Part shown: positions 1-64,000 of the stretch, piece by piece | How the letters are laid out: each line of letters begins with the position of its first letter | Numbering within the stretch: the stretch's first letter is position 1 | NCBI GenBank assembly: GCA_038890815.1 | Contig: JAWAFC010000003.1 | Location: 575-64,574, forward strand | Length of the DNA: 64,000 nucleotides | Direction of reading: 5' to 3' | Source: Candidatus Micrarchaeia archaeon | GTDB taxonomy: Archaea > Micrarchaeota > Micrarchaeia > Burarchaeales > JACRGF01 | Notes under the pieces: generated by a model | The model's database searches: none | What the model was told of the DNA's origin: nothing | The model's input: only the letters and a program-made list of their open reading frames with translations | Program-made: the position numbers and the translations under genes

Positions 1-2345
1 ATTGGGCGCCCTTGTTTCCCTATCGAGGGCGTACCGCCCCAGCCAAACTATCCATCTGCTGCTGTCCTTGTGACAGTTAGACACAATGCAGCCTTTGAGT
101 GGTGTTACACTTTCGCCTATCCGCAACCCGAAAGCTGCGGCATCAACGGCTCCCACTTACGCTCCGCAAAGGCAACATTGCATCAACAGCAGACTATAGT
201 AAAGCTCCACGGGGTCTTCGTTTCCCCCTAGGAGTCCTCGGCATCTTCACCGAGCAGTAAGTTCACCAGGTCCCGGGTAGGGACAGTGGGACGCTCGTTA
301 CGCCCTTCATGCAAGTCACCAATTAAGCGACGAGGTATTACGCTACCTCAAGAGGGTCAGAGTTACCCCCGCTCTTTGCCGGCGCTTCGCTCCCTTGGAA
401 GGGAGTTTGACGTACCGGTAGTGAGCAGGCGTCGCCCCCCATACTAGGCCTTTCGACTTAGCGGGGAGCTGTGTTTTTGGTAAACAGTCGGCGTCCCCTT
501 GTCACTGCGACCTGCAGTTGCACCTTGCGGCACAACCGCAGGCAAGGCTTCTCCCGAAGTTACGCCTCCAACTTGCCGAATTCCCTTACCCGAGTTCCCC
601 TGCCACGCCTTGGCTTTTTCTGCCAGGGGCACCTGTACTGGTTCTAGGTACGGGCTCGCGGGATCGTTCCCGGCTCTCTTTTCACGGGCTCAGGGGATTG
701 ACGGAACCTCCTTTCGAAGGCCTTCCTGCAGTTGAACAGCTTCTCCTCATAACGAGCCTCCGCTGTGCTGCTGCAGTTAAATGGGCTCTCGCCCACTCCG
801 CCTACCCCCAAGCGTCAAGAGCCGGGCATGTGTTGCCACGCCTACCCGCGAGGCACAGGAATTTTAACCTGTTTCCCTTTCGTCTCCGAGTAATTGGCTG
901 GAGACTTAGGACCGGCTTACTCTTGGCTGACGAACGTTGCCAAGAAACCCGTGCCCTATCCGGCGTTCAGGATTCTCACCTGAATTCGCTGCTACTAATA
1001 CCAGGATATTCATTCCACGCCGCTCCACGGGACCTCACGGCCCCGCTTCTGCGCAGCGCGGACGCCCTCCTACCAGATGACGAGCACAGCTCGTCCTCCG
1101 GGGTCTCGGCGGCTGGCTTAGCCCCGTACATCTTCGGAGCGTGCGTTCTCGGCTGGTCCGCTATTACGCGTTGTTTAAAGGATGGCTGCTTCTAAGCCTA
1201 CCTCCCAGCTGTCTGGGAACGGGCGCTCCTTGTGGATTAGCACTTAGCCAGCTCTTAGGGGCCTTAACCTCGGTCTCGGTCGTTCCCGTCCCGGCCCGCT
1301 AGCTTACCCAGCGGAGCCCTACTCCTGCCTTCTACGGCGCGCACAGATTCGGAGTTTGAGAGGATGGCGGTCCCTTTCGGAACCATTCCACCCAATCAGT
1401 GCTCTACCCCGTGCGCTGCCTCTGGCAGAGCCATCCTGAGGGATGCTTCGGAGGGGACCCGCTATCGCCAAGTTCGATTGGACTTTCACCCCTAAACGTG
1501 GGTCACCCGAGCGGATATACCAGCACCGGTTGCGGGCCTCCACCATCCGGAAGGACGGCTTCGCCCTGCCCACGCTTAGATCACATTGGCTTCGGGTCTC
1601 CAGGAAGTGACTGGCCGCGCTTTCGCACGGCGCCCCTCGCGCTTGCGCGCTGCGGGCTATCGCTTTCGCTACGGCTTTCGCCTCGCCACTTCCAGGAACT
1701 CCCTGGCTCTTGCTTCAAGAAGAACGACGCAACACTGGTTGGTGCGCATCGCTCCCACGCTCTCGCGAGGTTGCTTTTGCGCACGGCATTCCTTTCGCGC
1801 TGCGTCGAACTGTCGCCATCCAGTTTCGGGCTCTTTTAACTCCCCTCCCGGGGTGCTTTTCAGCTTTCGCTCGCGCTACTTGTGCGCTATCGGTCTCGGG
1901 TTATATTTAGGGTTGGAGGTTGCTCCCCCCATTTTCGCGCCCAAAACTCGATGGACGCTACTCTGCGCGCGCCCTCTCCCCTCTCCCTGCCTACGAGGCT
2001 ATCACTCTGTATCGCGGGGCTTTCCAGCCCACTTCGACAGAGTTTGGGGAATGAGTTGGCGCGCACCACATCTTACCCCCGGTTGCCCGGAGGAATTCGG
2101 TTTGCCCTGTGCGGCTTTCAATCGCCTTTACTCACCGCATCCCAATTGGTTTCTTCTCCTGCGGGTACTAAGATGTTTCAATTCCCCGCGTAGCTGCGTG
2201 TTCCCACGCAATCGGCAATCCCGGGTTCAAAGGCTGCATGCGCCTACCCCGGGCTTATCGCAGCTTGCCACGGCCTTAGGCTACCCGAGCCAAGCCGTCC
2301 ACTGGATGGCTTAATCGCTCGTGTGTAGATGCCTTTGGTTGTCCC
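1..2345 (-). rRNA. 23S rRNA, partial (5' ~2.3 kb; 3' end lies beyond the window start)
   Basis: The reverse complement carries conserved 23S blocks. GGAAACGAAGACCCCGTGGAGCTTTACTATAG (E. coli ~2060-2090 region) lies at ~170-200. The 5'-domain block GCCGTGGCAAGCTGCGATAAGCC lies near 2290-2330. The six-frame ORFs inside this region are spurious. Confidence 0.88.
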
Positions 2346-2489
2346 TTCATCCACATGCGGGTTTCGTCATAGCCCCTAAGGGCTGGAAACGTCATCCCGT
2401 TCCCGGTTTCCCGGGACGCGGTCTTTCGCGAATTGTGCAGCATGAACTCCCGCGCCACAACCGGCGGGGAGGAATCCCTGATTCAGGAA

Positions 2490-2632
2490 TGGACCTGGCG
2501 AGAGTCTCGCGCCACGCGCCTGCAACCGGGCGCGCGGTTCGGTTCGAACTCGCGGCCTCCTCGTTGCAAACGAGGCGCTCTCTCATGGAAGCTTCCGCAT
2601 CGCGGAAAGCCCTACCATTGAGCTACAGGCCC
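2490..2632 (-). tRNA. tRNA-Ala(UGC) in the 16S-23S spacer, interrupted by two non-canonical introns (~31 nt in the D-loop; ~39 nt after the T-loop at ~59/60)
   Basis: Read on the minus strand and after removing two inserts, every stem pairs perfectly. The elements are acceptor GGGCCTG/CAGGTCC with G3-U70, D-stem GCTC/GAGC, anticodon stem CCTCG/CGAGG with loop TTTGCAA (anticodon TGC), T-stem GCGAG/CTCGC with T-loop TTCGAAC, and discriminator A. Confidence 0.7.
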
Positions 2633-3053
2633 ATGCTTCAAGGAACGAGAGACTTTTGCAGGAGCGTCCGCGAGCGCCTTGCACATCGTGACTCTTCCAA
2701 ATGGAAGAGTCAAAGGAGGTGATCTATCCGCAGGTTCCCCTACGGATACCTTGTTACGACTTAGCCCTCCTCACGAAACTCCGGCTCGACACTGGCAATA
2801 ACCAGCGCCTCATCGGAGCCTCGCTTGGATGACTTGACGGGCGGTGTGTGCAAGGAGCGGGGACGTATTCGCCGCTCGATGTTGACAAGCGACTACTAGG
2901 GATTCCAGCTTCATGAGGGCGGGTTTCAGCCCTCAATCCGAACTTAGGCCGAGTTTCCCCCCCATTTCCAGTTAGAAAATGGGTTTAGGGGATTAGCTTC
3001 GCCTCTCGGCGTCGCAACCCATTGTCTCGGCCATTGTATGCCACGTGTGGCCT

Positions 3054-3084
<31 letters not shown>

Positions 3085-3131
3085 CCCACTCCTTCCTCGG
3101 TTTTAACAACCGCGGTCCCCACAGAGTGCCC

Positions 3132-3671
3132 TCACCCCGGAGGATGAGGTAGCAACTGTGGGCGTGGGTCTCGCTCGTTTCCGGGCCACAGAGCCTTACA
3201 GACAGAATGTCTGCAAAAAGGAAGGATGAAAGATGCAAACGCGCGCGATGGCCAAACGAACAGTCTGCGCCTCACGCGCCGAGTTCTGAAACCGAGGCGA
3301 TTCAGCAGAAATTCATCCTCGCTGTCCGCGCGCGTCAGAAAGGGGAGGCCCTTCTCCGCGCCGCCACAGGCATCAAACCAGCCCGCGATGTATGCGGCAC
3401 TCTTGGCATTTTTCCTCGAAAATAGCCGCAGCCTCTCCCGCTCGCACTCCTGGAAGAATGCGCGTAGCCTGCTGTGATAGAAGAAAACCTTCTGCCCGCG
3501 GAGCTGTAGCCTGTCGGCAGTGGTGAGCTTCTGCGCGAGAACCTCGCGGATGAAGATCTCCGCTAGCTCGCCGCGTGCGGCAATGCCGACTCCCTCTGAA
3601 GTTGCTCTGGCCTTCCACATTCCAAGGATGTGGGCAAGAGCTGGGCTGAGCCTGAGCTTCATGCGCCTCAT
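3132..3671 (-). CDS. LAGLIDADG-family homing endonuclease (intron-encoded; the reading frame continues 16 codons into the downstream 16S exon)
   Basis: A 179-aa ORF with the motif AAYIAGWFDACGG near residue 92 and a degenerate first motif (HILGMWKARATSEGVG) near residue 15. The size and two-motif layout resemble I-DmoI and I-PorI type enzymes. Confidence 0.6.
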   Translation of the reverse strand: MRRMKLRLSPALAHILGMWKARATSEGVGIAARGELAEIFIREVLAQKLTTADRLQLRGQKVFFYHSRLRAFFQECERERLRLFSRKNAKSAAYIAGWFDACGGAEKGLPFLTRADSEDEFLLNRLGFRTRRVRRRLFVWPSRAFASFILPFCRHSVCKALWPGNERDPRPQLLPHPPG

Positions 3672-3704
3672 TCCTCATTTATTAATAATAGGGCTCTGCG
3701 GCTT
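3181..3704 (-). mobile_element. Archaeal rRNA intron inside 16S (between GTTAAGTCCGGT and AACGAGCGAGACCC, E. coli ~1090-1100), carrying a homing endonuclease ORF
   Basis: About 520 nt interrupt two conserved 16S blocks that are normally contiguous. The intron is AT-richer than the flanking rRNA and contains a LAGLIDADG ORF on the same strand. Confidence 0.75.
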
Positions 3705-3851
3705 ACCGGACTTAACCGGACAGTTCACACCACGAGCTGACGATGGCCATGCACCACCTCTCGGCTCGTCTGGCAAGGTCTTCAGCCTGGCCTTCATACT
3801 GCCGTCGCTCCCAGTAATGTTCCCGGCGTTGAATCCAATTGAACCGCAGCA

Positions 3852-3895
<44 letters not shown>

Positions 3896-4078
3896 CCTTG
3901 CGGCCGTACTCCCCAGGTGGCAGACTTAACACTTACGCTACGGCACTGCACCGGCTCTAAGCCGGTGCAACACCTCAGTCTGCATCATTTACTGCTAGGG
4001 CTACTCGGGTATCTAATCCGATTCGTTCTCCTAGCCTTCGTCCCTCACTGTCGGACGCGTTTTGGTCGAGCGCCTTTT

Positions 4079-4128
4079 GTGGAACCTTTTTTCGTCAACG
4101 TTTTTTCGTATCGACGAAAAAAGGTTGC
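4079..4128 (-). other. AT-rich ~50-nt palindromic hairpin insertion in 16S between CCAGTGGCG and AAGGCG (E. coli ~720; h22/h23 region); possible mini-intron or expansion segment
   Basis: The 16S-sense sequence CAACCTTTTTTCGTCGATACGAAAAAACGTTGACGAAAAAAGGTTCCACA has 14-bp inverted repeats (AACCTTTTTTCGTC / GACGAAAAAAGGTT). It also has a 3-nt bulge (CGC) four bp from the helix base. The equivalent archaeal 16S region normally has no insertion. Confidence 0.5.
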
Positions 4129-5107
4129 GCCACTGGTGGTCCTCACAGGATTAACGGATTTTACCCCTACCCCGTGAGTACCCTCGACCTCCCCCGCTCC
4201 CAAGCCTGCCAGTATTCCCTGCGCGCGCTGAGGTTAAGCCCCAGCATTTCACAGGGAACTTAACAGGCCAGCTACGGACTCTTTAAACCCAATATTCGTG
4301 GGCACCACTTGTGTTGCCGGTATTACCGCGGCGGCTGGCACCGGTCTTACCCAACACTTATTCAGCGAGTTGTTTGGACTCGCTAAAAGCCGAGCGCGTA
4401 GCCCGGCACTCCGAGTTCCCTCGTCACGCTTGCGCGCATTGCGAAGGTTTCGCGCCTGCTGCATCCCGTAGGACTAGGGCCCTTGGACCGGGCTGACCAC
4501 CTGCGAAGCTGGTCATCCCGTTTGTCTCAGTGCCCTTCTCGGGGCTCCAACTCCCATTGCCCCCACCGATTATCGGCTTGGTGAGCCGTTACCTCACCAA
4601 CAACCTAATCGGCCGCAGTCTCATCCTGGGGCGGACGCGCTCCAATTCGCGCGCCTTTTGAGTCGCGGGGGAGTTCCACCTCCCGCGGCCTGCCGGGGGT
4701 TAGCCACACTTTCGCGTGGTTATCCCCGTCCCCAGGGTAGATTGACTACGTGTTACTGAGCCGTACGCCGCCCGCCCAAGTGGGCGAGCAGACTTGCATG
4801 GCTTAGTCGAACTCGGATAGCAGTGCCCTCCAGCGGGATCAACTGGAGTTTGGACTGCCGTTCTGACAGTCCGCACACGCAGGAGTACCACCGCTTAGCG
4901 GTGGAAGCACTCACGATGCTCCTCTTGCCGTCTCTCGCCATTCCTTGAAGCCCAAGTCCAACCCGAATTACCTCGGGTTGCCATCGCGAAACCGAGCCGC
5001 TCGAAGGTGTACGCTGCAGTGGAAGGCAAACTTCATCGCCGCGAACTTAGAATTCGCGCTTCATCCAGCCGGGACTGCAGCCTCTCGGTAAGCTCGATTT
5101 TTGAGCA

Positions 5108-5124
5108 AACTTATTTAAATATGT
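5108..5124 (-). promoter_or_regulatory. Putative TATA box of the rRNA operon promoter (ATATTTAAATAA on the minus strand)
   Basis: An AT-rich TATA-like motif ~260 nt upstream of the 16S 5' end, in the only intergenic gap between ORF-A and the rRNA. Confidence 0.3.
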
Positions 5125-5153
5125 TTCGGCGGATGACGAATTGCCCCAGGCCT

Positions 5154-8100
5154 TCAACTCTGTGGAGAGGGGGAGCTACTCTCCTGCAGTTGTTTCATTC
5201 CCTCTATTATCTCATCAATATCATCTTTAATTACACCTATGCGTCTCAATGTTATTTCCTTGTCAGACCTCGAGCTGTCTGCAATATCATTTTTTATCAC
5301 ATCGGCTGTTGAGGAAAGCATTTCGAGAGCTTTAATATGTACTTTGATTTGCTCCTTGAGATCCCCTGGAAGCTGCACATGGGCGAAATAAGCATTCCTG
5401 TAGTTAGCCAGAAGTTTATCGAGCCCTTCCTCTTTTCCGCTGACTGTTTTCATTGCCTCTACTCCCGCATCGGCTGACCCGAAACCGGCCAGCACTTTTT
5501 CTTCCAGGCTCCGCAGCTCGCCCGTTATCCGCTCCTCTGATGCGCTGTCATGCGCTGCCTTAAACAGCGCTTCCCGCTGCTCCTCTGTGGACAGCACGCC
5601 GAGTGAGAAGAGCTTTCCGCCAAGCACATAGGCGCTCGCATCGTTACTATCCATGAAATCCCGCTGGTTGGCCTCCCAGCCTCCCAATGATGAGCGTGCC
5701 AGGTTTGCCTGGTTCTGAAGCAATGCAATCTTTCCCTCGAGTTCATTCAGCTCTTCCTTCACGGCATTCAGCCTTCTCACTTTTTCCTTGTACGCAAGAT
5801 AGTCCTCGGGCAGAGAAATCTCGTATTTAAATTTATCCTCGTATTTACCGCCGTATTTCTCGATGAGCTTTCTCTCGGCCTCCTCAATTTCATGCTCGTA
5901 TTTTTGTATGAGATCCTTCAACTTGTTTATCCGACCGCTTGTTTCATCAACTTTCTCGTCCAACTCCTTCCACTCCTTGTAACTCTTTTCTATGGCCGTG
6001 CCATTCTTTTTGAAGAGAAAGTCGCCTATCTCAATCGCGGCTTGGAGATACGGCATGCCTGAGATGGCTGATGGTAATGCGCTGGCGCGCTCAAATGCAT
6101 CTTTTTTGGCTTCGAGATTTTCTTGTGCATTGACTAACTCTAAATTGGCTTTTGCCGCGGCCTCCATAGATAAGGCGAGCTCATTGAATTTCTTTATTTC
6201 AGGAGGGGGCGACTCGCCCTCGAATATTATGGTGCCGTCGGCATTGTATTGAAGTTTTATGTTATTTTTTATAGCATAGTCGACAACGTCCGCGTACGCA
6301 TTCTCGAAGGCCTCGCGCTCTTTTTTTGAAAGTATTGCCAGCTGTTTTTCATAGTTTTTCTCTGCGGCATCCAGCCTGTCGCGCGCCAGCCTGTACTCCG
6401 CCTCTGCTTTCACAAGATCCAACGCCTCACCAATACCCTTAGCGGCATTCAGCTTCTCCAAGCCGCTTTTGACGGCTTCTTTGTTGTTATTATAGTCGGA
6501 GACGAGAGCGTTTGCCTTTTCTACAACATCTTTTGGCACTTCGGCGAGCTTTATGCTACCATCTTCGAAGCTCACCTGAAAGCCGTGCTTCGCCGCGAGC
6601 TCGAACAGCTGCTCTCGCGCGCTGGACATTTTTGAATAAGCATCCTTGATATCGGCCATGAGCCGGTTAGCATCTTCCTCGGCTTCACGCGTAAGTTTGG
6701 CGTTCCAGAAGTTGTCATTGAAAGTTTCGCACAACGCGAGGACTTCGTCCTGCTCGCGTTTCATCACATTTTTTTCTTTCATGTCCTTTTCCAAAGCCTC
6801 GCGATCAATATGGCCAGCAAGGGGACCCTCTGTGATGAATTTCAGCGAAATGCCGAGTTTTTTTGCAAGCTTTTCCAGCTTTTCTTTCGCTTCATCAGCC
6901 TTTTTCTGATACTCTTTGCTTCCCGGCTGTTCCTTTATTGTGCGCTCGAGCCGAGCAAATACAATGGCCTCTTCCAGCGCCGGAATGCGTGGGTCGTCTG
7001 GATTTTCCGCTCTGAGCCTGTTGAGCTCTGCTTCCATCTTATCCAATTTCGAGGTGATAGCATCGTTCAACCCTGCCATAAAGCTGCCCGTGGCAGGAGC
7101 AATCCCGCTGTCCCTCATACCCGTGTGCATGAGCAGCTGCGCCCTGCCGAGTTTGAGGAGTACTAACGATTGGTTTATCGCGCTCAATCCGTAGGCAAGA
7201 GCGTGAAGCCACAGCGGCCCGGCCGCTTTCTCCTTCGCAAACTCAGCATACTTGGCCTCCCACGTATCAAGTGTTTTAACTATCCAGCCTGCTGCCGGGC
7301 CTACTATCGGGATTTTCCTGGCAACCTCGGCACGTGTGAGCGGGCCACGGGCACCCCTTACGAGTCTCACCCTACCTGTGATAGCACCAGCAAGGTATGC
7401 AGGATTAGTATAAAGTGCGGCATAACGCACAGCCTTGCGCGAGTACTTCGCCGTCTGCTCAACTGCCACCATCCCCCATCCAAACGGGGTGTATTTGGCG
7501 AACCAGGTGTATTTGCCCTTTTCGTCGCGCAGCATTCTGGCAAACTGTCCACGGAGCTTCCCAAACGGTTTGCCTTGATACGAGGACCATCTGCCCGACA
7601 ACATCAGCATCAGCGGACTGAATTTTTTCCCTATGGCCTCTTGCTCTTGCTGGAAAAGTTGCTCCCTTTGCTTAATTGCTACATCAAGCTGCTTCTTGAG
7701 CGTAATGACTTCTTGTGTGTTCTTTGCATTCTTTATCTTAGTTTTCAGCTCTTTTATCGTGTTATTCAATTCCCTTCCTCTCTCGCTTCTGTTCACCCTT
7801 GCGGCCGCAGCCACCGCTATGCCGGATTGGATGAGTGCTGCGATGGAGGCGGTTGATATCATCATTGCTTGAGGCCCTCTCAGCCGCACCCTCGGGGGCG
7901 ACACGCGCGCGGTGAGGTCGAGCACGCCGAATGGATTGCGCCCGCTGGCGAACATCGCGGCGACCAAAAAGCTGACGATCAGGATGAGGGGGAAGCATTG
8001 GGTGAGGGTGAAGAGCGGCGGGATGCCGCCGGTGAGGCCCGAGGAGGAGTTGCTGGGCTGGAAGAGGTTATCGCCCTTGAAGAATGCGACCACCTCAAAG

Positions 8101-8810
8101 CTCTCGCCCTGCCCGGGCAGTGCGTACGAAACGAAGGCATATCCCTTCTCATCGGTGATCTGGCTTATGGGCGTTTCGCCGGGCAGGCAGCATCCCGTGC
8201 GGCAGCTCAGCTCATCAAGCCCGCACGCTCTCTGGCCCACAAAGCCGCAGTCCTCCACGGGCACATCGACCTCGATCTCGCGTGTCTGGCAGCAGAATGC
8301 GCAGTTTTCAAAGCTTGTGCCGGGCGGGCAGCCGTTTGGATAAGCGCCCTTGAAAGCGCCGCTGGCATTACAGCAGATGGCAGTGGATGGCGGGCAGGGC
8401 GCGCTGCCCGCAGGACATGCGCCGGCTATCTTTTTTATCCAAGGAGTGGCTGAATAGGCATCCTCGCAGCAGCCGACTCCCTTGCTGCACTTGTGCGTGC
8501 CGGCGGGGCATTGAGCCTCGTCTGGGTCGGCATAGCAGCAGCCCGTGAGGTTTGCGCAGAAGCGATAGAGCGTGGGGTCGCCGCACGAGCTCGCGCACCT
8601 CTGAAAATAGATTGTCCTCTGTGGAAGGGGGATGAGCATGCGGCGTACGGCATCGAGCGCGGCCAGGCGCGCCCTCGCCTCGAGCGTGCCCTGCTCCGGG
8701 TTTGTTTTTGTGGTGAGGGTGATGACTGTGGGTGATTTGGGGGCTGGGCAACCTTCCTCCTGCGCCCACGCCACAGAAGCCAACAGGAGGGCGAGCAAGA
8801 GCGCGCGCAT
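5154..8810 (-). CDS. Large membrane-anchored protein: signal peptide, ~270-aa cysteine-rich ectodomain, TM segment(s), and a ~900-aa K/E-rich coiled-coil region
   Basis: A 1218-aa ORF. The N-terminus MRALLLALLLASVAWAQEEG is followed by ~40 Cys in CC/CxC clusters (GCCYADPDEAQCPAGTHKC, AICCNASG, NCAFCCQ, CRTGCCLPGET). The hydrophobic stretches PLFTLTQCFPLILIVSFLVAAMFA and ISTASIAALIQSGIAVAAAA follow. The remainder is heptad-rich (EKLEKLAKKLG and similar). Confidence 0.75.
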   Translation of the reverse strand: MRALLLALLLASVAWAQEEGCPAPKSPTVITLTTKTNPEQGTLEARARLAALDAVRRMLIPLPQRTIYFQRCASSCGDPTLYRFCANLTGCCYADPDEAQCPAGTHKCSKGVGCCEDAYSATPWIKKIAGACPAGSAPCPPSTAICCNASGAFKGAYPNGCPPGTSFENCAFCCQTREIEVDVPVEDCGFVGQRACGLDELSCRTGCCLPGETPISQITDEKGYAFVSYALPGQGESFEVVAFFKGDNLFQPSNSSSGLTGGIPPLFTLTQCFPLILIVSFLVAAMFASGRNPFGVLDLTARVSPPRVRLRGPQAMMISTASIAALIQSGIAVAAAARVNRSERGRELNNTIKELKTKIKNAKNTQEVITLKKQLDVAIKQREQLFQQEQEAIGKKFSPLMLMLSGRWSSYQGKPFGKLRGQFARMLRDEKGKYTWFAKYTPFGWGMVAVEQTAKYSRKAVRYAALYTNPAYLAGAITGRVRLVRGARGPLTRAEVARKIPIVGPAAGWIVKTLDTWEAKYAEFAKEKAAGPLWLHALAYGLSAINQSLVLLKLGRAQLLMHTGMRDSGIAPATGSFMAGLNDAITSKLDKMEAELNRLRAENPDDPRIPALEEAIVFARLERTIKEQPGSKEYQKKADEAKEKLEKLAKKLGISLKFITEGPLAGHIDREALEKDMKEKNVMKREQDEVLALCETFNDNFWNAKLTREAEEDANRLMADIKDAYSKMSSAREQLFELAAKHGFQVSFEDGSIKLAEVPKDVVEKANALVSDYNNNKEAVKSGLEKLNAAKGIGEALDLVKAEAEYRLARDRLDAAEKNYEKQLAILSKKEREAFENAYADVVDYAIKNNIKLQYNADGTIIFEGESPPPEIKKFNELALSMEAAAKANLELVNAQENLEAKKDAFERASALPSAISGMPYLQAAIEIGDFLFKKNGTAIEKSYKEWKELDEKVDETSGRINKLKDLIQKYEHEIEEAERKLIEKYGGKYEDKFKYEISLPEDYLAYKEKVRRLNAVKEELNELEGKIALLQNQANLARSSLGGWEANQRDFMDSNDASAYVLGGKLFSLGVLSTEEQREALFKAAHDSASEERITGELRSLEEKVLAGFGSADAGVEAMKTVSGKEEGLDKLLANYRNAYFAHVQLPGDLKEQIKVHIKALEMLSSTADVIKNDIADSSRSDKEITLRRIGVIKDDIDEIIEGMKQLQESSSPSPQS

Positions 8811-8831
8811 GATGATGAAAAAACGTCCATG

Positions 8832-8841
8832 TTTATAAATA
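8832..8841. promoter_or_regulatory. Shared, near-palindromic TATA box (TTTATAAATA) for two divergent leaderless genes (ORF-A on minus, ORF-B on plus)
   Basis: It sits 22-31 nt upstream of the minus-strand ATG (8810) and 20-29 nt upstream of the plus-strand GTG (8861). The whole intergenic region is only 50 bp. Confidence 0.5.
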
Positions 8842-8860
8842 CCTTTGAAGATGGAATGGC

Positions 8861-10078
8861 GTGCGGCGTGTGGTCTTGTTGCTTCTGCTCGCAGGCTGTA
8901 TCTCCCAGCCTCCCGCCAACATCACGCTAGCCAACGTCACCCTGCCCGCCAACATCACACAGGCGAACATCACTCCCGTGAATCTCACGCAGCCAAGCGC
9001 GGAGAACATAACGCTCCCAATCGTAACCATCTCTCCATGCAACAGAATTTCCGCCCAGCCCGAGAGGGATGCCTGCGTGGCCGAGGTCGCGCTGAGGCTG
9101 AAAGAGGCGGGGCTGTGCGCGCAGGTGGCCGCGCGCGATAGAAGGTTTGCCTGCGCGCTGTCTGTGGCGAGCGCCACGCGGAATGCCAGCGCCTGCCTTC
9201 AGCTCGGTGAGGAGGCGGGCAGGTGTGTGCTGTTCTTGGTGCCGAACATCGGAGGTGAGGGCTGTGCGCTCATCAGCGGGCCTGAGCGGGAGATGTGCGA
9301 GGGCCTGGCGGCCTCCCTGAGAGGCGCTGAGGCGTGCGTTGCGCTTGCCGGCAGGGCGAGGGAGGTGTGCGCAAGGCAGGTGGCCCAGAATACGGGTAAT
9401 ACGAGCGTGTGCGAGCTGCTGGCTGGCGCGGCGAGGGAGGGGTGTAGTGCCGGCGCGCGGAGAGCAATTGGGATTAACATTAGCTGGAGCTCCTGCGCCG
9501 ATGCCCCGCAGGCAGCAAGGGATGGATGTTATTACCAGCAGGGAGTGGCGCGCGGCGATCCGGCCCTCTGCATGAGGATATCGAATGCAGATATGAGGGA
9601 GGGCTGCCTTGTGGTGCAGGACGATGGGGCGCTGAGCGCAGCCGCGCTCAATCAATCAAATCCATCGGCATTGTACTGCAAGTACATTCGAGCGCCAGAG
9701 ATGCGGGATGCCTGTTATGAGTGGGTGGCCATCTACCTGCTCGATCAGGGCCCGTGCGCTTTTGTCTCGCACAAGGACATCAAGGATGCCTGCTTTGCCT
9801 TCTCAAAGGCAAGCGATGCCCTTGAGCGAATTGTGGCCTTTGGCAATCCGGAAGGATGCGCGGTGCTGAATTTTCTCGGGGAGAAGGATGCCTGCTACGC
9901 CCGCATCGCTGCGGCCAAAGGAGACGCAACAATATGCGAAAAAATCACAAAAGAGCCCATGAGGGTGGAGTGCGCGCTGTCCCTGCTGTCGCAGCAGAAT
10001 GCCGCGACAGTGGCCGCGATATGCGAGGGGCTGACCAATGAGGAGGTGAAGGCGAATTGCACACACGCGCTTGGCTGA
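8861..10078 (+). CDS. Secreted/lipoprotein-like glycoprotein: N-terminal NxT sequon-rich stalk followed by ~12 Cys-pair repeats
   Basis: A 405-aa ORF starting MRRVVLLLLLAGC. It carries NITLANVTLPANITQANITPVNLTQPSAENITL and then repeats of (R/K)(D/E)xC-13..25-C, for example ERDACVAEVALRLKEAGLC, PEREMCEGLAASLRGAEAC and EMRDACYEWVAIYLLDQGPC. Confidence 0.7.
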   Translation: MRRVVLLLLLAGCISQPPANITLANVTLPANITQANITPVNLTQPSAENITLPIVTISPCNRISAQPERDACVAEVALRLKEAGLCAQVAARDRRFACALSVASATRNASACLQLGEEAGRCVLFLVPNIGGEGCALISGPEREMCEGLAASLRGAEACVALAGRAREVCARQVAQNTGNTSVCELLAGAAREGCSAGARRAIGINISWSSCADAPQAARDGCYYQQGVARGDPALCMRISNADMREGCLVVQDDGALSAAALNQSNPSALYCKYIRAPEMRDACYEWVAIYLLDQGPCAFVSHKDIKDACFAFSKASDALERIVAFGNPEGCAVLNFLGEKDACYARIAAAKGDATICEKITKEPMRVECALSLLSQQNAATVAAICEGLTNEEVKANCTHALG

Positions 10079-11829
10079 TTTTGCTTGCGGTGATGGGGCT
10101 GGCCATCGCCCAGCCGACATGCAGCGATCCGGCAACTGACACAAGGTATGGAGTGTGTTTCTCGCCTGGCTCGGGCACGGAGGAGCCATTTGAGTGCCCT
10201 AATGTCACGGATAAGTGGGGGAACAAACACAACAATTCGCAGTGGCTCAAGCAGACTCCCCTCGGGGATTTCGCCCTGTCGTGCGATGACCTCAATCCAT
10301 GCACTGAGGATTTTTTCGATGAGGACAAGGGGAAATGCATGTGCAGAGCAGTGCAGGATGGCTTCTATGGGGAGTGCGCGGGGCCGGATATGAGCGCGAG
10401 CAATGCGGCCTGCACCGAAAAGCGTTGCATTGGGGGAGTTTGCAAAACAATCACCGTTAAGGGAATAACCCCCATGTGCTCGGCAAGTGCTACCTACGAT
10501 TCACCTTGCAAGATAAATGTGTGCGAGAGCGGCGTCTGCACCGGGCCGAGGATTATTGGAGTGAATTTTGATTCGCAACGGGCGTGCTGCGGCAACGGCG
10601 AGCTGGAAGGCGATGAGAAGGATTGGTGCTGTGCAGACCTGCAGGCGACCGGCACGGGCCTGCCTGAGGGAAAGGAGTGCATCGGTGGCATAATGGTCAC
10701 AAAGAGCTATCTGGAGAGGGACCTTCAGCCCTTCATCAGGGCATTTCCATCGTGGGGGCCCGTCATCGTGCTCGCCCTTCTTATAGGCTATTTCCTCGCC
10801 GCGCTGGGCTACATGGCCGCGAGCTTTTTCAGGATGCCCGAGCTCGAGGCATGGGCAAAGAACGAGCTGGCTGAGGTGAGCGCAAGCGCGTTTTTTGCGG
10901 CCAATGCGATTTTTTTCATCGGGCTGATTGATGCGGCAGCTGTTGAGCTCATTGGGAAAGATTACTTCACCGTGGCGGCGAGCTTCCTCAACCTCCTGGC
11001 GGGCGAGACAGCGGCCATCATGGCCGAGCTGACGAGGGCGCAGTTCATTCTCGGATTCGGCTCAATGCTTGGAGTGCAGTTTGGTGTGCCTATATTTATT
11101 GTGATCGGATTCCTCGTGCCGGGCATGACGGCCTATCCTCTCGTGGGGGCTCGCATCATCACCACGGCGCTCGCCACCTATGGGAATGTCGCCACAATGA
11201 GCCTGATGAGCGCGCTCGGCATGGCCGTACTGCTGGAGTTCATAAACAGGTATGCGCTGACCGTCATACTGCCCGCTGGCATTGTGTTGAGGTGCTTCAC
11301 GCTGACGAGGCGGCTGGGGGCAACGCTCATGGCCATCGCAGTGGGCCTGTACGTGTTTTACCCACTGTCGCTGGCATGGAACGGCATGATATACGGCAAT
11401 GTGGAGAGGCCCAGCACGGGCGGCGTTTCGTTCATGAGCATCATAAACAACATCGTCGATCCCACGCCATTCCTTGAGATATTCGGCGGGCCCCCATTCA
11501 GGAGGTTCTGCGTGCACTGGTATGACTGGGTATGGTGCTGGTGGTATGCCATCATATGGTGGATCATCAACATGGTCATCGCATTCATCCAGCTTACCAT
11601 AGCGCTGGCCATGCTGTATTATGTTGGGCTTGCGACCACGCCCATAGGCGGCATCGGCGTGCTTGCATACGACTATTTTGTCGGTCTCATACCATCCATG
11701 ATTAGAACGATGGCGGGGGCATTCCTCTTCCCACTCATAGATCTAATTATAGTGGTTACGGCCATACGCTCGATATCGCCCGCCATTGGCGGGGAAACGA
11801 GGATAACGGGGCTGGTGGAGTTCATATGA
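10057..11829 (+). CDS. Membrane protein, paralog 1 of a six-member family, with an extra N-terminal ~200-aa cysteine-rich (EGF-like CxC) ectodomain
   Basis: A 590-aa ORF with a signal peptide and Cys-rich region. It then carries the family motifs GYMAASFFRMPELEAWAKNELAEV and LPAGIVLRCFTLTRRLGATLMAIAVGLYVFYP, plus the C-tail GETRITGLVEFI. Confidence 0.75.
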   Translation: MHTRAWLILLAVMGLAIAQPTCSDPATDTRYGVCFSPGSGTEEPFECPNVTDKWGNKHNNSQWLKQTPLGDFALSCDDLNPCTEDFFDEDKGKCMCRAVQDGFYGECAGPDMSASNAACTEKRCIGGVCKTITVKGITPMCSASATYDSPCKINVCESGVCTGPRIIGVNFDSQRACCGNGELEGDEKDWCCADLQATGTGLPEGKECIGGIMVTKSYLERDLQPFIRAFPSWGPVIVLALLIGYFLAALGYMAASFFRMPELEAWAKNELAEVSASAFFAANAIFFIGLIDAAAVELIGKDYFTVAASFLNLLAGETAAIMAELTRAQFILGFGSMLGVQFGVPIFIVIGFLVPGMTAYPLVGARIITTALATYGNVATMSLMSALGMAVLLEFINRYALTVILPAGIVLRCFTLTRRLGATLMAIAVGLYVFYPLSLAWNGMIYGNVERPSTGGVSFMSIINNIVDPTPFLEIFGGPPFRRFCVHWYDWVWCWWYAIIWWIINMVIAFIQLTIALAMLYYVGLATTPIGGIGVLAYDYFVGLIPSMIRTMAGAFLFPLIDLIIVVTAIRSISPAIGGETRITGLVEFI

Positions 11830-12803
11830 GGGCTTGGCTCATCGTGCTTGCACTCCTCCTTGCCGGCTGCACAGCCGAGCCACTCGCCGAGCTGCCTGGA
11901 TGCATCGCCCTGAGCGTGCGTGAGGAGCCGGAGCTGTATGGGTTGGTATTCGTGGCGCTGGTGGGCGTGCTGTTTGCCATCGCCATCGGCTACATGGCAG
12001 CCCAGCTTTTCAGGAGGCCTGACTGGGAAGCCATGGTGAGAGTGGAGCTCACCCAGACACTGCTGGGTGCGAGCATGATTTTCATCGCTGTGTGGCTGAG
12101 CGCATTCTCCTGCTCGATAAGCTATGAGCTTGCCGGGGGGGATACATTTGCCAAGGCAAACGCATACCTCGCAGGACTGACTTACGGGGAAATGATTCCG
12201 GCCATCATGAGGCTGTACGACAAGGCATGGCAGGCGGAGAAGCTGACGGCCTGGATCATTGGCATTTCCTCCTGCATGAGCGGCGTGTGTTTCCAGCCCT
12301 ATGCAGGCTACAGCATGGTTAGCTACAACCTCGGAACTGTGGCCGGCCTGCTCGCTCCCATCGTCACTTCGCTCATGGTGCAGATGCTCGCCCTCCAATT
12401 CATACAGCAGTTCGCATTTGTTTATCTGCTTCCGCTCGGCCTGCTGCTCAAGGCCGTGCCCTTCACAAGGGAAGCCGGCGCATTTCTCATCGCGCTCGCC
12501 ATCGGGCTGTATGTGGTCCTCCCGCTCACCTATATTTTCAATGCGAGAGTCATGGCGGACATCGGGCCGAGCATCACTGCGGGGAGCTACTGCGCGCTGA
12601 AGGCCGGGCCGGGTGACAAGCCAGGCGGGCAGGCGCTCGACAGCACGCTGGAGGGCGTTGGTGGGTTGTGCTCCACGGTCATTGCAGTTGTCGGGAAGAT
12701 TCTTCCGCAGGCAGTTTTCCTGCCCGCCCTCAACATAGTCATAACGCTCGCCTTTACAAGGACGATGGCGAGGATATTCACGCGGGATTACATGTTGGGG
12801 TAA
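11826..12803 (+). CDS. Membrane protein, paralog 2 (FtsX/MacB-like topology; novel family)
   Basis: A 325-aa ORF with an ATGA overlap to the upstream gene. Its motifs are IGYMAAQLFRRPDWEAMVRVELTQ and LPLGLLLKAVPFTREAGAFLIALAIGLYVVLP. Confidence 0.75.
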   Translation: MRAWLIVLALLLAGCTAEPLAELPGCIALSVREEPELYGLVFVALVGVLFAIAIGYMAAQLFRRPDWEAMVRVELTQTLLGASMIFIAVWLSAFSCSISYELAGGDTFAKANAYLAGLTYGEMIPAIMRLYDKAWQAEKLTAWIIGISSCMSGVCFQPYAGYSMVSYNLGTVAGLLAPIVTSLMVQMLALQFIQQFAFVYLLPLGLLLKAVPFTREAGAFLIALAIGLYVVLPLTYIFNARVMADIGPSITAGSYCALKAGPGDKPGGQALDSTLEGVGGLCSTVIAVVGKILPQAVFLPALNIVITLAFTRTMARIFTRDYMLG

Positions 12804-12807
12804 TGGC

Positions 12808-14025
12808 ATGCGGAAGATGATACACTTTGTGCTGCTTTGGCTTCTGCTTGCCAACAGCGTGGCTGCCGAACAGCAGTGTGAGGGCACGCGCATGTGCACG
12901 CTGTTCGCCAACTGGGCGCCCATCACTGCCATGGTCATACTCATCTCTCTCTTCGTTGTGTCGCTGGCCTTCATGGTGGGCAAGGGCCTCGGCATGCGGG
13001 ACATTGAGATGTTCGCCAAGGAGGAGCTGTACCAGTGCATTGCCAGCGCACTCATCCTCGGTGTGTTCATCAGTTTTGCGGCGCTCCTTGAGAGCACCTC
13101 GCAGCAGCTGGCCGGTGACATACTGACGGCCGGCACTCAGGGCACGACATTCGGCACACCAATCACAATGCGCTGGGAGTACACGGGCGACAGGAGCATG
13201 CGCTGGAGGACGACGGGCGCGCTCACCATAGAGAGATGCGGAGCTAACGACCCATTTCCCGATAAGAAATGCCACTTTTATTTGGCCAGGGCATTTTTGG
13301 GCAGCACGTTCGAAAAGCTGTCTGGGCAGGCGAGGGAGGTCGTAAAGCTGTATGGGCTCAGCATACTGTTTGACACCACATCCGTAAGCCTGGGGCTGCT
13401 TATCTTCGGACCCGTGTTTGGATTGGGGTTTGGCGTACCCCTTTTCGGTGGCAACAGCCTCCTGTACGAAACGCTCGAAACCATCTTCTCGGTCATGGCG
13501 AAGACGATGCTGCTGCTGAAATTCCAGGAGGTATCGCTCATGTACATCGAGAGGGGAATTTTCCCAGGCCTCATGATTGCCGGCCTCGTCTTCCGCTCCA
13601 TCTGGTTCATGCGGAAGCTCGGTGGGCTGCTGCTCGCGCTCGCCATCGGGCTATACACAATATTGCCGTTCATGTACATACTCAGCTGGTATACGATGGA
13701 TGCCGCACAGGCGAGGTATGATGTGAGCGCGCTGACCACCGCGCTTCAGAATAGGCAGAGCGCAGCGCAGGCCGTGATGGAGGAGCGGGGGCGTGATGTG
13801 GGGATAGGGCTATTTTTCCACCATGAGTACAGTGTGCTATTCACACACTACAGGTCTGATGGCAGCGTTGAGTACTATGGCATGCTCGATCTGGCCGGCA
13901 GGTATGCGCTCATAGCCATGGCAACGCCCACCATCGCGCTGTTCGTGCTGCTTGGTTTCGTGAGAGAACTGTCCGGCTTCCTGGGAGGGGACATTGAGAT
14001 CGCCGGACTGACGAGGATATTGTGA
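12808..14025 (+). CDS. Membrane protein, paralog 3
   Basis: A 405-aa ORF with the motifs LAFMVGKGLGMRDIEMFAKEELYQ and FPGLMIAGLVFRSIWFMRKLGGLLLALAIGLYTILP, and the C-tail GGDIEIAGLTRIL. Confidence 0.75.
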   Translation: MRKMIHFVLLWLLLANSVAAEQQCEGTRMCTLFANWAPITAMVILISLFVVSLAFMVGKGLGMRDIEMFAKEELYQCIASALILGVFISFAALLESTSQQLAGDILTAGTQGTTFGTPITMRWEYTGDRSMRWRTTGALTIERCGANDPFPDKKCHFYLARAFLGSTFEKLSGQAREVVKLYGLSILFDTTSVSLGLLIFGPVFGLGFGVPLFGGNSLLYETLETIFSVMAKTMLLLKFQEVSLMYIERGIFPGLMIAGLVFRSIWFMRKLGGLLLALAIGLYTILPFMYILSWYTMDAAQARYDVSALTTALQNRQSAAQAVMEERGRDVGIGLFFHHEYSVLFTHYRSDGSVEYYGMLDLAGRYALIAMATPTIALFVLLGFVRELSGFLGGDIEIAGLTRIL

Positions 14026-15212
14026 TGGCAACGAGAGCTGTGCTCAGCGTGCTGTTGCTTTTGGCTATGGGAGGGGCTGCCTGGGCGCAGGCAGCATGGG
14101 CTCCTGGCTGGATGAGCGTGGCTTTCCTGGCGCTGTTGGTTTCCTATTTCATGATAGGACTGGCCTTCATGTATGCCATAGGCTTCCAGGACGCCAGGAT
14201 GGAGGCCTGGTGCAGGCACGAGTTTTACCAGAACAGCGCCACGGCTGTTTTGCTGGGCATGCTCGTGGGGGTGAGCGCGCTGCTCGACAACACGCTGTAT
14301 CCGGCGTTCTGGAGCACGTCAATACTCAATCCTGAAAGCCAGAGGGCCAGCGCGAGCGTCTGCCCCAGCTCCACGCTGTCGGTGCCTGGGTTTGGGCTCT
14401 CGGTGACGCTCAACTCGCTGCGGTACAGCCCGCCAAGGGGAGGAAGGGGATTTGGAAACATACAAAATCATGTTGTGGGATATGTGGGGTGCCTTAGAAC
14501 GGCGGTCACAAAATACCTACTCGAGCTAAATCTCGGCGGTGTGTTCTTCGGCTTCATCTCCTCGCTGATGTTCAGTTTCGAGTTTGTGGAAATCAAGTTT
14601 GGCATGCTCAACATAATGCCGGGCGTTGTGATGAAGCCGGTGACGGACATGCTCGGCTACATAAACACGCTCGTGGCCATGCTCTTCCTGCAGCTCAGGG
14701 TGCAGGAGCTTGTGCTGACTTTCGCCCGCGATTATGCATTCTCTTTCCTGCTGCCTCTCGGCGTTGCCCTCAGGGCATTCACTTTCACGCGCGGGGCGGG
14801 TGGGGCGCTCATCGCCATCGCTGTCGGATTCTACATCGTGCTGCCCATCACCTATCTCTTCCAAGAGGAGATAACTGCTGATTACTGCGCGCGCCATGAC
14901 TGCCAGCGCTCGCTGCTCGCCAGATTTGGGTATGCGGGCAATCTGTATGACATCATTGTGGGGCTCATGGCAAGCGCACAAAGCGGCGGCATTGGCAGAG
15001 GGCTCACTGTGGCAGGCTCATTTGGGCAGGGCTACTCGCTGTCCGAGCTGATGTCGCTCAATGGACCTTTCGGGCCCGTGATATTCGTAGCCGGCATATC
15101 GGGGGCCGTGCTGCCCGCGCTCGGGCTCATCACGACATTCATATTTATGAAGTCCTTCGCGAACCTCATGGGAAGTGATGTGGACTTCAGCACGCTGATA
15201 AAAATTGTTTAG
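14022..15212 (+). CDS. Membrane protein, paralog 4
   Basis: A 396-aa ORF with an ATGA overlap. Its motifs are LAFMYAIGFQDARMEAWCRHEFYQ and LPLGVALRAFTFTRGAGGALIAIAVGFYIVLP, and the C-tail is GSDVDFSTLIKIV. Confidence 0.75.
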   Translation: MMATRAVLSVLLLLAMGGAAWAQAAWAPGWMSVAFLALLVSYFMIGLAFMYAIGFQDARMEAWCRHEFYQNSATAVLLGMLVGVSALLDNTLYPAFWSTSILNPESQRASASVCPSSTLSVPGFGLSVTLNSLRYSPPRGGRGFGNIQNHVVGYVGCLRTAVTKYLLELNLGGVFFGFISSLMFSFEFVEIKFGMLNIMPGVVMKPVTDMLGYINTLVAMLFLQLRVQELVLTFARDYAFSFLLPLGVALRAFTFTRGAGGALIAIAVGFYIVLPITYLFQEEITADYCARHDCQRSLLARFGYAGNLYDIIVGLMASAQSGGIGRGLTVAGSFGQGYSLSELMSLNGPFGPVIFVAGISGAVLPALGLITTFIFMKSFANLMGSDVDFSTLIKIV

Positions 15213-15220
15213 GTGGAAAC

Positions 15221-16258
15221 GTGAGCGTGTGTGCTGACCTGGCGAACTGGCCATCCGCCTGGTACACGGTTGCGGCCATCGGCATCGTGGCATCGGGCGC
15301 CGTCATTGGGTTGGTCTACATGATTGGGGTGACGCTCGGCAATCCCGGGCTCACCGCGCGCGCAAAGAACGAGATCTACCAAGTGGTGGCAACGCTGTGC
15401 ATGCTTGCCCTTGCCGTTGGGTTTGTGGGATTCGCCTGCACGGCCGATCTCAGCGGTTTCGGAGTGAGCGGAACGATCTATTCCGCCGCCGAGGCCTACC
15501 TCTCGTGGCTCGCCAGCCGCTCCATGTACGTGCTGGAGAGAATGATGCACCTGGCAGGGACGTGGGGATTTCTGGGCAGCATCGGCATGGGGATCACGAT
15601 AAGCGGCATAGGCTTCTCTTTCAACCCTTTCTCGGGCCTTTTTGGGCTTGTCAACATACTCAACATATTCATGTCGACAGCGCTCATCCTGTCGCTCACA
15701 ACGGCCGCGCAGTATGTGGTGTTCAAGTTCGCGCTTGAGGGCTTTCTGGGCTACCTCCTGCCTGTTGGTCTGGTGTGCAGGTGCTTCCCATTCACCCGCG
15801 ACTTCGGGGGCGCGCTGATTGCGCTCAGCGTAGGCTTCTCGCTGTTCTATCCATTCCTGTTCGCAGTGGACTGGGCGCTGGTGGGGCAGCCAACCAAGAG
15901 TACAATTGGAGGAGGGGGAGGAGATTTTGACAGGTGGGCGGTGGTGGATACGCTTGTGGGGTGGTATGTCTCCTTTGTAGTCGAGACTGTTGGTATCGTT
16001 ACCTTCTTTGCCGTCGTTGGAGTTCCGCTCATAATCCCGCCCATCCCGATTGTGAGCATACTGAAAATGCTCATGGAAATCTCCATCATGTTCCTTGATT
16101 CGATGATGCAGAGCGCGCTTATGCCGATAGGCGAAATACTTGTGGGCGGGCTTTTCCTGCCCGCGCTGAACGGCATCATACTTGTGGCTGTGGTGAGAGA
16201 TCTGTCGCGCGTGCTCGGCGAGGAGGTTGACATAACGACGCTGACGAGGATGGTTTGA
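15221..16258 (+). CDS. Membrane protein, paralog 5
   Basis: A 345-aa ORF with the motifs LVYMIGVTLGNPGLTARAKNEIYQ and LPVGLVCRCFPFTRDFGGALIALSVGFSLFYP, and the C-tail GEEVDITTLTRMV. Confidence 0.75.
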   Translation: MSVCADLANWPSAWYTVAAIGIVASGAVIGLVYMIGVTLGNPGLTARAKNEIYQVVATLCMLALAVGFVGFACTADLSGFGVSGTIYSAAEAYLSWLASRSMYVLERMMHLAGTWGFLGSIGMGITISGIGFSFNPFSGLFGLVNILNIFMSTALILSLTTAAQYVVFKFALEGFLGYLLPVGLVCRCFPFTRDFGGALIALSVGFSLFYPFLFAVDWALVGQPTKSTIGGGGGDFDRWAVVDTLVGWYVSFVVETVGIVTFFAVVGVPLIIPPIPIVSILKMLMEISIMFLDSMMQSALMPIGEILVGGLFLPALNGIILVAVVRDLSRVLGEEVDITTLTRMV

Positions 16259-17304
16259 TGACGTGGGAGACGAGCGCTGCTGATGTATACAAGACTTTCG
16301 GGGGCTATGGCTGGCTGGAAGTGGCCATGCTCGCCCTGCTCACCGCATTCCTGTCTGTCGCGCTCGCCTACATGCTCGCCATAGGGTTCAACCTGCCGAA
16401 CCTGAGGAGGTGGGCGAAAGCGGAATTTTATCAGGCTGCCGCGAGCGCCATGCTGGTGGCCCTCGTGTTCACGTTTGTTGAGGGAACAGATCTCCTGACT
16501 GGGGAAAGCCTGAAGTACTCGGCCGGCATCCAGCTGCTCCAGAAAAACACCGAGCTGTTTGCTGGCGACATCGTGGCGCCCGGCCAGAGGGGAAGGGTGA
16601 GGCCATTCAATGTTGTTTATGCACACGTGACCAACATGATAAACTGCGCCAGAGAAAAATACCTCAATGCCCTTGGCGAAACACAATGGCGGGAGTGGCT
16701 GACGCAGATTGTGATCACCCTGTCGATATATAAGATCGATTTGGTGATTCCGTTCCAGCTTCTCCTCTGGCCCCTCTACACGAACATCGTTGAGAACCAT
16801 GTCCTCGCCAACAGCCTTGTGTGGACGCTCATGGCCCTCTACTTCCAGCAGTCCTTCCTGCAGTGGGTTGAGACCTCGATGCTGACTGTGTTCTTCCCGC
16901 TCGGCATCATTTTGAGAATACTGCCCATCACGAGGGGAGCCGGAGCCGTGCTCATCGCCATCTCGCTGGGGCTCTACATCGTCTACCCGCTGCTGTTCAT
17001 ACTCATCGCCACAGCAGTGACTCCACCGAGCGGCTGCGCAAGGACCGAGATAACTCTCGAGCAGCCGCCCGAGATATGCGTCAGCGACCCATCGTCTTTC
17101 GTGCAGTTCCTAAAGGCAGCCGCACAGAGCAGAGGCACGCTCTACAGCGGGCAGGAGGCAAGCATGATGGCCCAGCTCACCATGTACGCCTTTTTCTATC
17201 CCCTCGTGATGATACTCATTGTGGTCATCTTTGTCAGGACGGCCTCCTCATTCCTCGGCGCAGAGATCACTGAGGTCGGGAGGGGGCTCTTCAGGCTGAT
17301 TTGA
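16255..17304 (+). CDS. Membrane protein, paralog 6
   Basis: A 349-aa ORF with an ATGA overlap. Its motifs are LAYMLAIGFNLPNLRRWAKAEFYQ and FPLGIILRILPITRGAGAVLIAISLGLYIVYP, and the C-tail is GAEITEVGRGLFRLI. Confidence 0.75.
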   Translation: MMTWETSAADVYKTFGGYGWLEVAMLALLTAFLSVALAYMLAIGFNLPNLRRWAKAEFYQAAASAMLVALVFTFVEGTDLLTGESLKYSAGIQLLQKNTELFAGDIVAPGQRGRVRPFNVVYAHVTNMINCAREKYLNALGETQWREWLTQIVITLSIYKIDLVIPFQLLLWPLYTNIVENHVLANSLVWTLMALYFQQSFLQWVETSMLTVFFPLGIILRILPITRGAGAVLIAISLGLYIVYPLLFILIATAVTPPSGCARTEITLEQPPEICVSDPSSFVQFLKAAAQSRGTLYSGQEASMMAQLTMYAFFYPLVMILIVVIFVRTASSFLGAEITEVGRGLFRLI

Positions 17305-17951
17305 TGCGCGCGTTCATCAAAAGAAACTTTCGGGCAGCGCTGGCGGCTGCGGCGTTCACTCTCGCCATACTGCTGGCCGCGCTTGCCTTTGTTGCCACAC
17401 CTCCACCATCCCAGCCTCCCCTCCCAGCGCAGGCTGAAGAAGTCCAGCCATCGGTGTGGGAGCCATTCCTGCCGCAGAACTGTAGCCCTTTCTTTGCCCC
17501 GACGACTGCCTCGTATGTCTATGCGGTGCGGTTCTCTGCTGGGGGCACTGACATAACAGGGCAGGTAAGCCATGAGCTCATATCGAGCAATGACTCATAC
17601 ACCATGAGGGATGTGCTGACAACGCCATTCGGAAAGTCTGCAATAGTTTGGGAGCTTGCGCCTGACCTGAGCTGCCGCCGGGTGCGCGCGAGCGCGGAGA
17701 TGAGCGGCATGCAGAGGGTGGACCGAGAGCTTCCGTGCGTGCCGCCCATTCCGTTTTTTGGGGCACCCTGCAGGGAGGAGATGGTGCTGAAGGGACTTAC
17801 AAACGCCAGCACGCCTTTCGGCACGATACCGGCAAAGGTTTATCATGCTACATCATCCAATGCTACATACATTGTGGCGAACAACATCGATGTGCCTCTC
17901 AAATTCGCCATTGGCAACATGCAGGGGGAGCTGATAAGATATGAAGAGTAG
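17301..17951 (+). CDS. Small N-terminally anchored or secreted protein of the same operon
   Basis: A 216-aa ORF with an ATGA overlap upstream and an 11-nt overlap with the downstream giant gene. It has a hydrophobic N-terminus followed by a Pro-rich linker. Confidence 0.55.
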   Translation: MMRAFIKRNFRAALAAAAFTLAILLAALAFVATPPPSQPPLPAQAEEVQPSVWEPFLPQNCSPFFAPTTASYVYAVRFSAGGTDITGQVSHELISSNDSYTMRDVLTTPFGKSAIVWELAPDLSCRRVRASAEMSGMQRVDRELPCVPPIPFFGAPCREEMVLKGLTNASTPFGTIPAKVYHATSSNATYIVANNIDVPLKFAIGNMQGELIRYEE

Positions 17952-20900
17952 AGTGCTCCTGCCGCTGCTTTTGGCGGCTGTGGTGCTGTCGAGCTGCGTG
18001 CTCAAGATAACCCCCAGGGTATCGCTGCCGACCTTCTCGCCCTCGCTAGGAGTGGCCGAGGCGCCATCAACCTGCAAAGAGCCGCCTTGCTACTGCATGG
18101 TGGAGGAGCAGCGCTATCGCTACAAGACATGGAGCTGCACGGGCAGTGCGGCCTCTGTGTGCGGCGAATTTGCCGGCGCAGCGGCCTGTTTCTTCAACTC
18201 AAGCGAGGGGGACTGGTGTGAGTATGTCGGAGGGGGAAGCGGCGGGCAGGGTAATTATCTGTGCTTTCAGTGGAATGGCTGCTATGACCCGGGAGGCTAC
18301 TATGTGCATGTCAAATGCAACTGCTGGTTCCAGGATGACATCGAGGTAGATTTCCTAGGTACAAAGAAGCCGGAGGATTTCAAATGCGGCTGCTTCATCT
18401 GTCCGGGCTGCCCGAGCACAAAGCTGAAATGCTGCGATCCGGAGTGCGCCACGCTCAACCTCACCTATGCCAAGCTTGCTGACGGCAGCGATGACACGGC
18501 CAGGCCGACCGGCATACAGAGGGATGCCGCAACAAACGCCCCACTGATAACGCGCAGGAAATGTGGGGAGGTGAGGCCGAGCATTCCTGGGCTGGGGAGC
18601 GGGCCTGCCATGGAAACGGCCTTTGCGCCCGGGCCGGCTGGATGTAGGGTGAACTGCACTTACGGCGACACAGCAAACTACTATTGCTATAAGAAAACGG
18701 CCAACGAGTTCAGCATCCACAGGAACTGCAAGACAGCATGGCTCTCCACGCTGCAGGGCGGAAGGCTGCTCACTGTCATTCCGTGCGATGCGCAGGAGAT
18801 GGCGCGCATCGTGAATTCGCCAACAAAAAAGCTCGTGCTTTTCAAAATAGGGCAGGGCCAGAGCCTCCAGGACTTCGAGTTTGCTAAGCAGCAGTGCCGG
18901 CTCGTCCCGCCCGATGTGCACAGGGTCACCATGGGCAAGCTCACTTTTGAGCCGACAGAGGCGAGCGTGCCGAGCTATGTGCGCTTCTGTTTCGAGAACA
19001 AAGACATCAAGCCACACAGCGTTTGCCAGAGCCAGGCAGGAGCGTGCATGCCCAATGGCCTCGCCTTTGACATCAAGCCCGAGGCCAGCGCCTGCATTGA
19101 GAGCGATGGCCTGGAGAGGCTTGGGGAGGGCAGCCACACCTTCATGGATGGCTTTTCAAAAGAGGAGTTCGTGCTCACGATAAAAAAGGCCGAGGCAGTC
19201 TTCGCCCTGCGCGATGCCATAAGCCCGCCCTATCTCGTGGGCTTTGAGAATGTTGGCGTGCGCTTTGAAAGCTATGCTGACATCGATAGGGAGATTCGGC
19301 CCATCGGCTTCTTTGACAGCATGCCGCCATTCAGTGTGCCGGCTAGGGGCCAGACAACCATGCAATTCAGGCCAGGGGTGTGGATGCTGAACGATACGGC
19401 GACCGGCACGCTCGCCACGCTGTTCGTGCTGAGCGAGACAAGAGATGTGAGGATTGGCGATGACATGGGGCCGGAGCGCATCGCCATACTCAGCGGCAGT
19501 GAGGTTTGCTTCAACAACACGCGCGGGGAACCCGTAGAGCTCGAAATATACGAGCGCTATGTGGGCGGCTTTTCGTACATCATGAACAAGAGCGTCGTGC
19601 CCGGAGGAAAGTGCTGTTGGACTCCGGAGCCTGGCAAGTATTTCGTCAATGCCAGCGGGGTTGGGGGAAACACGACGATATTTGTGGGAGAGGAGGCAGG
19701 GGCTGTGTTTGTCAGGATAAACAATCCAGAGTACTCGCCGCCTGAGCTGCTAACAAAGGTCGGCATGCGGGTGTGCTTTGTCAATCCATCAACAAAGGAA
19801 AGGACTGTGAGCGGTGGCGGCGCGTCGCTGGCCATACCGGCAAAATCGTTTGATTGCTCGTGCGTGCGCGTGCCGTGCCTCGTTGTTGAATCTGAAGGCA
19901 CGAACACATACGAGGACAGCGTCACCAAGGCCGTGTTCAAGGTCAGCGCGACGAGGAAGGAGAACAAGTTCATGAACATCACCGCTTACGGCATTTTCCC
20001 GCAGGGCGTGCTGTTCGATGGGCCCGGCAGCGTCTGCTTTGCCAACAAGGACAATGTCGAGCATGAGGTGAAGCTTGCCGAGAAATATCTCCATGTCGGT
20101 GGTGCTGTCAGACGATTGGCGGGCACGGAGAGCGTTAGGGTGGCAGCAGGCGACATCGGCTGCATCGAGCTGCCCGATGCCAATGGCTCTTTTGTGTTCA
20201 CCACATCCGGCAGGGCCGGCGAGCTAGTTGGGGTTGCTGTGAGAAACGATGCCCCGCCGAAAGCCGATCTGGCCGATCCAGTGGCGCGCAAGGCGGCTGA
20301 GGGCGTGGCGCGCATATACTTCACGCGGGCTGGGCCATTCCCGCGCGTACAGAGGGTGGGGAGCTTTGGCGACATCGAGCTGTGGAACGCCGACAACAAG
20401 CCGCACACTGTGACTGTGAACACTCAGACGCCATGCGACCAGCCTGATGCCTCGGGGGTAACGCACAGGCTGTGCCCCACCGTGAGCCTGAAAACATGCG
20501 ATGGGGGCGGGTGTGGGGGAGTCATCTGGCAGAGCAGGATGAAGTTCAAGCCCACAGACCCTCCGGCCATCGAGATACCCCCAAAGACCTACACATTCAC
20601 GGACGCTGGGAATAAGGCGAGCGTTGAGGTCATCAGCAAGGGCTTTGAGGTCGAGCTGGAGGCCATGGGCATTCCCACGCCATCCATTGCATCGCCACAG
20701 ACGATGGGCGGGAACCTGAACCTCATAAACCTGTTCAGGAGCGGGCCCATGCCTAAGACAACGCTGATGGCGCTCAGGGGATACATCCACCAGAACATCA
20801 TACCGGTCATCACGACATCGTTCGGCGGGCCGGGGCAGAGGGTTGTTGAGGAGATAGTCAAAACAGAGAGCGTGGAGACTTTGGAGTCTACGGCCGGCAG

Positions 20901-23900
20901 CAATCTCATCATCTACAACGGCGACAGGGTGGCGCACAAGGTCGCATTCGGTGCGCTGTTATATGATTATCCGGCATTGCTGGATTGGTTTGGGGACAAG
21001 GAGCTGCCGCCATGCGGCAACTGCGATGTTACAGACCCGACCAGCGATTGTGCAAAGAGATGCGCCATTTATTTCAATGAGAGCGGCACTTGGTGGGCGA
21101 GCGATGATGAAACAGCAGGGAAGGTGGAAAACGATCCTCCTGCAGTGCGCCCAATGCCGGCTGGCATATTTGTCGTGATCGACATCGGGTATGGCCAGAA
21201 CATTGAGGAATACAATGAATATGTGGCTTGCGGCGAGGATGCGGGCTGCAGAGTCAGCAAAGGGATTGCGCTATTCTGGAGAGTGCTTTATGGAGAGCCG
21301 ATTCCAGCAAAAGTTTACGGGATTTTTGTTGCGAGCGGGGAGAAAGAGCTTGAGGTTTCGCTGGACAGAACAAAAGAAACTGGATGGGGATGTGCTGGCT
21401 ATTGCCAGTTTGATGAGAGATGCCTCGACACAAACTCGGAGTATTACAAGCTCTTCAAGGATTTCTGCGATGCTCCGGCCGAGATAAAGGATCAGGGCGG
21501 AAACATAATATGGAGTGGCAGCAAAAGAGATTGTTATAATCGGTGCAAAAACAGCATCAGCAGCAGTGCCGTTGATCTGAGACTCAAAAACAGCGAGTCC
21601 GACAACTCGGCCCGCGTCTGCTTCAGGAATGATGGCTGGAAGACGAGGCACCTGCGCGTGCTCGACTGGCTTGTTGCAAAAGATGATGGAGGCTCCGTGA
21701 GCCTGCCTTATCATGGAACTAACCAGCATCCGATAAACGAGAGCTACACTGTGTTTAAGGAAAGTGGCGGCACATATTCAAAGGCATTTGATATAATTCT
21801 CGCAACGGACATCCCCGAGCCTGAGGTGATCATCGGCGATGAGAGGGAGTTCGCCACGCGCAATTACGCCGATTCGCTACGCTTTGTTTCGCCGACACAG
21901 ATAAAATTCAGCATCAAGACGAGCGACAAGAGGGAGCTGTTCTACAGGGAAAAGGCTGACGGGGAGTGGAAGCCCTTCCTGCTTGTGAACGGCGTGGATG
22001 ATGGCAGGGGATGGAAGGCGATTGCAAGCAATGGCCAGACGCTCTATTTCCCAACAGATTTCAGCGGCTTTGGCCAGGATTGGCATGGCCAGATAGACAT
22101 TCTGGACAACGGCACAATTCTCCCTGGATGCACTTTGATACCGATGCCATTTGGTTGTGCCGGCCCCGGTATTGTTGTGGATGCCTCCTATGATGCGAGC
22201 GACGATTCCTTCTCTGGTTTCTCGGGTTGTGATGTGAGCCGGTATGAAAAAACCGTGAAGGGGGATGTCGTCTATGACTCTACCAACATGTACCAGAAGT
22301 GCCTTTCTGACGCTCGCGCGGAATGCGATGCGCAGGCTAAGAAATACGCTGATGAGATGTGCAGGCAGGACCCGGCTACCACGCCGTGCAAAAACAATGG
22401 ACCATGCCAGGCCAACCCAGACCCAAATGTGGGTGGAGACTGCTGCGCTGACTCCGACTGCTCCTGCCCGAGAAGCTGTGAACAGGGAGCTGGTTGCGAG
22501 CCTGACTATAGCTGCATCGACGAATGCAATGTCAAGTGGCAGAACTACATTGCCTGCATCTCGCCTTCTGGCGACTACTACAGCTCAAACTACGGTGCAT
22601 GCTATGCTGAGAAAAGCGCCGAGTGCGAGGCCAATTGGAGGAAGGACGTGACGCTCACCTATAAGAACGTCACCTGCAGCGGCCTGGCGACTACGGACGT
22701 GCCCTATGAGCACATCATCTACACGCCGCCAAACAGAGTGGTGTGGTGGTACAAGTTGGAAAATGGCCGGCTCGAAGAGCTGTTTAACTTCGGCTTGTCG
22801 GACAGCTTTGTTAATGGAGTCAACTCCTACTTTTATGTAGTCAGCAACGATAGCATGCTCGTTGGCTCGAGCGATGAGAGCATCATCCCAGTGCCAAAAA
22901 ACAACAAAATCACCTTCCAGTACGTTTTCACTTACAGATATCAGCTCACAAAGGGCAGCAACAAAATCATCAGGCTTGAATATGGCCTGCCTGTCGATGT
23001 CAAAAATGCCAGGCTGAACGTTATGCTTCCTGTCGACTCGCCCGTGTTCAGCTGGAAAGGGGATGCTATGATAAACCAGACCTATGATGATGATAAGATC
23101 AGGAACATCCCGCCGGGCGAGATGGGGTGCTTTGAGGCGCCTTTCCCAAGCTGGCCAACAAACAAGGGCTATGATCAGCTCGATGGCTATGTGATTTATG
23201 ATGCTGACGAGCTGGAGGACTACACGCGGTTGAAAAATAAGAATTTCTATAAAGAAGTCGGCCAGAGCTGGAGCAATGATAATGATAGGCTGTTCAACCA
23301 CGTGTGGGCTTACCAGTTCTTCGGAAGCAGTGCAGTGCCAAACAACCTCTATCCAGAGGCAACGAGGTTTGTCGAGCTTGCCGACTTTGACTGGGGGACA
23401 AGGCTGGGTGCTGTGGCGACATCGCCCGGAGGCTCGGTGACGCTCAAGAACAAAGCCGAAAGCGATGCGGTTGGCATAACGAACCACATAACCTATGAGG
23501 TGAGCAACGGCCTGTACCAGCATGTGTGTCCGGGTTATAAATGCCCTGATGGAGTTGATGGCAAGATCGTCCCGCCCATAAAACCGGATAAACCGAGCGA
23601 GAGGTATTCAGAAGATGATTGCAAGGGCGAAAACCCGCGTGCAGGGTGCCGGTACTTCTTCAGGGTTGATGGAGGTGGTGCCCTCACGCTTGCCGGGCTG
23701 GAGCCGGGCAGCTACAAAATAACTGAGAGCGTCAGCGACAAATCCATAGTCATAAACTCAAAGAGGACAGACATCGTGCTGCCGCTTATCTATGAAAGCT
23801 GGGACCCGACATTCTCCACCGTGATGAGCGGCAGTGAGATTTGCGTGAGGAACACCGATGAAAAGCCCAGGACTGTGACGCTGAAGGGTGGGTGTGGATG

Positions 23901-24978
23901 GGTTGAGAAGTGCATAATATGCATTGGACAGATGTGTTTTGGCTGTTATAACAGTTGGGAATGTAGCAGCAATATGGGAAGCAAAGAGATGCGGAATGGT
24001 GAGCTGTGGTGTCCTGTGGCGAGCGCAAACCAGAACTATGCATTTGTCGATGAGCTGACAGGCGCCATACTGCCCGTTGAGGTCAAGAGCGCATGCGATG
24101 GCAGTGAGCTGGAGCCGATTGCCAAGAGGCTTGTCAGCTACGATCCGCCGGAGAGCGTTTGGAGGCTGCCCGAGTTTGACAGGTACAGCGACTACAACCC
24201 GCACGGGCCTGCCGTGCCATCGATCGTCACCGCGCCTGTCGGGCTGCCAAACGAGGGGTGGGCAAAGGACTGCATAGCCAACGCGCTCAGGAATATCAAA
24301 GAGAAATGCCCCAACTGTACGAGCGTGTTGCCCGTGCCAAACGACATCCCGCTCGATGAGCAGAAGGCATTCATCAACTTCTACAGGAACGATGCGGACA
24401 GGTGGAAGTACGTTGATCTCGTGGGGCAGTTCGCCTTCCTCGGCGAGAGAGGGGTGTGCAACGCCACCCAGCTGATGCGGGACAAAATCAACATCTCGCA
24501 GTATGCTGTGTGGTCGCCCCCGGGCACGCAGGGCGCTCGGTCGAGGCTCAGCATACTGCTCGGCTATGGCATTCCGGATGCGTCCGTGAGCGCGTGGGGG
24601 GGCAGCGGGTGCTTTAGCGGCATGGGGCAGAGCGAGGCGAGGAAGGAGGCAGCGCTCGCCTTCAAAGAGGTGTTTGAGGTGCTGCTGCCCGAGATGATTG
24701 GCAGTGGGATGGTGGGCATGTCGATGCACTGCCTGACCGATGGCAGCTGCCTGCCATGGGCGCAGAGCGGGGGCAAGGCGCTCCCGCTTGGGCTCTATGA
24801 TTCCAGTGGGGAGAAGGACCCGGCGGCCCAGATGTGGTGGAAGAAATGCGGTAGCTACTTCTATGCTGGCGAGGGCCTACTGCCAGTGCTGGGAGCAGCT
24901 GAGGAAACAAACGCGAGCACATGCGACCCCTCGAGGCTGTGGGCAGCTTATCAGCAATATAAATGTGGCGTTGTATAA
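17941..24978 (+). CDS. Giant secreted cysteine-rich protein (2345 aa), probably a multi-domain beta-rich surface or adhesin-like protein
   Basis: A single uninterrupted 7-kb ORF with signal peptide MKSRVLLPLLLAAVVLSSC. Cys clusters run throughout (CYCMVEE, CNCWF, CGCFICPGCPSTKLKCCDPEC, CCADSDCSCPRSCEQGAGCEPDYSCIDEC) and there are many NxS/T sequons. There is no C-terminal TM segment. Confidence 0.8.
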   Translation: MKSRVLLPLLLAAVVLSSCVLKITPRVSLPTFSPSLGVAEAPSTCKEPPCYCMVEEQRYRYKTWSCTGSAASVCGEFAGAAACFFNSSEGDWCEYVGGGSGGQGNYLCFQWNGCYDPGGYYVHVKCNCWFQDDIEVDFLGTKKPEDFKCGCFICPGCPSTKLKCCDPECATLNLTYAKLADGSDDTARPTGIQRDAATNAPLITRRKCGEVRPSIPGLGSGPAMETAFAPGPAGCRVNCTYGDTANYYCYKKTANEFSIHRNCKTAWLSTLQGGRLLTVIPCDAQEMARIVNSPTKKLVLFKIGQGQSLQDFEFAKQQCRLVPPDVHRVTMGKLTFEPTEASVPSYVRFCFENKDIKPHSVCQSQAGACMPNGLAFDIKPEASACIESDGLERLGEGSHTFMDGFSKEEFVLTIKKAEAVFALRDAISPPYLVGFENVGVRFESYADIDREIRPIGFFDSMPPFSVPARGQTTMQFRPGVWMLNDTATGTLATLFVLSETRDVRIGDDMGPERIAILSGSEVCFNNTRGEPVELEIYERYVGGFSYIMNKSVVPGGKCCWTPEPGKYFVNASGVGGNTTIFVGEEAGAVFVRINNPEYSPPELLTKVGMRVCFVNPSTKERTVSGGGASLAIPAKSFDCSCVRVPCLVVESEGTNTYEDSVTKAVFKVSATRKENKFMNITAYGIFPQGVLFDGPGSVCFANKDNVEHEVKLAEKYLHVGGAVRRLAGTESVRVAAGDIGCIELPDANGSFVFTTSGRAGELVGVAVRNDAPPKADLADPVARKAAEGVARIYFTRAGPFPRVQRVGSFGDIELWNADNKPHTVTVNTQTPCDQPDASGVTHRLCPTVSLKTCDGGGCGGVIWQSRMKFKPTDPPAIEIPPKTYTFTDAGNKASVEVISKGFEVELEAMGIPTPSIASPQTMGGNLNLINLFRSGPMPKTTLMALRGYIHQNIIPVITTSFGGPGQRVVEEIVKTESVETLESTAGSNLIIYNGDRVAHKVAFGALLYDYPALLDWFGDKELPPCGNCDVTDPTSDCAKRCAIYFNESGTWWASDDETAGKVENDPPAVRPMPAGIFVVIDIGYGQNIEEYNEYVACGEDAGCRVSKGIALFWRVLYGEPIPAKVYGIFVASGEKELEVSLDRTKETGWGCAGYCQFDERCLDTNSEYYKLFKDFCDAPAEIKDQGGNIIWSGSKRDCYNRCKNSISSSAVDLRLKNSESDNSARVCFRNDGWKTRHLRVLDWLVAKDDGGSVSLPYHGTNQHPINESYTVFKESGGTYSKAFDIILATDIPEPEVIIGDEREFATRNYADSLRFVSPTQIKFSIKTSDKRELFYREKADGEWKPFLLVNGVDDGRGWKAIASNGQTLYFPTDFSGFGQDWHGQIDILDNGTILPGCTLIPMPFGCAGPGIVVDASYDASDDSFSGFSGCDVSRYEKTVKGDVVYDSTNMYQKCLSDARAECDAQAKKYADEMCRQDPATTPCKNNGPCQANPDPNVGGDCCADSDCSCPRSCEQGAGCEPDYSCIDECNVKWQNYIACISPSGDYYSSNYGACYAEKSAECEANWRKDVTLTYKNVTCSGLATTDVPYEHIIYTPPNRVVWWYKLENGRLEELFNFGLSDSFVNGVNSYFYVVSNDSMLVGSSDESIIPVPKNNKITFQYVFTYRYQLTKGSNKIIRLEYGLPVDVKNARLNVMLPVDSPVFSWKGDAMINQTYDDDKIRNIPPGEMGCFEAPFPSWPTNKGYDQLDGYVIYDADELEDYTRLKNKNFYKEVGQSWSNDNDRLFNHVWAYQFFGSSAVPNNLYPEATRFVELADFDWGTRLGAVATSPGGSVTLKNKAESDAVGITNHITYEVSNGLYQHVCPGYKCPDGVDGKIVPPIKPDKPSERYSEDDCKGENPRAGCRYFFRVDGGGALTLAGLEPGSYKITESVSDKSIVINSKRTDIVLPLIYESWDPTFSTVMSGSEICVRNTDEKPRTVTLKGGCGWVEKCIICIGQMCFGCYNSWECSSNMGSKEMRNGELWCPVASANQNYAFVDELTGAILPVEVKSACDGSELEPIAKRLVSYDPPESVWRLPEFDRYSDYNPHGPAVPSIVTAPVGLPNEGWAKDCIANALRNIKEKCPNCTSVLPVPNDIPLDEQKAFINFYRNDADRWKYVDLVGQFAFLGERGVCNATQLMRDKINISQYAVWSPPGTQGARSRLSILLGYGIPDASVSAWGGSGCFSGMGQSEARKEAALAFKEVFEVLLPEMIGSGMVGMSMHCLTDGSCLPWAQSGGKALPLGLYDSSGEKDPAAQMWWKKCGSYFYAGEGLLPVLGAAEETNASTCDPSRLWAAYQQYKCGVV

Positions 24979-24985
24979 TGACGAC

Positions 24986-25231
24986 ATGGCTCAGGTCGCT
25001 GCGGTCGTGAGGATTTTCCCGCAGGATGCGGAGAGGGTCGAGGAGCTGAGGCAGAGAGTGGAGAGCGAGCTGCGCCCGAGCAGGATCGAGATCGAAGACA
25101 TAGGCTTTGGCGTGAAGGCGCTGCGGATCACGCTCATCCTCAGCGATGAGACGGGCGGCGATGTAGAGGAAAGGGTGAGGAGGATACCTGGCGTCAGCGA
25201 GGTGAGTGTGGAGAGCGTGGGGAGGCTTTAG
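24986..25231 (+). CDS. Translation elongation factor aEF-1 beta
   Basis: The sequence MAQVAAVVRIFPQDAERVEEL...IGFGVKALRITLILSDETGG...IPGVSEVSVESVGRL matches the conserved aEF1B layout. The longer track ORF starting at 24740 is an upstream extension that overlaps ORF-J. Confidence 0.75.
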   Translation: MAQVAAVVRIFPQDAERVEELRQRVESELRPSRIEIEDIGFGVKALRITLILSDETGGDVEERVRRIPGVSEVSVESVGRL

Positions 25232-25709
25232 TCATCTCCCTGAGCATCGCCATTATCCTCTCAACCCCGCGCGTGATTTTTTTCCAATGGCTTCCCTCCC
25301 AGTAGATCTGGCCACATCCATCGCAAAGCCAGAAGGTGGCATGCCGGGCTGTGAGGTCAGCGTGCACCCTCCCCTGCACTGCCTCGCGCCCCACGGTGCG
25401 CAGCCTGCCATTGCACTTTGGGCACAGCGTGCGCGAGGGAAAGTCCTCAATCGGTATTTCAAAATCGTGCGCGAGCTTGGCGAGCGCCTGCTCTGTGCTC
25501 AGCCCGCGCGGCACGAGGTAGGCGCGCACGCGATGCCGTCTCGCCCTGGCGGCGAGCTCAACATCCTGGGTGAGCAGCACTGCCCCCTTTTCCTTCGCCA
25601 GCGCCAGCAGGGCGTCGTCGCTGGCATCGGTGGGGTACAGCGTCTCGATGCCGAGGATGCGCAGCCAGCGGGCGAGCTTTTTCAGCATGACATCGGCGAC
25701 AAATATCAT
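25194..25709 (-). CDS. Mut7-C / DUF82 PIN-like RNase domain protein with a C-terminal zinc ribbon
   Basis: The N-terminus MIFVADVMLKKLARWLRILG is the canonical Mut7-C opening. The C-terminus carries CPKCNG...CDGCGQIYWEGSHW. Confidence 0.6.
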   Translation of the reverse strand: MIFVADVMLKKLARWLRILGIETLYPTDASDDALLALAKEKGAVLLTQDVELAARARRHRVRAYLVPRGLSTEQALAKLAHDFEIPIEDFPSRTLCPKCNGRLRTVGREAVQGRVHADLTARHATFWLCDGCGQIYWEGSHWKKITRGVERIMAMLREMTKASPRSPHSPR

Positions 25710-25745
25710 GAGATTAAAATGTTATCTGCTATTTTAAAGCACGGG

Positions 25746-28046
25746 GTCGCATTGATTCGTCGCATTCGGTTGGAAAATTGGAGAAGCCATCGCGCCACTG
25801 AGCTCACCTTCTCGAAAGGCACCAACCTGCTCGTTGGGCCCATGGGCGCGGGCAAGACGAGCGTTGTGGAGGCGGTGTGCTTCGCGCTGTATGGAACTTT
25901 TCCGGCGCTGCGGAGAAAGGAGGTTGAGCTGGATGCCGTGATAACGAGGGGGGAGAAAAGCGCGGCCGTTGAGCTCGAGTTCGAGCTGGATGGCCGGAGC
26001 TATAGCGTGCGGCGGGAGTTCGGGCGGGAGAGCAAAGCCAGGCTGGAGATCGATGGCAGGCTCGTGATCGAACAGCCGAAAAGGGTCACGGAGGAGCTGG
26101 AGAGGGCGCTCAGAGCTGACTACGAGGTTTTCGCGCGCGCCATATATGCCGAGCAGAACGGCATTGACGAGCTGCTGAGGCTCAGCCCAAAGGAAAGGAA
26201 AAAGAGGGTGGATGAGATACTGGGCATTCTGTTTTTTGAAAGGGCTGGTGATGGGGCAGGCCAGGTGGCTCGCAAAATCAAAGAGAGAAGCGAGGAGCTC
26301 GCAGCGCGGCTGGCCGAGTTGAAAGCCGAGGAGCTCGAGGTTGAGGTGGACGCGCTCAAGCGCGAGCTGGCCGAGGCAAAGGAGGAGGAAAAAAGGCTCG
26401 ACGAAGAGCTGCGCAGGCTTGGGGATGTCGCCGAAGCCAAGCAAGCGAGGGTGCGCGAGCTGGAGAGGAAGGAGAAGGAAGTGCGCGAGCTGCGCGAGGA
26501 GCTCGAAAGAAAGCGTGGCGAGCTGCTGGGCATGAAAGTGGAAAGGCCGGTGAGCGAGGACGAGCTCGCGCGCCTGGAGAGGGAGCTCAAAGAGGTCACC
26601 GCAAAGCTGAGGAATGCCGCAGAGCGGAGGAGGAGGGCTGAGGCCGACAAGAACGCAGCATCGCGCGCGCTCTGGGAAGTTGAGCGGCGGTACGAGGAGC
26701 TGACCGCACAGCTGAACAGGAAAAGGGAGCTGGAGAAGAAAAAGGGCGCGCTGGGCGTGACATATGCTGTGGCGCTCTCGGAGATTAAGGGTGCGCGGGA
26801 CAGGATAGAAAAGAGCCGCGCATGGCTTGCCATGCAGAGCAGTGTGCTGTCAGACCTGCGAGGCATCATGGCCGAGCTGGCCAGGCAGGGCACGACGTGC
26901 CCGGTGTGTGGCGGCCCGCTCACTGAGGAGAAGAGGCAGCACCTGCTCGAGGAGAAGAAAAAGCTGAAAGAGCATATCGAGGAGACGGTGGCGCAGAAGG
27001 AGGAGGAAATTAAGTTGCAGGAGAGAGAATTGGAAAACCTCGAGAAAAACGCGCGCATCCTTCAAGAGATTGAGGCTGAACTCTCACGTCTTGCCGTGAC
27101 ACAGGAGGAAGTTGAGAAAGTTGAGAAGGCGAAAGATGAGGCCCAAAGGGCGGAGCGCGAGGCTGCCGCGATGGCCGAGCAGGCTGAGGCGGAGGAAAAC
27201 GAGCTGCGGCATAGCCAGATACGGCTCAGCCAGGCAGTGATGGAGGCCAAGAAGGCGCTGAATGAGAGGGCGCGCGCCGAGAGGCTGAGGAAAGAAGTGA
27301 GCGAGCTTGAGGCGGAACTGGCTGAGAAGGCGTTCGATGAGAGGGAGCTCAAAGAGGCGAGGGAAGATGCCCAGCGGGTAATGCTTGCGATGGTAGAGTT
27401 AAAAGAGAAGATTTCCGGCAAGAGGAGCGTTGAGGAGGAGAAAGAGAAAAGGCTTGAGCTACTCCAGGGGAGGATCGCCGAGGCGCAAGAGCTCAGGAGG
27501 GAGGCCGAAATGGCTGCGAGAGCCGCAGAGCGAGTGGCCGCATGGGAGAATGCGCTGCGCGCAACACAGGCAGCACTGAGGGAGGTCTACATCGCAGAGA
27601 TAAATGGCGCGCTGGGGCTCATATGGCGCCAAATCTATCCCCATGCTGACTTCACTGAGGCGAGGATGAGAGTGGGTGAGGAGGACTACTCGCTCGAGTT
27701 AAAAGCTGGCAGCGAGTGGATTCCCGTGGAGGGGAGGGTGAGCGGAGGGGAGAGGGCCTGCGCCGCGCTCGCGCTGCGCATAGCGTTCGCCACCGTGCTC
27801 GTGCCCAATCTGTCCTGGCTTTTCCTTGATGAGCCCACGCACAACTTGGACGCTGAGGGTGTGGCCGCGCTGGCAAGGGCACTGCGTGAGGAGATACCGA
27901 AAGCGAAGGTGGAGCAGATCATCGTCATCACACACGATGAGAGACTGAGGGCGGCTGCCAGCGGGCAACTTTATGTGCTGTCGCGCGATAAGGCCACGGG
28001 GGGTGCGAGTGTGGCGGAGGCCGCGCGCGAGCTCGCGCTCATCTAG
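25746..28046 (+). CDS. rad50: Rad50/SbcC-family DNA repair ATPase (probable GTG or TTG start; the track ORF from 25206 is an artefactual N-terminal extension)
   Basis: It opens IRRIRLENWRSH with Walker A GPMGAGKTS. It has long coiled coils, a central zinc hook CPVCGGPL, the signature SGGERACAALALRIAF, Walker B LFLDEPTHNLD and an H-loop ITHDE. Confidence 0.8.
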   Translation, partial: VALIRRIRLENWRSHRATELTFSKGTNLLVGPMGAGKTSVVEAVCFALYGTFPALRRKEVELDAVITRGEKSAAVELEFELDGRSYSVRREFGRESKARLEIDGRLVIEQPKRVTEELERALRADYEVFARAIYAEQNGIDELLRLSPKERKKRVDEILGILFFERAGDGAGQVARKIKERSEELAARLAELKAEELEVEVDALKRELAEAKEEEKRLDEELRRLGDVAEAKQARVRELERKEKEVRELREELERKRGELLGMKVERPVSEDELARLERELKEVTAKLRNAAERRRRAEADKNAASRALWEVERRYEELTAQLNRKRELEKKKGALGVTYAVALSEIKGARDRIEKSRAWLAMQSSVLSDLRGIMAELARQGTTCPVCGGPLTEEKRQHLLEEKKKLKEHIEETVAQKEEEIKLQERELENLEKNARILQEIEAELSRLAVTQEEVEKVEKAKDEAQRAEREAAAMAEQAEAEENELRHSQIRLSQAVMEAKKALNERARAERLRKEVSELEAELAEKAFDERELKEAREDAQRVMLAMVELKEKISGKRSVEEEKEKRLELLQGRIAEAQELRREAEMAARAAERVAAWENALRATQAALREVYIAEINGALGLIWRQIYPHADFTEARMRVGEEDYSLELKAGSEWIPVEGRVSGGERACAALALRIAFATVLVPNLSWLFLDEPTHNLDAEGVAALARALREEIPKAKVEQIIVITHDERLRAAASGQLYVLSRDKATGGASVAEAARELALI

Positions 28047-28083
28047 GGGAAATAATAAATAGCAAACATAACAAAAGGATTGT

Positions 28084-28623
28084 ATGGTCGGAGAGGCCGT
28101 TGAGGGCGAGATAGGCAAGTGTTCTGAGCTTTATGATTCGGGGCTCAATGAGGAGGCGCTGCGGTGTTATGATGAGATAGTGCGTTTCATGCCCGAGCTG
28201 GGCATAGGGTGGTATCTCAAGGGGATGTGCCTGTACAAGCTGAACAGGTTCGATGAGGCCATCGCCTGCTTTGAGAAGGCCGGAAGCCTTGATAAGGACC
28301 AGTACCTGCCCTGGCAGGCCAAAGGCATGGCGCTCGTGAGGCTGTTCAAGTTTGAGGAGGCCATCGTCAGCTTCAAGGAGGCGCTTGAGAGAAATCCGCG
28401 CGATGTCGAGACGATGTTCCTTGTCGCGGCATGCTTCATTTTCATGGGGGATGATGAGAGGGCGCGCGAATGGGTGCGCACGGCCATGCGCTTCGATCCG
28501 CTCAAAACGAAGTCCTTGCTACAGACATTTTTTGAGACATTCGTGTTGCGCGATGAGAACATCACTGTGGATGAGAAGCTCAATATCCAGCACATGATAG
28601 ATGAGCTGGGGAAGGAGGAGTGA
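28084..28623 (+). CDS. TPR-repeat protein
   Basis: It has several 34-aa repeats with the W/LG/Y/A/F/A/P pattern (YLKGMCLYKLNRFDEAIACFEKA and similar). Confidence 0.6.
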   Translation: MVGEAVEGEIGKCSELYDSGLNEEALRCYDEIVRFMPELGIGWYLKGMCLYKLNRFDEAIACFEKAGSLDKDQYLPWQAKGMALVRLFKFEEAIVSFKEALERNPRDVETMFLVAACFIFMGDDERAREWVRTAMRFDPLKTKSLLQTFFETFVLRDENITVDEKLNIQHMIDELGKEE

Positions 28624-28814
28624 GCTACAGGATCTGAGGGAATATCCTTCTCACGTTGTCGAGATTTTCTTTCGGCAGGGAGGCGCGCACGCTGCTCAGG
28701 AAATCCTTGGGGCTCGGCCTCGGTGCAAACCAGGCGTATTGACCGGGCTTCACAACAGGGCTCGTGGTTTTTTTGGGCATACAGCCCTTTTGACCGGCCG
28801 CCTATTTAAATCCA

Positions 28815-29009
28815 TCAGGTGGCGGTGAACGCCATTTTCCTGCCACAGCATAGCGGAATATCGCGCGCCTTCCCGCAGTACTCGCACGCCAGCATGCCCT
28901 TCTCGAGCACCATCTCCTCGCCGCAGCACAGCGGGATGTCGATGGTACGGCCGCAGGCCGAGCACTTGAGCTTGTCAGGCGTGGTCGTGACTTTTTGTTT
29001 TCTGGCCAT
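28815..29009 (-). CDS. Small duplicated zinc-ribbon protein
   Basis: A 64-aa ORF in which CSACGRTIDIPLCCGEEM and CEYCGKARDIPLCCGRKM form a tandem Cys4-like duplication. Confidence 0.4.
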   Translation of the reverse strand: MARKQKVTTTPDKLKCSACGRTIDIPLCCGEEMVLEKGMLACEYCGKARDIPLCCGRKMAFTAT

Positions 29010-29609
29010 AAAACCACTTTAGAGGAGCAAGGGATAAAACTTCTTTCGGAAGGTTTTAAAAAGTGGAAAATTCAAAAAGGAAACATGCCCGTAGCGATGA
29101 AAGGACCTGAAACGGAACAGATTTATGAAAAGTGGAAACGATTAACCATAGAAGAGAAAATCAACGTGATAGGAAAGGTCAACCTTCCGGATGAAAAGAT
29201 GTACGAACTGTGGCAACTGCTTACCCCAGAAGAGAAAAAGCGCTTACGAGAATGGGCCAACAACCTATTTACCCATGAGGGGCTTGTAGCTTACAAATTT
29301 ATCCAAAGAGTAGAGAGGGCTATGGTGAGTAGAATAGAGGCATTGAGAGAGGCAGGGCCGCAGGAGAAAGAACAGATTTATGGAATGTGGAAACGATTAA
29401 CCATAGAAGAGAAAATCAACGTGATAGGAAAGGTCAACCTTCCGGATGAAAAGATGTACGAACTGTGGCAACTGCTTACCCCAGAAGAGAAACAGTATGT
29501 CCAAACTAACGTCGACCCATTCACCCCAGAGGGGCTCATACTCTTCAAATTTATGGAGATAGTAAAAAACGTTGAAAAGCAAAAGATGGAAAAGCAAAAG
29601 ATGGAATAG
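28995..29609 (+). CDS. Hypothetical K/E-rich protein with an internal 35-aa duplication; it lies in an AT-rich island and the true start may be ~29085
   Basis: A 204-aa ORF. EQIYxxWKRLTIEEKINVIGKVNLPDEKMYELWQLLTPEEK occurs twice, encoded by a 106-nt perfect DNA repeat. Confidence 0.45.
   Translation: MFSGHKTTLEEQGIKLLSEGFKKWKIQKGNMPVAMKGPETEQIYEKWKRLTIEEKINVIGKVNLPDEKMYELWQLLTPEEKKRLREWANNLFTHEGLVAYKFIQRVERAMVSRIEALREAGPQEKEQIYGMWKRLTIEEKINVIGKVNLPDEKMYELWQLLTPEEKQYVQTNVDPFTPEGLILFKFMEIVKNVEKQKMEKQKME
29133..29238 (+). repeat. Copy 1 of a 106-nt perfect direct repeat (copy 2 at 29388-29493)
   Basis: The sequence is identical from tggaaacgattaaccatagaag to ccagaagagaaa, and the two copies are 255 nt apart. 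Confidence 0.85.
29388..29493 (+). repeat. Copy 2 of the 106-nt perfect direct repeat
   Basis: Identical to 29133-29238. Confidence 0.85.
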
Positions 29610-29641
29610 AAAAGAAAAATCTCTATAACACACCGACCTTA

Positions 29642-30385
29642 ATGATATGCCAGATCGGGTGCTTAGGATCGACGGAAGAATTTATTTTCTCATTAAAACA
29701 GGCGAGACGCGAGAGGTGTGAGGAAACGCAAAAATTCCTCGAGCCGATAGCACACATTAAGCCGAAGAAAGAACTGCCCACAGTAAGGGAAGGTGTGATT
29801 TCTAAAAAAGAGCTTGAGGCGCTAAGGAAAAATAGCTTGGAGGTGGCGTTGCCCGATGGCAGAAAGGTTATGCTCGATCCTGAAAAGGCTGAGGTGAGGG
29901 TAAGGGATGGCGTACAGAGGTTTGATGTGAGGGCTGTGGGTAGTGCTGAGGCGCTGAGAAATGCCGACTTCGCCGCGAACAGTTATGGTGCCTATATCGC
30001 GGTGGGCGGGAAGCTCTACACAATAGATTTCAAAAGAGGAAAGGTGGAGGGGGAGATTCTGGAGGATGTTGAGAGAAAGGAGGGGAGACTTGGGCGCATG
30101 GCGCTGAGTGCTGGCGAGGAAAGCTTTTTCGTTGTCCCTGATGGGGGTGGAGGCTTGTATGCCTTCTCGTCAGTAAAACGGAGGATAGATTATGTTCCTC
30201 TCAAAACCATCCGGTCGCAGGAGGGAAGCATAGAGAACCCAAGCATCGCCTATCTCAATGGTTTTGTGTTCATCACGGGAAACGGCAAGCATGGCGTTTT
30301 CAAAAACCTTTATGCCGTAGATGTCTCGGCGCTCGGCTCGGGCAAGGGCGTTCCTGTGATAATCCGCAGCATCCCTTTTTTTTGA
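29642..30385 (+). CDS. Hypothetical protein (AT-rich island)
   Basis: A 247-aa ORF with no recognisable motif. Its lower GC contrasts with the flanking genes. Confidence 0.4.
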   Translation: MICQIGCLGSTEEFIFSLKQARRERCEETQKFLEPIAHIKPKKELPTVREGVISKKELEALRKNSLEVALPDGRKVMLDPEKAEVRVRDGVQRFDVRAVGSAEALRNADFAANSYGAYIAVGGKLYTIDFKRGKVEGEILEDVERKEGRLGRMALSAGEESFFVVPDGGGGLYAFSSVKRRIDYVPLKTIRSQEGSIENPSIAYLNGFVFITGNGKHGVFKNLYAVDVSALGSGKGVPVIIRSIPFF

Positions 30386-30516
30386 CGAGAAGAAAGGGAA
30401 AAATCCCATGATGAAGGTAGTAAGAGGTAAGCTTTACCTGAGCGCAGAAGGCTGGAAACACGTGTACGTGTTCGATCCTACGACGAACTTTGTTGAAAAA
30501 TTGAGGATTGAGTGAA

Positions 30517-31521
30517 TCATTCTCTCAGCGCCCGTGCGGCCTCTTCCGGCGGCAGGGAATTGATGTAGAGGCCGGTGCAGAACTCGTAGCCCGCCCACAG
30601 CGACAGGCGAGGGGTGAGCTCGAGGTGGCAGTGGTAGGATGGCTCGCCCGCCAGCGGACCAGTGTGCAGGTGGAAGTTGTATGGTGGGTGGTTGAGCATG
30701 GCATCGAGGCGGGCAAGCACGGCCTTGAGCGCGCGGGCCAGCGAGAGGCGCTCTTCTTCGGTCAGCTCTGTGAGCTGGTCGGTGTGCCTCTTTGGCACAA
30801 ACCATGTCTCAAAGTGAAAGCGCGAGGCGAAGGGACAGAAGGCGAAGGTGTGCTCATCCTCGAACACAAGGCGGTCGGCCTCGAGCCGCCGCGCCGCGCA
30901 GAAGTAGCAGGCTCCCTGCCTGGCCGCAAAGGCCCGGTTGCCGGCGATCTCATCCTCAATGAGCGGAGGTACGATGTCCTGCGAGATGAGCTGGGTGTGG
31001 GTGTGGCGCAGTGAAGCGCCCGCCTCGCGCCCCTCGTTCTTGAATATGGCGACATAGCGAAGCCTTCGGTTGTCGCGCAGGGCATTCGTGCGCTCGCAGT
31101 AAACATCGATGATGCGGGCGATGTGCTCGGCGGGCAGCTCGCTGAGCGTGCGTTCATGCTCTGGTGTCTCAACGATGACTTCGTGCGTGCCATAGGCGGC
31201 CGGAAAGTCGGGCGAGGTGGCATTGAATTTGTTCGGGAAAACGCGGATGAGCCAGCCACCCTGCTGGGTGGGCACGCTGCCGGCCGCCACATCGGCCGGG
31301 GCAGGGAGAAATCGGTAGGGGGGGTTTGCCTCCACGCGTGCGATCTCGGGCGGGGTGAGATGCTCATTGCCGGGGCAGAAGAAGCATGTGCCCTCCTCAG
31401 CGACAGCCCTCTGCTGGATGAAGTCGGTTGGCCTCTTGGCTCTGTTCTTGGCGATGATGACGCCACGCCTGAGGATTGGGTCCCAGCGCAGCTCGTTCTT
31501 CTCCATGCTGAGCGCATGCAT
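30517..31521 (-). CDS. galT: Galactose-1-phosphate uridylyltransferase (HIT family)
   Basis: It has the Zn site CFFCPGNEH, the active-site HxHxQ (RHTHTQLI) and a second half-domain HCHLELTP. Confidence 0.75.
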   Translation of the reverse strand: MHALSMEKNELRWDPILRRGVIIAKNRAKRPTDFIQQRAVAEEGTCFFCPGNEHLTPPEIARVEANPPYRFLPAPADVAAGSVPTQQGGWLIRVFPNKFNATSPDFPAAYGTHEVIVETPEHERTLSELPAEHIARIIDVYCERTNALRDNRRLRYVAIFKNEGREAGASLRHTHTQLISQDIVPPLIEDEIAGNRAFAARQGACYFCAARRLEADRLVFEDEHTFAFCPFASRFHFETWFVPKRHTDQLTELTEEERLSLARALKAVLARLDAMLNHPPYNFHLHTGPLAGEPSYHCHLELTPRLSLWAGYEFCTGLYINSLPPEEAARALRE

Positions 31522-31526
31522 TCCGT

Positions 31527-33029
31527 TTATAAAAAGGCTTCTACATCCTGCTTTCGCTTTGCCTGCGCGGCCTCAAAGTTTTTGGCGAGCAATGAGAAGC
31601 TTTCCCCCCGGCTGCTGGCCTTGCTCCTGCGCTGGCGGATGCGAATGAACACTGGCTGGCTCACGGCCTCGCCCACCAGCAGGGCCTCGCCCGTGCGCAG
31701 CGTGGTGATGGCATCCAGCATGGCCTTGTCGATGCCTTCACAGGACTCGCCGATGTGCTGGATGTCATAGGGATTGGTGACTCTGAGGATGAGGTGGGAA
31801 TTGCACTGCGACAGGGCTGTTGTGGAGAGGTGTTTTGGCCTCTGCGAGATGAGCACCAGCGAGGCGCCGAACTTGCGCCCCTCTCGCGCAATTGTTATGA
31901 TGGGCCCTCTCGAGAGGGCCTCGCTCTGAGCGGTCTTCTCGGGCGCGAAGTTGTGCGCCTCCTCGATGAACAGCACGAATGGAGGGATTTTCTCCTTCTT
32001 CCTGGCCTTGAAAAGGCGGCGGGCGAAGTGCGCCACGATGAGCTGCTTCTTCTTCTGGTTGTCGATTGGCGAGAGATCGAGCACGCATAGCCGGCCCGGC
32101 TGAGCGAGCTCATCGAGCGAGGGCTTGTCGGCCTTACCGAAAAGTTTGAGGCTCTGCAGCTCGGCCAGCCAGGCAATGAGCGAGGCCTTCGTCTTCCTGT
32201 CCTCATCGCTGGCCGATATGGCGGCCATGACATCATCAAGCCCGTATGCCTCGCCGTTGGCTTTCTTTCGCCTCTTCAGCTCGCTCACAATGGCGATGAG
32301 CGAGCGCCGCTGTGAGCGCGAGAGCTCGGGCAGGAATTCGGCGAGCGAGGCGGGCGCCAGGCGGTGCAGCGCGATGCGAATGTCCTTGCCATCGATGACT
32401 GTGGTGCGGGCGGCATAGTCGCCCGACTTGAAGCCTGTGTACTCGCCGTGCACATCGACAACGATCACTGCGGGGCGGCCTGCCTCCGGCTTGCGCTCGA
32501 GCAGCTCCTCGATGACAACGGATGTGGCGTAGGATTTCCCAGAGCCCGAGATCCCGAGGATGGCGAGATGTTTTTGGAGGAAGGCATCGAGGCGCAGGCA
32601 GGCGCTGATCGTGTGGTGCTCGAGCTGTCCGATGTTGAGCCCGCCCTCCTCGAAACCCAGGAAATCCCTGAGCAGGCCCTCATCGGCAGACAGCACTTTA
32701 GCCCCGGGTGCTGCCGGAAAGAGCGGCCTGCCGATCGTGCTGCCATTCACAACGCCCAGCGCGCGCGCATTTGCCACGGCATACTCCCACTCAGTGACAG
32801 GGAAGTTGAGGCGCAGGGGCGCGCCCCTCTCATACTCGGCCACCGACTCGGCCCTCTCGAAGTAGCGGTTGGCGCGCGTGATGTCGGTCACGCACGCCAG
32901 CAGAAGGCCATCCTCGGTCTGGGTCTGAACAAACTGGCCCTTGCGCACGCCCTTACTCGTGATGACGAAGGAGAAGCTGGCTGTTGAGGGACCATCAAAT
33001 GTGGATATGACCGTGCCGAGCTCGTGCAT
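31527..33029 (-). CDS. herA: HerA-like (DUF87) hexameric ATPase
   Basis: The 500-aa size and Walker A ILGISGSGKSYATSVVIEELL fit. Walker B is VIVVDVHGEY and CVLDLS...FIEEAHNF is HerA-like. Confidence 0.55.
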   Translation of the reverse strand: MHELGTVISTFDGPSTASFSFVITSKGVRKGQFVQTQTEDGLLLACVTDITRANRYFERAESVAEYERGAPLRLNFPVTEWEYAVANARALGVVNGSTIGRPLFPAAPGAKVLSADEGLLRDFLGFEEGGLNIGQLEHHTISACLRLDAFLQKHLAILGISGSGKSYATSVVIEELLERKPEAGRPAVIVVDVHGEYTGFKSGDYAARTTVIDGKDIRIALHRLAPASLAEFLPELSRSQRRSLIAIVSELKRRKKANGEAYGLDDVMAAISASDEDRKTKASLIAWLAELQSLKLFGKADKPSLDELAQPGRLCVLDLSPIDNQKKKQLIVAHFARRLFKARKKEKIPPFVLFIEEAHNFAPEKTAQSEALSRGPIITIAREGRKFGASLVLISQRPKHLSTTALSQCNSHLILRVTNPYDIQHIGESCEGIDKAMLDAITTLRTGEALLVGEAVSQPVFIRIRQRRSKASSRGESFSLLAKNFEAAQAKRKQDVEAFL

Positions 33030-33043
33030 TCTGGCAAATTGGG

Positions 33044-33090
33044 CTTTCTGTTTTTAAATAAGCTTTGGTGGGGGAGTTCCGGTGAAGGCC
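33044..33090 (-). promoter_or_regulatory. herA promoter: TATA (TTATTTAAAAAC on minus) plus an upstream conserved element GCCTTCACCGGAACTCCCCCACCAAAGC. The element recurs at 47655-47705 and partly at 54815-54850
   Basis: The nearly identical 25-35 nt block GG(T)GGGGG.GGAGTTCCGGTGAA(G/A)GC lies next to a TTTAAA box. Both copies sit ~25-35 nt upstream of minus-strand starts. Confidence 0.4.
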
Positions 33091-33722
33091 TATGAGGGAA
33101 CCTGCTGGCGGTATTCCTTAGCCTGCTCTTCAGTGAGATGCTGGTAAACTACAACTTCACCATACTTATTGCGCGGGACTTCAAGTCCGTACTCTCCTTT
33201 TTCGGCGAGTTTTTCTATCTCTCCTAGACCCTTCACCTTAATATTGCGTGTCTCGGGGTTATAAACATAATATTTTCCGCCTAAGTATCCAGTTCTCTGC
33301 ATCGCGAGCTCGATTTTTTTCGTGCCCGTTCTCGTCAACGGCGCTGCGATGTTGTCCGCCTTTTTCTCAATGTCTTGGGCGATATCGTTTTTTCCTTCGC
33401 TGTAATTACTGGCTGCGAGCACATAATAGCTGAGCACTCGGCCAATCTGGGAGTCCGCGGTTATTTTGATGCCGTTGTTCTTTGCCCAATTAATCAGATC
33501 CTCAACTTTTTTAGCCAGCCGTTCAAATGTTTGGTGAAGATCAATATTTTGGAGATTTTGGGGAAAATATCCTCGTATTTTGCGGTATAGTTCTGAACTA
33601 AACATATCATAATAAAGTTTTTTGAAAAACAAAAACCCAAAAGTGCACTCTTCAATTAACTTTTTAATTTCCTCCCTTGACTTTTTAATTTCCTCCTGGC
33701 TTACAGACTGCTCTATGGGCAT
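33090..33722 (-). CDS. Hypothetical K/E-rich protein (AT-rich island)
   Basis: A 210-aa ORF of low GC with no recognisable motif. Confidence 0.4.
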   Translation of the reverse strand: MPIEQSVSQEEIKKSREEIKKLIEECTFGFLFFKKLYYDMFSSELYRKIRGYFPQNLQNIDLHQTFERLAKKVEDLINWAKNNGIKITADSQIGRVLSYYVLAASNYSEGKNDIAQDIEKKADNIAAPLTRTGTKKIELAMQRTGYLGGKYYVYNPETRNIKVKGLGEIEKLAEKGEYGLEVPRNKYGEVVVYQHLTEEQAKEYRQQVPS

Positions 33723-34046
33723 TTACGACACCCCCTCCTCCAGAACGGTGAATTCGCTTTTGGATATTTTATTCTCAAATTCCTTCATTTTGGAGTAATC
33801 GCCTGTGGCATAAGCGCCTGCGGCAATGCTCACGAGCTCGCTGTAAAGCTCAAAATAATCCCTTTCCTCGATTTTGCCGCTTTTTCTCAGGCTTTCCAGG
33901 AGCTTTTTCAGAGCCTCGTAGGAGTTTTCTATTTTCCTCCGAGCCTCTCTGAATTTTCTGAGCGGCTCGGGGCTGTTTTCCCGAAGCGCTTTGGCATATG
34001 CCTTCAGCAGGTTTTCGAAAAACTCTTCCTCCTCATCGCTCATCAT
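33723..34046 (-). CDS. Hypothetical acidic helical protein (AT-rich island), adjacent to or coupled with the downstream 210-aa ORF
   Basis: A 107-aa ORF whose stop abuts the start of the next ORF. Confidence 0.4.
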   Translation of the reverse strand: MMSDEEEEFFENLLKAYAKALRENSPEPLRKFREARRKIENSYEALKKLLESLRKSGKIEERDYFELYSELVSIAAGAYATGDYSKMKEFENKISKSEFTVLEEGVS

Positions 34047-34731
34047 GCTTTTCGACCTCTTTGTATGAAATCTCCGGAGCTCTTTTTTTGTATAGGTAGC
34101 TCTTCTTTAGATTGCTTCCAGTAAGCGAAAAATCTTCTCCCAAATCCTTCACAGCCGGCTCCAGTATTTCGGGCACTCCCTCCTCAGCGAGTATCCCGCT
34201 GATGCCTATCTCCCGCAGGCCGTATTCCTCGGTGAAGAGGAAGGCTGCTTTGCCGCCAATTATGAAGAGTGCCTTCTCTGAGGCCAACAGCGTGGCCTGC
34301 GCTATCCCAAGTTGGTATAGCCCGATGTCTTCACCTCTCCAGGCTATCAGCCTTCCGCTGTCATAAACCACGAGCGTTTTGCCCACAGCGAATGGTTGTG
34401 GGTGTGCCAGCGGGCTCCCGAGAGAGACATAGCTCAGCTGGTTATTTTCGATGCGATACAGGTGGCTGAATCCCCTGCCGAGGATGAATGTGCCTGCCCT
34501 TGTTCTGATGACATCGAACTGCCTGTCCCCCTCCATCCTCCTCACGGCACTGACGTCCAGCGCTTTTCCGAGCTCCTCAACGTAGATCACGTCCCCGAAG
34601 TTCCTGTAGCTGAGCCTGCTCAGCCCGGGCGCGCACGCGAGCGGCGAAAGCGCGAGCTCGGCGGCCAACACCGCTGCCGCGGCTCTTCTTGCCATTCTTG
34701 AGAAGGTGCGGGCGTGCTGCGTTTTGTGCAT
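34033..34731 (-). CDS. Hypothetical secreted protein
   Basis: A 232-aa ORF with a signal-peptide-like AAAAVLAAELALSPLACAPG. Confidence 0.4.
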   Translation of the reverse strand: MHKTQHARTFSRMARRAAAAVLAAELALSPLACAPGLSRLSYRNFGDVIYVEELGKALDVSAVRRMEGDRQFDVIRTRAGTFILGRGFSHLYRIENNQLSYVSLGSPLAHPQPFAVGKTLVVYDSGRLIAWRGEDIGLYQLGIAQATLLASEKALFIIGGKAAFLFTEEYGLREIGISGILAEEGVPEILEPAVKDLGEDFSLTGSNLKKSYLYKKRAPEISYKEVEKHDER

Positions 34732-34768
34732 GCGAAGATTATGCCTTTTTGTTTATAAAGAGCTTTGC

Positions 34769-35257
34769 CTAGCGTGCTGTCACGAGCAGGAGCAGTGTGT
34801 AGAGCAGGCGCAGCGTCCACTCGAGCGCGATGAGGAAGGCCGCGCTGGCGAGCAATGGGGGAAGGGGAATGGCGGCGGGCGAAAGCGAAAAGGTCAGTAT
34901 GGTGTGGGGGGAGAGCAGGATGGCGGCAAGCAGGGTGAGCGGGATGAGTTTGATGACCTCGTGCGCGATGCGCTCATCGTAATAGGCGAGCAGGCGCGTG
35001 GCTGCGATGACTGACGAGGACAGCGCGATGACCAGCTCGTAGTTCTGGCTCGGGGAGATGAGCAGCAGCGTCAGCGCGAGGATGATGAATGCCACGGCTG
35101 CATACAGGGGAAACAGGATGAGATACTTGAGGAAGAATACTGCGGCGCGGAGGAAGATGCGCACGCGCCTGAATGGCGCGCCTGGCTGCACGCGCGTGTC
35201 GACGCGCACGATGTCACGGTTCTGGAGCAGCAGTATGATCCGCCAGACGATGAGCAT
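34769..35257 (-). CDS. Hypothetical polytopic membrane protein
   Basis: A 162-aa ORF with four hydrophobic segments. Confidence 0.4.
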   Translation of the reverse strand: MLIVWRIILLLQNRDIVRVDTRVQPGAPFRRVRIFLRAAVFFLKYLILFPLYAAVAFIILALTLLLISPSQNYELVIALSSSVIAATRLLAYYDERIAHEVIKLIPLTLLAAILLSPHTILTFSLSPAAIPLPPLLASAAFLIALEWTLRLLYTLLLLVTAR

Positions 35258-35375
35258 GTATGCGGCGATGAAGAGGGTGAGGGTGGATAGGCTCAGGGCA
35301 TAGGCGGCCTCGAGGGGTATGCCAAGCCCCTGCGCGCTCTGTTGAACTGCAGCAGTATAGTTGAATGCGATGTGC

Positions 35376-36413
35376 TCACCTGAAAGGCCTGCTGTCCCTG
35401 CGCAGGCGCAGCGCGCTCGCCGACAGGCCTGCCGTGAGGACGAGCTCGCGATAGATGCGCTCGAGCTCGTCGCGCTCCAGCGCGGCGCGCAGATCGGCCT
35501 CTATGAGCACGGCTGGATAGGCATACTTCTCGTTGATGCAGGCGAGAGCGTAGGTGAGCGATGCCACGGCATCGGGTTGGACAGCGCCCCAGATGAACTC
35601 CGCCCGCAGAGGCCGGTCCTGCGCTCCGGGCTTTACATACAGCACTGCGATACGGCCACCCCAGACGCCAAAATCCTTAAGTATGCTGTGCTGGGCTGTG
35701 GGGGAGGAGAGCGGCAGGGCTGACGTGCGTTCGCCCTTGGCGAGCAGGAAGTGCAGGAAGGAGGTGTCGTTTGCATCGATTGGCTCGCCGAGCGCTCTTG
35801 CGAGCAGCTCGACGAACCTTTTCCCCCGGCTGTCCTTGACTATGCCGATGAGCATGCAGCCGGCTGAGATGGAGAGGTTGTAGAGGGAGATGAAGGCTTC
35901 AACCACCTCTCTGTAGAGCTGCTTGAGCTCGCTCTCCTCCCCGGGCCTGTCTGCGAGCTGAGGCACGAGCGAGCCATCGAGCAGCAGGGCGTGGGGGGAC
36001 CATTTGTTCAGGGCCTCGCTGGCGCAGGCCAGCTCTTTTTTTAGCCTGAAGAGCGACTTGTGCAGGTTGAAATCGTGCGTATCGAGCGCGCTCAGCGAGT
36101 CGGCATCGGGCTCTGGGAAGGCGCCTGGGTGATAGGCATAGTTTACCAGCGCGCCATTGTCATATTCAAACAGCACAGCGACGGCGCGGGACAGCACGAG
36201 GTCAACGCCATGGAACTCCTGGGCCACGAGGCCGCCATCGACGGCAACGATGCGGCCGTTGGGAGGGTTGTACTCCACTTTTCGGATGAGCTCGCGCTCG
36301 AGAGCTTCGGGCAGCAGGAGGTCGGGCTTTTGCCTGAGCGAGGCTGCCAGCTCCTTCCTCCGTCTCTCTCTTTCTGCCGCCTCCTTGAGAATGCGGGCGA
36401 GCTTCTCGCGCAC
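35376..36413 (-). CDS. nurA: NurA-like 5'-3' nuclease (tentative)
   Basis: A 345-aa ORF. The N-terminal IVAVDGGL and later LLLDGSLVP resemble the NurA catalytic Asp motifs. A herA gene lies nearby. Confidence 0.45.
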   Translation of the reverse strand: MREKLARILKEAAERERRRKELAASLRQKPDLLLPEALERELIRKVEYNPPNGRIVAVDGGLVAQEFHGVDLVLSRAVAVLFEYDNGALVNYAYHPGAFPEPDADSLSALDTHDFNLHKSLFRLKKELACASEALNKWSPHALLLDGSLVPQLADRPGEESELKQLYREVVEAFISLYNLSISAGCMLIGIVKDSRGKRFVELLARALGEPIDANDTSFLHFLLAKGERTSALPLSSPTAQHSILKDFGVWGGRIAVLYVKPGAQDRPLRAEFIWGAVQPDAVASLTYALACINEKYAYPAVLIEADLRAALERDELERIYRELVLTAGLSASALRLRRDSRPFR

Positions 36414-36463
36414 GCATTTAAATTGCGCGGTGGTTATTAAAAGCCTGCCAGGGCGGTGTTCCG

Positions 36464-36811
36464 ATGATGAAACAGGTCATCGTGGTGAGGAGCGACCTCA
36501 AGCTCGGTGTGGGGAAGATCGCCGCGCAGGTGGCGCATGCCTCGCTCGAGGCGCTCAGGGCAGCAAAGGCAAAAACGCCAGAAGTGGTTATGGAGTGGGA
36601 GAGGGAAGGGCAGAGGAAGGTTGTGGTGAAGATTGGAGGGGAGAGGGAGTTGCTGGAGCTGTATGAAATGGTGAGGAAGGAGTTGCCATGCGCGCTCATA
36701 CGCGATGCAGGCCTGACGCAGATCCCGCCCGGCACGCCCACTGCGATAGGCATTGGGCCTGGGGAGGAAAAAGTAATAGATAAATATACTGGCAAGCTAA
36801 AACTGCTGTGA
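36464..36811 (+). CDS. pth2: Peptidyl-tRNA hydrolase, archaeal type (Pth2)
   Basis: The sequence KQVIVVRSDLKLGVGKIAAQVAHASL...IRDAGLTQIPPGTPTAIGIGP matches Pth2. Confidence 0.8.
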   Translation: MMKQVIVVRSDLKLGVGKIAAQVAHASLEALRAAKAKTPEVVMEWEREGQRKVVVKIGGERELLELYEMVRKELPCALIRDAGLTQIPPGTPTAIGIGPGEEKVIDKYTGKLKLL

Positions 36812-36820
36812 GGTGGTGCC

Positions 36821-37777
36821 GTGAGAAGGATTGCCACCACAGGCCTCACTCTGAGAGTGCTGCTCACCAGCGCGCTCGTGTTCGGCGTGGTTGCTGGCGT
36901 GCTGGGAGTGCTGCTGTGGAGCAGTGGGGTAAAGGGGGCGGCCGGCATCGGGGCATGGCTGGGCATCTCGCTCATCTTCCTGTTCATTCAGTGGTGGTTC
37001 GGGCCCACGCTCATCCGCTGGAGCACGGGCGCGAGAGAGGTGAGCGAGCGCGAGGCTCCACAGCTCCATGCGCTCGTGAGCAGACTTGCCAAGCTGGCTG
37101 GTGTGCCGAAGCCAAAGCTCCTCATTGTCAACAGCCCAACACCAAATGCCTTTGCCTTTGGCAGAACGCAGGCCTCGAGTTATGTTGCCGTGCACACGGG
37201 CCTGCTTGAGAGGCTGAATAAGGAGGAGGTTGAAGCTGTGCTGGCGCATGAGATAGCACACATCCGGCACAGGGATGTGGCTGTCATGACGGTCGCCAGC
37301 ACCCTGCCGGTCATGCTTTACTATGCCTTCATATTGTTTGGGGGCTCCCTGCTCGGGGGGAGGGATAGGGAGGATAGGATGGGTTACATCACGGTATGGC
37401 TTGGGGCCATGCTCGCCCAGTTTCTCGGCACGCTGCTCGTGATGTTCCTTTCGAGAATGCGCGAATACTATGCCGATGCTTTCTCGGCGTATGCCACGGG
37501 CAAACCGCTTGCGCTTGCCAGCGCGCTGGTAAAAATAACATATTTCCCGGCGAGGGAGGCGCGCAGTCCTGTCATGGCGCTTTATGTTGCCGAGCCGGGC
37601 GCGCGCGGCCTCTCGCACGAGTTGGCCACTGCCATCGCGCACGGGGATGAGCGTGCATTGCACGAGGCCATTGAAAGAGAGAAGGAGCGTGGAGCACTTG
37701 AGCTTTTCATGACGCATCCGTTAACCTGGAAAAGGCTCAGCGCGCTGATGAGGATATACAGGGAGATGGCCGCCTAG
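36821..37777 (+). CDS. htpX: M48-family zinc metalloprotease HtpX homolog
   Basis: It has N-terminal TM segments, a HEIAHIRHRD (HExxH) motif and further C-terminal TM helices. Confidence 0.75.
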   Translation: MRRIATTGLTLRVLLTSALVFGVVAGVLGVLLWSSGVKGAAGIGAWLGISLIFLFIQWWFGPTLIRWSTGAREVSEREAPQLHALVSRLAKLAGVPKPKLLIVNSPTPNAFAFGRTQASSYVAVHTGLLERLNKEEVEAVLAHEIAHIRHRDVAVMTVASTLPVMLYYAFILFGGSLLGGRDREDRMGYITVWLGAMLAQFLGTLLVMFLSRMREYYADAFSAYATGKPLALASALVKITYFPAREARSPVMALYVAEPGARGLSHELATAIAHGDERALHEAIEREKERGALELFMTHPLTWKRLSALMRIYREMAA

Positions 37778-39678
37778 ATGCCGAGCTCTACTTTTGCCCT
37801 GAGTATTTCGGCGACGCTCCAGGCCTGCGAGAAGCAGCCATCGGGCCTCAGCGAGTCGGCCTCAAAAAGCTCGCTGACAGTGCCAAGGCCGTGCACGCGC
37901 AGGTGGTCTTCAAAGGGCTGCAGAAAAGGTGCCAGCTCGATGTGCGGCATGAGACGACGCATGGCGAGCAGGAATGCTCCCAGCAGCCAGGGCCACACTG
38001 CCCCTTGATGATAGGCGGCATCGCGCTCTCTCAGCGTGCCCCTATAAAATGGCCGGTAGTTTGGGTCTTTCGGGGAGAGCGTGCGCAGGCCGAGGGGAGT
38101 GTAGAGCTCCTGCCAGACTTTTCTGAGAACGAGGAGCTCCTTTTCCTCCTCAAGCGGCCTGAATGGCAGCGATAGCGCGATGAGCTGGTTTGGCCTGACA
38201 GAGGCATCGTTCGGCTCGATGACATCGTAAAGGCAGAGCTCGGCCTCATTCCAGAACTTCTGAAATGAGGCCTTTGCCATGCGCGCTGCTCGGGTGCATT
38301 CGCTGGCAAAGGCCGCATCGCCAAAGGCGTTGGCAAAATGTTCGCCAATGCGCAGAGCGTTGTACCACAGCGCGTTCACCTCCACGGGCTTGCCGGCCCT
38401 CGGGGTAACGGGCTGGCCGTCGATGCGGGCGTCCATCCAGGTGAGGCCTGCCGCCAGCGATAGCAGGCCATCCTTATCGAGCGTGATGCCGGGAAGGCCG
38501 TGCGCATAGGAGCGGATGATTTCTTTTATTTTGGGATAGAGCTCCTTCTCGATGAAGGAAAGGTCGCCCGAGGCGCTGGCGTATGCATAGGCGGCATTGA
38601 TGAACCACAGCGAGGCATCGGCCGAATTCACGGCCACCCCTTCTGGGGTTATCAGATTGGGCACGAGCGGGTTGGCGAGCAGCGCGAAGTGTCGCAACAC
38701 AGCGCGCGCCTCCTCAAACCGCTTGCTTGTAAGCAGGAGGCCGGGCAGAGCGATCATGGCATCGCGGCCCCATTCGCCGAACCAGGGATAGCCAGCCAGT
38801 ATGGTTGCTCCATGCTTTGTTCTGGCAAGGAAGGAATCGGCCGCCAGCGCGAGGGCGGTGGCGAGCTCGCTCTGCCGAATTCCAGTGTTGGCATAAAACG
38901 TGACTGCCGTGCGCTGGAGCCTTGCGCGCTCAAGCTCGATCAGCTCAGCAGGCCTGGGATGGGAGGTGGGCTCTGTGGTGCACACGATGTGGAAGCTCGT
39001 CTCGCCCCTGGGCAGTGCCAGCTCGAAGCTTCCCGGAGCAAACAGGTCCTCCTCAAACGCCTCCCCTCTCTCTTCATCGAGAGGATAGCGGATGTTGTAA
39101 AAGATGGTTGGGCTTGGCCTGAATTCGGCCAGGTCGCTCGAGATGCGGAGTGAGAGGGTGGGGAAGGAGAGCGTGAGCTCCCTCCATGCCTGCCTGGCCT
39201 CGTGCTGTGGCATCCCTCTCTTCAGCTCATGCGGCCTTCGATTGGTTATGAGTGGCGTTACCGAAAACTTCGCCGGGCGCTGGAGGGAGAAGGCATAGCA
39301 GAGCACGACAGTGTTCTCGCCGTGCACGAGCGCAATCGTTTTCTCAATGCGCGCATCGCCGAAGTCAAAGCGCGCGCGCGGAAGGGGGTCGAGCACAAAG
39401 CGCGTGATGCCGCCGAAGCCCTGGGGATGCACGGCGCCGGGATAGATGTTCGTAGATAGGGAAAAGCGCTCGCCATCCAGCTCGAGCCAATCCTCTGTGT
39501 TGGCCAGCAGCAGTGTGCGCCTGAGCGAGGGCTCGCTGGCCACCAGCAGGCCGTGCCATTTGCGCGCATTGCACAGAATGGCCGTTGAGGAGGCCCACCC
39601 TCCCAGGCCGTTTGACAGAAGCCACTCCCTCCTCAGTCCGGCCTCAAGGGAGAGCTCGGCTTTCCCCAGCGCGAGCAT
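37774..39678 (-). CDS. Glycogen debranching enzyme, archaeal type (amylo-alpha-1,6-glucosidase, GDE_C family)
   Basis: A 634-aa ORF in which ILAGYPWFGEWGRDAMIALPGLLL is characteristic of the GDE_C family. Confidence 0.7.
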   Translation of the reverse strand: MLALGKAELSLEAGLRREWLLSNGLGGWASSTAILCNARKWHGLLVASEPSLRRTLLLANTEDWLELDGERFSLSTNIYPGAVHPQGFGGITRFVLDPLPRARFDFGDARIEKTIALVHGENTVVLCYAFSLQRPAKFSVTPLITNRRPHELKRGMPQHEARQAWRELTLSFPTLSLRISSDLAEFRPSPTIFYNIRYPLDEERGEAFEEDLFAPGSFELALPRGETSFHIVCTTEPTSHPRPAELIELERARLQRTAVTFYANTGIRQSELATALALAADSFLARTKHGATILAGYPWFGEWGRDAMIALPGLLLTSKRFEEARAVLRHFALLANPLVPNLITPEGVAVNSADASLWFINAAYAYASASGDLSFIEKELYPKIKEIIRSYAHGLPGITLDKDGLLSLAAGLTWMDARIDGQPVTPRAGKPVEVNALWYNALRIGEHFANAFGDAAFASECTRAARMAKASFQKFWNEAELCLYDVIEPNDASVRPNQLIALSLPFRPLEEEKELLVLRKVWQELYTPLGLRTLSPKDPNYRPFYRGTLRERDAAYHQGAVWPWLLGAFLLAMRRLMPHIELAPFLQPFEDHLRVHGLGTVSELFEADSLRPDGCFSQAWSVAEILRAKVELGI

Positions 39679-39715
39679 GAAACAGGGTGGTGGTACTATT
39701 TATTAAAGCAGCTGC

Positions 39716-40408
39716 TCAGGTGGCAAGCTGCTCTTCTATAATGCGCTTGAAGGTGGCATAGGGCTGCGCGCCCACGACAACACGGCCGTTGATGAAAAAA
39801 GTTGGCGTGCCGCGCACGCCGTTGGCGAGCCCCTCGCTCTGGTGGGCTGCCACAATGCTCGCCTTCTGCCTGCTCTCAAGGCAGGCGGTGAAGCGCGGCA
39901 TATCGAGCGAGAGGTTTGCGGCGAGGGCGATGAATGAGCCCTCGCTGAGTGAGGCCTGATTGGCGAACAGGAGGTCGTGGTATTCCCAGAAATGCCCCTG
40001 CTCGCCGGCACACTCGGCGGCCTCGGCGGCCATCACGGCCAGCGGGTGTATGTTTTCGAGTGGAAAGTGCTTGTAGACGAAGCGCGCTTTTCCCGTTGAG
40101 AGGAAATCGCGCTGTATGGCCGGCAGGACTGCCCGCCAGAACTCGGCGCAGAATGGACACTGAAAGTCGCTGTACTCGACGATGACGACAGGCGCTGAGG
40201 GCTCGCCCATCGCCCAGGCATTGGAAAAATTGATTCTCGGCTGCGCGGAGGGTTTGGAAGGCGCTGTCTGATTTTGCTGGCAAGGCGTTTGCCACGCGCT
40301 CGCATAGATGGATGCCGCTATGAGGATGCCTGCGATCACTATGGCGAGCGCGATGAGCTTGGCATCGTCGGATATCTTCATTGTGCTCCCCCGAGCAGCG
40401 CCTCCCAC
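39716..40408 (-). CDS. DsbA-like thiol:disulfide oxidoreductase (thioredoxin fold), membrane-anchored or secreted
   Basis: It has an N-terminal hydrophobic segment, CPFC in EYSDFQCPFCAEF, and a C-terminal cis-Pro region GTPTFFINGR. Confidence 0.6.
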   Translation of the reverse strand: MGGAARGSTMKISDDAKLIALAIVIAGILIAASIYASAWQTPCQQNQTAPSKPSAQPRINFSNAWAMGEPSAPVVIVEYSDFQCPFCAEFWRAVLPAIQRDFLSTGKARFVYKHFPLENIHPLAVMAAEAAECAGEQGHFWEYHDLLFANQASLSEGSFIALAANLSLDMPRFTACLESRQKASIVAAHQSEGLANGVRGTPTFFINGRVVVGAQPYATFKRIIEEQLAT

Positions 40409-41016
40409 TCGCTCTGCGACAGCGCGCCGACAGCGCGCTTTCCATTAACAAAAAATGTCGGGGTGGCGCTCACTTTAAAGCGCGAGCCCTCGGCGGCATC
40501 CGACAGCACCTTTGGCAGCGCTGTGTGATTTGCCATGCAGGCATCAAAGCGCGACAGGTCAAGATTCAGCGAGGCGGCCAGAGCGCGCAGCCTGGCGTCG
40601 GAAAAGTCTGGCGCGCGGAATGCCCGCTGCGCGGCGATGTTTTCGGCGAACAGGAGGTCGTGGTATTCCCAGAAATGCCCCTGCTCGCCGGCACACTCGG
40701 CGGCCTCGGCGGCCGCACAGGCACGCGCATGGCCAGTGCCATGCAGGGCTGGATTGCAGGCGCTGTTGAGCGGGAAGTGCTTGTAGATGAACCGCACGCG
40801 CTGGCCATGGACGGCGAGCATGCGCGCGGCGCTGTCAGCGGCGAGGCCGCAGAATGGGCATTCGAAGTCACTGTATTCCACAACGGTGATGGGAGCATTG
40901 GGGTTTCCTCTGACGTGTGCGCCTGTCAGGTTGAAGGCATCGGCGGGCACATCGGGCCCTCCGCCCGCACAGCCGAGCAGGAAAATTGCGCACAGCAGCA
41001 CGGCCCGCATGCCCAT
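40378..41016 (-). CDS. Second DsbA-like thiol:disulfide oxidoreductase
   Basis: It has the lipobox-like LLGCAGG, then EYSDFECPFCGLA and ATPTFFVNGK. It overlaps the downstream paralog by 31 nt. Confidence 0.6.
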   Translation of the reverse strand: MGMRAVLLCAIFLLGCAGGGPDVPADAFNLTGAHVRGNPNAPITVVEYSDFECPFCGLAADSAARMLAVHGQRVRFIYKHFPLNSACNPALHGTGHARACAAAEAAECAGEQGHFWEYHDLLFAENIAAQRAFRAPDFSDARLRALAASLNLDLSRFDACMANHTALPKVLSDAAEGSRFKVSATPTFFVNGKRAVGALSQSEWEALLGGAQ

Positions 41017-41035
41017 ACATTGGCAACCTTTTTTT

Positions 41036-41329
41036 TTATTTTGTCATCGCACGCACGCGCTCGGTAGCGCGCGCCAGCAACGAGCTGACATCGATCTGCC
41101 ACACGAAATACAGGAGGGCAAAGAACAGCAGCACGAGCGCGAGAAGGAAGAGCTTTCTGTTAATCAGATAGAGAAAGGCCAGAGCGGAGAGTGTCAGTAT
41201 GGCCACAGCGATGTAGATGACGAGCTGCAATGGAAACAGAAAGAGCAACCCGGCGTCTATGAGCAGCGTGGCCACGATGACTTTGAGAAAAAATGCGAGG
41301 GTTTTTTTATCCACCATCGCTGGCCTCAT
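41036..41329 (-). CDS. Small membrane protein
   Basis: A 97-aa ORF with three hydrophobic helices. Its stop/start is coupled with ilvE. Confidence 0.35.
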
Positions 41330-42240
41330 ACGAAGTCAAGCCAGGCAAGATATTTCTTATCTTTGCCCTTGACTATGTCGAAGAACTTGCTCTGAATTTT
41401 CTCTGTTATCGGCCCGCGGCCGCCATTGCCTATCACGCGGCCATCCACCTCACGGATGGGTGTGACCTCGGCGGCAGTGCCGGTGAAGAAGGCCTCATCG
41501 GCCGTGAATATCTCCTCGCGCGGTAGCTCGCGCTCAACGACAGGGATGCCCATGTCGCGCGCTATGCGTATCACGCTGTCGCGCGTTATGCCGTACAGGA
41601 TGCCGGAGGAGGGTGGGGGTGTGATGAGCGTGCCGCGGCTGACGATGAAAATGTTCTCGCCGGGCCCCTCGCTGATGAGGCCGTTGATGTTTGGCACAAG
41701 GGCCTCATCATAGCCGCACTGCAGCGCCTCGAGTTTGGCCAGCACTGAGTTGAAGTAGTTGGCTGTGGCTTTGGCCTGTGGGGGCAGGATGCGCGTATCG
41801 ATGCGGCACCATGATGAGATCTTGCAGCGCACGCCGCGTCGCAGCCCTTCCTCGCCGAGATAGGTGCCCCATGGCCACACCGCGATGGCCACATCAACGG
41901 GGTTCTTGAGTGGATTCAGGCCCATCTCGCCATAGCCATAGAAGGCGATGGGGCGGATGTAGCAGGACTTGAGCTTGTTGGCGCGGATGAGCCGAAGCGT
42001 GGCCTCGTACAGCTCCCTCTCGGAATACGGGATTTTCATGAGGTAGATTTTTGCGGAGTTGAAAAGCCTGCGCAGATGGTCCTTGAGGCGGAAGACTGCC
42101 GGGCCCTTTTGAGTCTCATAGCAGCGTATGCCCTCAAAAACGCCCGTGCCGTAGTGCAGGGCATGCGTAAGCACGTGCACCTTTGCCTCCTTCCATGGTA
42201 CGAGCTTTCCGTTGAACCAGATGAACTCGGTCTCGATCAT
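41326..42240 (-). CDS. ilvE: Branched-chain amino acid aminotransferase (fold type IV)
   Basis: The sequence [13 protein letters not shown]...[17 protein letters not shown]...[10 protein letters not shown] matches class IV aminotransferases. Confidence 0.8.
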
Positions 42241-42296
42241 GCGCGCACCTCCACAAACGTTTAAGAATATGAGATTAAAACTTTTTTCGGGGGAGC

Positions 42297-43337
42297 ATGG
42301 CTATCGTCGAGGCCATAGCCAAACTCGTGGAGAGGCGCGACCTGACGCCCGCAGAGGCAGAGGCTGCCATGGCCGAGATAATGCGGGGGGAGGCCAGCGA
42401 GGCGCAGATAGCGGCCTTCCTGACCGCGCTGAGGATGAAGGGGGAGACGGTTGGTGAGATTGCGGCTTTCGCGCGCGTGATGAGGGCGAACTGCGTCAAG
42501 GTGGCCACGAGCGTGCCCACCATCGATACGTGTGGCACGGGGGGCGATGCCATAAAGACATTCAATGTCAGCACGTGCGCGGCCTTTGTGCTGGCAGGCG
42601 CAGGCCTGTATGTGGCAAAGCACGGCAATAGGGCTGTGACCAGCAGGGCGGGCAGTGCCGATGTGCTCGAGGAGCTGGGGGTCAATCTGAACCTGCCAGC
42701 CGCAGCCTGGGCTGGGGTGCTTGAGAAGGTGGGCATCGCATTCCTGTTCGCGCCCGTCTTCCACCCAGCCATGCGCCATGCGGTCAAGCCGCGCCGTGAC
42801 ATCCGCATCAGAACGGTGTTCAATGTGCTGGGGCCCATCACCAATCCCTTTGGGGCCAAGAGGCAGATCATGGGTGTGTATGCGCCAGAGCTGGTGGAGA
42901 AGATGGCTCATGTGCTCAAGGAGCTCGGCTGTGAGAGGGGATTTGTGGTGCACGGCATGGATGGCATCGATGAGGTATCGATCGTAGGCCGTACGCTGGT
43001 CGCCGAGATAGGCGCCGGCGAGGTGAGAAAGAGGGAGGTTGTGCCCGAGGATTTTGGCCTGCGCAGGGCGAGCGTTGAGGATATCTTGGGCGGCGATGCG
43101 GCCACCAACGCGCGCATCATAATCAGCATACTCAAAGGGGAAAAGGGCCCGCGCAGGGATGTTGTGGTGGCAAATGCCGCGCTTGGACTGATTGCCGGCG
43201 GCAAGGCCTTCGAGCTCCGTGAAGCAGTGGCAAAGGCGGAGAGGGCAATTGACTCGGGCAGGGCGCTCGCCAAACTCAGGGCACTCGTGACCGAGAGCGG
43301 AGGAAGCGAGGAGAAGCTGCGGGCGGCAGGAGCCTGA
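42297..43337 (+). CDS. trpD: Anthranilate phosphoribosyltransferase
   Basis: It has the motifs [27 protein letters not shown] and [18 protein letters not shown]. Confidence 0.85.
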
Positions 43338-43341
43338 GCGC

Positions 43342-44136
43342 ATGAGCTCCTTTCTGAAAAGAGTCATCCCGGGGATAGGAAGGCTGATCGACAGCGGCTA
43401 TTATGATGTGAGGTTCCCGCGCAAGGCAAGGCGCTCGCTGTTGGGCGCGGTGAGGGGAGCGGTGCGGGGCTCGGTGCCGCTCATCGCGGAGATAAAACCA
43501 GCCTCGCCGAGCGCCGGAAAGCTGTTCCAAGGGGATGTGCGCGAGGCCGCCCGTGCCATGGTCGCGGGCGGGGCGATCGCGCTGTCCGTGCTCACAGAGC
43601 CGAGATTTTTTGGTGGCAGCACATGGCTGCTGGCCGAGGACCTTGGCGTGCCGCTGCTACAGAAAGATTTCATAATCAGCGAGCGGCAGTTCCTCGGCGG
43701 GGCCGATGCCATCCTGCTCATTCAGTCGCTGCTCGATGCAGTTGGGGTCGATGCCGACGGGCTCATCGAGAAGGCGCATGCCAGGGGGCTCGAGGTGCTG
43801 CTCGAGGTCCATACGCTGGAGGAGTTCAGAAAGGCAAAAAACACGGATGCCGACCTCATCGGAATAAATAACAGGAGCCTGGCGAGCCTGAGGGTTGATC
43901 TTGGTGTGACGGAAAGGATACTGCGTGCCGAGGCGAAGGATAGACCGGTTGTCAGCGAGAGCGGCGTGCGGAGCAGGGCCGATGCGCTGAGGATGCTCAG
44001 GGCCGGTGCCGATGCCGTGCTGGTGGGCACGAGCCTGCTACGGGCTCGTGATGTTGAGAGGAAAGTAAGGGAAATCGTGTGGGGTATGGGCCCGAGGAGA
44101 TTTCCGCCAAAGGGAGAGAAATCCCCCCTGTTTTGA
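43342..44136 (+). CDS. trpC: Indole-3-glycerol phosphate synthase
   Basis: It carries LIAEIKPASPSAG, GINNRSLASLRVDL and ESGV. The last ~14 codons overlap a minus-strand tRNA gene. Confidence 0.8.
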   Translation: MSSFLKRVIPGIGRLIDSGYYDVRFPRKARRSLLGAVRGAVRGSVPLIAEIKPASPSAGKLFQGDVREAARAMVAGGAIALSVLTEPRFFGGSTWLLAEDLGVPLLQKDFIISERQFLGGADAILLIQSLLDAVGVDADGLIEKAHARGLEVLLEVHTLEEFRKAKNTDADLIGINNRSLASLRVDLGVTERILRAEAKDRPVVSESGVRSRADALRMLRAGADAVLVGTSLLRARDVERKVREIVWGMGPRRFPPKGEKSPLF

Positions 44137-44234
44137 ACTCCTGACCCGCGGCTGTCGCAGGCGCTCTCGCCAGATTTGTGTGCAAGAGAGCGTCGTATAA
44201 GACCGCTGCTCTGACCTGGCTGAGCTACGGGCCC
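44087..44234 (-). tRNA. Intron-containing tRNA: a ~42-nt insert in the anticodon loop and a ~31-nt insert after the T-loop (~59/60). The anticodon is unresolved (UAU if the intron is at 37/38; GCG if early in the loop)
   Basis: Read on the minus strand it gives acceptor GGGCCCG/CGGGCCC, D-stem GCTC/GAGC with loop AGCCAGGTCA, and anticodon stem GCGGT/GCCGC. The variable loop is GGGTC, the T-stem AGGAG/CTCCT with loop TTCAAAA, and the discriminator A. All stems complement perfectly once the two inserts are removed. Confidence 0.6.
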
Positions 44235-44270
44235 GCAAGATGTATATTATTACCATATTAAAATTATTTC

Positions 44271-45602
44271 ATGGATTTGGGGGCAGGGCTCAGGAAAGCG
44301 CTGGCAAAGCTGACAGGCGCGGCCATCGTGGATGAGAAGGCGATCAGAGAACTCGTCAGGGAAATGCAGAGGGTGTTGATAACGGCGGATGTCAATGTCA
44401 AGCTTGTTTTTGAGCTCACAAAGAGGATTGAGGAGAGAGCGCTCAAAGAAAAGCCGCCTGCCGGAATGAGCACGAAGGAATGGGTAGTGAAGGTGGTGTA
44501 TGATGAGCTGGTTAAGCTTGTTGGCGAAAAGCATGAGCCAAAACTCAGAAAACAGAAAATCCTGCTGCTTGGCCTGTTTGGCAGCGGGAAAACCACGACT
44601 GCAGCCAAAATAGCGCACTTTTTCAAAACGCGCGGACTCAGCGTTGGGGTCATTTGCGCGGATGTGGCGCGGCCGGCCGCATTTGAGCAACTGCAGCAGC
44701 TGGCGCAAAAGATAAAGGTTGATTTCTATGGCGAGAAGGGGGCTGGGGATGCTGCTGGGGTTGTCAGGCGCGGGCTGGAGAGAATGCGAGAGAGGGATGT
44801 CATACTCATTGACTCATCGGGGAGAAGCGCCTTCGATGCCGAGCTGGCAAGGGAGTTGAAGGAGATAAACGCCGTGGCCGCTCCCGAGGAGCGCATCCTC
44901 GTGGTGAGCGCCGATGTGGGCCAGGTCGCTGGCAGGCAGGCGGCCGAGTTCAACAAGGCGGTTGGTGTGACGGGCGTCGTCATCACGAAGATGGATGGGA
45001 GTGGGAAGGGGGGTGGGGCCATCAGCGCGGTGGCGGCCAGTGGAGCGCCGATAACCTTTCTGGGCATAGGCGAGAAGATAGAGGACCTTGAGGTGTTCGA
45101 TGCAAAAAAATTCGTTGGACGTCTGCTCGGCTTTCCAGACCTGGAAGGCTTGCTGGAGCGTGTGAGGAAGGTTGCTGAGGAGGAGGGGCTGCGGGAGGAG
45201 GCATTTGAGGAAAAGCTTACCATAAAAACTTTCTATGAGCAGCTGAAGGCTGCGAGGAAGCTGGGCCCGCTGCAGAGCGTGTTCAGCATGCTGGGCGCGC
45301 CAGATGTGCCGAAGGAGATGTTGCATCAGAGCGAGGCTAAGCTCAAGCGATACGAGGTCATCATCAATTCGATGACGCCTGCTGAGAGAGAGGATGCCAG
45401 CCTGCTGAGGCGTGAGAGAGGCAGGATAGAGAGGGTGGCGAGGGGGGCGGGCGTGAGCGTCGAGGAGGTCAAGGAGCTGCTGAGCCAGTTTGAGCGAGTG
45501 CAGAAGATGATGGATGCCGTGAGGCGGAACAGAGGGCTGCGCAGGAGAATTGAGGGGCTGCTGAAGGGAGGGAAGCTGCCCGGCCTCGGTTTTGGGATTT
45601 AA
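44271..45602 (+). CDS. srp54: Signal recognition particle protein SRP54 (archaeal type)
   Basis: The N-domain opens MDLGAGLRKALAKLTGAAIVDEK...ADVNVKLV and the G-domain carries LLGLFGSGKTTTAAK. The C-terminal M-domain follows. TATATTATT lies ~24 nt upstream of the ATG. Confidence 0.9.
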   Translation: MDLGAGLRKALAKLTGAAIVDEKAIRELVREMQRVLITADVNVKLVFELTKRIEERALKEKPPAGMSTKEWVVKVVYDELVKLVGEKHEPKLRKQKILLLGLFGSGKTTTAAKIAHFFKTRGLSVGVICADVARPAAFEQLQQLAQKIKVDFYGEKGAGDAAGVVRRGLERMRERDVILIDSSGRSAFDAELARELKEINAVAAPEERILVVSADVGQVAGRQAAEFNKAVGVTGVVITKMDGSGKGGGAISAVAASGAPITFLGIGEKIEDLEVFDAKKFVGRLLGFPDLEGLLERVRKVAEEEGLREEAFEEKLTIKTFYEQLKAARKLGPLQSVFSMLGAPDVPKEMLHQSEAKLKRYEVIINSMTPAEREDASLLRRERGRIERVARGAGVSVEEVKELLSQFERVQKMMDAVRRNRGLRRRIEGLLKGGKLPGLGFGI

Positions 45603-47333
45603 CTATTTCCTGTGCACATTGTTGCCGATGAGCGCTTTGGCCTTGAGGCTTGCGCTCCAGATGTAGAGCAGCGCGACGAGAAGGAGCAGGACGGCCAGGC
45701 CTGTGACAAGAAGTGGGGGAATCAGGGAGGTGGCGAGTGGCGACAGGAAGGCGATGGCTATGAGTGTGAAGGCGACGGCGAGATCGCGCATGAAAAGTGC
45801 GCCAGCCCGTCCCTCCTCCCTGAGCACTGTGGCCAGCGCCAGATCGATGACCCTCTTTATGCGCAGCGCGGCGAGGATGACTGATAGGAAGGCTGCCAGC
45901 ATGAGCACAGATATGGCCGCCAGCGCGAGCGTGCTGGCATCGGGCGCGAGCAACACCGCAAGCACGAGCGATGTCATGGCTGCGAAAAGGAAACCGACTG
46001 CCTGCAACGAGACTGGTAGGAGCTCGTCATAAACGCGCAATGGCGCCATGCCGGGAAGGCGGCGGGGTGCGAGCAGGGCCCCCCTCACCTCTCGCAGCCC
46101 TGCTGCCGTACGCCTCCCCATCCATAGGAGCTCGCCCGGCAACAACCGCACGGCCAAGGCATAAATCTCGTTCTCCCTGGTTATGAGCAGCGAGGTGGCC
46201 AGCATGCTGATGAATATCACCACGCTGGCTATGCTGAGCACATCGATGTCGATTATGGCCAGCGCCGCGCCCTCCCTCGCCACGAGCAGCGACACCTCGC
46301 TGAGCGTGAGCATGGCCACGCCGATAAAAGAGGCCGAGCGCCCGCGGAAGCCCGTGAAGTAGGCGCTGATGCTGGCGCCCGTGAATTTGCCAAAGATGGC
46401 TATGGCCGTGAAGGCGAGCGCGAGCGGCAGGTTTTGGATGAGCGCGCTGAGATCGACCAGCATGCCTATGGAGAAGAAAAACAGGGCTGAGAATAGCACA
46501 GCGAAGTGGCGTAGGCCCTCCCATATCTGCTTTGCCTCGGGAAGGCCGGCGAGCACGCTTCCGGCGAGAAAGGCACCTATGCTGGGCGATAGGCCAAGTG
46601 CCTCGCTGGCCCAAGCCATGCCGAGCGTTACTGCCAGTGCGGTGAGCAGCAGAGCCTCCTCGCTGTAGGCGACCGCGCGCACAAAGCGCTTGAGAAAGCC
46701 CGCGAGGATCACATAGGTAAAGGCGAATGCTGCGACAGTTTTTGCCAACGCGAGCGGCAGTGCCAGCGCTGCCGAGGGCTCGCGCGCCAGGCCGGTGAGG
46801 AAGGCGAGGCTGAAAACGGCAAAGACATCCTCGAGGATGAGCATGGCAACTATGAGTGGCACTTCGGCGCGCTCGATGAGGGCTCTCTCGCGCAGTATCC
46901 TGACAACGAGTGGGGTGGAGGACATGCTGAGTATGACGCCGATGAAAAGGCTGGCATGAACGCCGAAGCCAAAGGCGGCCGAGGCCGTGTAGCCAAGCAG
47001 GAAGACGAAGCCAAGTTTTATGAATGCGGCCAGCATTGCGCCCCAGCCAAGACGCTGAAGCCTGCCAAGGCTGAATTCCAAGCCTATCTCAAACAGCACA
47101 AGGATGGCCCCGATGGAGGCGAGGAAGTCGACAGTGCTCGTCTCGCTGAGGGTCAGCTGGCGGAGGTCGAAGGCATCGATGCGAATGCCCGCGAGCGGGG
47201 AGTGCGGGCCTAGCAGCATGCCGGCAAGAAGCACGCCGAGCACGAATGGAAGACGCAAACGGTTGAAAAGGAGCGTGATGGCTATGATGGCGAGCAGCAC
47301 TGTGCTCAGCGACAGAACGGAGAAGGACGCCAC
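45603..47333 (-). CDS. Monovalent cation:proton antiporter (CPA superfamily, Kef/NhaP-like)
   Basis: A 576-aa ORF with 12-13 TM helices and sodium/hydrogen exchanger-like N-terminal helices. Confidence 0.6.
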   Translation of the reverse strand: MASFSVLSLSTVLLAIIAITLLFNRLRLPFVLGVLLAGMLLGPHSPLAGIRIDAFDLRQLTLSETSTVDFLASIGAILVLFEIGLEFSLGRLQRLGWGAMLAAFIKLGFVFLLGYTASAAFGFGVHASLFIGVILSMSSTPLVVRILRERALIERAEVPLIVAMLILEDVFAVFSLAFLTGLAREPSAALALPLALAKTVAAFAFTYVILAGFLKRFVRAVAYSEEALLLTALAVTLGMAWASEALGLSPSIGAFLAGSVLAGLPEAKQIWEGLRHFAVLFSALFFFSIGMLVDLSALIQNLPLALAFTAIAIFGKFTGASISAYFTGFRGRSASFIGVAMLTLSEVSLLVAREGAALAIIDIDVLSIASVVIFISMLATSLLITRENEIYALAVRLLPGELLWMGRRTAAGLREVRGALLAPRRLPGMAPLRVYDELLPVSLQAVGFLFAAMTSLVLAVLLAPDASTLALAAISVLMLAAFLSVILAALRIKRVIDLALATVLREEGRAGALFMRDLAVAFTLIAIAFLSPLATSLIPPLLVTGLAVLLLLVALLYIWSASLKAKALIGNNVHRK

Positions 47334-47360
47334 ATTTAGATGATGACCTTAATAATTAAA

Positions 47361-47630
47361 TTAGTCGCCGTGGTTATTCCACAGCGCGCGCTTCTGCTGC
47401 AACAGCTCCTTGGCCACAGCGAGCAGCTGGGTCGAAAGGCGCAGCGCCTCGTCCGGCGAGAGCTTTATGGCCTGCGAGGCCGTGCTGTTCTGAAGGCGAA
47501 GTGTGATGGTGCCATCGCGGGGGAAGCCATTGCTCAGTTGTGGCGGCTCGCTCTCTATGCGCAGCACATTGCGGTGAGGCTCGCCCTTCTCGTCCCTCCA
47601 CCAGTGGATGAGCTCGTCCTCGACAACCAT
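47361..47630 (-). CDS. Small hypothetical protein upstream of the antiporter
   Basis: An 89-aa ORF. A TATA plus the conserved GGAGTTCCGGTGAA element lie ~30-70 nt upstream on the same strand. Confidence 0.3.
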   Translation of the reverse strand: MVVEDELIHWWRDEKGEPHRNVLRIESEPPQLSNGFPRDGTITLRLQNSTASQAIKLSPDEALRLSTQLLAVAKELLQQKRALWNNHGD

Positions 47631-47738
47631 ACTGTCGCCTCGCTGAGATTTCTGAGAGGGGATTTAAAAATGGTCTGGGGGTGGAGTTCCGGTGAAAGCG
47701 AGTCGTTTGTTTTTAAAGTTGAGCAGCAAATTCCCTTC

Positions 47739-48683
47739 ATGGTGCTGGTCGATGTGCTCGTGTTGCTCGTGGCGCTCGCCGTGCTGGAAAGAGCGAGCTC
47801 GAAAGTGATTGACAGCGCTGTGAAGCTGGCGCAGTTTTTCGGGGTGGCGGAGGCTGCGATAGGGTTTGTGCTCGTGTCGGTCTCGACGAGCCTGCCCGAG
47901 CTGGCCGTGTCGGTCATCGCCTCGAGCGCAAGGGAAGGCTCGATTGTTGCCGGAAACGTTTTCGGAAGCAACATCGCGGACTCCATGCTCATACTCGGCA
48001 TAATCGCGAGCTTCTATGTCATCCGCGTGGCGAGGCCGGATGTGAAAGAAATAGCGCTCGTGCTGCTCGCCACCTCGCTCATCACGAGCGGAATGATATA
48101 CACGACCGGGCTGGGAAGGCTCGAGGGCGCGCTGCTCATCCTGGCGTTCGTGGTGTACGTGTTTTACCTCACGCGCAAGCGCGTTTCGGTCTCCGGGCCG
48201 GACACGATAACAAAGGAGGTCGCGCTGAGAGCCTTCGCCTGGTTCTGCGCGGGCATCGTGCTGGTGCTGGTGAGCGCGCACTTTGTCGTTGAGAGCGCAG
48301 TGGCCATCGCCAACAAGCTGGAGCTCGCCAAGAGCTTTGTGGGCGCGACCATCGTGGCGGTGGGCACGAGCCTGCCCGAGCTGGCCATTGACATACAGGC
48401 GGTGAGAAAGAAGAGGTACGGGCTGGCGCTCGGCGATGCGATTGGCAGCATGATGGCTAACCTGACGCTCGTGTTGGGCCTCGCAGCCTTCATGAACCCC
48501 ATCATGCTTAACATGGTAGTGTTCCTGCCCATCATGCTGTTCGCAGTGGCAGCCAACACCATCCTGTTTTATTTCATGAGCACACAGAACAGGCTTGCAC
48601 GCAGGGAAGGTCTTGTCATGCTCGCCTTCTATGCACTCTACCTGTTCGTGATATTCAACGTTCAGATGATGGCCAGGGCATAG
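47739..48683 (+). CDS. Ca2+/Na+ antiporter (CaCA / YrbG family)
   Basis: Two alpha-repeat motifs, GTSLPELAVSVIA and GTSLPELAIDIQA, with GNVFGSNIAD. TTTTTAAAG lies ~22 nt upstream of the ATG at 47739. The track ORF from 47340 is an N-terminal over-extension. Confidence 0.7.
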   Translation: MVLVDVLVLLVALAVLERASSKVIDSAVKLAQFFGVAEAAIGFVLVSVSTSLPELAVSVIASSAREGSIVAGNVFGSNIADSMLILGIIASFYVIRVARPDVKEIALVLLATSLITSGMIYTTGLGRLEGALLILAFVVYVFYLTRKRVSVSGPDTITKEVALRAFAWFCAGIVLVLVSAHFVVESAVAIANKLELAKSFVGATIVAVGTSLPELAIDIQAVRKKRYGLALGDAIGSMMANLTLVLGLAAFMNPIMLNMVVFLPIMLFAVAANTILFYFMSTQNRLARREGLVMLAFYALYLFVIFNVQMMARA

Positions 48684-49502
48684 CTATGCCACTATCTCCC
48701 CCGGGCCGGGCCACCGCGAGACGACACGGCGGGCTGGGTTGAGCGGGCCATGGTAAAGGCGCTGGCCGAAGGGGCAAAGGCGGTAGAGCGGGCAACGGCC
48801 GCAGTTCGGCTTTCTGGCAGTGCACAGCGTGCGACCATGCTCGATCAGGTTTATGTGAAAAGAGAATTTCTTTGAGTCGGGCACAGCGCGCTCAAGCTGC
48901 TCTTGCACCCTGATGCGGTCGAAATGTTGAGGCACGAGCGCGAGCCTCTTGGCAACTCTGAAGATGTGGGTGTCGACGGGGAAAGCTGGCTTGCCGAATG
49001 CGAAGTTGAGCACGACAGCCGCGCTCTTCGGGCCAACGCCCTTTATGGAGGTGAGGAAAGCGCGCGCGCTGGCAAGAGGCCATCTGGCGAGGAAGGCGAG
49101 CGAGAGCCTTCCCCTCCTCCGCATTATCTCGGCCAGCGCGCCCTTGATGCGCGCTGCCTTGATGCGGGCCAGACCACTCGGCCTGATGGCCGCTGCGATG
49201 GATTGGGTGGGCGCGCTGGCAAGCGCGCGCCAGGTGGGAAAGCGCTGCCTCAGAGCCGCAAAGGCGCGCTCGGCATTGGCATCAGAGGTGTTCTGGCTCA
49301 GGATGGCGCGCACGAGGGAGGACAGGGGTTCGGCACGCGGGCGGCGCCGAACGCCATAAACGCGCTCGAGCGTCGAGATGATGCGGAGGAGTCTGCCTGC
49401 GGCCACAAGGCTTTCGGCGCAGGCTATTTTAAAAAGGTGCGCAAATACTGTGTGGTGATGGCGTGCCAGTCGTGAAGATCTATTCCACCCCAACCTGCCC
49501 AT
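48684..49502 (-). CDS. nth: Endonuclease III / HhH-GPD DNA glycosylase with a 4Fe-4S cluster loop
   Basis: It has HhH GVGPKSAAVVL, the catalytic-region VDTHIFRV and the cluster CTARKPNCGRCPLYRLC. Confidence 0.75.
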   Translation of the reverse strand: MGRLGWNRSSRLARHHHTVFAHLFKIACAESLVAAGRLLRIISTLERVYGVRRRPRAEPLSSLVRAILSQNTSDANAERAFAALRQRFPTWRALASAPTQSIAAAIRPSGLARIKAARIKGALAEIMRRRGRLSLAFLARWPLASARAFLTSIKGVGPKSAAVVLNFAFGKPAFPVDTHIFRVAKRLALVPQHFDRIRVQEQLERAVPDSKKFSFHINLIEHGRTLCTARKPNCGRCPLYRLCPFGQRLYHGPLNPARRVVSRWPGPGEIVA

Positions 49503-49699
49503 ACTGCGCCATGGCGAAGAGGTTTTTCGAGGAGAACGGGGTGAGATACATCGATGTGGATGTATCGCGCGACGAGGCTGCAGCGCGCGAGATGATAGCC
49601 AAGAGCGGGCAGATGGGCGTGCCGGTCATTGAGATAGATGGCCAGATAATCATCGGATTTGATGTGCCGGCCATACGCAGGGCGCTCGGGCTCGGATGA
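49463..49699 (+). CDS. Glutaredoxin-like protein
   Basis: A 78-aa ORF with YSTPTCPYCAMAKRFF (CPYC) and GVPVIEIDGQ. Confidence 0.75.
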   Translation: MPVVKIYSTPTCPYCAMAKRFFEENGVRYIDVDVSRDEAAAREMIAKSGQMGVPVIEIDGQIIIGFDVPAIRRALGLG

Positions 49700-49732
49700 G
49701 CGGCCAAGCTAAGTGCTTTGTGCAGCGACAAG

Positions 49733-52090
49733 TTACAGCTTTATCTGAGAAGGGGGAGGGGTCTGCACGGGCGTGGGTGGCGCAGGCGGAGCCGCGAAGC
49801 CGGCCTCGGCGCGCAGCGCGGCCTGCTCTCTCAAAAACTCCTCTATGAGCTGTTTGTACATTTTGTCCCACACGGGCTCGAGCTCGGCATAGTCGATCTC
49901 GCCGTTGGCCTTCTCCATGTCCTTGAGCAGTTTGTTGGCATGGGAGGAGCACTTCAGCACAAAATCCATCTCCATGAATGCCTTGTTGCCGGTCTCGCGC
50001 GCCGTGGCCACAATCTGTGAGTACATCTTGCCCTTAAAGAAGGCCTGTAGTATGAACTGGCGTGGATCGATGCCAACCTCAGCAGCACGGCGCTCGAGCG
50101 CCGGAGGAATGAAGACCAGCTCAAGCCTTTTGGCCAGGTCGGCCACGCTCACGCCGCTGAGGTCCCAGGCGTGCGCTTCTGGGTTTCTGAGGAAAAGACA
50201 GGCCACGCGCGAGCTCTTGATGTCCTGGCCTCTTTCAAAACGAAATACCTCGGTAAATTCCTTGTGCTGGGGATCCGACTCGAAAGATGCCCCGAGCACG
50301 CGGAAGATGCGGCCCTTTCTGCCGAAACGAATTTTCTTGAGGAAGGAATAACGGTCGGTCGCGAACATGGCCGCACCGGGCACGCCGAAAACGAGCTCAA
50401 GGCGCGAGCGGATGTCCTCGAGTGACTGGGCATGGAGGTTGTATAGGCAGAAAACACCGGGTTGGGTGTTCAACAGGTTGATGATGCCCTGTATGGCAAG
50501 GCGGGAGCGCACCTCATTGATGATGAGCGCGGCATCACCCATGCGCAGACTCGCGCCAGCCATGGTGACGAGGGATAGCTCGCTGCCGCGCTCCTCCTCC
50601 TCTTTCTCGCTGGCCATCACCCTCATTGTGCCGATGTGGAAACCGCGCTTGCGGTAGGCGATGGTGGGAATCTCCTCTATGTCCTGGATGGGCAGGATGC
50701 GGCGGCGCGTGCCGATGGCTAACATCTTGGCGGCCGTGAAGGCCGTCTTGCCCACTCCCTTGAGGCCCAGCACGGCCTCGCTGCAGCCCAGCGATACCAT
50801 GACATCGTCATAGCCTGCCGCAAAAGCGGACATGCTGTAGTTGGCCAGGTATTGGGCATAGGTGAATGGCGTTTCCTTTGTCATGCGCAGTGCGGCCTGC
50901 CTTTCGCCAAACGTGGCTGGCGGGCCCTGCAGGTGCACGCGCATATTCAGACGGGGCAGGAAGACATCGACGATGGGGTTATTGCGGTCAAACTTGCGGC
51001 CTTTGGCCTGAGCCATGATGTTGCGTATCATGTAGTCCATGAGATCGCGGGAATACCGCCACAGCGTATGGCACAGCCCGAACTTGGCATGCTCTATGTA
51101 CATCGGTGTGTTCTCGCTGTCTATGTAGATGTCGGTGATGTTGGCGCGGTCGAGCGCCATGTTCTCGATGGGCGCGCCCAGCCCAACGACCCATGCGACC
51201 GCCTCGCGCGCCATGGCGAGCGATTGCTCTGGTGTGATGGGAATTTTCTTCAGCGCGCACTGATTGAGGAAATACTGGCGAAACTCGTGCAGTTTTGTAT
51301 CGTACATGGCTGTGTAATCAACGGCCTCCTCGATGGTCTTTGTGCCCAGATTTGCCGCGATGGTGTCGCGTAGCATCTTTTTGAGCTCCTCTGGCAGATT
51401 TTCAAGTATGGGGTTCTCCTGGACATACAGGTTGGCCTCGCTCTTCTCCAACTCGTATATCCTGACTTTGATGCCATAGTCCAGCTCGTAGCTTGCCTCT
51501 GGATCGGCGATTGGTTTGGCATCGGGAGGGATTTCGAGTGCCAGCATGTTCACGAAAGCTGCCTTCTTGAGCCCTATGAGCGAGACAAAAGCCTCGCGCA
51601 TGTCGCCCTTCTCCTTGACCAGCGCATACATGCGCGTGCGCTGCAGCCTCTGCAGAATGCCGGCGAGCGTGTTCTTGAATCGCTTGTAGCCATCCATGAA
51701 AACCGCGCGTGTGGGCAGTGGCTCTGACCACTCCTGTATGGCCTGCGCGGCGAGCAGTGGGTTCTGGAACAGTGCCTCGTAAATCTTCTGCAAGGCCTTC
51801 TTCCTCAGCGGGTAGGCATCGTCCTGCGGATGGCCGAAGGTTTCGGGATTTACCATGAGCGATTCCACATCGCGCGCCAAATCGATGTACTCCAGGATGA
51901 GCGCGGTCTTTTCCTCGTCCAGCCTGAAGACCAACTCCTCCTCGTACCGCGCGGTTTTGATGTTTTTTGTCTCGGCACGGATTGAAAGCTCCTTAAAGTG
52001 TGAGTTCACGCACTCGGGCGAGCAGAATTCGATGTAATCGGCCGCGCAGTCCATGACCGCCACGCGCCCCTCAATGCGCATGAGGCACAT
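49733..52090 (-). CDS. T2SSE / VirB11 / FlaI-family secretion ATPase, atypically long (785 aa) with a ~250-aa C-terminal extension
   Basis: An N-domain TDIYIDSENTPMYIEHAKFG...RLNMRVHLQGPPATFG, Walker A GLKGVGKT and Walker B / Asp-box region AALIINEVRS. This gene is not adjacent to any pilin- or archaellin-like gene. Confidence 0.5.
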   Translation of the reverse strand: MCLMRIEGRVAVMDCAADYIEFCSPECVNSHFKELSIRAETKNIKTARYEEELVFRLDEEKTALILEYIDLARDVESLMVNPETFGHPQDDAYPLRKKALQKIYEALFQNPLLAAQAIQEWSEPLPTRAVFMDGYKRFKNTLAGILQRLQRTRMYALVKEKGDMREAFVSLIGLKKAAFVNMLALEIPPDAKPIADPEASYELDYGIKVRIYELEKSEANLYVQENPILENLPEELKKMLRDTIAANLGTKTIEEAVDYTAMYDTKLHEFRQYFLNQCALKKIPITPEQSLAMAREAVAWVVGLGAPIENMALDRANITDIYIDSENTPMYIEHAKFGLCHTLWRYSRDLMDYMIRNIMAQAKGRKFDRNNPIVDVFLPRLNMRVHLQGPPATFGERQAALRMTKETPFTYAQYLANYSMSAFAAGYDDVMVSLGCSEAVLGLKGVGKTAFTAAKMLAIGTRRRILPIQDIEEIPTIAYRKRGFHIGTMRVMASEKEEEERGSELSLVTMAGASLRMGDAALIINEVRSRLAIQGIINLLNTQPGVFCLYNLHAQSLEDIRSRLELVFGVPGAAMFATDRYSFLKKIRFGRKGRIFRVLGASFESDPQHKEFTEVFRFERGQDIKSSRVACLFLRNPEAHAWDLSGVSVADLAKRLELVFIPPALERRAAEVGIDPRQFILQAFFKGKMYSQIVATARETGNKAFMEMDFVLKCSSHANKLLKDMEKANGEIDYAELEPVWDKMYKQLIEEFLREQAALRAEAGFAAPPAPPTPVQTPPPSQIKL

Positions 52091-52186
52091 GGTAGCTTAG
52101 TCGCTCACGGGATTTTTATAGGTTTAGGGGGTGTGAAAGTTATTTTAAGTTAAGGCACCCAAGCCTTACCACACTGTGGTGAGAGA

Positions 52187-53320
52187 ATGGCCGAGACGAA
52201 AGAGGGGTTTAAGGTAACACTTTCTGCCATAAAGGCTGATGTGGGTGGCTTCACCGGGCATTCGAGCGTGCACCCGGCGCTTATCGAGGAGGCGACCAGG
52301 CACCTTGAGAAAGCGAAGAAGGCAAAGCTACTCATAGACTACCATGTGACCCGCTGTGGTGATGATCTAGAGCTCATCATGACGCACACTAAAGGGGTGG
52401 ATGCAGCACCCGTGCACGAGCTGGCCTGGAACACATTCAAAGCGTGTACTGAAGTTGCCAAGCAGCTAAAGCTTTATGGCGCTGGCCAGGACCTGCTTGT
52501 CGATGCTTTCACAGGCACGGTGAGGGGCATAGGGCCGGGCATAGCAGAGATGGAGTTCACCGAGCGAAAGAGCGAGCCGGTCATCGTGTTCATGATGGAC
52601 AAGACCGAGCCGGGCGCGTTCAACTTGCCCATCTACAGGACTTTTGCCGATCCCTTCAACACCATCGGACTTGTCATCGATCCGGCCATGCAGAGGGGCT
52701 TCAGGTTTGAGGTGTGGGACATCAAAGAGCATAAGAGAATATTTCTGAATATGCCTGACGAGATGTATGATGCGCTTACTTTAGTGGGCGCGCAGTCGAG
52801 ATATGTCATCAAGAGGGTTTATCCGAGGGAAGGGGGGAAGCTTCCGCCAGATGAGCCGGTTGCTGTGGTGAGCACCGAAAAACTCAGTGAGATAGCCGGC
52901 GGGTATGTGGGCAAGGACGATCCGGTGGCGGTGGTGAGGTGCCAGGCCGGCCTGCCAGCCCAGGGGGAAGTGCTCGAGCCCTACGCCTTTCCACACATCG
53001 TGGCGGGCTGGATGAGAGGGAGCCATAATGGTCCGCTGTTGCCGTGCTCAATTGAGAACGCCACGCCCACACGATTCGATGGCCCACCAAGGGTGGTGGC
53101 TCTTGGCTTCCAGCTCAACCACGGCCAGCTTGTGGGGCCATTCGATCTGTTTAAGGATGTCGCATTTGACCTGGCCAGACACCGCGCGCTTGAGATGGCC
53201 GACTATTTGAGGGCGCATGGGCCTTTTGAGCCCCATCGTCTTCCGCTGCCGGAGATGGAGTATACCACACTGCCAAAAGTCATCGCAAAACTCAAAGATA
53301 GGTGGCAGGCGCTGGGCTAG
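52187..53320 (+). CDS. fbp: Bifunctional fructose-1,6-bisphosphate aldolase/phosphatase (archaeal class V FBPase)
   Basis: The sequence FKVTLSAIKADVGGFTGHSSVHPALIEEA matches the hallmark N-terminus of this family. Confidence 0.85.
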   Translation: MAETKEGFKVTLSAIKADVGGFTGHSSVHPALIEEATRHLEKAKKAKLLIDYHVTRCGDDLELIMTHTKGVDAAPVHELAWNTFKACTEVAKQLKLYGAGQDLLVDAFTGTVRGIGPGIAEMEFTERKSEPVIVFMMDKTEPGAFNLPIYRTFADPFNTIGLVIDPAMQRGFRFEVWDIKEHKRIFLNMPDEMYDALTLVGAQSRYVIKRVYPREGGKLPPDEPVAVVSTEKLSEIAGGYVGKDDPVAVVRCQAGLPAQGEVLEPYAFPHIVAGWMRGSHNGPLLPCSIENATPTRFDGPPRVVALGFQLNHGQLVGPFDLFKDVAFDLARHRALEMADYLRAHGPFEPHRLPLPEMEYTTLPKVIAKLKDRWQALG

Positions 53321-54171
53321 TGGCGTAGCCTCTTGAAAACGCTGGGCAAATAATCGAGCAGATCGCTTGCCAAAATAGAGTATCCGAGCTCTGCAAAAGC
53401 AAGATCGCCAGCCGAACCATTGATAAAGGCTGCCAGACAGGCCGCCTCAAAGGGATCGTGGCCCTGGGCCAACAGGGCGCCCAGAACGCCAGCGAGAATG
53501 TCGCCGGTGCCGCCGACAGTCATGGCAGCATTGCCCGTCTTGTTGAATGCGATGCGCTCGCCATCACTCACAACGTCAACGACTCCCTTAAGTAAAATAA
53601 CCATGCCCAGCTCACGCGCGGCCTGGCGGACCTGCCTCGCGCGAGCCTCGAGCCCCCCTTCCGGTGCGCCAAAGCCAAGACGTTTGAACTCGCCCGCATG
53701 GGGTGTCAGCACGCCATTCTCATGCGCGGCAAAGCCGATGACATCGCCATCGATAACACACGGCCCATGCCAGTTGGATAGGATGGCTTTTGCTGTGCTG
53801 AGAGCGCTTTCCTGCTTTGTCAAGCCGTTCCCAATGACAAGGGCATCACATTTATCAGATATCTCCCTGAAAGCTGGGATGCTGCTATCATTGAGCACCT
53901 CGCCCTCAAAATCCCAAATTATCAGGTCGGGTGATAGCGCGGCGAGCGCTCTGGAGATGTAATCCGGCACAAGAAGGTATGCAAGATCGGCACCAGAGCG
54001 CAGCGCGGCCAGACCAACAAGTGCTGGCGCACCAAAATAACGTCTGGCCCCACCAACAACCAAAACTCGTCCGTTTTCGCCTTTATGTGAGTTTTGTTTT
54101 CTTGTTTTCAGAACCTTTCTCGCCCAACTTATAGTGATGGAATTGACCACCAACGCACCCCATACTTCCAA
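53317..54171 (-). CDS. nnrD: ADP-dependent (S)-NAD(P)H-hydrate dehydratase (YjeF C-terminal / Nnr family)
   Basis: It has LVVGGARRYFGAPALVG and the C-terminal GGTGDILAGVLGALLAQG. Confidence 0.75.
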   Translation of the reverse strand: MEVWGALVVNSITISWARKVLKTRKQNSHKGENGRVLVVGGARRYFGAPALVGLAALRSGADLAYLLVPDYISRALAALSPDLIIWDFEGEVLNDSSIPAFREISDKCDALVIGNGLTKQESALSTAKAILSNWHGPCVIDGDVIGFAAHENGVLTPHAGEFKRLGFGAPEGGLEARARQVRQAARELGMVILLKGVVDVVSDGERIAFNKTGNAAMTVGGTGDILAGVLGALLAQGHDPFEAACLAAFINGSAGDLAFAELGYSILASDLLDYLPSVFKRLRH

Positions 54172-54484
54172 TATTTGGCAAACAATATGTTTAAGAATTC
54201 AATGTAACTATAGTTACAATATGTTGCTATATTGTTTTGATTTAAAAATTAAAGGGGTTAAAGCCTACAATACTCTAAAAAGACGTTTCTACTATGCGCT
54301 ATCAAAACAAAAATTCAAAATACTCTCCAGAACAACAAAATCAGTCTTAATAACTCCAGATTCTTCGGAAAAAGATGTAGATGAATTTTTTTCTCAATTT
54401 GAAGGTTTTATAGAAGTATACAAAGCAAAGATTTCCAACATTGAGCGAATACTCTAAAAATAGTGGAAGTGTGGGGGGTGTCGC

Positions 54485-54802
54485 TTATTTAGAAAAACGG
54501 AAGCCCCCCCTCCCTTCCTCCAACTCACTTTCACTGAGCGGTTGTGTAGTCCCCTTTGTCACGATAACAACATCTTCAACAGACTTCACATTTTTATAAA
54601 GCACACTTTTTTCTCTTAAAATTTGCCTTGCCTCCTCTTTTGATACCGCATTCAACGGCTCCATCGTGATTCGGACAATCTCCCCCTTCTCAAAATCAAG
54701 CACCAAATCCTGCACTCTCCCAAGAAACTTCCCCGTGTCAGTAAAGATATCCATATTATACAGCTTCGATATCCTCATGCTCACAACATCACCTACAGCC
54801 AA
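54485..54802 (-). CDS. PRC-barrel domain protein
   Basis: A 105-aa ORF. The pattern GKFLGRVQDLVLDFEKGEIVRITMEP is typical of PRC-barrel proteins. Confidence 0.55.
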   Translation of the reverse strand: MAVGDVVSMRISKLYNMDIFTDTGKFLGRVQDLVLDFEKGEIVRITMEPLNAVSKEEARQILREKSVLYKNVKSVEDVVIVTKGTTQPLSESELEEGRGGFRFSK

Positions 54803-55197
54803 ACCGGCGCTGTGCTTTCTCTAACCTTATTTAAATAAGTTTTGGTGGTCAGCGCCCTATCTGCTCGCACCTGAGCTCGGTTTTCGTCTCCTCTCGGCCC
54901 ACTATGGCGCCATCCCTGCCATAACCAAAAACAATGAGTTGAATAGGATAAAGATCAGGGTAACTCCTGGGGCTTGCATATATTTTACACCTCCCACTCC
55001 CCCTCCCTCCTGGCTCGATTATGCCTATCCTCAGACGGCCTCTTGTGAGCGGCCTGTCGGGCGCCAGCGACACAGCGTCGGGCACGATCACATCACACTC
55101 AAACCAACACAACACACCTGAATTGTTCTCCACATCAATTGTCAGCTCAACCTCACTTCTCATAAACGCCACGAGGCGTAGGGGGTAAAAGCGTGGG

Positions 55198-55740
55198 ATG
55201 AGTCTGAAAAGAGGCATGAAGGAAAAAAGGTGCTCGTATTTAAAAAACTCTCTCCAAAAGTTTTTTGGCATGGCACTCTCAATCCCCGAAGCACAGCTCA
55301 TCCAAGGTGAGGTTATCCTGCGCGACCTTTCGCTGACGCAGGATGTGAAAATGACAAGGAAGAGCCTCGTGCGCTGGATCGCGCTGGCAGCCGGCCTCAT
55401 ATCACCAAACGAGTCAAGGAAAACACTTCTCGATTTGCTCGAGGTGCTGTTTGCCTTCCAGCTTGGTGAGGGCAAAGACCCCGATATCCATGACATCATG
55501 CAGGGTATGTGGAGGTTGAACCAAAAGCACCGGGAAAAAACTGTGCGCTACCATCTTTTCCAGCTTAAGAGAAAGGGATTTATTTCACGTGTGAGGGGGA
55601 AGTATTTCTTCACCATCCCACCTTTCTCGGAGAAGGGTGATGTGGCAGCTTCATTCGAGTATGTCCTGAAGAGCAGGAGTGAGGTCGCGCTGGCCAAGCT
55701 CAGAGAGGCTCTGCGCGCGCTCAAGAGTCTATACAGCTAG
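55198..55740 (+). CDS. Putative winged-helix transcription regulator
   Basis: A 180-aa ORF in which RYHLFQLKRKGFISRVRGKYFFT is a wHTH-like recognition helix plus wing. Confidence 0.4.
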   Translation: MSLKRGMKEKRCSYLKNSLQKFFGMALSIPEAQLIQGEVILRDLSLTQDVKMTRKSLVRWIALAAGLISPNESRKTLLDLLEVLFAFQLGEGKDPDIHDIMQGMWRLNQKHREKTVRYHLFQLKRKGFISRVRGKYFFTIPPFSEKGDVAASFEYVLKSRSEVALAKLREALRALKSLYS

Positions 55741-56499
55741 CTGTTTGACGCAGAACTCACACTCCACATCGCCCGTTCCCCAGCACCGCGTCTCAGCAAC
55801 GTTCACCGATTCGCTGTGGAAGAATGCCGCATAAGCCCCCCTTATCAGTCCTCTTATGAAGCCGCACAACGGCTTTCCCACTGGTGGCAGGCCATAGGCG
55901 AAGGCACTCTCGCGCACTATGAAGACGACATCCCCACCACCACCCACCTCAGCGATGCCGATGCCCTCATTTTTCAAGAAATCAACGATCGCCTTGGCGA
56001 GCGCATCTTTGTTCTTGGCGTCGCGGGCCAGCGTCCTGCCGATGGTGTCGCCAGCCTGTACGGCCACCCTTTCCCTCTGGTATTCCCCGAGCACTTTGTC
56101 GGGCGCGTGTATGGCTATTGCCTGGAGTGCGAGCAGGCCGGCGCGGCCCCCCAAATTTGTCCTTTCAGGCACTGCAAATCCTTCCTCCTCAGCCTTTCCG
56201 TTGGCTATTACCTCGCTTGCATCGACTTTGATGCCGGCAGCCTTTGCGATGTCCTCCACGAGCTTCTGTATCTTCGGCACAGCTGCTGGTAGCGCCTTTT
56301 CGAGCGATTCCCGCGTGCCACTTAAATGCGTCACACGCAGCTTTCCATTGCTGAACAGGATGACGTTCAGGCCGTCGAGTCTGGCATACAAAAAATTTCT
56401 CTCTCCGGGCGGCGATTTCAGCACGGCGTTGCCCTTCTTCACCCTCTCGATGTCAATCTTTCTACCCAAATCATATATGAACGAGGTCGGCTCGGCCAT
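55729..56499 (-). CDS. V4R-domain-like protein (tentative)
   Basis: A 256-aa ORF whose C-terminal half (GKPLCGFIRGLIRGAYAAFFHSESVNVAETRCWGTGDVECEFCV) resembles V4R small-molecule-binding domains. It is operonic with the KaiC-like gene. Confidence 0.35.
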   Translation of the reverse strand: MAEPTSFIYDLGRKIDIERVKKGNAVLKSPPGERNFLYARLDGLNVILFSNGKLRVTHLSGTRESLEKALPAAVPKIQKLVEDIAKAAGIKVDASEVIANGKAEEEGFAVPERTNLGGRAGLLALQAIAIHAPDKVLGEYQRERVAVQAGDTIGRTLARDAKNKDALAKAIVDFLKNEGIGIAEVGGGGDVVFIVRESAFAYGLPPVGKPLCGFIRGLIRGAYAAFFHSESVNVAETRCWGTGDVECEFCVKQLAV

Positions 56500-57191
56500 C
56501 AGTACACCTTCTCGCCCACATACACCTCAATGCCGTTTGGCGTGAACTTCATCGGCACGAGGTCGCGCACGTGATCTGTGCCCCGCATTTTCAACACCTC
56601 AAGCGCGCGCAGCCTCTTCTCGCCCCTCTCGAGGTTATACATGATGATGACGCCATCGGCCACGAACTGCTCGAGCCCGAAACGCATCCTCTCGCGGCTC
56701 GCATTGGACAGCTCGGCGGTCAGCACGACGGTACAGTCGAGATTTCTGAGGAAAGACAGGAAGTCAAACAACCTGCGCCTGAACTCAACCGGGTCATCGA
56801 ATGACATCTTGAGTATGGTCGCGCTGTCCACCACCGCGCGCTTCACACCGTGCTGGGTGATGAACGATTGCAGCATGTCACTGAAGTTGACGAAATTGTG
56901 GCGGTCTGGCTTTATCACAAACATCTTCTCCTCCTCGATGAGCTTATCGAGCTCAGTCCAGCCTGGGAAGGCGGCCTTGGCGTTCTCGATTATCTCTCGA
57001 GGTTCCTCTTCGAGTGTGATGTAAACGCCCTTCTCGCCCTCTTTTGCACCGCTGTAGATGTATTGCACAGCGAAGAGCGTCTTTCCCGTACCGGGCCCGC
57101 CGCATACGAGCACATGGCGCCGCGCGGGGATTCCACCCCTGAGCATCTCATCGAGCCCACGTATGCCAGTCCTCACCCTCTGCTCCGCCAT
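56499..57191 (-). CDS. KaiC-like / RecA-superfamily ATPase (single domain)
   Basis: It has GIRGLDEMLRGGIPARRHVLVCGGPGTGKTLFAVQYIY and GEKGVYITLEE. Confidence 0.75.
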   Translation of the reverse strand: MAEQRVRTGIRGLDEMLRGGIPARRHVLVCGGPGTGKTLFAVQYIYSGAKEGEKGVYITLEEEPREIIENAKAAFPGWTELDKLIEEEKMFVIKPDRHNFVNFSDMLQSFITQHGVKRAVVDSATILKMSFDDPVEFRRRLFDFLSFLRNLDCTVVLTAELSNASRERMRFGLEQFVADGVIIMYNLERGEKRLRALEVLKMRGTDHVRDLVPMKFTPNGIEVYVGEKVY

Positions 57192-57590
57192 AAAATCACT
57201 TCAACGATTGCGCTGCGCTGTTTAAATATGTTTTTATAGCTGGGAGGACATAATGAATGCATGCTCGCCCAGCCAGGGCTGAAGAAGAAAGCCGAAGGCT
57301 CCATCGAGCTAGAGGTGCAAAGACAGACTGCAGATGTTTTTGCAGACAAATTGATCATCGAAGAGATAGGCATACTGCGCAGAGCGCTACAGGCCGATGA
57401 GAAGAGATTTGAGCGCGTTGGCAGGGAGAGCATGAGGCTTGAGAAGAGCGCGCGCGCTGACATGGAGCAGAGCGTTGCCCGCGAGAAAATGAGACTTGTC
57501 ATGGCAGCTGGGCCGAAGAGGAAGCTCAAGCCAGGCAAGCACCGCAAAGCTGCCGATGAGCCTGGGAAGCACGGCTGAGTTTCTGTTTCT

Positions 57591-60332
57591 ATGCTGTCCG
57601 AGAAGATGAGGAGGCTGCTGGCCAAGCGTGGCTTTGCCTCCCTCACAAAAATACAGGAGCTCGCCATTCCGGTCGTAGCCAGCGGCAAGCATACGCTCAT
57701 CATCGCTCCGACGGGTTTTGGCAAAACGGAGGCCGCCCTTCTCCCTCTTCTGGAGAGGATTGGTGCTGAGCGCGGTGTGGGCATCCTGTACATCACCCCC
57801 CTGCGCGCGCTAAATCGAGACCTGTTGGAAAGGATAAGTTGGTGGGCGAGGGAGCTGGGCATAACGCTCGGCGTGCGGCATGGCGACACGAGCGCCAAGG
57901 AGCGCGCGGCGCAGGCAAAGCTCCCCCCTCAGCTGCTCATCACAACACCCGAGTCGCTGCAGGCCATGCTGTGCGCGCCTAAGATGTGCGCCCACCTCCT
58001 GCGCGTCAGCGCAGTCATTGTGGATGAGGTGCACGAGCTTTTCTGTGACAAGAGGGGGGCACAGCTTGCGCTTGGCCTTGAGCGCCTTGAAGCAAAGAAG
58101 ATGGCGGCGGGCCTGCCAGCTTTCCAGCGCGTTGGGCTCAGCGCCACCGTGGGCGATGCCGCTGAGGTCAGCCGCTTCCTGTGTGGGGCAAGGGAATGCC
58201 AGATCGCCGCCCTTCCGGCCAGCAGGGCGCTTGTCCTGCGCGTGATATCACCAGAACCGACAGCCGAAGACCTAGAGCTGGCCGAACGTCTATTCCTCGA
58301 GCCCGGCGCGGTGGCGCGCCTACGCCTGCTTGATGCGCTCGTGCGCGCCCGCAAGACGCTCATTTTTGTAAATACCCGCAGCATTGCCGAAACGCTTGCC
58401 TCGCGGCTGCTGCGCCTTGCTGCCAGCATAGGCATCCATCACGGCTCGCTGGCGCGCGAGGTTCGCGTTGCGACAGAGCAGAAGTTCAAACACAGCGAGC
58501 TGAGAGGGCTCGTGGCCACCTCATCGCTCGAGCTGGGCATAGACATCGGAGATGTCGAGGGTGTGGTGCAGTACATGTCACCAAGACAGGCCGTGCGGCT
58601 CGTTCAGCGCGTTGGCCGCAGCGGCCATGCCGTCACCAAAACGCCAAGGGGAGAGATCATAGCCAGCGATGCCGATGACATCCTTGAGGCGGCCGCCATT
58701 GCCAAGTTCGCCTCCGTTGGCCATCTCGAAAAGGCGCGCATGGCATCGGGCGCGCTCGATGTGTTGGCCCATCAGCTTGCTGGCCTGGCGCTTGACTATG
58801 GGAGCATTGGCATCGATGCCGTCATGGCCATTGTCAGCAGGGCCGGCCCATATGCCACGATTGGGAGGGATGTGGTCGAGGAGGTCGCGCGCCAGCTCGC
58901 CAGCGAGAGATTGATCCGCTTTGATGGCGGGATGATTGAGAAAAACGCCAGCACGCGCGCCTACTATTACCTGAATTTGTCCACAATTCCGAGCGAGAGA
59001 AAATTCCGCGTGAGGAATGCCGCAACCAACGGCGTTGTGGGCTCGTTGGACGAGGGCTTTGTGGCGAGCCTTGAGGCCGGCTCGTTGTTCATCACAAAGG
59101 GCGTGCCGTGGAGGGTTCTGGATATCGCTGAGGAGGAGATCGTCGTTGAGCCCGCCGAGACATTCGAGGCTGCCATCCCTGACTGGGAGGGCGAGGACAT
59201 ACCAGTGTCGCGAGAGGTCGCGGCCGAGGCCAGTCGGCTGAGAAGGCGGCTGGTTGAGGAGGATATCGGCGCCCTTGCCAGGGAATACTCAACCGAGCCG
59301 GCCGCGCTCGAGCGCGTGCGTGGCATGCTGCTCGGCCAGCATCCCCTGCCGGATGACAAAACCATCCTCATCGAATGTGTCGAAAACATCTGCGTCATCC
59401 ACATTGCGATGGGCTCGCTCGCCAATGCCGCGCTCGCCAAGGCGCTGGCCGCCCGCCTCACCGCCTGGTTTGGGAGCAGTGTGAGGTGCGACAGCGATGC
59501 CTATCGCATACTGTTGCAGCTTCCCAAGCCCACAAAGAGCTCGCGCATCAGGGAAGTGTTGCTCGGCCTCGGTGAGCTGCGGGCCATACTGGATGCACAC
59601 CTGCCAAAAACGACTCTATTCAGATACAAGCTGACCCACGTGGCCAGAGCTTTTGGCCTCATCGCCGAGAACGCGCGTATCGGAGCACGTTTTGTCGACA
59701 AGCTCTCGGGCACGCCGGTGTTCAAGGAGGCGCTCAGGGAAATGTACACAAACTACTTGGATGTGGAAACGGCGCAACAGTTCCTCAGGCAGGCAAGGGA
59801 GGGCAACATCCGCATACTCGCGCTCGATGCCAGCGAGCTCAGCCCGCTCGGCAGGCTCGCGCTCGATAGGGTGCGCGGTGGCGAGCTGGTGGCGCCCATC
59901 GAGCCGAGCAGCGAGATTTTGCGCGCCTTCAAGGCCGGCCTGCTCGCCCAGAACCAGAGGTTTCTGTGCACATACTGCGGCAGAATCACTTGGTGGAAGC
60001 TGGCCGATCTCCCCCCTCAGCCAACCTGCCCGCACTGCTGGAGCCCGCTGCTCGCGCCCATTGAGCGTGGTGACGAGAAAATATGGGGGAAGGAACGATG
60101 GAAAAGAGAAAAGGAGGAGGAGAAGCGCGCGGGCGAGATAGCGCGCATGGCCTCACTCATCTCTGCCTATGGCAGGAGAGCTGCCTGGGCGCTGGCCACG
60201 TACGGCGTGGGGCCAGAGACGGCCGCGCGCGCTCTTGCAAAGCTGATACGCGATGACGATGTGTTCTTTGCCGAGCTGCTCGAGGCGCAGAAAAGGTTTA
60301 TCAGGACAAAGAGGTACTGGAAAGCTGGTTGA
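57591..60332 (+). CDS. lhr: Lhr-type large ATP-dependent helicase (superfamily 2)
   Basis: A 913-aa ORF with motif I IAPTGFGKTEAALLP, DEVH (VIVDEVHEL), motif VI QRVGRSGH, an Lhr-like C-terminal domain and a terminal zinc-finger CTYCG...CPHC. Confidence 0.8.
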   Translation: MLSEKMRRLLAKRGFASLTKIQELAIPVVASGKHTLIIAPTGFGKTEAALLPLLERIGAERGVGILYITPLRALNRDLLERISWWARELGITLGVRHGDTSAKERAAQAKLPPQLLITTPESLQAMLCAPKMCAHLLRVSAVIVDEVHELFCDKRGAQLALGLERLEAKKMAAGLPAFQRVGLSATVGDAAEVSRFLCGARECQIAALPASRALVLRVISPEPTAEDLELAERLFLEPGAVARLRLLDALVRARKTLIFVNTRSIAETLASRLLRLAASIGIHHGSLAREVRVATEQKFKHSELRGLVATSSLELGIDIGDVEGVVQYMSPRQAVRLVQRVGRSGHAVTKTPRGEIIASDADDILEAAAIAKFASVGHLEKARMASGALDVLAHQLAGLALDYGSIGIDAVMAIVSRAGPYATIGRDVVEEVARQLASERLIRFDGGMIEKNASTRAYYYLNLSTIPSERKFRVRNAATNGVVGSLDEGFVASLEAGSLFITKGVPWRVLDIAEEEIVVEPAETFEAAIPDWEGEDIPVSREVAAEASRLRRRLVEEDIGALAREYSTEPAALERVRGMLLGQHPLPDDKTILIECVENICVIHIAMGSLANAALAKALAARLTAWFGSSVRCDSDAYRILLQLPKPTKSSRIREVLLGLGELRAILDAHLPKTTLFRYKLTHVARAFGLIAENARIGARFVDKLSGTPVFKEALREMYTNYLDVETAQQFLRQAREGNIRILALDASELSPLGRLALDRVRGGELVAPIEPSSEILRAFKAGLLAQNQRFLCTYCGRITWWKLADLPPQPTCPHCWSPLLAPIERGDEKIWGKERWKREKEEEKRAGEIARMASLISAYGRRAAWALATYGVGPETAARALAKLIRDDDVFFAELLEAQKRFIRTKRYWKAG

Positions 60333-61062
60333 GGACGTGGAAGCGAAGATAGGATGCTGTGGATGGGGCTTTTTCAGGCCAGCGGACCATTTCGGAAAGG
60401 ACTGGAAGAAAAAGTTCCCCTCCACGCTCGCTGCCTATGCCAGCCTTTTCTCTCTCGTCGAAGTCAACTCAACTTTCTACAGGATCCCAAAAGTCCAAAC
60501 CGCCGCGCGATGGCTGGAACAGGCCAGAAAAGCCAACCCAACATTCGAATTCACCATAAAGGCCTTTCAGGGCATAACGCACGAGGACGGCGGGTTTGGG
60601 CCTGCCTCGCTGTCACACTGGCAGAGAATGCGCGCGGTTGCCGAAGCGCTGAGGGTGAAAGTCGTGCTGTTTCAGTCCCCTGCCTCTTTCAGGCCAACCG
60701 CGGCAAACGAGCGGAGGATGGAAAAATTTTTCGGGCAGGCGGAGAGGGGGGAGCTCCTGTTTGCGTGGGAGCCGAGGGGAGCGTGGTGGGAGGAGGGCGC
60801 GGTGAGGAAAATCTGCGCCGAGCTCGGCCTCATCGCCTGCGTCGATCCCCTGCGCAATCTTCCTGATTGGCTGGCCGAGCAGTCGCTCCTTTACTTCCGC
60901 CTGCACGGATTCGGCAAGCCGAGCATGTACAACTATCGCTTTTCGGATGCAGAGCTGGCCAAGGTCAAGCAAGCAGCCACTTCGCTCAGCCGCCCTGCGT
61001 ACATCCTGTTCAACAACTTTGCCATGTACGAGGATGCACTCCGTTTTCAAAAAATGTTTTAA
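60253..61062 (+). CDS. DUF72-family protein (the true start is probably ~60330, downstream of the helicase stop)
   Basis: It has KIGCCGWGFF and YRIPKVQTAARWLEQA, and its length suits DUF72. Confidence 0.5.
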   Translation: MTMCSLPSCSRRRKGLSGQRGTGKLVEDVEAKIGCCGWGFFRPADHFGKDWKKKFPSTLAAYASLFSLVEVNSTFYRIPKVQTAARWLEQARKANPTFEFTIKAFQGITHEDGGFGPASLSHWQRMRAVAEALRVKVVLFQSPASFRPTAANERRMEKFFGQAERGELLFAWEPRGAWWEEGAVRKICAELGLIACVDPLRNLPDWLAEQSLLYFRLHGFGKPSMYNYRFSDAELAKVKQAATSLSRPAYILFNNFAMYEDALRFQKMF

Positions 61063-61082
61063 ACCCGTATTCTCAAACTCTC

Positions 61083-61489
61083 CCGTGCACGCGAAGGCTC
61101 TTCCCGCCATCATTCTGCTCGCGTTTCTGGCATCTGCGGCGTACCACGAGCCGACGCAGCCAGCGCCACAGGAGGAGTGGTTGCCGCTGCGGCTTCTCGT
61201 CGAGACCGGCGCGGTCCATGCGCTGGCCATCATCGTCTCGCTCGCCGGATTCTTTCTCGCGCTTTTGATGCGCAACGCGGTCGGCAAGATGATTAGGCCC
61301 ACTTACACCTGGACCGCGGTCGGGCTCTTCTTCCTCATGCTGACGCACTTCTTCCACTACCTCCTGCTGTTCGGCCTTCAGGAAAATCCCGACACAATTG
61401 TTTTAGTAGAGCACTTTTTCCACATCGCGGGCGTCTCGAGCATCCTCTACGGGCTTTGGAGGACTTATGAGTGCTGCAGGGTGGGTTAG
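61083..61489 (+). CDS. Small polytopic membrane protein (start uncertain)
   Basis: It has four hydrophobic helices, following the DUF72 stop. Confidence 0.3.
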
Positions 61490-61980
61490 TGGCGTCGGTT
61501 TCCGAAGAGCTCAGGGAAAACGACGTCCTGCTCGTCAAGGTCGCGCCCGAGAACTACGCCGCCTCGCTGGTCAGCGTGCTTGGCCAGCTCGGCAGGGGCG
61601 GCAGGACGTGCATTCTCCTTCTCTCCCGTCCCTACTCTGCCATAGCGAAGAAGCTGGGGCGCGGGGGCGACTACTTCTTCATAGCGATAGGGGAAGTTCC
61701 GAATGGGCTCGGTGTGGGGGTCGATTCGCCGGGCAACCTGTCCGATCTCGGCATCGCCTTCTCGACCGCGCTCAGGCAGAAGTGCAGCGCAGCGCTGCTC
61801 GAGTCGGTCTCGCTGCTGTTCATCCACGCCGAATACAATTCGGTGATGCGCTTTCTCTTCGACCTGGTGGCGAAGGCGAGGGGAGCCGGCTCGAAAATGG
61901 TTTTCCTGCTCAGCCGTGAGGACGAGCACGCAAAGGAGCTGTATCCATTCGTCGACAAGATCATCGCACTGAACGGCTGA
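61471..61980 (+). CDS. Hypothetical protein
   Basis: A 169-aa ORF with no confident motif. Confidence 0.35.
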   Translation: MLQGGLVASVSEELRENDVLLVKVAPENYAASLVSVLGQLGRGGRTCILLLSRPYSAIAKKLGRGGDYFFIAIGEVPNGLGVGVDSPGNLSDLGIAFSTALRQKCSAALLESVSLLFIHAEYNSVMRFLFDLVAKARGAGSKMVFLLSREDEHAKELYPFVDKIIALNG

Positions 61981-61981
61981 A

Positions 61982-62419
61982 TCAAGGATACTGCGTGGCG
62001 GACCGGTTCGTGGCATTGCGCATTGCCTCAAGGATGGCCTGCATCATCTCTGGCGTGAGCCCGGAAAGCCCTGTCAGGTTTCCGAGCGGAAGCCTGGCGA
62101 TTCCCGGCAACGGCAGGCCTGGCACCCCCGTCATGTTTCCCAGCACGCCGCTCTGCATGAGCAGCGGTAGGAGGGAGGAAAGCCGCGAGGCGTTCGCGCA
62201 GGCGTCCGCCGCAGCCTTGGCCTCACTGAGCTGCGCCTGCAGTGCTGCGTTTTGGCCTGCCAGCGCGGCCTTCTCGCTCTCAAGTTGCGCCACGCGCGCT
62301 GACAGCGAGGAGTTCTGCATCTGCAGCCACAGCGCGGCGATGAGCGCGAGGATCGCGACCAGCGCGCTCGCCGTTCCCAGCAGTTTGAACTTTCTTATCT
62401 CCTCTTCCGCAGCCGCCAC
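61982..62419 (-). CDS. Hypothetical N-terminally anchored coiled-coil protein
   Basis: A 145-aa ORF with a TM segment ASALVAILALIAALWL followed by a heptad region. Confidence 0.35.
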   Translation of the reverse strand: MAAAEEEIRKFKLLGTASALVAILALIAALWLQMQNSSLSARVAQLESEKAALAGQNAALQAQLSEAKAAADACANASRLSSLLPLLMQSGVLGNMTGVPGLPLPGIARLPLGNLTGLSGLTPEMMQAILEAMRNATNRSATQYP

Positions 62420-62443
62420 GCCCCCCTCTCTTCCTCCCCATTT

Positions 62444-63043
62444 TTATTTCTTTGTGTGAAGGAGCGCGAGGGCCGGCCGTTTTGCTTCCTTCGCAATGGC
62501 GTGCGCCGCGAGGGCAAATGCGATGCTCATCCCGACCGTCACGGGCAGCACGAAGCCTAGCGCCTCGTGCGGAAGAGGGGGGTGCGTGCCCAGGAAGTAG
62601 TCGCTGTAATCATGCAACAGGAACCAGCCTAGCACGGCGGGCAGGAACCAGGGCCTCACGCGGAATAGCCCAGGCAGGAGCAGCAGCGCCTCACCGAAAA
62701 GGCCGATGTGCGACACGAACAGCACCGCATACATCACTGCAGTCTGGGGGGTGAAGTACCACGCCGCGAAAGTGGTGAGGACGAAAACGGTCCAGAAGCC
62801 ATACTTGAGCGAGCCGGCTAAGGTGAAAAAAAGCAAAAAGTCTGCAAGCACCCCCCTCATGGTCCTTGCCACTATCATCACGATGGCAAAAAGCAGCGCG
62901 TAAAGCGGGCAGTCTGGCACGAAGGGCCAGAGCCAGAGCGGCGTGGTGGCCAGCTGGTCACCATAGAAATAGACAAAGCCCCAGCCCGCGCCAGCTAGGT
63001 TGGCCGCGAACACGAGCCAGAAGAGGATTTCACGCCCATTCAC
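62444..63043 (-). CDS. Polytopic membrane protein (DUF1405-like, tentative)
   Basis: A 199-aa ORF with six hydrophobic helices. Confidence 0.35.
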   Translation of the reverse strand: MNGREILFWLVFAANLAGAGWGFVYFYGDQLATTPLWLWPFVPDCPLYALLFAIVMIVARTMRGVLADFLLFFTLAGSLKYGFWTVFVLTTFAAWYFTPQTAVMYAVLFVSHIGLFGEALLLLPGLFRVRPWFLPAVLGWFLLHDYSDYFLGTHPPLPHEALGFVLPVTVGMSIAFALAAHAIAKEAKRPALALLHTKK

Positions 63044-63047
63044 TTTA

Positions 63048-64000
63048 TCACTTTCTCTTCTTGAATTTCTCGAAGCACTCGCGCGAGCAGAAGTAGTATG
63101 TCGTTCCGCCTCGCTCGAGCTTGAACTTCGCCGTAGTCTGGCTCACTTCCATTCCGCACACAGGGTCCTTCGCCATGCCGACACCTCCCTTCTTTTTCTC
63201 CTCAAGCACCCGCTCCGCCCTCATGAGGCTCTTGAGCGGGGGCTTGTAGAACTTCATGAGGTTGGCATTCGCGGCCACGGACACAGAGCTGAGCGCCATG
63301 GCCGCGCCCGCAATGACCGGATTGACAAGTATCCCAAATGATGGATATAATACCCCCGCCGCGAGCGGCACGCCGACCGCATTGTAGATGAAAGCCCAGA
63401 AGAGGTTTTCCTTTATCTTGCGCATGGCGTACCTGCTGAGGTGGATGGCCGTCACGACATCGCGCAGGTCGTCCTTGATCAGCACGACATCGCCCGTCTC
63501 TATGGCCACGTCAGTGCCGCTTCCTATGGCTATGCCGACGTCGCTCTGGGCCAGCGCGGGCGCATCGTTTATTCCATCGCCAACCATCGCCACGACTTTT
63601 CCCTCAGCTTGCAGCTTCCTGATTTCCTTCGCCTTTTCCTCCGGCAACACCTCAGCGAGCACCCTATCAATGCCAACGAGCCTGCCTATGGCATTCGCCG
63701 TGCGCGCGTTGTCGCCCGTTATCATGGCCACCCCAAGGCCCATGCGATGCAGCTCCGCCACTGCCTCGTGGCTGAATTCCTTGAGCGTGTCAGCCACCGC
63801 AATCACACCTGCAACCCGCCTCCCAACCGCGACAACCACAGCAGTCTTTCCCTCGCTCTCAAGCGCCCGCAGCGTCATCTCGATTTCTTCGGTGCGTATC
63901 CCGCCTTTCTCCATTAGCCTCCTGTTTCCAACCAGAATCGTTTTGCCCCCAACGCTGGCCATCACGCCATGTCCCGGCATTGCCTTGAACCCACTGGCCC
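63048..64000 (-). CDS. copA: Heavy-metal (Cu) P-type ATPase, C-terminal part (the N-terminus lies beyond the window end), with a C-terminal YHS/TRASH metal-binding domain
   Basis: It has the hinge motif VAMVGDGINDAPALA, ITGDN and C-terminal TM helices. The sequence then ends KDPVCGMEVSQTTAKFKLERGGTTYYFCSRECFEKFKKRK. Confidence 0.8.
   Translation of the reverse strand, partial: ASGFKAMPGHGVMASVGGKTILVGNRRLMEKGGIRTEEIEMTLRALESEGKTAVVVAVGRRVAGVIAVADTLKEFSHEAVAELHRMGLGVAMITGDNARTANAIGRLVGIDRVLAEVLPEEKAKEIRKLQAEGKVVAMVGDGINDAPALAQSDVGIAIGSGTDVAIETGDVVLIKDDLRDVVTAIHLSRYAMRKIKENLFWAFIYNAVGVPLAAGVLYPSFGILVNPVIAGAAMALSSVSVAANANLMKFYKPPLKSLMRAERVLEEKKKGGVGMAKDPVCGMEVSQTTAKFKLERGGTTYYFCSRECFEKFKKRK

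Follow-up and report, generated by a model that had tools for sequence, protein, structure and literature searches.

A tRNA-Ala(UGC) gene in the rRNA spacer of a Micrarchaeia archaeon, probably split by two BHB-type introns

Introduction

In Candidatus Micrarchaeum acidiphilum (ARMAN-2; Fujishima et al. 2011, PMC3239211), 56% of the tRNA genes are disrupted. An intron at position 59/60 is present in the tRNA-Cys gene of this archaeon, and its tRNA-Pro(GGG) gene carries introns at positions 53/54 and 59/60 (PMC3239211). The epsilon2 endonuclease of ARMAN-2 has a broad specificity and cleaves both strict and relaxed BHBs (PMC3239211; PMC12397907). [quoted passage not shown] 2008; reviewed in PMC4090602). 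Both 20/21 and 59/60 figure among the non-canonical intron sites that have been listed for archaea (PMC4090602).

Here we analyse the window, which is the whole stretch of DNA under study, with a length of 64,000 nucleotides, and describe in it a tRNA-Ala(UGC) gene with one insert in the D-loop and another in the T-loop. The evidence makes it probable that this is a functional Micrarchaeia (DPANN) spacer tRNA-Ala(UGC) gene, split by two BHB-type introns at the positions 20/21 of the D-loop and 59/60 of the T-loop.

Organization of the interrupted gene

The gene is located in the 16S-23S spacer and is co-oriented with both rRNAs, as indicated by the Rfam matches and the sequence (Table 1). Read on the minus strand from 2632, the 5' half of the exons is GGGCCTG TA GCTC AATGGTA ↓ GAGC G CCTCG TTTGCAA CGAGG AGGCC, and the 3' half, which runs to 2490, is GCGAG TTCGAA ↓ T CTCGC CAGGTCC A (arrows, here and below, mark the junctions). 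In the spliced tRNA the acceptor, D, anticodon and T stems are all perfect, and the tRNA has the identity elements G3.U70 (2630/2493) and A73, with TGC (2568-2566) as its anticodon; CCA is not encoded. The end of exon 1 can be fixed only to within 1 nt, since cuts at equivalent positions yield an identical product.

Table 1. Coordinates of the interrupted tRNA-Ala(UGC) gene, of the rRNA operon around it and of other features of the window.
Feature	Coordinates	Strand	Basis or content
Interrupted tRNA-Ala(UGC) gene, complete	2490..2632	-	G1 = 2632, discriminator A73 = 2490; read from sequence
Exon 1	2614..2632	-	Acceptor 5' strand, U8 A9, D-stem 5' strand GCTC, D-loop AATGGT(A)
Putative intron 1, 32 nt, position 20/21 (equivalently 21/22 or 22/23)	2582..2613	-	Constrained fold, alignment with L109
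Putative intron 1, alternative 30-nt excision	2583-2612	-	Other BHB register
Exon 2, D-stem to anticodon arm	2543..2581	-	A21, GAGC, G26, CCTCG TTTGCAA CGAGG; anticodon TGC 2566-2568
Exon 2, rest	(2543..2581)	-	Variable loop AGGCC, T-stem 5' strand GCGAG, T-loop TTCGAA to A59
Intron 2, 39 nt, position 59/60	2504..2542	-	Strict hBHBh' motif
Exon 3	2490..2503	-	U60, T-stem 3' strand CTCGC, acceptor 3' strand CAGGTCC, U70 = 2493, A73
16S processing stem, 3' strand	2634..2713	-	Pairs with 16S leader 4862-4952; duplex -80 kcal/mol
16S rRNA, upstream in operon	2714..4849	-	Rfam SSU_rRNA_archaea, 1335 bits
23S rRNA, downstream in operon, cut by window edge	1..2326	-	Rfam LSU_rRNA_archaea, 1978 bits
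16S insert, 525 nt, putative BHB-type intron	3179-3703	-	Absent from four DPANN relatives
16S inserts found in the window only	4486-4524 (39 nt); 4077-4127 (51 nt); 2950-2979 (30 nt)	-	Comparison with relatives
HerA/NurA, FBP aldolase/phosphatase and glycogen debranching enzyme regions, listed jointly	31527-36413; 52187-53320; 37774-39678		

The sequence-only reading had recognized a spacer tRNA-Ala(UGC) with both inserts, four perfect stems and the alanine determinant G3-U70 at exactly these coordinates, and the spliced forms are indeed called by ARAGORN. Its length for the T-loop insert, about 39 nt, agrees with the 39 nt between the strict BHB cuts. The D-loop insert is present as described, with a length of 32 nt, or 30 nt in another BHB register, rather than about 31 nt; likewise a tRNA is restored, and it is not of 73 nt but of 72 nt (with a 32-nt intron 1) or 74 nt (with a 30-nt intron 1).

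It had also been anticipated that a standard scan would probably miss the gene, which is what occurs. ARAGORN reported 0 tRNAs in the 64-kb window, and the Rfam tRNA model gave the locus 23.8 bits against a cut-off of 29 bits, in a partial alignment that closes the acceptor stem wrongly; the uninterrupted tRNA-Ala genes of relatives score 66-75 bits with the same model. Under permissive settings, Rfam gave no further tRNA-like match anywhere in the window. Every form spliced in silico, of 72 and 74 nt, was named tRNA-Ala(tgc) by ARAGORN, and the unspliced and half-spliced forms were left uncalled. The cloverleaf is absent from the minimum free energy fold of the complete precursor (-74.2 kcal/mol, versus -68.6 kcal/mol for the constrained fold).

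Lineage and related loci

The SRP54 protein encoded in the window (44271-45602) is 100% identical to a protein from a 'Candidatus Micrarchaeia archaeon' MAG, and its best 120 matches are all from Micrarchaeia/Micrarchaeota. Judged by these protein matches, the host organism, which is uncultured and ultrasmall, is a member of the Micrarchaeia (DPANN). The multiple introns had earlier been taken as a hallmark of Thermoproteales; this origin is ruled out by the SRP54 match. The spacer tRNA and the rRNA of the window resemble DPANN loci. Iainarchaeia were rejected as near kin; the Iainarchaeia-like loci are distant kin, since their rRNA identity to the window is only 65-77%.

In DPANN relatives, the corresponding site of the 16S-tRNA-23S operon is occupied by a tRNA-Ala(UGC) without interruption, and the spliced tRNA of the window agrees with every invariant position of their tRNA-Ala. 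A cloverleaf alignment was made with the window gene and 12 further DPANN tRNA-Ala(UGC) genes, the majority of which are located in rRNA spacers (n=13). In this alignment 99.6% of the cells are paired, G3.U70 is present in 13/13 sequences, and ten pairs are changed on both sides. Exon 2 (39 nt) is 100% identical to the uninterrupted tRNA-Ala of two loci, L064 and L107.

Searches with exact patterns recovered uninterrupted genes. A scan of species-representative genomes with the 23-nt anticodon arm gave 104 loci, all of which are uninterrupted tRNA-Ala genes, with no split homologue among them; they belong mostly to CPR bacteria and Iainarchaeia-like archaea, and the genome of the window is outside that collection. 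The 30-nt pattern of exon 2 had a single match in the metagenome scan, the uninterrupted Iainarchaeia-like gene of L107. Two spurious ORFs, one over the 23S 5' domain and one over the spacer, had no exact matches on record. Homologues of the ORF antisense to the 23S led to L110-L111, which are short fragments with 23S only. L112-L117 were rejected as informative relatives, being distant, without a spacer tRNA, or bacterial. One of these loci (L114, 1067-1187) is an archaeal rRNA operon in which the spacer has only 119 nt and no tRNA, and therefore the presence of the spacer tRNA-Ala varies among the retrieved archaea.

The closest 16S relative is a JGI contig (L108), which was reached through a homologue of the neighbouring 405-aa protein and is 92% identical to the window in the 5' part of the 16S. 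This contig ends inside the 16S and hence is without the spacer. In its positions 1-1776, the Rfam model positions 1-874 are spread over 1776 nt, so that inserts add up to about 900 nt in the 5' half of its 16S; the window has no inserts of comparable size at these sites.

For the spacer, the closest of the retrieved loci is L109, a 289-kb ENA contig reached via the spurious ORF antisense to the 23S 5' domain; in this domain it is 78% identical to the window. The 5' part of its spacer tRNA-Ala is GGGCTCG TA GCTC AGTGGTA GAGC G CCTCC TTTGCGA GGAGG AGGCC, and the 3' part is GCGAG TTCAAA[AGCAGATAAACTGCTGAACA]T CTCGC CGAGTCC A, in which the bracket is a 20-nt intron. ARAGORN misses this gene too and calls it only after in-silico splicing. 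The rRNA operon of L109 (4727-8558) is heavily interrupted, with the 16S detected only as fragments. About 0.9 kb of LAGLIDADG-type ORF sequence is found just before helix 45 of its 16S, and the contig has further LAGLIDADG_3 ORFs.

The T-loop intron

The strict BHB scan bounded intron 2 with a strict 3-4-3 motif, in which the cuts fall after 2543 (5') and after 2504 (3'). The T-stem GCGAG/CTCGC is the outer helix; the central 4-bp helix pairs TTCG (2545-2548, nt 54-57) with CGAG (2506-2509, near the 3' end of the intron); the bulges, of 3 nt each, are AA↓C and AC↓T; and the inner helix is CG/CG, followed by a 2-nt AA bulge and a 9-bp GC-rich hairpin (2512-2537). An insert after TTCGAAC had been described from the sequence, which places it correctly at 59/60 and misassigns nucleotide 60, as the mature loop is TTCGAAT.

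The same scan gave about 30 short-range strict matches in 5.4 kb of structured rRNA, for which reason the BHB motif by itself was rejected as evidence and only its register relative to the tRNA is informative. An in-register BHB was recreated in 79 of 20000 shuffles of the insert (0.4%).

The intron of L109 is also at position 59/60 and also has a strict BHB, with the central helix TTCA/TGAA, versus TTCG/CGAG in the window, the bulges AA↓A and CA↓T, and the inner helix GCAG/CTGC. The change of G57 to A57 in the T-loop of L109 is accompanied by a matching C-to-T change on the intron side of the central helix. The interruption at 59/60 recurs, then, in an independently assembled lineage. Intron 2 is a BHB intron by several marks at once: its removal restores the cloverleaf, its BHB is strict, and its position and the covariation of its BHB are found in L109.

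The putative D-loop intron

The inner hairpin of intron 1 (2589-2612) is GGGC(T)TTCCGC-GAT-GCGGAAGCTT, with one bulged T; the hairpin had been noticed before in the unbulged form CTTCCGC-GAT-GCGGAAG. In the constrained fold, the D-loop ATGG (2615-2618) pairs with CCAT (2585-2588, near the 3' end of the insert) as a central helix, the 5' bulge has 2 nt (2-3 nt depending on the register), and the 3' side is a 4-nt loop, GAGA, beside an A.A mismatch. The D-loop junction was not reported by the strict BHB scanner, and the modelled BHB would be non-canonical, relaxed at best. A check of the two proposed junctions for BHBs, as recommended in the sequence-only reading, gave a strict motif at the T-loop and, at the D-loop, a motif that is relaxed at best, with an ambiguous 3' cut. 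An in-register relaxed BHB was present in 103 of 20000 shuffles of this insert (0.5%).

The 3' boundary of intron 1 is ambiguous by 2 nt. In the register with four Watson-Crick pairs (ATGG/CCAT), the cuts are symmetric (A21↓G and GA↓G), and the excision of 30 nt leaves a 9-nt D-loop. A second register, one nucleotide off, has an A.G closing pair and an unpaired C, and its 3-nt bulges (GT↓A and AG↓A) are flush with the D-stem; 32 nt are removed at 20/21 and the 7-nt loop AAUGGUA is left. The mature D-loop sequence predicted from these registers would be GGUAGAGC for the 32-nt excision and GGUAGAGAGC for the 30-nt excision.

This ambiguity bears on the strongest of the alternative explanations, in which only the T-loop insert is a true intron and the D-loop insert is either retained or removed in a way that leaves GA, giving a 74-nt tRNA with a 9-nt D-loop. 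The sole register with four Watson-Crick pairs does remove 30 nt and not 32, and the 74-nt form is also accepted by ARAGORN; the D-loop of all 12 relatives compared, however, is GGTAGAGC, without the extra GA, and the register one nucleotide away, with its flush bulges, gives the 72-nt product. L109, which is without the D-loop intron, has a D-loop of 7 nt, and its pairwise alignment with the window opens a gap of exactly 32 nt at the D-loop, which supports the 72-nt product for the window. In the architecture of tRNA, G18/G19 contact the T-loop, and a retained 32-nt hairpin would disrupt these contacts. The D-loops of the relatives, compared by sequence, thus appear to favour the 32-nt excision over the 30-nt one, and we consider the alternative possible but unlikely.

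No homologue of the D-loop intron was found in any second genome retrieved, and comparison with L109 suggests that this intron is a more recent gain. Neither intron 1 nor intron 2 has further copies in the window or in the fetched loci, and mobility of the introns was rejected on this ground. A C/D-box guide RNA within the introns was rejected as well, as the inserts are too short and box motifs are absent on reading the sequence.

Probable function of the split gene

The spliced tRNAs of the window and L109 are identical in 63/72 positions, and the differences include, in the acceptor stem and the anticodon stem, three double substitutions that are compensatory. These three stem changes therefore indicate selection on a working tRNA and argue for function. 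They weigh against the explanation of the locus as a decaying pseudogene, in which two insertions broke an ancestral spacer tRNA-Ala that no longer matures, and another tRNA-Ala(UGC) gene does the decoding. Such decay would fit with the score of the locus below the threshold of standard models, with a D-loop junction that is not a canonical BHB, and with the failure of exact exon-2 patterns to recover a two-intron form elsewhere. Yet all 72 of 72 exon nucleotides keep perfect stems and identity elements, the in-register BHB features of both inserts are rare among shuffles, and a lineage with only 78% identity in the 23S has retained an intron at 59/60. A pseudogene is accordingly a very improbable explanation. 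An assembly or binning artefact, such as a chimeric join within a repeated rRNA operon, is hardly credible: metagenomic assembly of rRNA operons is difficult, the Logan assembly of SRR27730023 has a break immediately ahead of the 16S, with no second assembly of the spacer, and the Logan contig with the neighbouring 1218-aa gene stops 573 nt past this gene, before the 16S, so that the spacer was not recovered; but the insert boundaries are such that removal restores a tRNA, both inserts form BHB structures and are without other copies in the window, and L109, from another sample and an independent assembly, has the same interruption at 59/60.

The reading as a functional gene with two BHB-type introns has a consequence for annotation. 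Automatic annotation would score this genome as being without a spacer tRNA-Ala, and perhaps without any tRNA-Ala(UGC), and a gene missed in this way would feed false claims of a 'missing tRNA' in DPANN archaea.

A further extension of this reading is that the 59/60 intron is vertically old in the spacer tRNA-Ala of Micrarchaeia, and that the twice-split gene is possibly the only tRNA-Ala(UGC) of a reduced DPANN genome; we regard this combination as improbable. If the gene were the sole tRNA-Ala(UGC), each rRNA precursor would require five or more EndA cleavage motifs and three ligations by RtcB, and alanine decoding and ribosome production would be tied to the same two enzymes, EndA and RtcB.

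The rRNA operon and proposed processing

In the very long 16S processing stem, the 3' strand stops 2 nt short of the 5' end of the tRNA. The BHB scan pointed to a candidate canonical BHB in this stem, with cuts after 4872 and after 2685.

The 16S gene itself contains a 525-nt insert. Its junction, read from the sequence, has a BHB-like CCGG/CCGG helix with the bulges TA↓A and AA↓A, and its excision restores the conserved GGTTAAGTCCGGTAACGAGCGAGACCC. Group I introns have been reported from Micrarchaeota (PMC6125680); this type was rejected for the insert, as there is no Intron_gpI match at the gathering score or at E<=1 in the whole window. A 179-aa ORF (3671->3132) in the insert has the LAGLIDADG-like strings LAHILGMW... 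and YIAGWFDACGG and overruns the intron end by 47 nt. It has no Pfam match at E<=0.001, and from its sequence it may be a decayed homing endonuclease.

Three smaller 16S inserts, found in the window and not in its relatives, could be mini-introns or simple helix expansions. The 51-nt one holds a strict BHB motif, with cuts after 4117 and 4088 (29 nt). Helix 45 and the 3' end of the 16S (2709-2745, minus strand; about 5005-5040 in L109) have the sequence GGTATCCG...CGGATAGATCACCTCC, which is common to the window and L109. The Iainarchaeia-like loci have GGTGTCCG...CGGACGGATCACCTCC at helix 45, and the difference from the window is compensatory. Going by these sequences, this unusual helix-45 variant may mark this clade of Micrarchaeia.

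From these elements the following processing can be proposed. The whole operon would be transcribed as a single precursor. EndA would then cut the BHBs of the 16S processing stem, of the 16S intron and of the two tRNA introns; the 23S flanking stems would presumably be cut by EndA likewise, the 23S 3' flank being outside the window. The three tRNA exons would be ligated by an RtcB-type enzyme, and RNase P and RNase Z would trim the tRNA ends. CCA would then be added, a step included because CCA is not encoded. We infer the actual splicing and the exact 3' cut of intron 1, and for the enzymes we rely on the Micrarchaeum literature (PMC3239211), by analogy with which EndA and RtcB would be the ones at work. 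Neither EndA nor RtcB had a match among the 28 ORFs of the window that were scanned (8 against NCBIfam and 20 against Pfam); the names returned by NCBIfam belong to unrelated functions.

A single rRNA operon transcript would, in this way, bear several endonuclease substrates at once, with both tRNA introns added to the 16S intron and the processing stem. The off-register BHB of the D-loop may also serve as a test substrate, on which it can be seen whether the epsilon2 enzyme takes the central helix or the exon helix as the reference point for its cut.

Neighbouring genes

Adjoining the rRNA operon, at 5154-28046, there is a block of genes without family matches. It includes giant secreted, Cys-rich or coiled-coil proteins of 1218, 2345 and 946 aa, and about seven multi-pass membrane proteins are found in a run at 10057-17304. 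Several of these membrane proteins have in common an acidic C-terminal tail (...DIEIAGLTRIL, ...DVDFSTLIKIV, ...EVDITTLTRMV). The JGI contig L108 has the genes of the block in the same order. In this DPANN archaeon the block may encode an apparatus of the cell surface or for attachment to a host.

Elsewhere in the window, a HerA helicase and a NurA nuclease are encoded about 2 kb apart. An FBP aldolase/phosphatase and an archaeal-type glycogen debranching enzyme are also encoded, which is ordinary archaeal content.

Comparison with known systems

To our knowledge, Crenarchaeota are generally without a tRNA in the 16S-23S spacer. The Thermoproteales, which belong to them, resemble the window in having BHB introns, the positions 20/21 and 59/60, and several introns per gene; they differ in that they are of another phylum and have an (alpha-beta)2 endonuclease. 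In addition, the introns of the window, compared with those of Thermoproteales, show no intron sequence family and no sign of transposition.

Uninterrupted spacer tRNA-Ala(UGC) genes of archaea (Euryarchaeota and DPANN, such as the Iainarchaeia loci L002, L064 and L076) share with the window gene the position, the anticodon and G3.U70. Unlike the window gene, the spacer tRNA-Ala genes of L002, L064 and L076 have no introns.

BHB-flanked rRNA introns and pre-rRNA stems are substrates of EndA (PMC7714728), and the transcript of the window carries putative elements of both kinds. Such elements release or interrupt rRNA, whereas the introns described here interrupt a tRNA. By analogy, one enzyme is expected to act on both the rRNA elements and the tRNA introns of this transcript.

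Among the described systems, Candidatus M. acidiphilum ARMAN-2 is of the same phylum-level lineage as the window. The two have in common a BHB intron at 59/60 and probably also a tRNA gene with two introns and a mix of strict and relaxed BHBs, and in both there are tRNA genes that default tRNA finders miss. They differ in the host gene, which is the spacer tRNA-Ala(UGC) in the window, and in the putative second intron, which is in the D-loop at 20/21 and not at 53/54. No description of an intron-bearing spacer tRNA was found in the literature searched, which is a weak negative. The phenomenon itself is known, from Micrarchaeum and from Thermoproteales; what is specific to the window is the spacer tRNA-Ala as the host gene, together with the probable combination of a D-loop and a T-loop intron.

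Follow-up and report, generated by a model that had tools for sequence, protein, structure and literature searches.

We examined a short hairpin that interrupts the 16S rRNA gene in a stretch of DNA from a Candidatus Micrarchaeia archaeon (hereafter the window, i.e., the whole 64-kb stretch that was analysed), and asked whether it is an intron removed from the precursor RNA, a helix extension retained in the ribosome, or a transposable insertion. The original prediction for this DNA had placed these readings side by side, as a mini-intron at an undescribed site, an expansion segment and a MITE-like insertion. The comparisons described here indicate that the insert is very probably an ORF-less intron of the bulge-helix-bulge (BHB) type, from a family with copies at different conserved 16S sites.

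The 16S rRNA gene and the position of the insert

The host 16S rRNA gene was located on the negative strand at 2714..4849 (Rfam RF01959, 1335 bits over model positions 1-1478), in the same rRNA operon as a 23S gene (2326..1, negative strand) that is cut by the window end; this was the only rRNA operon seen. A protein gene just upstream of the 16S gene (5154-8810, negative strand) encodes a product identical to NCBI MEM4389371.1, a protein of a Candidatus Micrarchaeia archaeon MAG. The 16S gene measures 2136 nt, as compared with the 1478 positions of the archaeal SSU model, and presented four inserts relative to Micrarchaeota-like 16S genes, three of them ORF-less and one with an ORF. Once these four BHB-type inserts (see below) are removed, 1491 nt are left.

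The insert under study appeared in the alignment with the archaeal SSU model at about model position 669, where the gene has 53 nt and the consensus two, the extra nucleotides falling in the terminal loop of helix 23a. Its boundary is ambiguous from the alignment alone because of an A-run at the 3' end of the insert; a BHB scan, together with the excision that restores the consensus, delimited a 51-nt ORF-less candidate mini-intron, CAACCUUUUUUCGUCGAUACGAAAAAACGUUGACGAAAAAAGGUUCCACAA, at 4077..4127 on the negative strand. The insert of about 50 nt predicted at 4079-4128 is therefore real, with its unit corrected to these 51 nt. Its GC content was 37% versus 59% for the exons, and its fold with the flanks had a z of -4.4, a stability that none of 200 shuffles equalled (z = -3.1 when more of the surrounding sequence was included), in agreement with the expected AT-rich, ORF-less hairpin in a GC-rich rRNA. 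A second copy of the insert with up to three mismatches was not found in the 64-kb window.

By alignment, the junction falls between positions 726 and 727 of a 1541-nt E. coli rrs copy, which we take to be G727/A728 in the standard numbering, given the +1 offset seen at the 785-805 primer landmark. The G/A junction at 727/728 marks the first position of the GAAG loop of helix 23a, a loop with hardly any variation in the archaeal 16S genes retrieved (among the matches listed). The original placement near E. coli position 720 in a normally invariant part of the gene was thus right as to conservation and a few nucleotides off as to the site.

Bulge-helix-bulge anatomy of the insert

We followed the '3-4-3 hBHBh'' motif definition (PMC3239211), with the strand order 5'-helix, 4-nt central helix strand, 3-nt bulge, helix-3', and the rule that the cut falls after the second bulge nucleotide, which was derived from the description of the tRNA BHB, whose central helix includes anticodon nucleotides 34-35 (PMC4090602). 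Read as RNA, the region has the order ...CCACCA GUGG CG / C AACCUUUUUUCGUCGAU ACGAAAAAAC GUUGACGAAAAAAGGUU CCAC AA / AAGGCGCUCGACC..., and the full 3-4-3 core is present (all coordinates on the negative strand). [quoted passage not shown] This helix lies between the 5' bulge C-G-C (4127..4129; predicted 5' cut G4128/C4127) and the 3' bulge A-A-A (4076..4078; predicted 3' cut A4077/A4076). In the minimum free energy (MFE) folds the 5' arm AACCUUUUUUCGUCGAU (4110..4126) pairs with the distal 3' arm GUUGACGAAAAAAGGUU (4083..4099) in an inner helix of 17 bp with two G.U pairs, by far the longest among the small inserts in the BHB scan. The unconstrained MFE fold recovers GUGG/CCAC, the CGC bulge and the 17-bp helix.

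The CGC bulge had been predicted four base pairs from the base of the stem, and GUGG/CCAC is indeed what lies between base and bulge; the stem itself had been put at 14 bp, which is too short. Only half of a relaxed BHB motif had been recognized, and the AAA bulge on the 3' strand completes the core. The outer exon-exon helix is weak: the exon A-G-G (4073..4075, negative strand), its 3' strand, lies opposite A4134-C4135-C4136, giving an A4134.A4075 mismatch and two G-C pairs, so the window motif is relaxed on its exon (3') side.

In silico excision of the 51 nt gives GUGGCG/AAGGCG, the consensus junction, which about 117 of the 119 archaeal 16S genes retrieved share (among the matches listed). 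The sequence also contains, as read directly, a proximal copy of the 3' arm, ACGAAAAAACGUUG (4096..4109, negative strand), which makes up a 14-nt tandem-like repeat with ACGAAAAAAGGUUC (4082-4095). This proximal copy is an alternative partner for the 5' arm (12 of 13 pairs), and their pairing would compete with the BHB conformer.

Other inserts in the same gene

The other three inserts, all on the negative strand, have 39 nt (4521..4483, central helix AGAC/GUCC, about E. coli 330/331), 525 nt (3703..3179, central helix CCGG/CCGG, about 1100/1101) and 30 nt (2984..2955, central helix CCCU/GGGG, about 1287/1288). Each of the four inserts, including that at 727/728, showed a 4-bp central helix (three of four pairs in one case), two A-rich bulges of 3 nt and, next to them, an inner helix, and the removal of each restores a consensus junction. 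The BHB scan is informative only when limited to alignment-defined inserts; run over the entire 16S gene as a generic scan, its loose thresholds gave hundreds of chance matches.

The ORF of the 525-nt intron (3665..3210) had no match in Pfam, even at E <= 1, or in the PDB. By eye only, it contains a LAGLIDADG-like motif, YIAGWFDACGG.

Recurrence of inserts at site 727/728

A search of metagenome contigs with a pattern spanning the junction showed that 24 of them carry an insert at exactly GUGGCG/AAGGCG; a 25th pattern match (L124) was false and was discarded. At least two Aenigmatarchaeota MAGs (L060 and L115) also carry an insert at 727/728. They were found with a looser pattern for genome contigs, which ended in a bare GGCG after the gap and also matched ordinary 16S genes downstream. 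The occupied junctions comprise 17 distinct inserts of 25-51 nt, including that of the window (the 16 others have 25-50 nt). The carrier hosts are deeply divergent, with best matches at 70-80% identity to Aenigmatarchaeota and Nanopusillaceae in a limited reference set.

The interiors of these inserts are mostly unrelated, and yet one layout is common to all of them: a single nucleotide, then a hairpin, a 4-nt segment that can pair with GUGG, and two final nucleotides. The exon GUGG is invariant in all 17 carriers, and the 4-nt guides include CCAC, CCAU, UCAC, CUAC, UCAU and CUGU, among others. The central helix was complete in 13 of 17 inserts at register 0 versus 0-2 of 17 when the register was shifted by 1-4 nt either way. 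In an ungapped alignment of the insert ends, 91% of the cells were paired as compared with 38-54% in the slid registers, and 94% of the central-helix cells were paired across the 17 carriers. All ten inner-helix pairs tested had changes on both sides, and the variation in the central helix is one-sided, from G-C to G-U; none of 500 shuffles matched the observed covariation. In the 16 other carriers the outer helix has 3 bp (U-A, C-G and C-G, by way of U721), i.e., the strict hBHBh' form. In some of these carriers the MFE fold is displaced by one register or incorporates nucleotides of the bulges.

A search within the loci of the other carriers showed no paralogues of their 727 introns. We do not claim homology between the window insert and the AT-rich 727 introns of L125, L134 and L145, with which it has weak similarity (z = 1.7-5). 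Site 727/728 appears to be a recurrent site for 16S introns that had not been listed before, with occupants in many DPANN-like lineages.

A close relative with an empty site

In the relative search, two genes upstream of the 16S gene matched only the source MAG and JGI Ga0137716_10008987 (hereafter L147). L147 was reached through a homologue of the upstream protein and has the same gene order as the window. The exons of its 16S fragment (1.8 kb) are 95.6% identical to the spliced window 16S over 890 nt. At the 727 site L147 has identical flanks, reads CCACCAGUGGCG/AAGGCGCUCGACC and has no insert, and this empty site is exactly the junction predicted from the BHB; the product predicted by in silico splicing of the window gene is thus the empty-site sequence of L147 too. 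The insert was also absent from four Micrarchaeota-like 16S genes among the matches listed (L027, L062, L083 and L089, the last one named Micrarchaeota in its record); the spliced window 16S is 79-81% identical to L083, L062 and L027. An alignment with relatives had been suggested originally to establish whether the segment is lineage-specific, and neither L147 nor these four genes carry it; the refuting outcome named there, a conserved helix extension in close relatives, was thus not observed.

L147 itself has at least six inserts within the first 890 exon nt, all with BHB geometry, and their removal restores consensus junctions. Two of them proved to be copies of the window intron. The first, CCCUUUUUCGUCGAUACGAAAAAGCGUUGACGGAAAAAGGCGCAA (45 nt, 15793..15837), is 41/45 identical to the window intron (z = 19) and follows GCGCGCAA, the GCAA loop of h15. 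The second, AACCCUUUUCCGCUCACGCGGAAAAGCGUUUACGGAAAAGAGUGCCUAA (49 nt, 15921..15969), is 36/48 identical to it (z = 10) and follows UUGGGUAA. The two L147 copies are 37/44 identical to each other, so that the three copies are 75-91% identical; against shuffles the copy pairs reached z = 10-19, and none of 500 shuffles scored as high. Counted from the 341F and 515F primer landmarks, the L147 copies lie at about E. coli 383/384 and 510/511.

The 383/384 copy forms the central helix GCGC/GCGC with bulges AAC and AAG, and the 510/511 copy forms GGGU/GCCU with bulges AAA and AAG. Excision of either one gives an uninterrupted sequence as in the window. The distribution is reciprocal: 383/384 and 510/511 are empty in the window, and 727/728 is empty in L147. 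These reciprocal filled and empty sites in 16S genes about 96% identical indicate that the element was gained or lost recently at three loci.

The consistent difference among the copies lies in the 4 nt before the terminal AA (CCAC, GCGC and GCCU), and each of these guides is complementary to its local upstream exon (GUGG, GCGC and GGGU, respectively). The three-part layout, with a 5' arm and a duplicated 3' arm of about 14 nt, is conserved in all three copies, and where the 5' arm has changed from U to C, both copies of the 3' arm carry the matching A-to-G change. In the three sequences compared, this duplication may reflect selection for two alternative folds or shared ancestry.

No target-site duplication was found at any of the three sites. 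A search of the window, L147 and the other fetched sequences with nhmmer and a three-copy profile recovered no further copy, and a scan of viral contigs with a degenerate core pattern found no member of the family. Both L147 copies are inside its 16S fragment, so all known copies lie in 16S genes in a BHB context, and spread over several sites has been seen so far only in this Micrarchaeia pair. The evidence for movement consists of three copies in two genomes, with arms that are low-complexity A/U runs; on this basis the 51-nt insert most likely belongs to a homologous mini-intron family that has moved between 16S sites.

Alternative explanations

A lineage-specific extension of helix 23a, kept in the mature 16S rRNA and protruding from the 30S platform, would fit an insert placed at a hairpin tip, the usual location of expansion segments, and the very stable coaxial helix that it forms; unusual insertions are, moreover, known in DPANN and CPR rRNAs. 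However, the segment is missing from the closest relative, with identical flanks, and from the four other Micrarchaeota-like 16S genes, and the GAAG loop that it interrupts is nearly invariant among the archaeal matches listed. A retained extension also gives no reason for the fixed register of 1 nt, 4-nt guide and 2 nt in 17 unrelated sequences, or for a different exon-matched 4-mer at two other sites. We therefore regard an expansion segment, one of the readings offered originally, as improbable; the BHB register, the empty sites and the homologous copies point to a mobile mini-intron family. The long perfect helix could also suit a double-strand-specific nuclease that cuts the insert out without religation, leaving 16S rRNA fragments that stay joined through base pairs. 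Bacterial 23S intervening sequences are removed in this manner by RNase III, and fragmented rRNAs exist in other lineages. Yet conservation here is not limited to the helix but extends to features peculiar to the splicing endonuclease, namely bulges of 3 nt and a spacing of 4 bp. Ten such breaks per 16S gene would also be extreme. The products of BHB cleavage in archaea are, in addition, normally ligated by RtcB (PMC4496867), and we find excision without ligation very hard to accept.

We give least credit to an artefact, i.e., an assembly or foldback error, or to a generic MITE, a transposable hairpin that reached an rRNA gene by chance and inactivates this copy of it. In favor of these readings, the hairpin is an AT-rich palindrome and its family occupies several loci; moreover, the sequence comes from a MAG, and another assembly from that sample has a break within the 16S gene. 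Nevertheless, the junction is occupied in 26 independent contigs of other assemblies, and the interrupted 16S gene belongs to the only rRNA operon seen. Copies outside 16S were found neither in the 64-kb window nor in L147, the element lacks target-site duplications and has no terminal inverted repeats other than its hairpin, and every copy sits in the exact BHB register that restores the consensus. What holds of the MITE-like reading is a short, palindromic, ORF-less family at three loci; a generic insertion does not fit copies that are all in a 16S BHB context. The mini-intron reading agrees with the BHB anatomy, with the exact empty site of L147 and with the 16 independent inserts in the same register, and it is the one that we favor from these sequence comparisons.

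A proposal for splicing and spread

Under the mini-intron reading, the insert would be transcribed inside the pre-16S rRNA, where the CCAC at its 3' end would pair with the exon GUGG just upstream and the long hairpin would stack on this 4-bp helix. This would leave the 3-nt bulges C-G-C and A-A-A, on the 5' and 3' strands respectively, as targets for EndA, the splicing endonuclease of tRNA and rRNA, with a cut behind the second nucleotide of either bulge (G4128/C4127 and A4077/A4076). An RtcB-type ligase would then join the exons and restore the conserved GGCGAAGGCG hairpin loop of helix 23a, and the intron would be released, probably as a circle. With no homing endonuclease in the intron, the family would have come over evolutionary time to occupy 727/728, about 383/384 and about 510/511.

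We infer in vivo cleavage and ligation and the release of the intron, as well as the colonisation of new 16S sites by family members, from sequence. To our knowledge, BHB motifs are the only recognition element of the archaeal splicing endonuclease, which makes cleavage and ligation plausible, as does the fact that a 16S rRNA with four (at least six in L147) inserts at conserved positions would function only if they are removed. They are plausible also because a Micrarchaeum enzyme of the epsilon2 type cuts both kinds of motif: in Ca. Micrarchaeum acidiphilum ARMAN-2, tRNA introns lie at numerous unusual positions, some with strict and some with relaxed BHB motifs, and the epsilon2 splicing endonuclease of this archaeon cuts both in vitro (PMC3239211). 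Among the enzyme types, (alpha-beta)2 and epsilon2 cleave relaxed BHB substrates, whereas alpha4 and alpha2 do not (PMC3239211). An EndA gene or tRNA_int_endo domain was not found among the approximately 39 ORFs scanned in the 64-kb window. The nearest ORF-bearing intron is about 370 exon nt (about 374 bp of gene) away from the insert, so co-conversion is not an obvious explanation for its presence.

A more far-reaching proposal, which we think rather unlikely, is that the family is a self-propagating, protein-less RNA element that colonises sites in rRNA, and perhaps in tRNA, with RNA as the guide. The choice of a complementary exon segment would be made by the 4-nt guide together with the helix next to it, much as in the EBS/IBS pairing of group II reverse splicing; the host endonuclease and ligase would insert the intron into RNA, which would then be copied into DNA, and a change of four nucleotides would retarget the element. 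By means of its duplicated 3' arm the element could alternate between two conformations, a 'closed' hairpin and the fold that forms the BHB.

Comparison with known systems

The closest counterparts of the mini-intron described here are the short (<50 nt) hairpin BHB introns in the 16S genes of Thermoproteales, at loci 374, 548, 901, 978, 1093 and 1205 (Jay & Inskeep 2015, PMC4496867). Like these (e.g., Pog.S1205), the window insert is ORF-less, has tens of nucleotides and forms a single hairpin with a BHB at the junction. It likewise occupies a highly conserved 16S position, has a GC content below that of the host rRNA and occurs sporadically among relatives. Its host, however, is a DPANN archaeon (Micrarchaeia) and not a crenarchaeote. 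In addition, Thermoproteales introns at different 16S loci are less than 20% identical (PMC4496867), whereas here one element, 75-91% identical, was found at three 16S loci. Co-conversion was described for Pog.S1205/S1213 (PMC4496867); unlike that pair, the window insert has no homing-endonuclease intron within a few nucleotides.

As to the site, the 13 16S intron loci listed in PMC4496867 do not include 727/728, the nearest being '722', represented by two uncharacterised Caldiarchaeum introns. The site is probably undescribed, as had been suggested. In the literature searched there was no description of a 727/728 intron or of multi-locus rRNA mini-introns in DPANN.

Homologous introns at non-homologous positions of host RNA genes have a precedent in the tRNA introns of Thermoproteales. 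According to the account of Fujishima et al. (2010) in PMC4090602, nearly the same BHB introns were found in related genomes at different positions of different RNA genes, indicating recent intron gain by transposition; the BHB requirement defines the usable targets, and the mechanism is left unexplained in that account. Compared with the tRNA introns as summarised there, the family described here differs in occupying sites of one 16S gene, in its Micrarchaeia hosts, in its reciprocal empty sites and in its retargeted 4-nt segment. The ARMAN-2 introns belong to the same phylum-level lineage as the window; the substrates described there are tRNAs, with no rRNA mini-introns in that description.

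Expansion segments of CPR, DPANN and Asgard rRNAs are also extra helices in conserved rRNA genes, often at hairpin tips. They lie in variable regions, are retained and are common to relatives, in contrast with a segment that has splice-site geometry, interrupts an invariant loop and is absent in the nearest relative. MITEs share with the family a short, non-coding, palindromic and multi-copy nature and a presence/absence polymorphism between close genomes. The family departs from them in the lack of target-site duplications and of copies outside rRNA in the DNA available, in a 3' end tailored to each upstream exon, and in the RNA-level removal needed for the function of the host gene.

What appears to be new, then, is the presence of hairpin BHB introns in the 16S genes of Micrarchaeia and DPANN-like hosts, and a homologous mini-intron family at three 16S loci, each copy with an exon-matched guide; site 727/728 is probably new as well.

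Implications

For the spread of protein-less archaeal introns, the Thermoproteales tRNA introns are the only documented case. The pair formed by the window and L147 offers a compact, testable system, in which the copies of a 45-51-nt element, set in 16S genes about 96% identical, are distinguished essentially by the four nucleotides pairing with the exon. The intron density is extreme, with four in the window 16S gene and at least six in the first 890 exon nt of L147. Intron-rich 16S genes of 2.1 kb may be mishandled by assemblers, chimera filters and 16S classifiers, so such organisms are probably under-counted in surveys. If the introns are spliced, the endonuclease of these Micrarchaeia must process many relaxed BHB sites in rRNA, and not only those in tRNA.

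Probable introns in the 16S rRNA gene

Besides the 51-nt mini-intron, three more BHB-type introns were found in the 16S gene of the window, all on the negative strand: one of 39 nt at 4483-4521 (~E. coli 330/331), one of 525 nt at 3179-3703 (~1100/1101) and one of 30 nt at 2955-2984 (~1287/1288). The shortest presented a near-perfect 3-4-3 BHB (two 3-nt bulges flanking a 4-bp central helix), with CCCU/GGGG as the helix and AAA in both bulges. None of the three positions coincided with the 13 loci listed for Thermoproteales (Jay and Inskeep, 2015), the ~1100/1101 site being 7-8 nt away from locus 1093. The 525-nt intron contained a 151-codon ORF (3665..3210, negative strand) that had no match in Pfam or PDB; by eye, its segment YIAGWFDACGG reads as LAGLIDADG-like.

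Genomic context and assembly

Upstream of the 16S gene lie a very large ORF of 1218 aa (5154-8810, negative strand), seven ORFs in a row, each of 216-590 aa (8861-17951, positive strand), and a second very large ORF of 2345 aa (17941-24978, positive strand), all with no Pfam matches or only marginal ones. The 1218-aa gene and the seven-ORF run were syntenic in L147 (JGI Ga0137716_10008987), the closest relative, with 36-41% identity in the two genes compared (1218 aa and 405 aa); outside L147, they had almost no homologues among 5.8 billion proteins. The 387-nt 16S-23S spacer (2327-2713) held no tRNA, and ARAGORN, which would miss intron-disrupted tRNAs, reported no tRNA gene across the whole 64 kb.

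The sample of the window was also assembled independently (L148, Logan SRR27730023_40672). That contig breaks off after ~270 nt of the 16S gene and does not reach the first intron; its overlap with this gene corresponds to 4581-4849 of the window, with the 727 region outside. This break fits with short-read assemblies being disrupted at rRNA genes rich in introns. Separately, an archaeal-type 16S fragment (GACCACCGGUGGCGAAGGCG...) was seen in a 437-nt contig (PENC01000190.1) of a Streptomyces griseocarneus assembly, where it is probably a contamination.

Interruptions in other archaeal 16S genes

Across diverse DPANN-like archaea sampled by metagenomics, mini-introns recurred at the point where the 51-nt element is inserted, GUGGCG|AAGGCG (E. 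coli 727/728). The contigs in which this site is occupied (L121-L145 except L124, plus the Aenigmatarchaeota MAGs L060 and L115) yielded 16 distinct inserts, each 25-50 nt long. One of them, the 25-nt UAACUUAUUCAAAUUUGUUACAUAG, was identical in seven contigs.

Further interruptions were seen among the other archaeal 16S genes fetched. The Hadarchaeota MAG CAZMCI010000008.1 (L078) diverged directly after GGAUUAGAUAC (about position 1090, ~E. coli 795), L060 carried an insert of ~80 nt behind GUCACU (about 1500-1700, ~E. coli 1360-1370), and L115 presented, close to the 5' end (300-760), an insert with an ORF and a run of N.

Structure and turnover of the probable introns in the Micrarchaeia genes

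The 3' arm was a tandem-like duplicated unit of 14 nt in all three copies of the mini-intron family, located at 4082-4109 (negative strand) in the window and at 15811-15836 and 15941-15966 in L147. The 5' arm therefore has two alternative pairing partners, and its substitutions were compensated in both copies of the 3' arm.

The L147 16S fragment (14777-16552, the first 874 model positions) had six BHB-type introns, of 44 nt (15105-15148), 57 nt (15172-15228), 534 nt (15240-15773), 45 nt (15793-15837), 49 nt (15921-15969) and 157 nt (16255-16411). Because only the first of these six positions is also occupied in the window gene, intron content turns over fast between these ~96%-identical 16S genes.

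All ten introns of both genes ended in AA, so that their 3' bulges are AAA or AAG, and most of their 5' bulges were likewise A-rich; the final dinucleotide of the 727-site introns in other lineages was UA, AG, GA, AU or AC. The splicing endonuclease of this lineage may favour such ends, or the introns may share them by common ancestry.

Follow-up and report, generated by a model that had tools for sequence, protein, structure and literature searches.

A conserved array of six VirB6-like paralogs accompanied by giant cysteine-rich surface proteins in Micrarchaeota: a candidate apparatus for host contact

Gene content of the locus

The window, i.e. the whole stretch of DNA analysed here, is 64 kb of a DPANN Micrarchaeia MAG; at NCBI, the proteins G, I and J are assigned to a 'Candidatus Micrarchaeia archaeon' MAG. 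A first-pass annotation had delimited ten ORFs, A to J, between a 16S rRNA gene and the gene for aEF-1beta, and ORF calls confirmed all of their coordinates and overlaps, the two flanks, and the divergent arrangement in which A lies on the minus strand and B to J on the plus strand. The features are as follows.

16S rRNA gene: 2714-4849, minus strand; flank of the locus
ORF A: 5154..8810, minus strand; 1218 aa; divergent from the B-J operon
A/B intergenic spacer: 8811..8860; 50 bp, with one palindromic TATA element
ORF B: 8861..10078, plus strand; 405 aa
ORF C: 10057..11829, plus strand; 590 aa (578 aa from an alternative start at 10093); paralog 1 of 6, a Cys-rich N-terminal ectodomain of ~230 aa fused to a VirB6-like membrane domain
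ORF D: 11826..12803, plus strand; 325 aa; VirB6-like paralog 2
ORF E: 12808..14025, plus strand; 405 aa; VirB6-like paralog 3
ORF F: 14022..15212, plus strand; 396 aa; VirB6-like paralog 4, the one whose structure was modelled
ORF G: 15221..16258, plus strand; 345 aa; VirB6-like paralog 5, named at NCBI as a MAG Micrarchaeia hypothetical protein
ORF H: 16255..17304, plus strand; 349 aa; VirB6-like paralog 6
ORF I: 17301..17951, plus strand; 216 aa
ORF J: 17941..24978, plus strand; 2345 aa
aEF-1beta gene: 24986..25231, plus strand; starts 7 nt past the stop codon of J

The successive gaps from B to J are -22, -4, +4, -4, +8, -4, -4 and -11 nt. The earlier statement that no internal gap exceeds 10 nt holds for these starts, with a maximum of +8 nt, but not for the start that the gene caller of the public assembly assigns to C (10093), which leaves a 14-nt gap before this gene. 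All products of A to J bear either a signal-like or TM segment at the N-terminus or several TM segments, as had been proposed, and the GC content of the locus (0.52-0.62) lies within the range of the window (0.47-0.62), in agreement with the view that it is host-like. The transcription unit may extend to the aEF-1beta gene, which would then be co-transcribed with J; we do not consider aEF-1beta to be a part of the functional system, and the gap between J and this gene is 295 nt in one related locus, L006 (related loci are denoted by L numbers).

The spacer was read in the light of archaeal TATA elements and leaderless promoters in general. A single palindromic element, TTTATAAA, was read directly at 8833-8840. 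The ATG of A is ~26 nt away from it and the GTG of B ~24 nt, and this position fits a bidirectional archaeal promoter with leaderless mRNAs. Of the 50-bp divergent promoter proposed in the first-pass annotation, the spacer and its TATA element are present, and the promoter role is putative.

Surface and accessory proteins

ORF A encodes a signal peptide, a Cys-rich ectodomain of ~245 aa with 23 Cys, a TM segment at ~272-290, an Arg-rich stretch, a basic and partly hydrophobic region of ~250 aa, and finally ~630 aa of charged helical sequence (591-1218). This last part is low in Pro and Gly, shows an interrupted heptad-like periodicity, and is coiled-coil-like by these features; the coiled coil of ~900 aa assigned earlier has to be shortened accordingly. 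It contains 1 Cys, as compared with the 23 of the ectodomain, and 1 sequon where 2.5 are expected. Because the TM segment precedes it, the Arg-rich stretch follows the TM segment, and Cys residues and sequons are few, the long helical part is probably cytoplasmic and may act as a scaffold. A tetrabrachion-like external stalk, features of which the first-pass annotation proposed to look for in A and J, is unlikely for A: the long parallel coiled coil of tetrabrachion extends outside the cell and is held by a TM segment at its C-terminus, whereas the helical region of A comes after the TM segment and looks cytoplasmic. There was no match of note to A in Pfam, NCBIfam or PDB sequences.

A lipobox-like signal (LLLLLAGC) and Cys-pair helical repeats, with 27 Cys, characterise ORF B, as does a linker in which 7 N-X-S/T sequons fall within ~35 aa. 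ORF I is bitopic: a single TM segment at the N-terminus is combined with an ectodomain of ~170 aa, in which four Cys are invariant. The giant ORF J, which has a signal peptide and no further TM segment, contains 100 Cys (4.3%) and 20 sequons; its N-terminal (~1-750/1000) and C-terminal (~1920-2342) modules are conserved and its centre is variable. No Pfam match to J was obtained at E<=1, and nothing was found among PDB sequences. When all of A to J were searched against Pfam and NCBIfam, nothing was significant except a weak CedA match of F. An annotation as a known S-layer system (PF05123; SlaA/SlaB) was also checked and rejected, A to J having no significant Pfam match and J being so rich in Cys.

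Conservation across Micrarchaeota

Related loci were collected with the alignment of the G orthogroup, and all 12 loci that come from species-representative genomes belong to Micrarchaeota or Iainarchaeum MAGs. A crenarchaeal origin of the window, to which the 16S insertion and the GC content seemed to point, was rejected in view of the NCBI names and this genome scan. The order C-D-E-F-G-H with 1:1 orthology was found in the window and in L005, L006, L008, L010 and L011, and six paralogs in a row were found also in L013, L024 and L025, which makes eight other contigs in all. C orthologs are 1:1 and stand first in the array every time. The co-localisation in related genomes for which the first-pass annotation called is thus observed, and at least eight contigs besides that of the window keep this order.

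Orthologs of A, I and the giant J usually accompany the array. Those of A occupy the same divergent position in L005, L006, L008, L010 and L011, and an A-like gene is present in L024; those of I immediately precede the giant gene in L005, L006, L008, L011 and L025; and those of J, 1888-3195 aa long, keep the same position in L006, L008, L011 and L025, while the J ortholog of L005 is split into two ORFs and ends at the contig end. An ortholog of B was found only in L005, the closest relative, and was absent from L006, L010 and L011; in L008 a UbiA-domain protein lies where B would be. Judging from this distribution, B is a lineage-specific accessory gene and not a conserved member of the cluster. 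In L013, which belongs to the genus Micrarchaeum, the six-gene array has no recognisable A, I or J, and therefore these three may not be obligatory partners.

Which of the paralogs bears a huge fused ectodomain depends on the lineage: in some it is C, elsewhere E, F or G. The fused domains give weak beta-helix/NosD matches or faint Ig-like (Big) matches, or are Cys-rich modules, and reach ~1150 aa. The E ortholog of L025, for example, has an N-terminal extension of ~1150 aa with faint Ig-like (Big) matches, and that of L024 has a Cys-rich loop insert of ~800 aa. Extra giant Cys-rich proteins adjoin the array in L024 and L025, and large proteins with no Pfam matches follow J in L008 and L011. 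No relatives of this six-gene locus, or of the pilin/ATPase locus described below, were found among IMG/VR viral contigs, and we therefore see no sign of a mobile-element origin. The best explanation appears to be a gene cluster that resides on the chromosome of Micrarchaeota (DPANN) and is inherited vertically.

The six paralogs and their family

The C-terminal part of C and the whole of D, E, F, G and H are true paralogs with 24-34% identity. Of the six permease-like paralogs of the first-pass annotation, the paralogy was therefore borne out, but the resemblance is to VirB6/CedA and not to permeases. All six proteins are polytopic with at least 5 hydrophobic segments. They have a basic cytoplasmic turn, LRxFxFTRxxGG, and, at the extreme C-terminus, a conserved cytoplasmic tail, LGx[D/E]V[D/E]xxxLxRxx-COOH (e.g. 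...LGGDIEIAGLTRIL in E and ...LGEEVDITTLTRMV in G), D being the sole paralog that has no such motif. The hydropathy, the Cys-rich N-terminal fusions and the placement of basic residues (in the loop between TM1 and TM2, at the FTR turn and in the tail) suggest an N-terminus outside, ~5 TM helices with long helices that project outward, and a cytoplasmic C-terminus; in P0132, Cys-rich sequence inserted behind the YxxxP helix points in the same direction. This deduced topology is that of the VirB6/TrbL/CedA/TedA superfamily and agrees with the one published for VirB6 (PMC7648143).

An exhaustive HMMER search of 1.84 billion representatives gave 3100 matches to the C-H family, for which Pfam has no model, at E<=1e-3 and 689 at E<=1e-30, where each match is a cluster representative and not a single sequence. 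A word-indexed homolog search found only 9 proteins for the paralogs, 2 for J and 1 for I, and the real size of the family became visible only by the exhaustive search.

The family appears to belong in the VirB6/CedA/TedA superfamily on the basis of several independent lines, each of which is individually modest and no single one of which is strong. CedA was the only recurrent model when 104 family members were compared with the 18,950 models of NCBIfam (7 of the 104 members, best E-value 3.9e-5). The family consensus matched CedE, a paralog of CedA, at 1.5e-4, and the consensus of the F orthogroup matched CedA and CedE at 4.4e-3 each. All of these matches fall on one conserved core of ~75-100 residues, with scores of 16-22 bits that stay far below the curated cut-offs of 330-400. 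CedA and CedE are VirB6 homologs (PMC9905601; bioRxiv 10.1101/2024.09.27.615246). A further line is the gene neighbourhood of single-copy relatives, described below. The model of F has long helices that project outward, and VirB6, its best extended structural match, may have a similar fold. Among the 104 members there was no recurrent Pfam family and no match to Pfam TrbL/VirB6 at E<=0.1; PDB sequences searched with the family profiles yielded nothing, and a low-power hhalign comparison of the family profile with the single TrbL sequence of R751 was blank. C itself matches the core HMM at 2.5e-65.

Single-copy relatives beside a pilin and an ATPase

In nine other Micrarchaeota loci (L012 and L014-L021), a single-copy member of the family, matching the core HMM at 1e-45 to 1e-62, is located in a conserved operon whose order is pilin-like protein, family member, 245-aa protein and ATPase. 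The pilin-like protein, directly upstream, is 120-156 aa long, combines a signal peptide with two hydrophobic helices that a PPEKK loop connects, and matches Pfam T4SS_pilin (PF18895) at 2.4e-5. For the ATPase, two genes downstream of the family member, the best NCBIfam match is CedB at 7.8e-22, followed by VirB4/TraC families. Members of the family thus occur next to an ATPase of the VirB4 type and a pilin of the VirB2 type, neither of which is present at the six-gene locus of the window.

We scanned the window with HMMs of the Micrarchaeota pilin, the ATPase and three further proteins of this operon, and no relative of the pilin, of the VirB4/CedB-like ATPase or of the other proteins was found anywhere in its 64 kb. 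The only match was a HerA gene at 31527-33029 (2.5e-17). In PDB its product is closest to helicases of the HerA type, among them 4d2i (1.2e-32); to judge from these matches, it is a bona fide repair HerA. The B-J operon contains no VirB3- or VirB4-like gene, and ORF I showed no relation to the proteins of the pilin/ATPase operon in hhalign comparisons.

Comparison with known systems

[quoted passage not shown] CedA and CedE give the sole recurrent sequence signals to C-H, the single-copy operon with its pilin, VirB6-like protein and CedB-like ATPase is arranged as ted loci are, and these systems are likewise chromosomal, minimal, derived from T4SS, and found in single-membrane organisms. However, Ced has one or two VirB6-like proteins and Ted has one, as compared with six at the window locus, which carries neither pilin nor ATPase and hence is not a complete Ced/Ted system; moreover, Ced and Ted have no counterparts of the giant Cys-rich J, the bitopic I and the long helical A.

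For the six-gene array itself, the closest analogue in our best reading is the tandem VirB6 expansion of Rickettsiales, whose rvh T4SS carries 4-5 VirB6 paralogs in tandem, and some of these bear giant extensions exposed at the surface (PMC2653234, PMC7648143). In both, conserved VirB6-type paralogs stand in tandem within an operon, the array keeps its synteny throughout the lineage, hydrophilic extensions on some copies are huge (up to thousands of residues), and the microbe depends obligately on a host and has a reduced genome. The rvh system is, however, bacterial and diderm, has 4-5 copies instead of 6, keeps its paralogs co-operonic with virB3 and virB4, and has its other T4SS genes elsewhere in the genome; in addition, rvh VirB6 proteins match Pfam TrbL/VirB6 and the archaeal C-H proteins do not. 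The resemblance is probably one of convergent expansion, an analogy and not membership.

VirB6/TrwI of R388 (PDB 7o3v) has the topology predicted for C-H, with an outside N-terminus, ~5 TM helices and an inside C-terminus, but is a homo-pentamer under a VirB5 cap in an 11-protein machine and shows no detectable sequence similarity to C-H. A weak co-linear alignment (hhalign E 0.008, probability 5%) was obtained between the N-terminal helix-loop-helix of C-H and the pilin type found beside the single-copy members, and such likeness to a pilin has been reported for VirB6/VirB2 and CedA/CedA1. For the extreme C-terminal tail and the FTR turn motif, no VirB6 counterpart was found in the literature covered.

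Conjugation in monoderms pairs a VirB6-like channel (PrgH) with a large surface adhesin (PrgB). In Patescibacteria (CPR) episymbionts, T4SS components including virB6 have been reported to be essential for epibiotic growth (PMC12102498), and these bacteria, as ultra-small episymbionts with a T4SS-derived apparatus, would be comparable to Micrarchaeota. The Patescibacteria and monoderm systems differ from the present locus in that VirB4 and usually VirB3-/VirB8-like parts are kept beside a single copy of VirB6.

Proposed apparatus and alternative explanations

We think it somewhat probable that the locus encodes a hetero-oligomeric membrane platform, derived from T4SS, on which giant adhesin-like ectodomains are displayed for contact with a host; this function is deduced from gene content and comparison. 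Proteins C-H would form an array of six anciently duplicated polytopic proteins, kin of the inner-membrane channel/platform protein of T4SS and conjugation systems, and since distant genomes retain the same six orthogroups in one order, these proteins may assemble into one hetero-oligomeric platform with one copy of each type per unit. The platform would carry or dock large disulfide-rich extracellular modules, namely the fused ectodomains, I, the ectodomain of A, and J; J would attach by its conserved terminal modules and expose the fast-evolving central region, while the long helical part of A would serve as a scaffold on the cytoplasmic side. The assembly may be a surface organelle contacting the host cell and possibly a conduit between cells. 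Gene content, paralogy and orthology, conserved synteny and family size are direct observations, as are the lines of evidence that connect the family with VirB6/CedA, and the formation of a hetero-oligomer, the docking of J, contact with a host and any transport are what we infer from them. The first-pass annotation had argued for a dedicated extracellular structure and not metabolism; its direction, a native and dedicated locus of probable envelope or cell-contact function, stands, with the reservation that B is confined to the window and L005, and because the organism is a DPANN Micrarchaeon, the likely biology shifts to host contact.

The affinity to CedA and CedE, which are DNA import proteins and the only HMM affinities of the C-H family, can also be read as indicating a DNA import or exchange system of the Ced/Ted kind, in which C-H would form the channel, J and A would pair cells, and DNA would be handed to Rad50, HerA and NurA. 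The single-copy relatives, which sit with a pilin and a CedB-like ATPase, fit such a system, and so does the neighbourhood: Rad50 starts ~0.7 kb downstream of J, HerA and NurA lie within 11 kb, Rad50 follows J in L006 too, and Ted loci of Pyrobaculum and Vulcanisaeta also hold rad50 and herA (PMC9905601). We nevertheless regard this explanation as unlikely. Neither the locus nor the window has a pilin or an ATPase of the VirB4/CedB/TedB type, and the HerA of the window looks like an ordinary repair enzyme from its 4d2i match (1.2e-32). The herA/rad50 linkage was found in the window and L006 and is absent around the arrays of L008, L011, L013, L024 and L025; the genes that follow J in L008 and L011, and those that flank the arrays of L013, L024 and L025, are different ones. 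Since the aEF-1beta, Mut7-C and TPR genes are also common to the window and L006, plain chromosomal synteny is indicated, and the linkage most likely reflects local synteny. On these grounds a functional tie to Rad50 and HerA was rejected.

That neither ATPase nor pilin is present would suit a machine for the biogenesis or anchoring of very large disulfide-rich envelope proteins, in which C-H would be an insertase, export platform or anchor with no role between cells. All products of A-J are membrane or secreted proteins, J has no membrane anchor beyond its signal peptide, giant Cys-rich proteins adjoin the arrays of L024 and L025, and large proteins with no Pfam match come after J in L008 and L011. 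However, the signal peptide of J is of the ordinary Sec type, which makes a special exporter needless, and the known S-layer protein of Micrarchaeota, SLP_Mh, is different, being a 101-kDa PF05123 protein with almost no sulfur amino acids and thus almost Cys-free; the PF05123 domain was not found in A-J. The variable centre of J and the lineage-specific adhesin-like fusions, furthermore, look like interaction surfaces under diversifying pressure rather than structural components of an envelope, and we judge the biogenesis machine to be improbable. Still less can be said for C-H as ordinary solute transporters with unrelated surface neighbours, which we consider very improbable: the proteins are indeed polytopic with 5 or more hydrophobic segments, but none of the 104 members had a recurrent transporter-family match in Pfam or NCBIfam, the model has long protruding helices and may resemble VirB6, its best extended structural match, and six co-linear orthogroups in a fixed array, fused ectodomains as long as ~1150 aa and an invariant tail at the very C-terminus are uncharacteristic of transporters.

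A more specific form of the host-contact platform, to which we assign a low probability, can be proposed from published imaging. In cryo-ET of a cultured Micrarchaeon, nanotubes and docking complexes were seen with no proteins assigned, and strain ARM-1 has a 'barrel-shaped complex' beneath the S-layer where host nanotubes enter (PMC11329633). The six VirB6-like proteins might constitute an ATPase-less, hetero-hexameric, T4SS-derived port that serves on the DPANN side for docking and as a conduit for the connection with the host, with J and the fused ectodomains recognising the host and the scaffold of A engaging the conserved C-terminal tails; the barrel-shaped complex of ARM-1 would be a candidate for this port.

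Significance

It has long been asked by what means DPANN archaea attach to a host and exchange material with it, and here the locus offers a concrete, conserved and testable candidate; in the literature on T4SS and Ced components of DPANN and Micrarchaeota that we searched, no description of the six-gene cluster was found. The second kind of Micrarchaeota locus, with its pilin, VirB6-like protein and CedB-like ATPase, resembles a complete minimal system of the Ced/Ted type, if our reading is correct. Because the array occurs in the genus Micrarchaeum (L013), study in existing co-cultures is probably feasible. If the host-contact platform is correct, T4SS-derived machinery would extend from Crenarchaeota, with their Ced and Ted systems, to DPANN archaea, and there would be a parallel with the VirB6 expansions of the obligate intracellular Rickettsiales and with the dependence of CPR episymbionts on T4SS.

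Layout of the locus and its flanks

The window is from a DPANN archaeon, because the NCBI entries identical to the proteins of ORFs G, I and J, annotated as hypothetical, belong to a metagenome-assembled genome (MAG) of a Candidatus Micrarchaeia archaeon, and the 12 related loci identified in GTDB species representatives are all in MAGs of Micrarchaeota or Iainarchaeum. The G, I and J proteins are present in a Logan assembly too. An ORF scan and translations bore out every coordinate given in the first-pass annotation, and signal-like or transmembrane (TM) segments were present in all ten products, as it had claimed. The locus and its neighbours are as follows.

2714-4849, minus strand: 16S rRNA gene
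5154-8810, minus strand: ORF A, 1218 aa, divergent from B to J
8833-8840: single palindromic TATA element, TTTATAAA, in the 50-bp A/B spacer
8861-24978, plus strand: the nine ORFs B to J
24986-25231, plus strand: aEF-1beta, beginning 7 nt past the stop codon of J
25194-25709, minus strand: Mut7-C (PIN-like) gene, overlapping the aEF-1beta 3' end by 38 nt
~25.7-28.0 kb, plus strand: Rad50, following J
31527-33029, minus strand: HerA, an ordinary repair helicase (HerA structure 4d2i, 1.2e-32)
35376-36413, minus strand: NurA, near HerA

Consecutive ORFs from B to J are spaced by -22, -4, +4, -4, +8, -4, -4 and -11 nt, and the GC content of the locus is ordinary. The TATA element is separated from the start codons of A (ATG) and B (GTG) by ~26 and ~24 nt; in archaea, a bidirectional promoter shared by two leaderless transcripts would have this appearance. 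Because aEF-1beta, a translation factor, begins so close to J, the two may share a transcript, which would tie it to the envelope operon; the corresponding gap in the related locus L006 is 295 nt.

The 16S gene is 2136 nt long as against a 1478-nt model; a 40-nt and a 53-nt insertion are visible in its alignment, and another, large one must follow. A 179-aa ORF within this gene (3132-3671, minus strand), on the rRNA strand, has no NCBIfam match; protein-coding 16S insertions are known from Micrarchaeota ARM-1 and ARMAN-2 (PMC8784108). The 16S-23S spacer (2327-2713, ~390 nt) carries no tRNA, and no tRNA genes were found across the 64-kb window. A segment at 54001-56000 has a GC content of 0.47 against ~0.58-0.61 around it and may be foreign or otherwise atypical, and a 785-aa ORF (49733-52090, minus strand) has no Pfam match.

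A fixed array of six paralogs

Over their full length, the C-terminal 360 aa of C and the whole of D to H can be aligned at 24-34% identity, and they have in common the motif LLPxGxxLRxFxFTRxxGGxLIAxAxGxYxxxP. All but D end in the tail LGx(D/E)V(D/E)xxxLxRxx-COOH, a tail that 119 of the 148 family members examined possess. A word-indexed search found 9 relatives, as against 3100 (E<=1e-3) in an exhaustive HMMER scan of 1.84 billion cluster representatives, 689 of them with E<=1e-30. No Pfam family recurred among 104 members, and the source names are "hypothetical protein" only. In five related loci (L005, L006, L008, L010 and L011) the six orthogroups correspond 1:1 in the order C-D-E-F-G-H, and therefore the duplication is ancient and both number and order are constrained. 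This constraint is our main argument for inferring that C to H form a single hetero-oligomeric complex. Six consecutive family genes also occur in L024, L025 and L013, from a Candidatus Micrarchaeum sp.; the L013 array lies between LeuRS and two FtsZ genes and has no recognisable A, I or J.

Probable kinship with VirB6, CedA and TedA

Three independent lines of evidence, sequence and genomic context among them, make it quite probable that C to H belong to the VirB6/CedA/TedA superfamily, whose members are the polytopic membrane proteins of type IV secretion (T4SS)/conjugation and of the archaeal Ced/Ted DNA-import systems. With scores far under curated cut-offs, CedA was the only NCBIfam family (of 18,950 models) matched by more than one member (7 of 104, best 3.9e-5), while the family consensus matched CedE at 1.5e-4 and the F-orthogroup consensus matched CedA and CedE at 4.4e-3 each. 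All these matches fall on one conserved core of roughly 75-100 residues. CedE is a paralog of CedA, and both are VirB6 homologs (bioRxiv 10.1101/2024.09.27.615246; PMC9905601). Several results speak against membership: Pfam searches of the 104 members gave no TrbL match, the family profiles matched nothing among PDB sequences, hhalign of the profile against one TrbL sequence was blank, and a first, poorer structure model had no VirB6 match.

Judging from Cys-rich N-terminal fusions, the distribution of basic residues and a Cys-rich insert of ~700 aa after the YxxxP helix of the family member P0132, we deduce that the N-terminus lies outside, that the ~5 TM helices have long extensions pointing outward, and that the basic FTR turn and the C-terminus are both cytoplasmic, in agreement with the published VirB6 topology.

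A single-copy operon with a pilin-like gene and an ATPase

Nine other Micrarchaeota/Iainarchaeum loci (L012 and L014-L021; for example L019, 8798-16853) carry a single-copy family member (family HMM 1e-45 to 1e-62) in a conserved operon. Directly upstream is a protein of 120-156 aa with a signal peptide, two hydrophobic helices and a PPEKK loop, which matches Pfam T4SS_pilin (PF18895) at 2.4e-5 and is, by its sequence features, of VirB2/TedC pilin architecture. It aligns co-linearly, albeit weakly (E 0.008, probability 5%), with the N-terminal helix-loop-helix of the C-H family; a comparable relationship has been reported between CedA1 and CedA and between VirB2 and VirB6. The second gene downstream of the family member encodes an ATPase; CedB is its best NCBIfam match (7.8e-22), with VirB4, TraC and CedD next. 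The gene order is VirB2-like pilin, single VirB6-like gene, 245-aa protein, CedB/VirB4-like ATPase, 215-aa protein and, further on, a ~750-aa protein. This operon resembles a complete, minimal system of the Ced/Ted type in Micrarchaeota and an Iainarchaeum MAG, and is likely the true counterpart of Ced/Ted.

Partner proteins and ectodomain fusions

A has an ectodomain with 23 Cys and a TM segment followed by an Arg-rich stretch. Its coiled coil, put at ~900 aa in the first-pass annotation, is really an interrupted, charged helix-type region of ~630 aa (591-1218), and because it contains a single Cys and a lower than expected number of sequons, this long C-terminal part is probably cytoplasmic. 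An A ortholog occupies the divergent position in L005, L006, L008, L010 and L011. B combines a lipobox-like signal with a sequon-rich linker and Cys-pair repeats, and has an ortholog only in L005, the closest relative. The bitopic protein I has four invariant Cys, and its gene is in every case the immediate upstream neighbour of the giant gene; in L005 a second small protein of this type (76-762, plus strand) is encoded beyond the A ortholog.

The giant J has 2345 aa, 100 Cys and 20 N-X-S/T sequons, and its orthologs have 1888-3195 aa with 3.8-4.0% Cys. Since the N-terminal 750-1000 and C-terminal ~420 residues are conserved and the centre is not alignable, J may be docked through conserved modules and expose a fast-evolving interaction surface. 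Other lineages have large ectodomains joined directly to the C, E, F-position or G paralogs, or placed within the E paralog, one with weak beta-helix/NosD matches, one with faint Ig-like (Big) matches and the others Cys-rich modules, which argues that the membrane domains serve as carriers of large extracellular modules.

Among family members, P0132 (1109 aa), P0048 (1469 aa), P0128 (1494 aa), P0058 (1295 aa) and some in L024 and L025 bear very large extracellular additions, either as fusions or inserted into a loop. The Cys-rich fusion modules repeat the motif C..NCPP..DPDGD..Y.W, and L025 encodes another J-like giant upstream of its array, as well as a 616-aa protein in which Cys makes up 18%.

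Possible role and relation to known systems

Our functional readings draw on sequence, context and one predicted structure. We consider it somewhat probable that the six VirB6-like subunits assemble into a T4SS-derived hetero-oligomeric platform, which would anchor and display giant disulfide-rich adhesin-like modules making contact with a host, with A serving as a cytoplasmic scaffold. Cultivated members of the DPANN group are all small, host-dependent symbionts (PMC11329633, PMC8784108).

A DNA importer of the Ced/Ted kind, with which the locus probably shares ancestry, is unlikely, because no pilin, VirB4/CedB-type ATPase or relatives of the other operon proteins were found in the 64-kb window, and linkage to Rad50 is not conserved. 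Both here and in L006, J is followed by Rad50 together with aEF-1beta, Mut7-C and a TPR gene, a pattern that points to ordinary synteny, and the neighbours of the arrays differ in L008, L011, L013, L024 and L025. A device for envelope-protein biogenesis or anchoring with no contact role seems improbable to the same degree. Solute permeases are very improbable: the "permease-like" label of the first-pass annotation fails, as both sequence and genomic context of C to H point to VirB6/CedA/TedA. An S-layer system was rejected on comparison with the known Micrarchaeota S-layer protein, which carries PF05123 and is nearly Cys-free.

Rad50, HerA and NurA are spread over ~11 kb on both strands with several ORFs between them, and their usual operon arrangement is absent; two ORFs tested between HerA and NurA had no Pfam match, and Mre11 was not found among the ORFs tested.

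Besides Ced/Ted, the closest known systems include the T4SS of CPR episymbionts and, by analogy, the rvh T4SS of Rickettsiales, obligately host-bound bacteria, with 4-5 tandem VirB6 paralogs bearing giant surface-exposed extensions. No description of either the six-gene array or the single-copy operon was found in open-access full text on T4SS, VirB or Ced systems in DPANN archaea or Micrarchaeota. The locus is not categorically new, because it is built from VirB6-like proteins and expansion of such paralogs is already known from bacteria; it is more than another member, because no counterpart has been described for the fixed six-fold array, the absence of an ATPase and a pilin, or the partners A, I and J.
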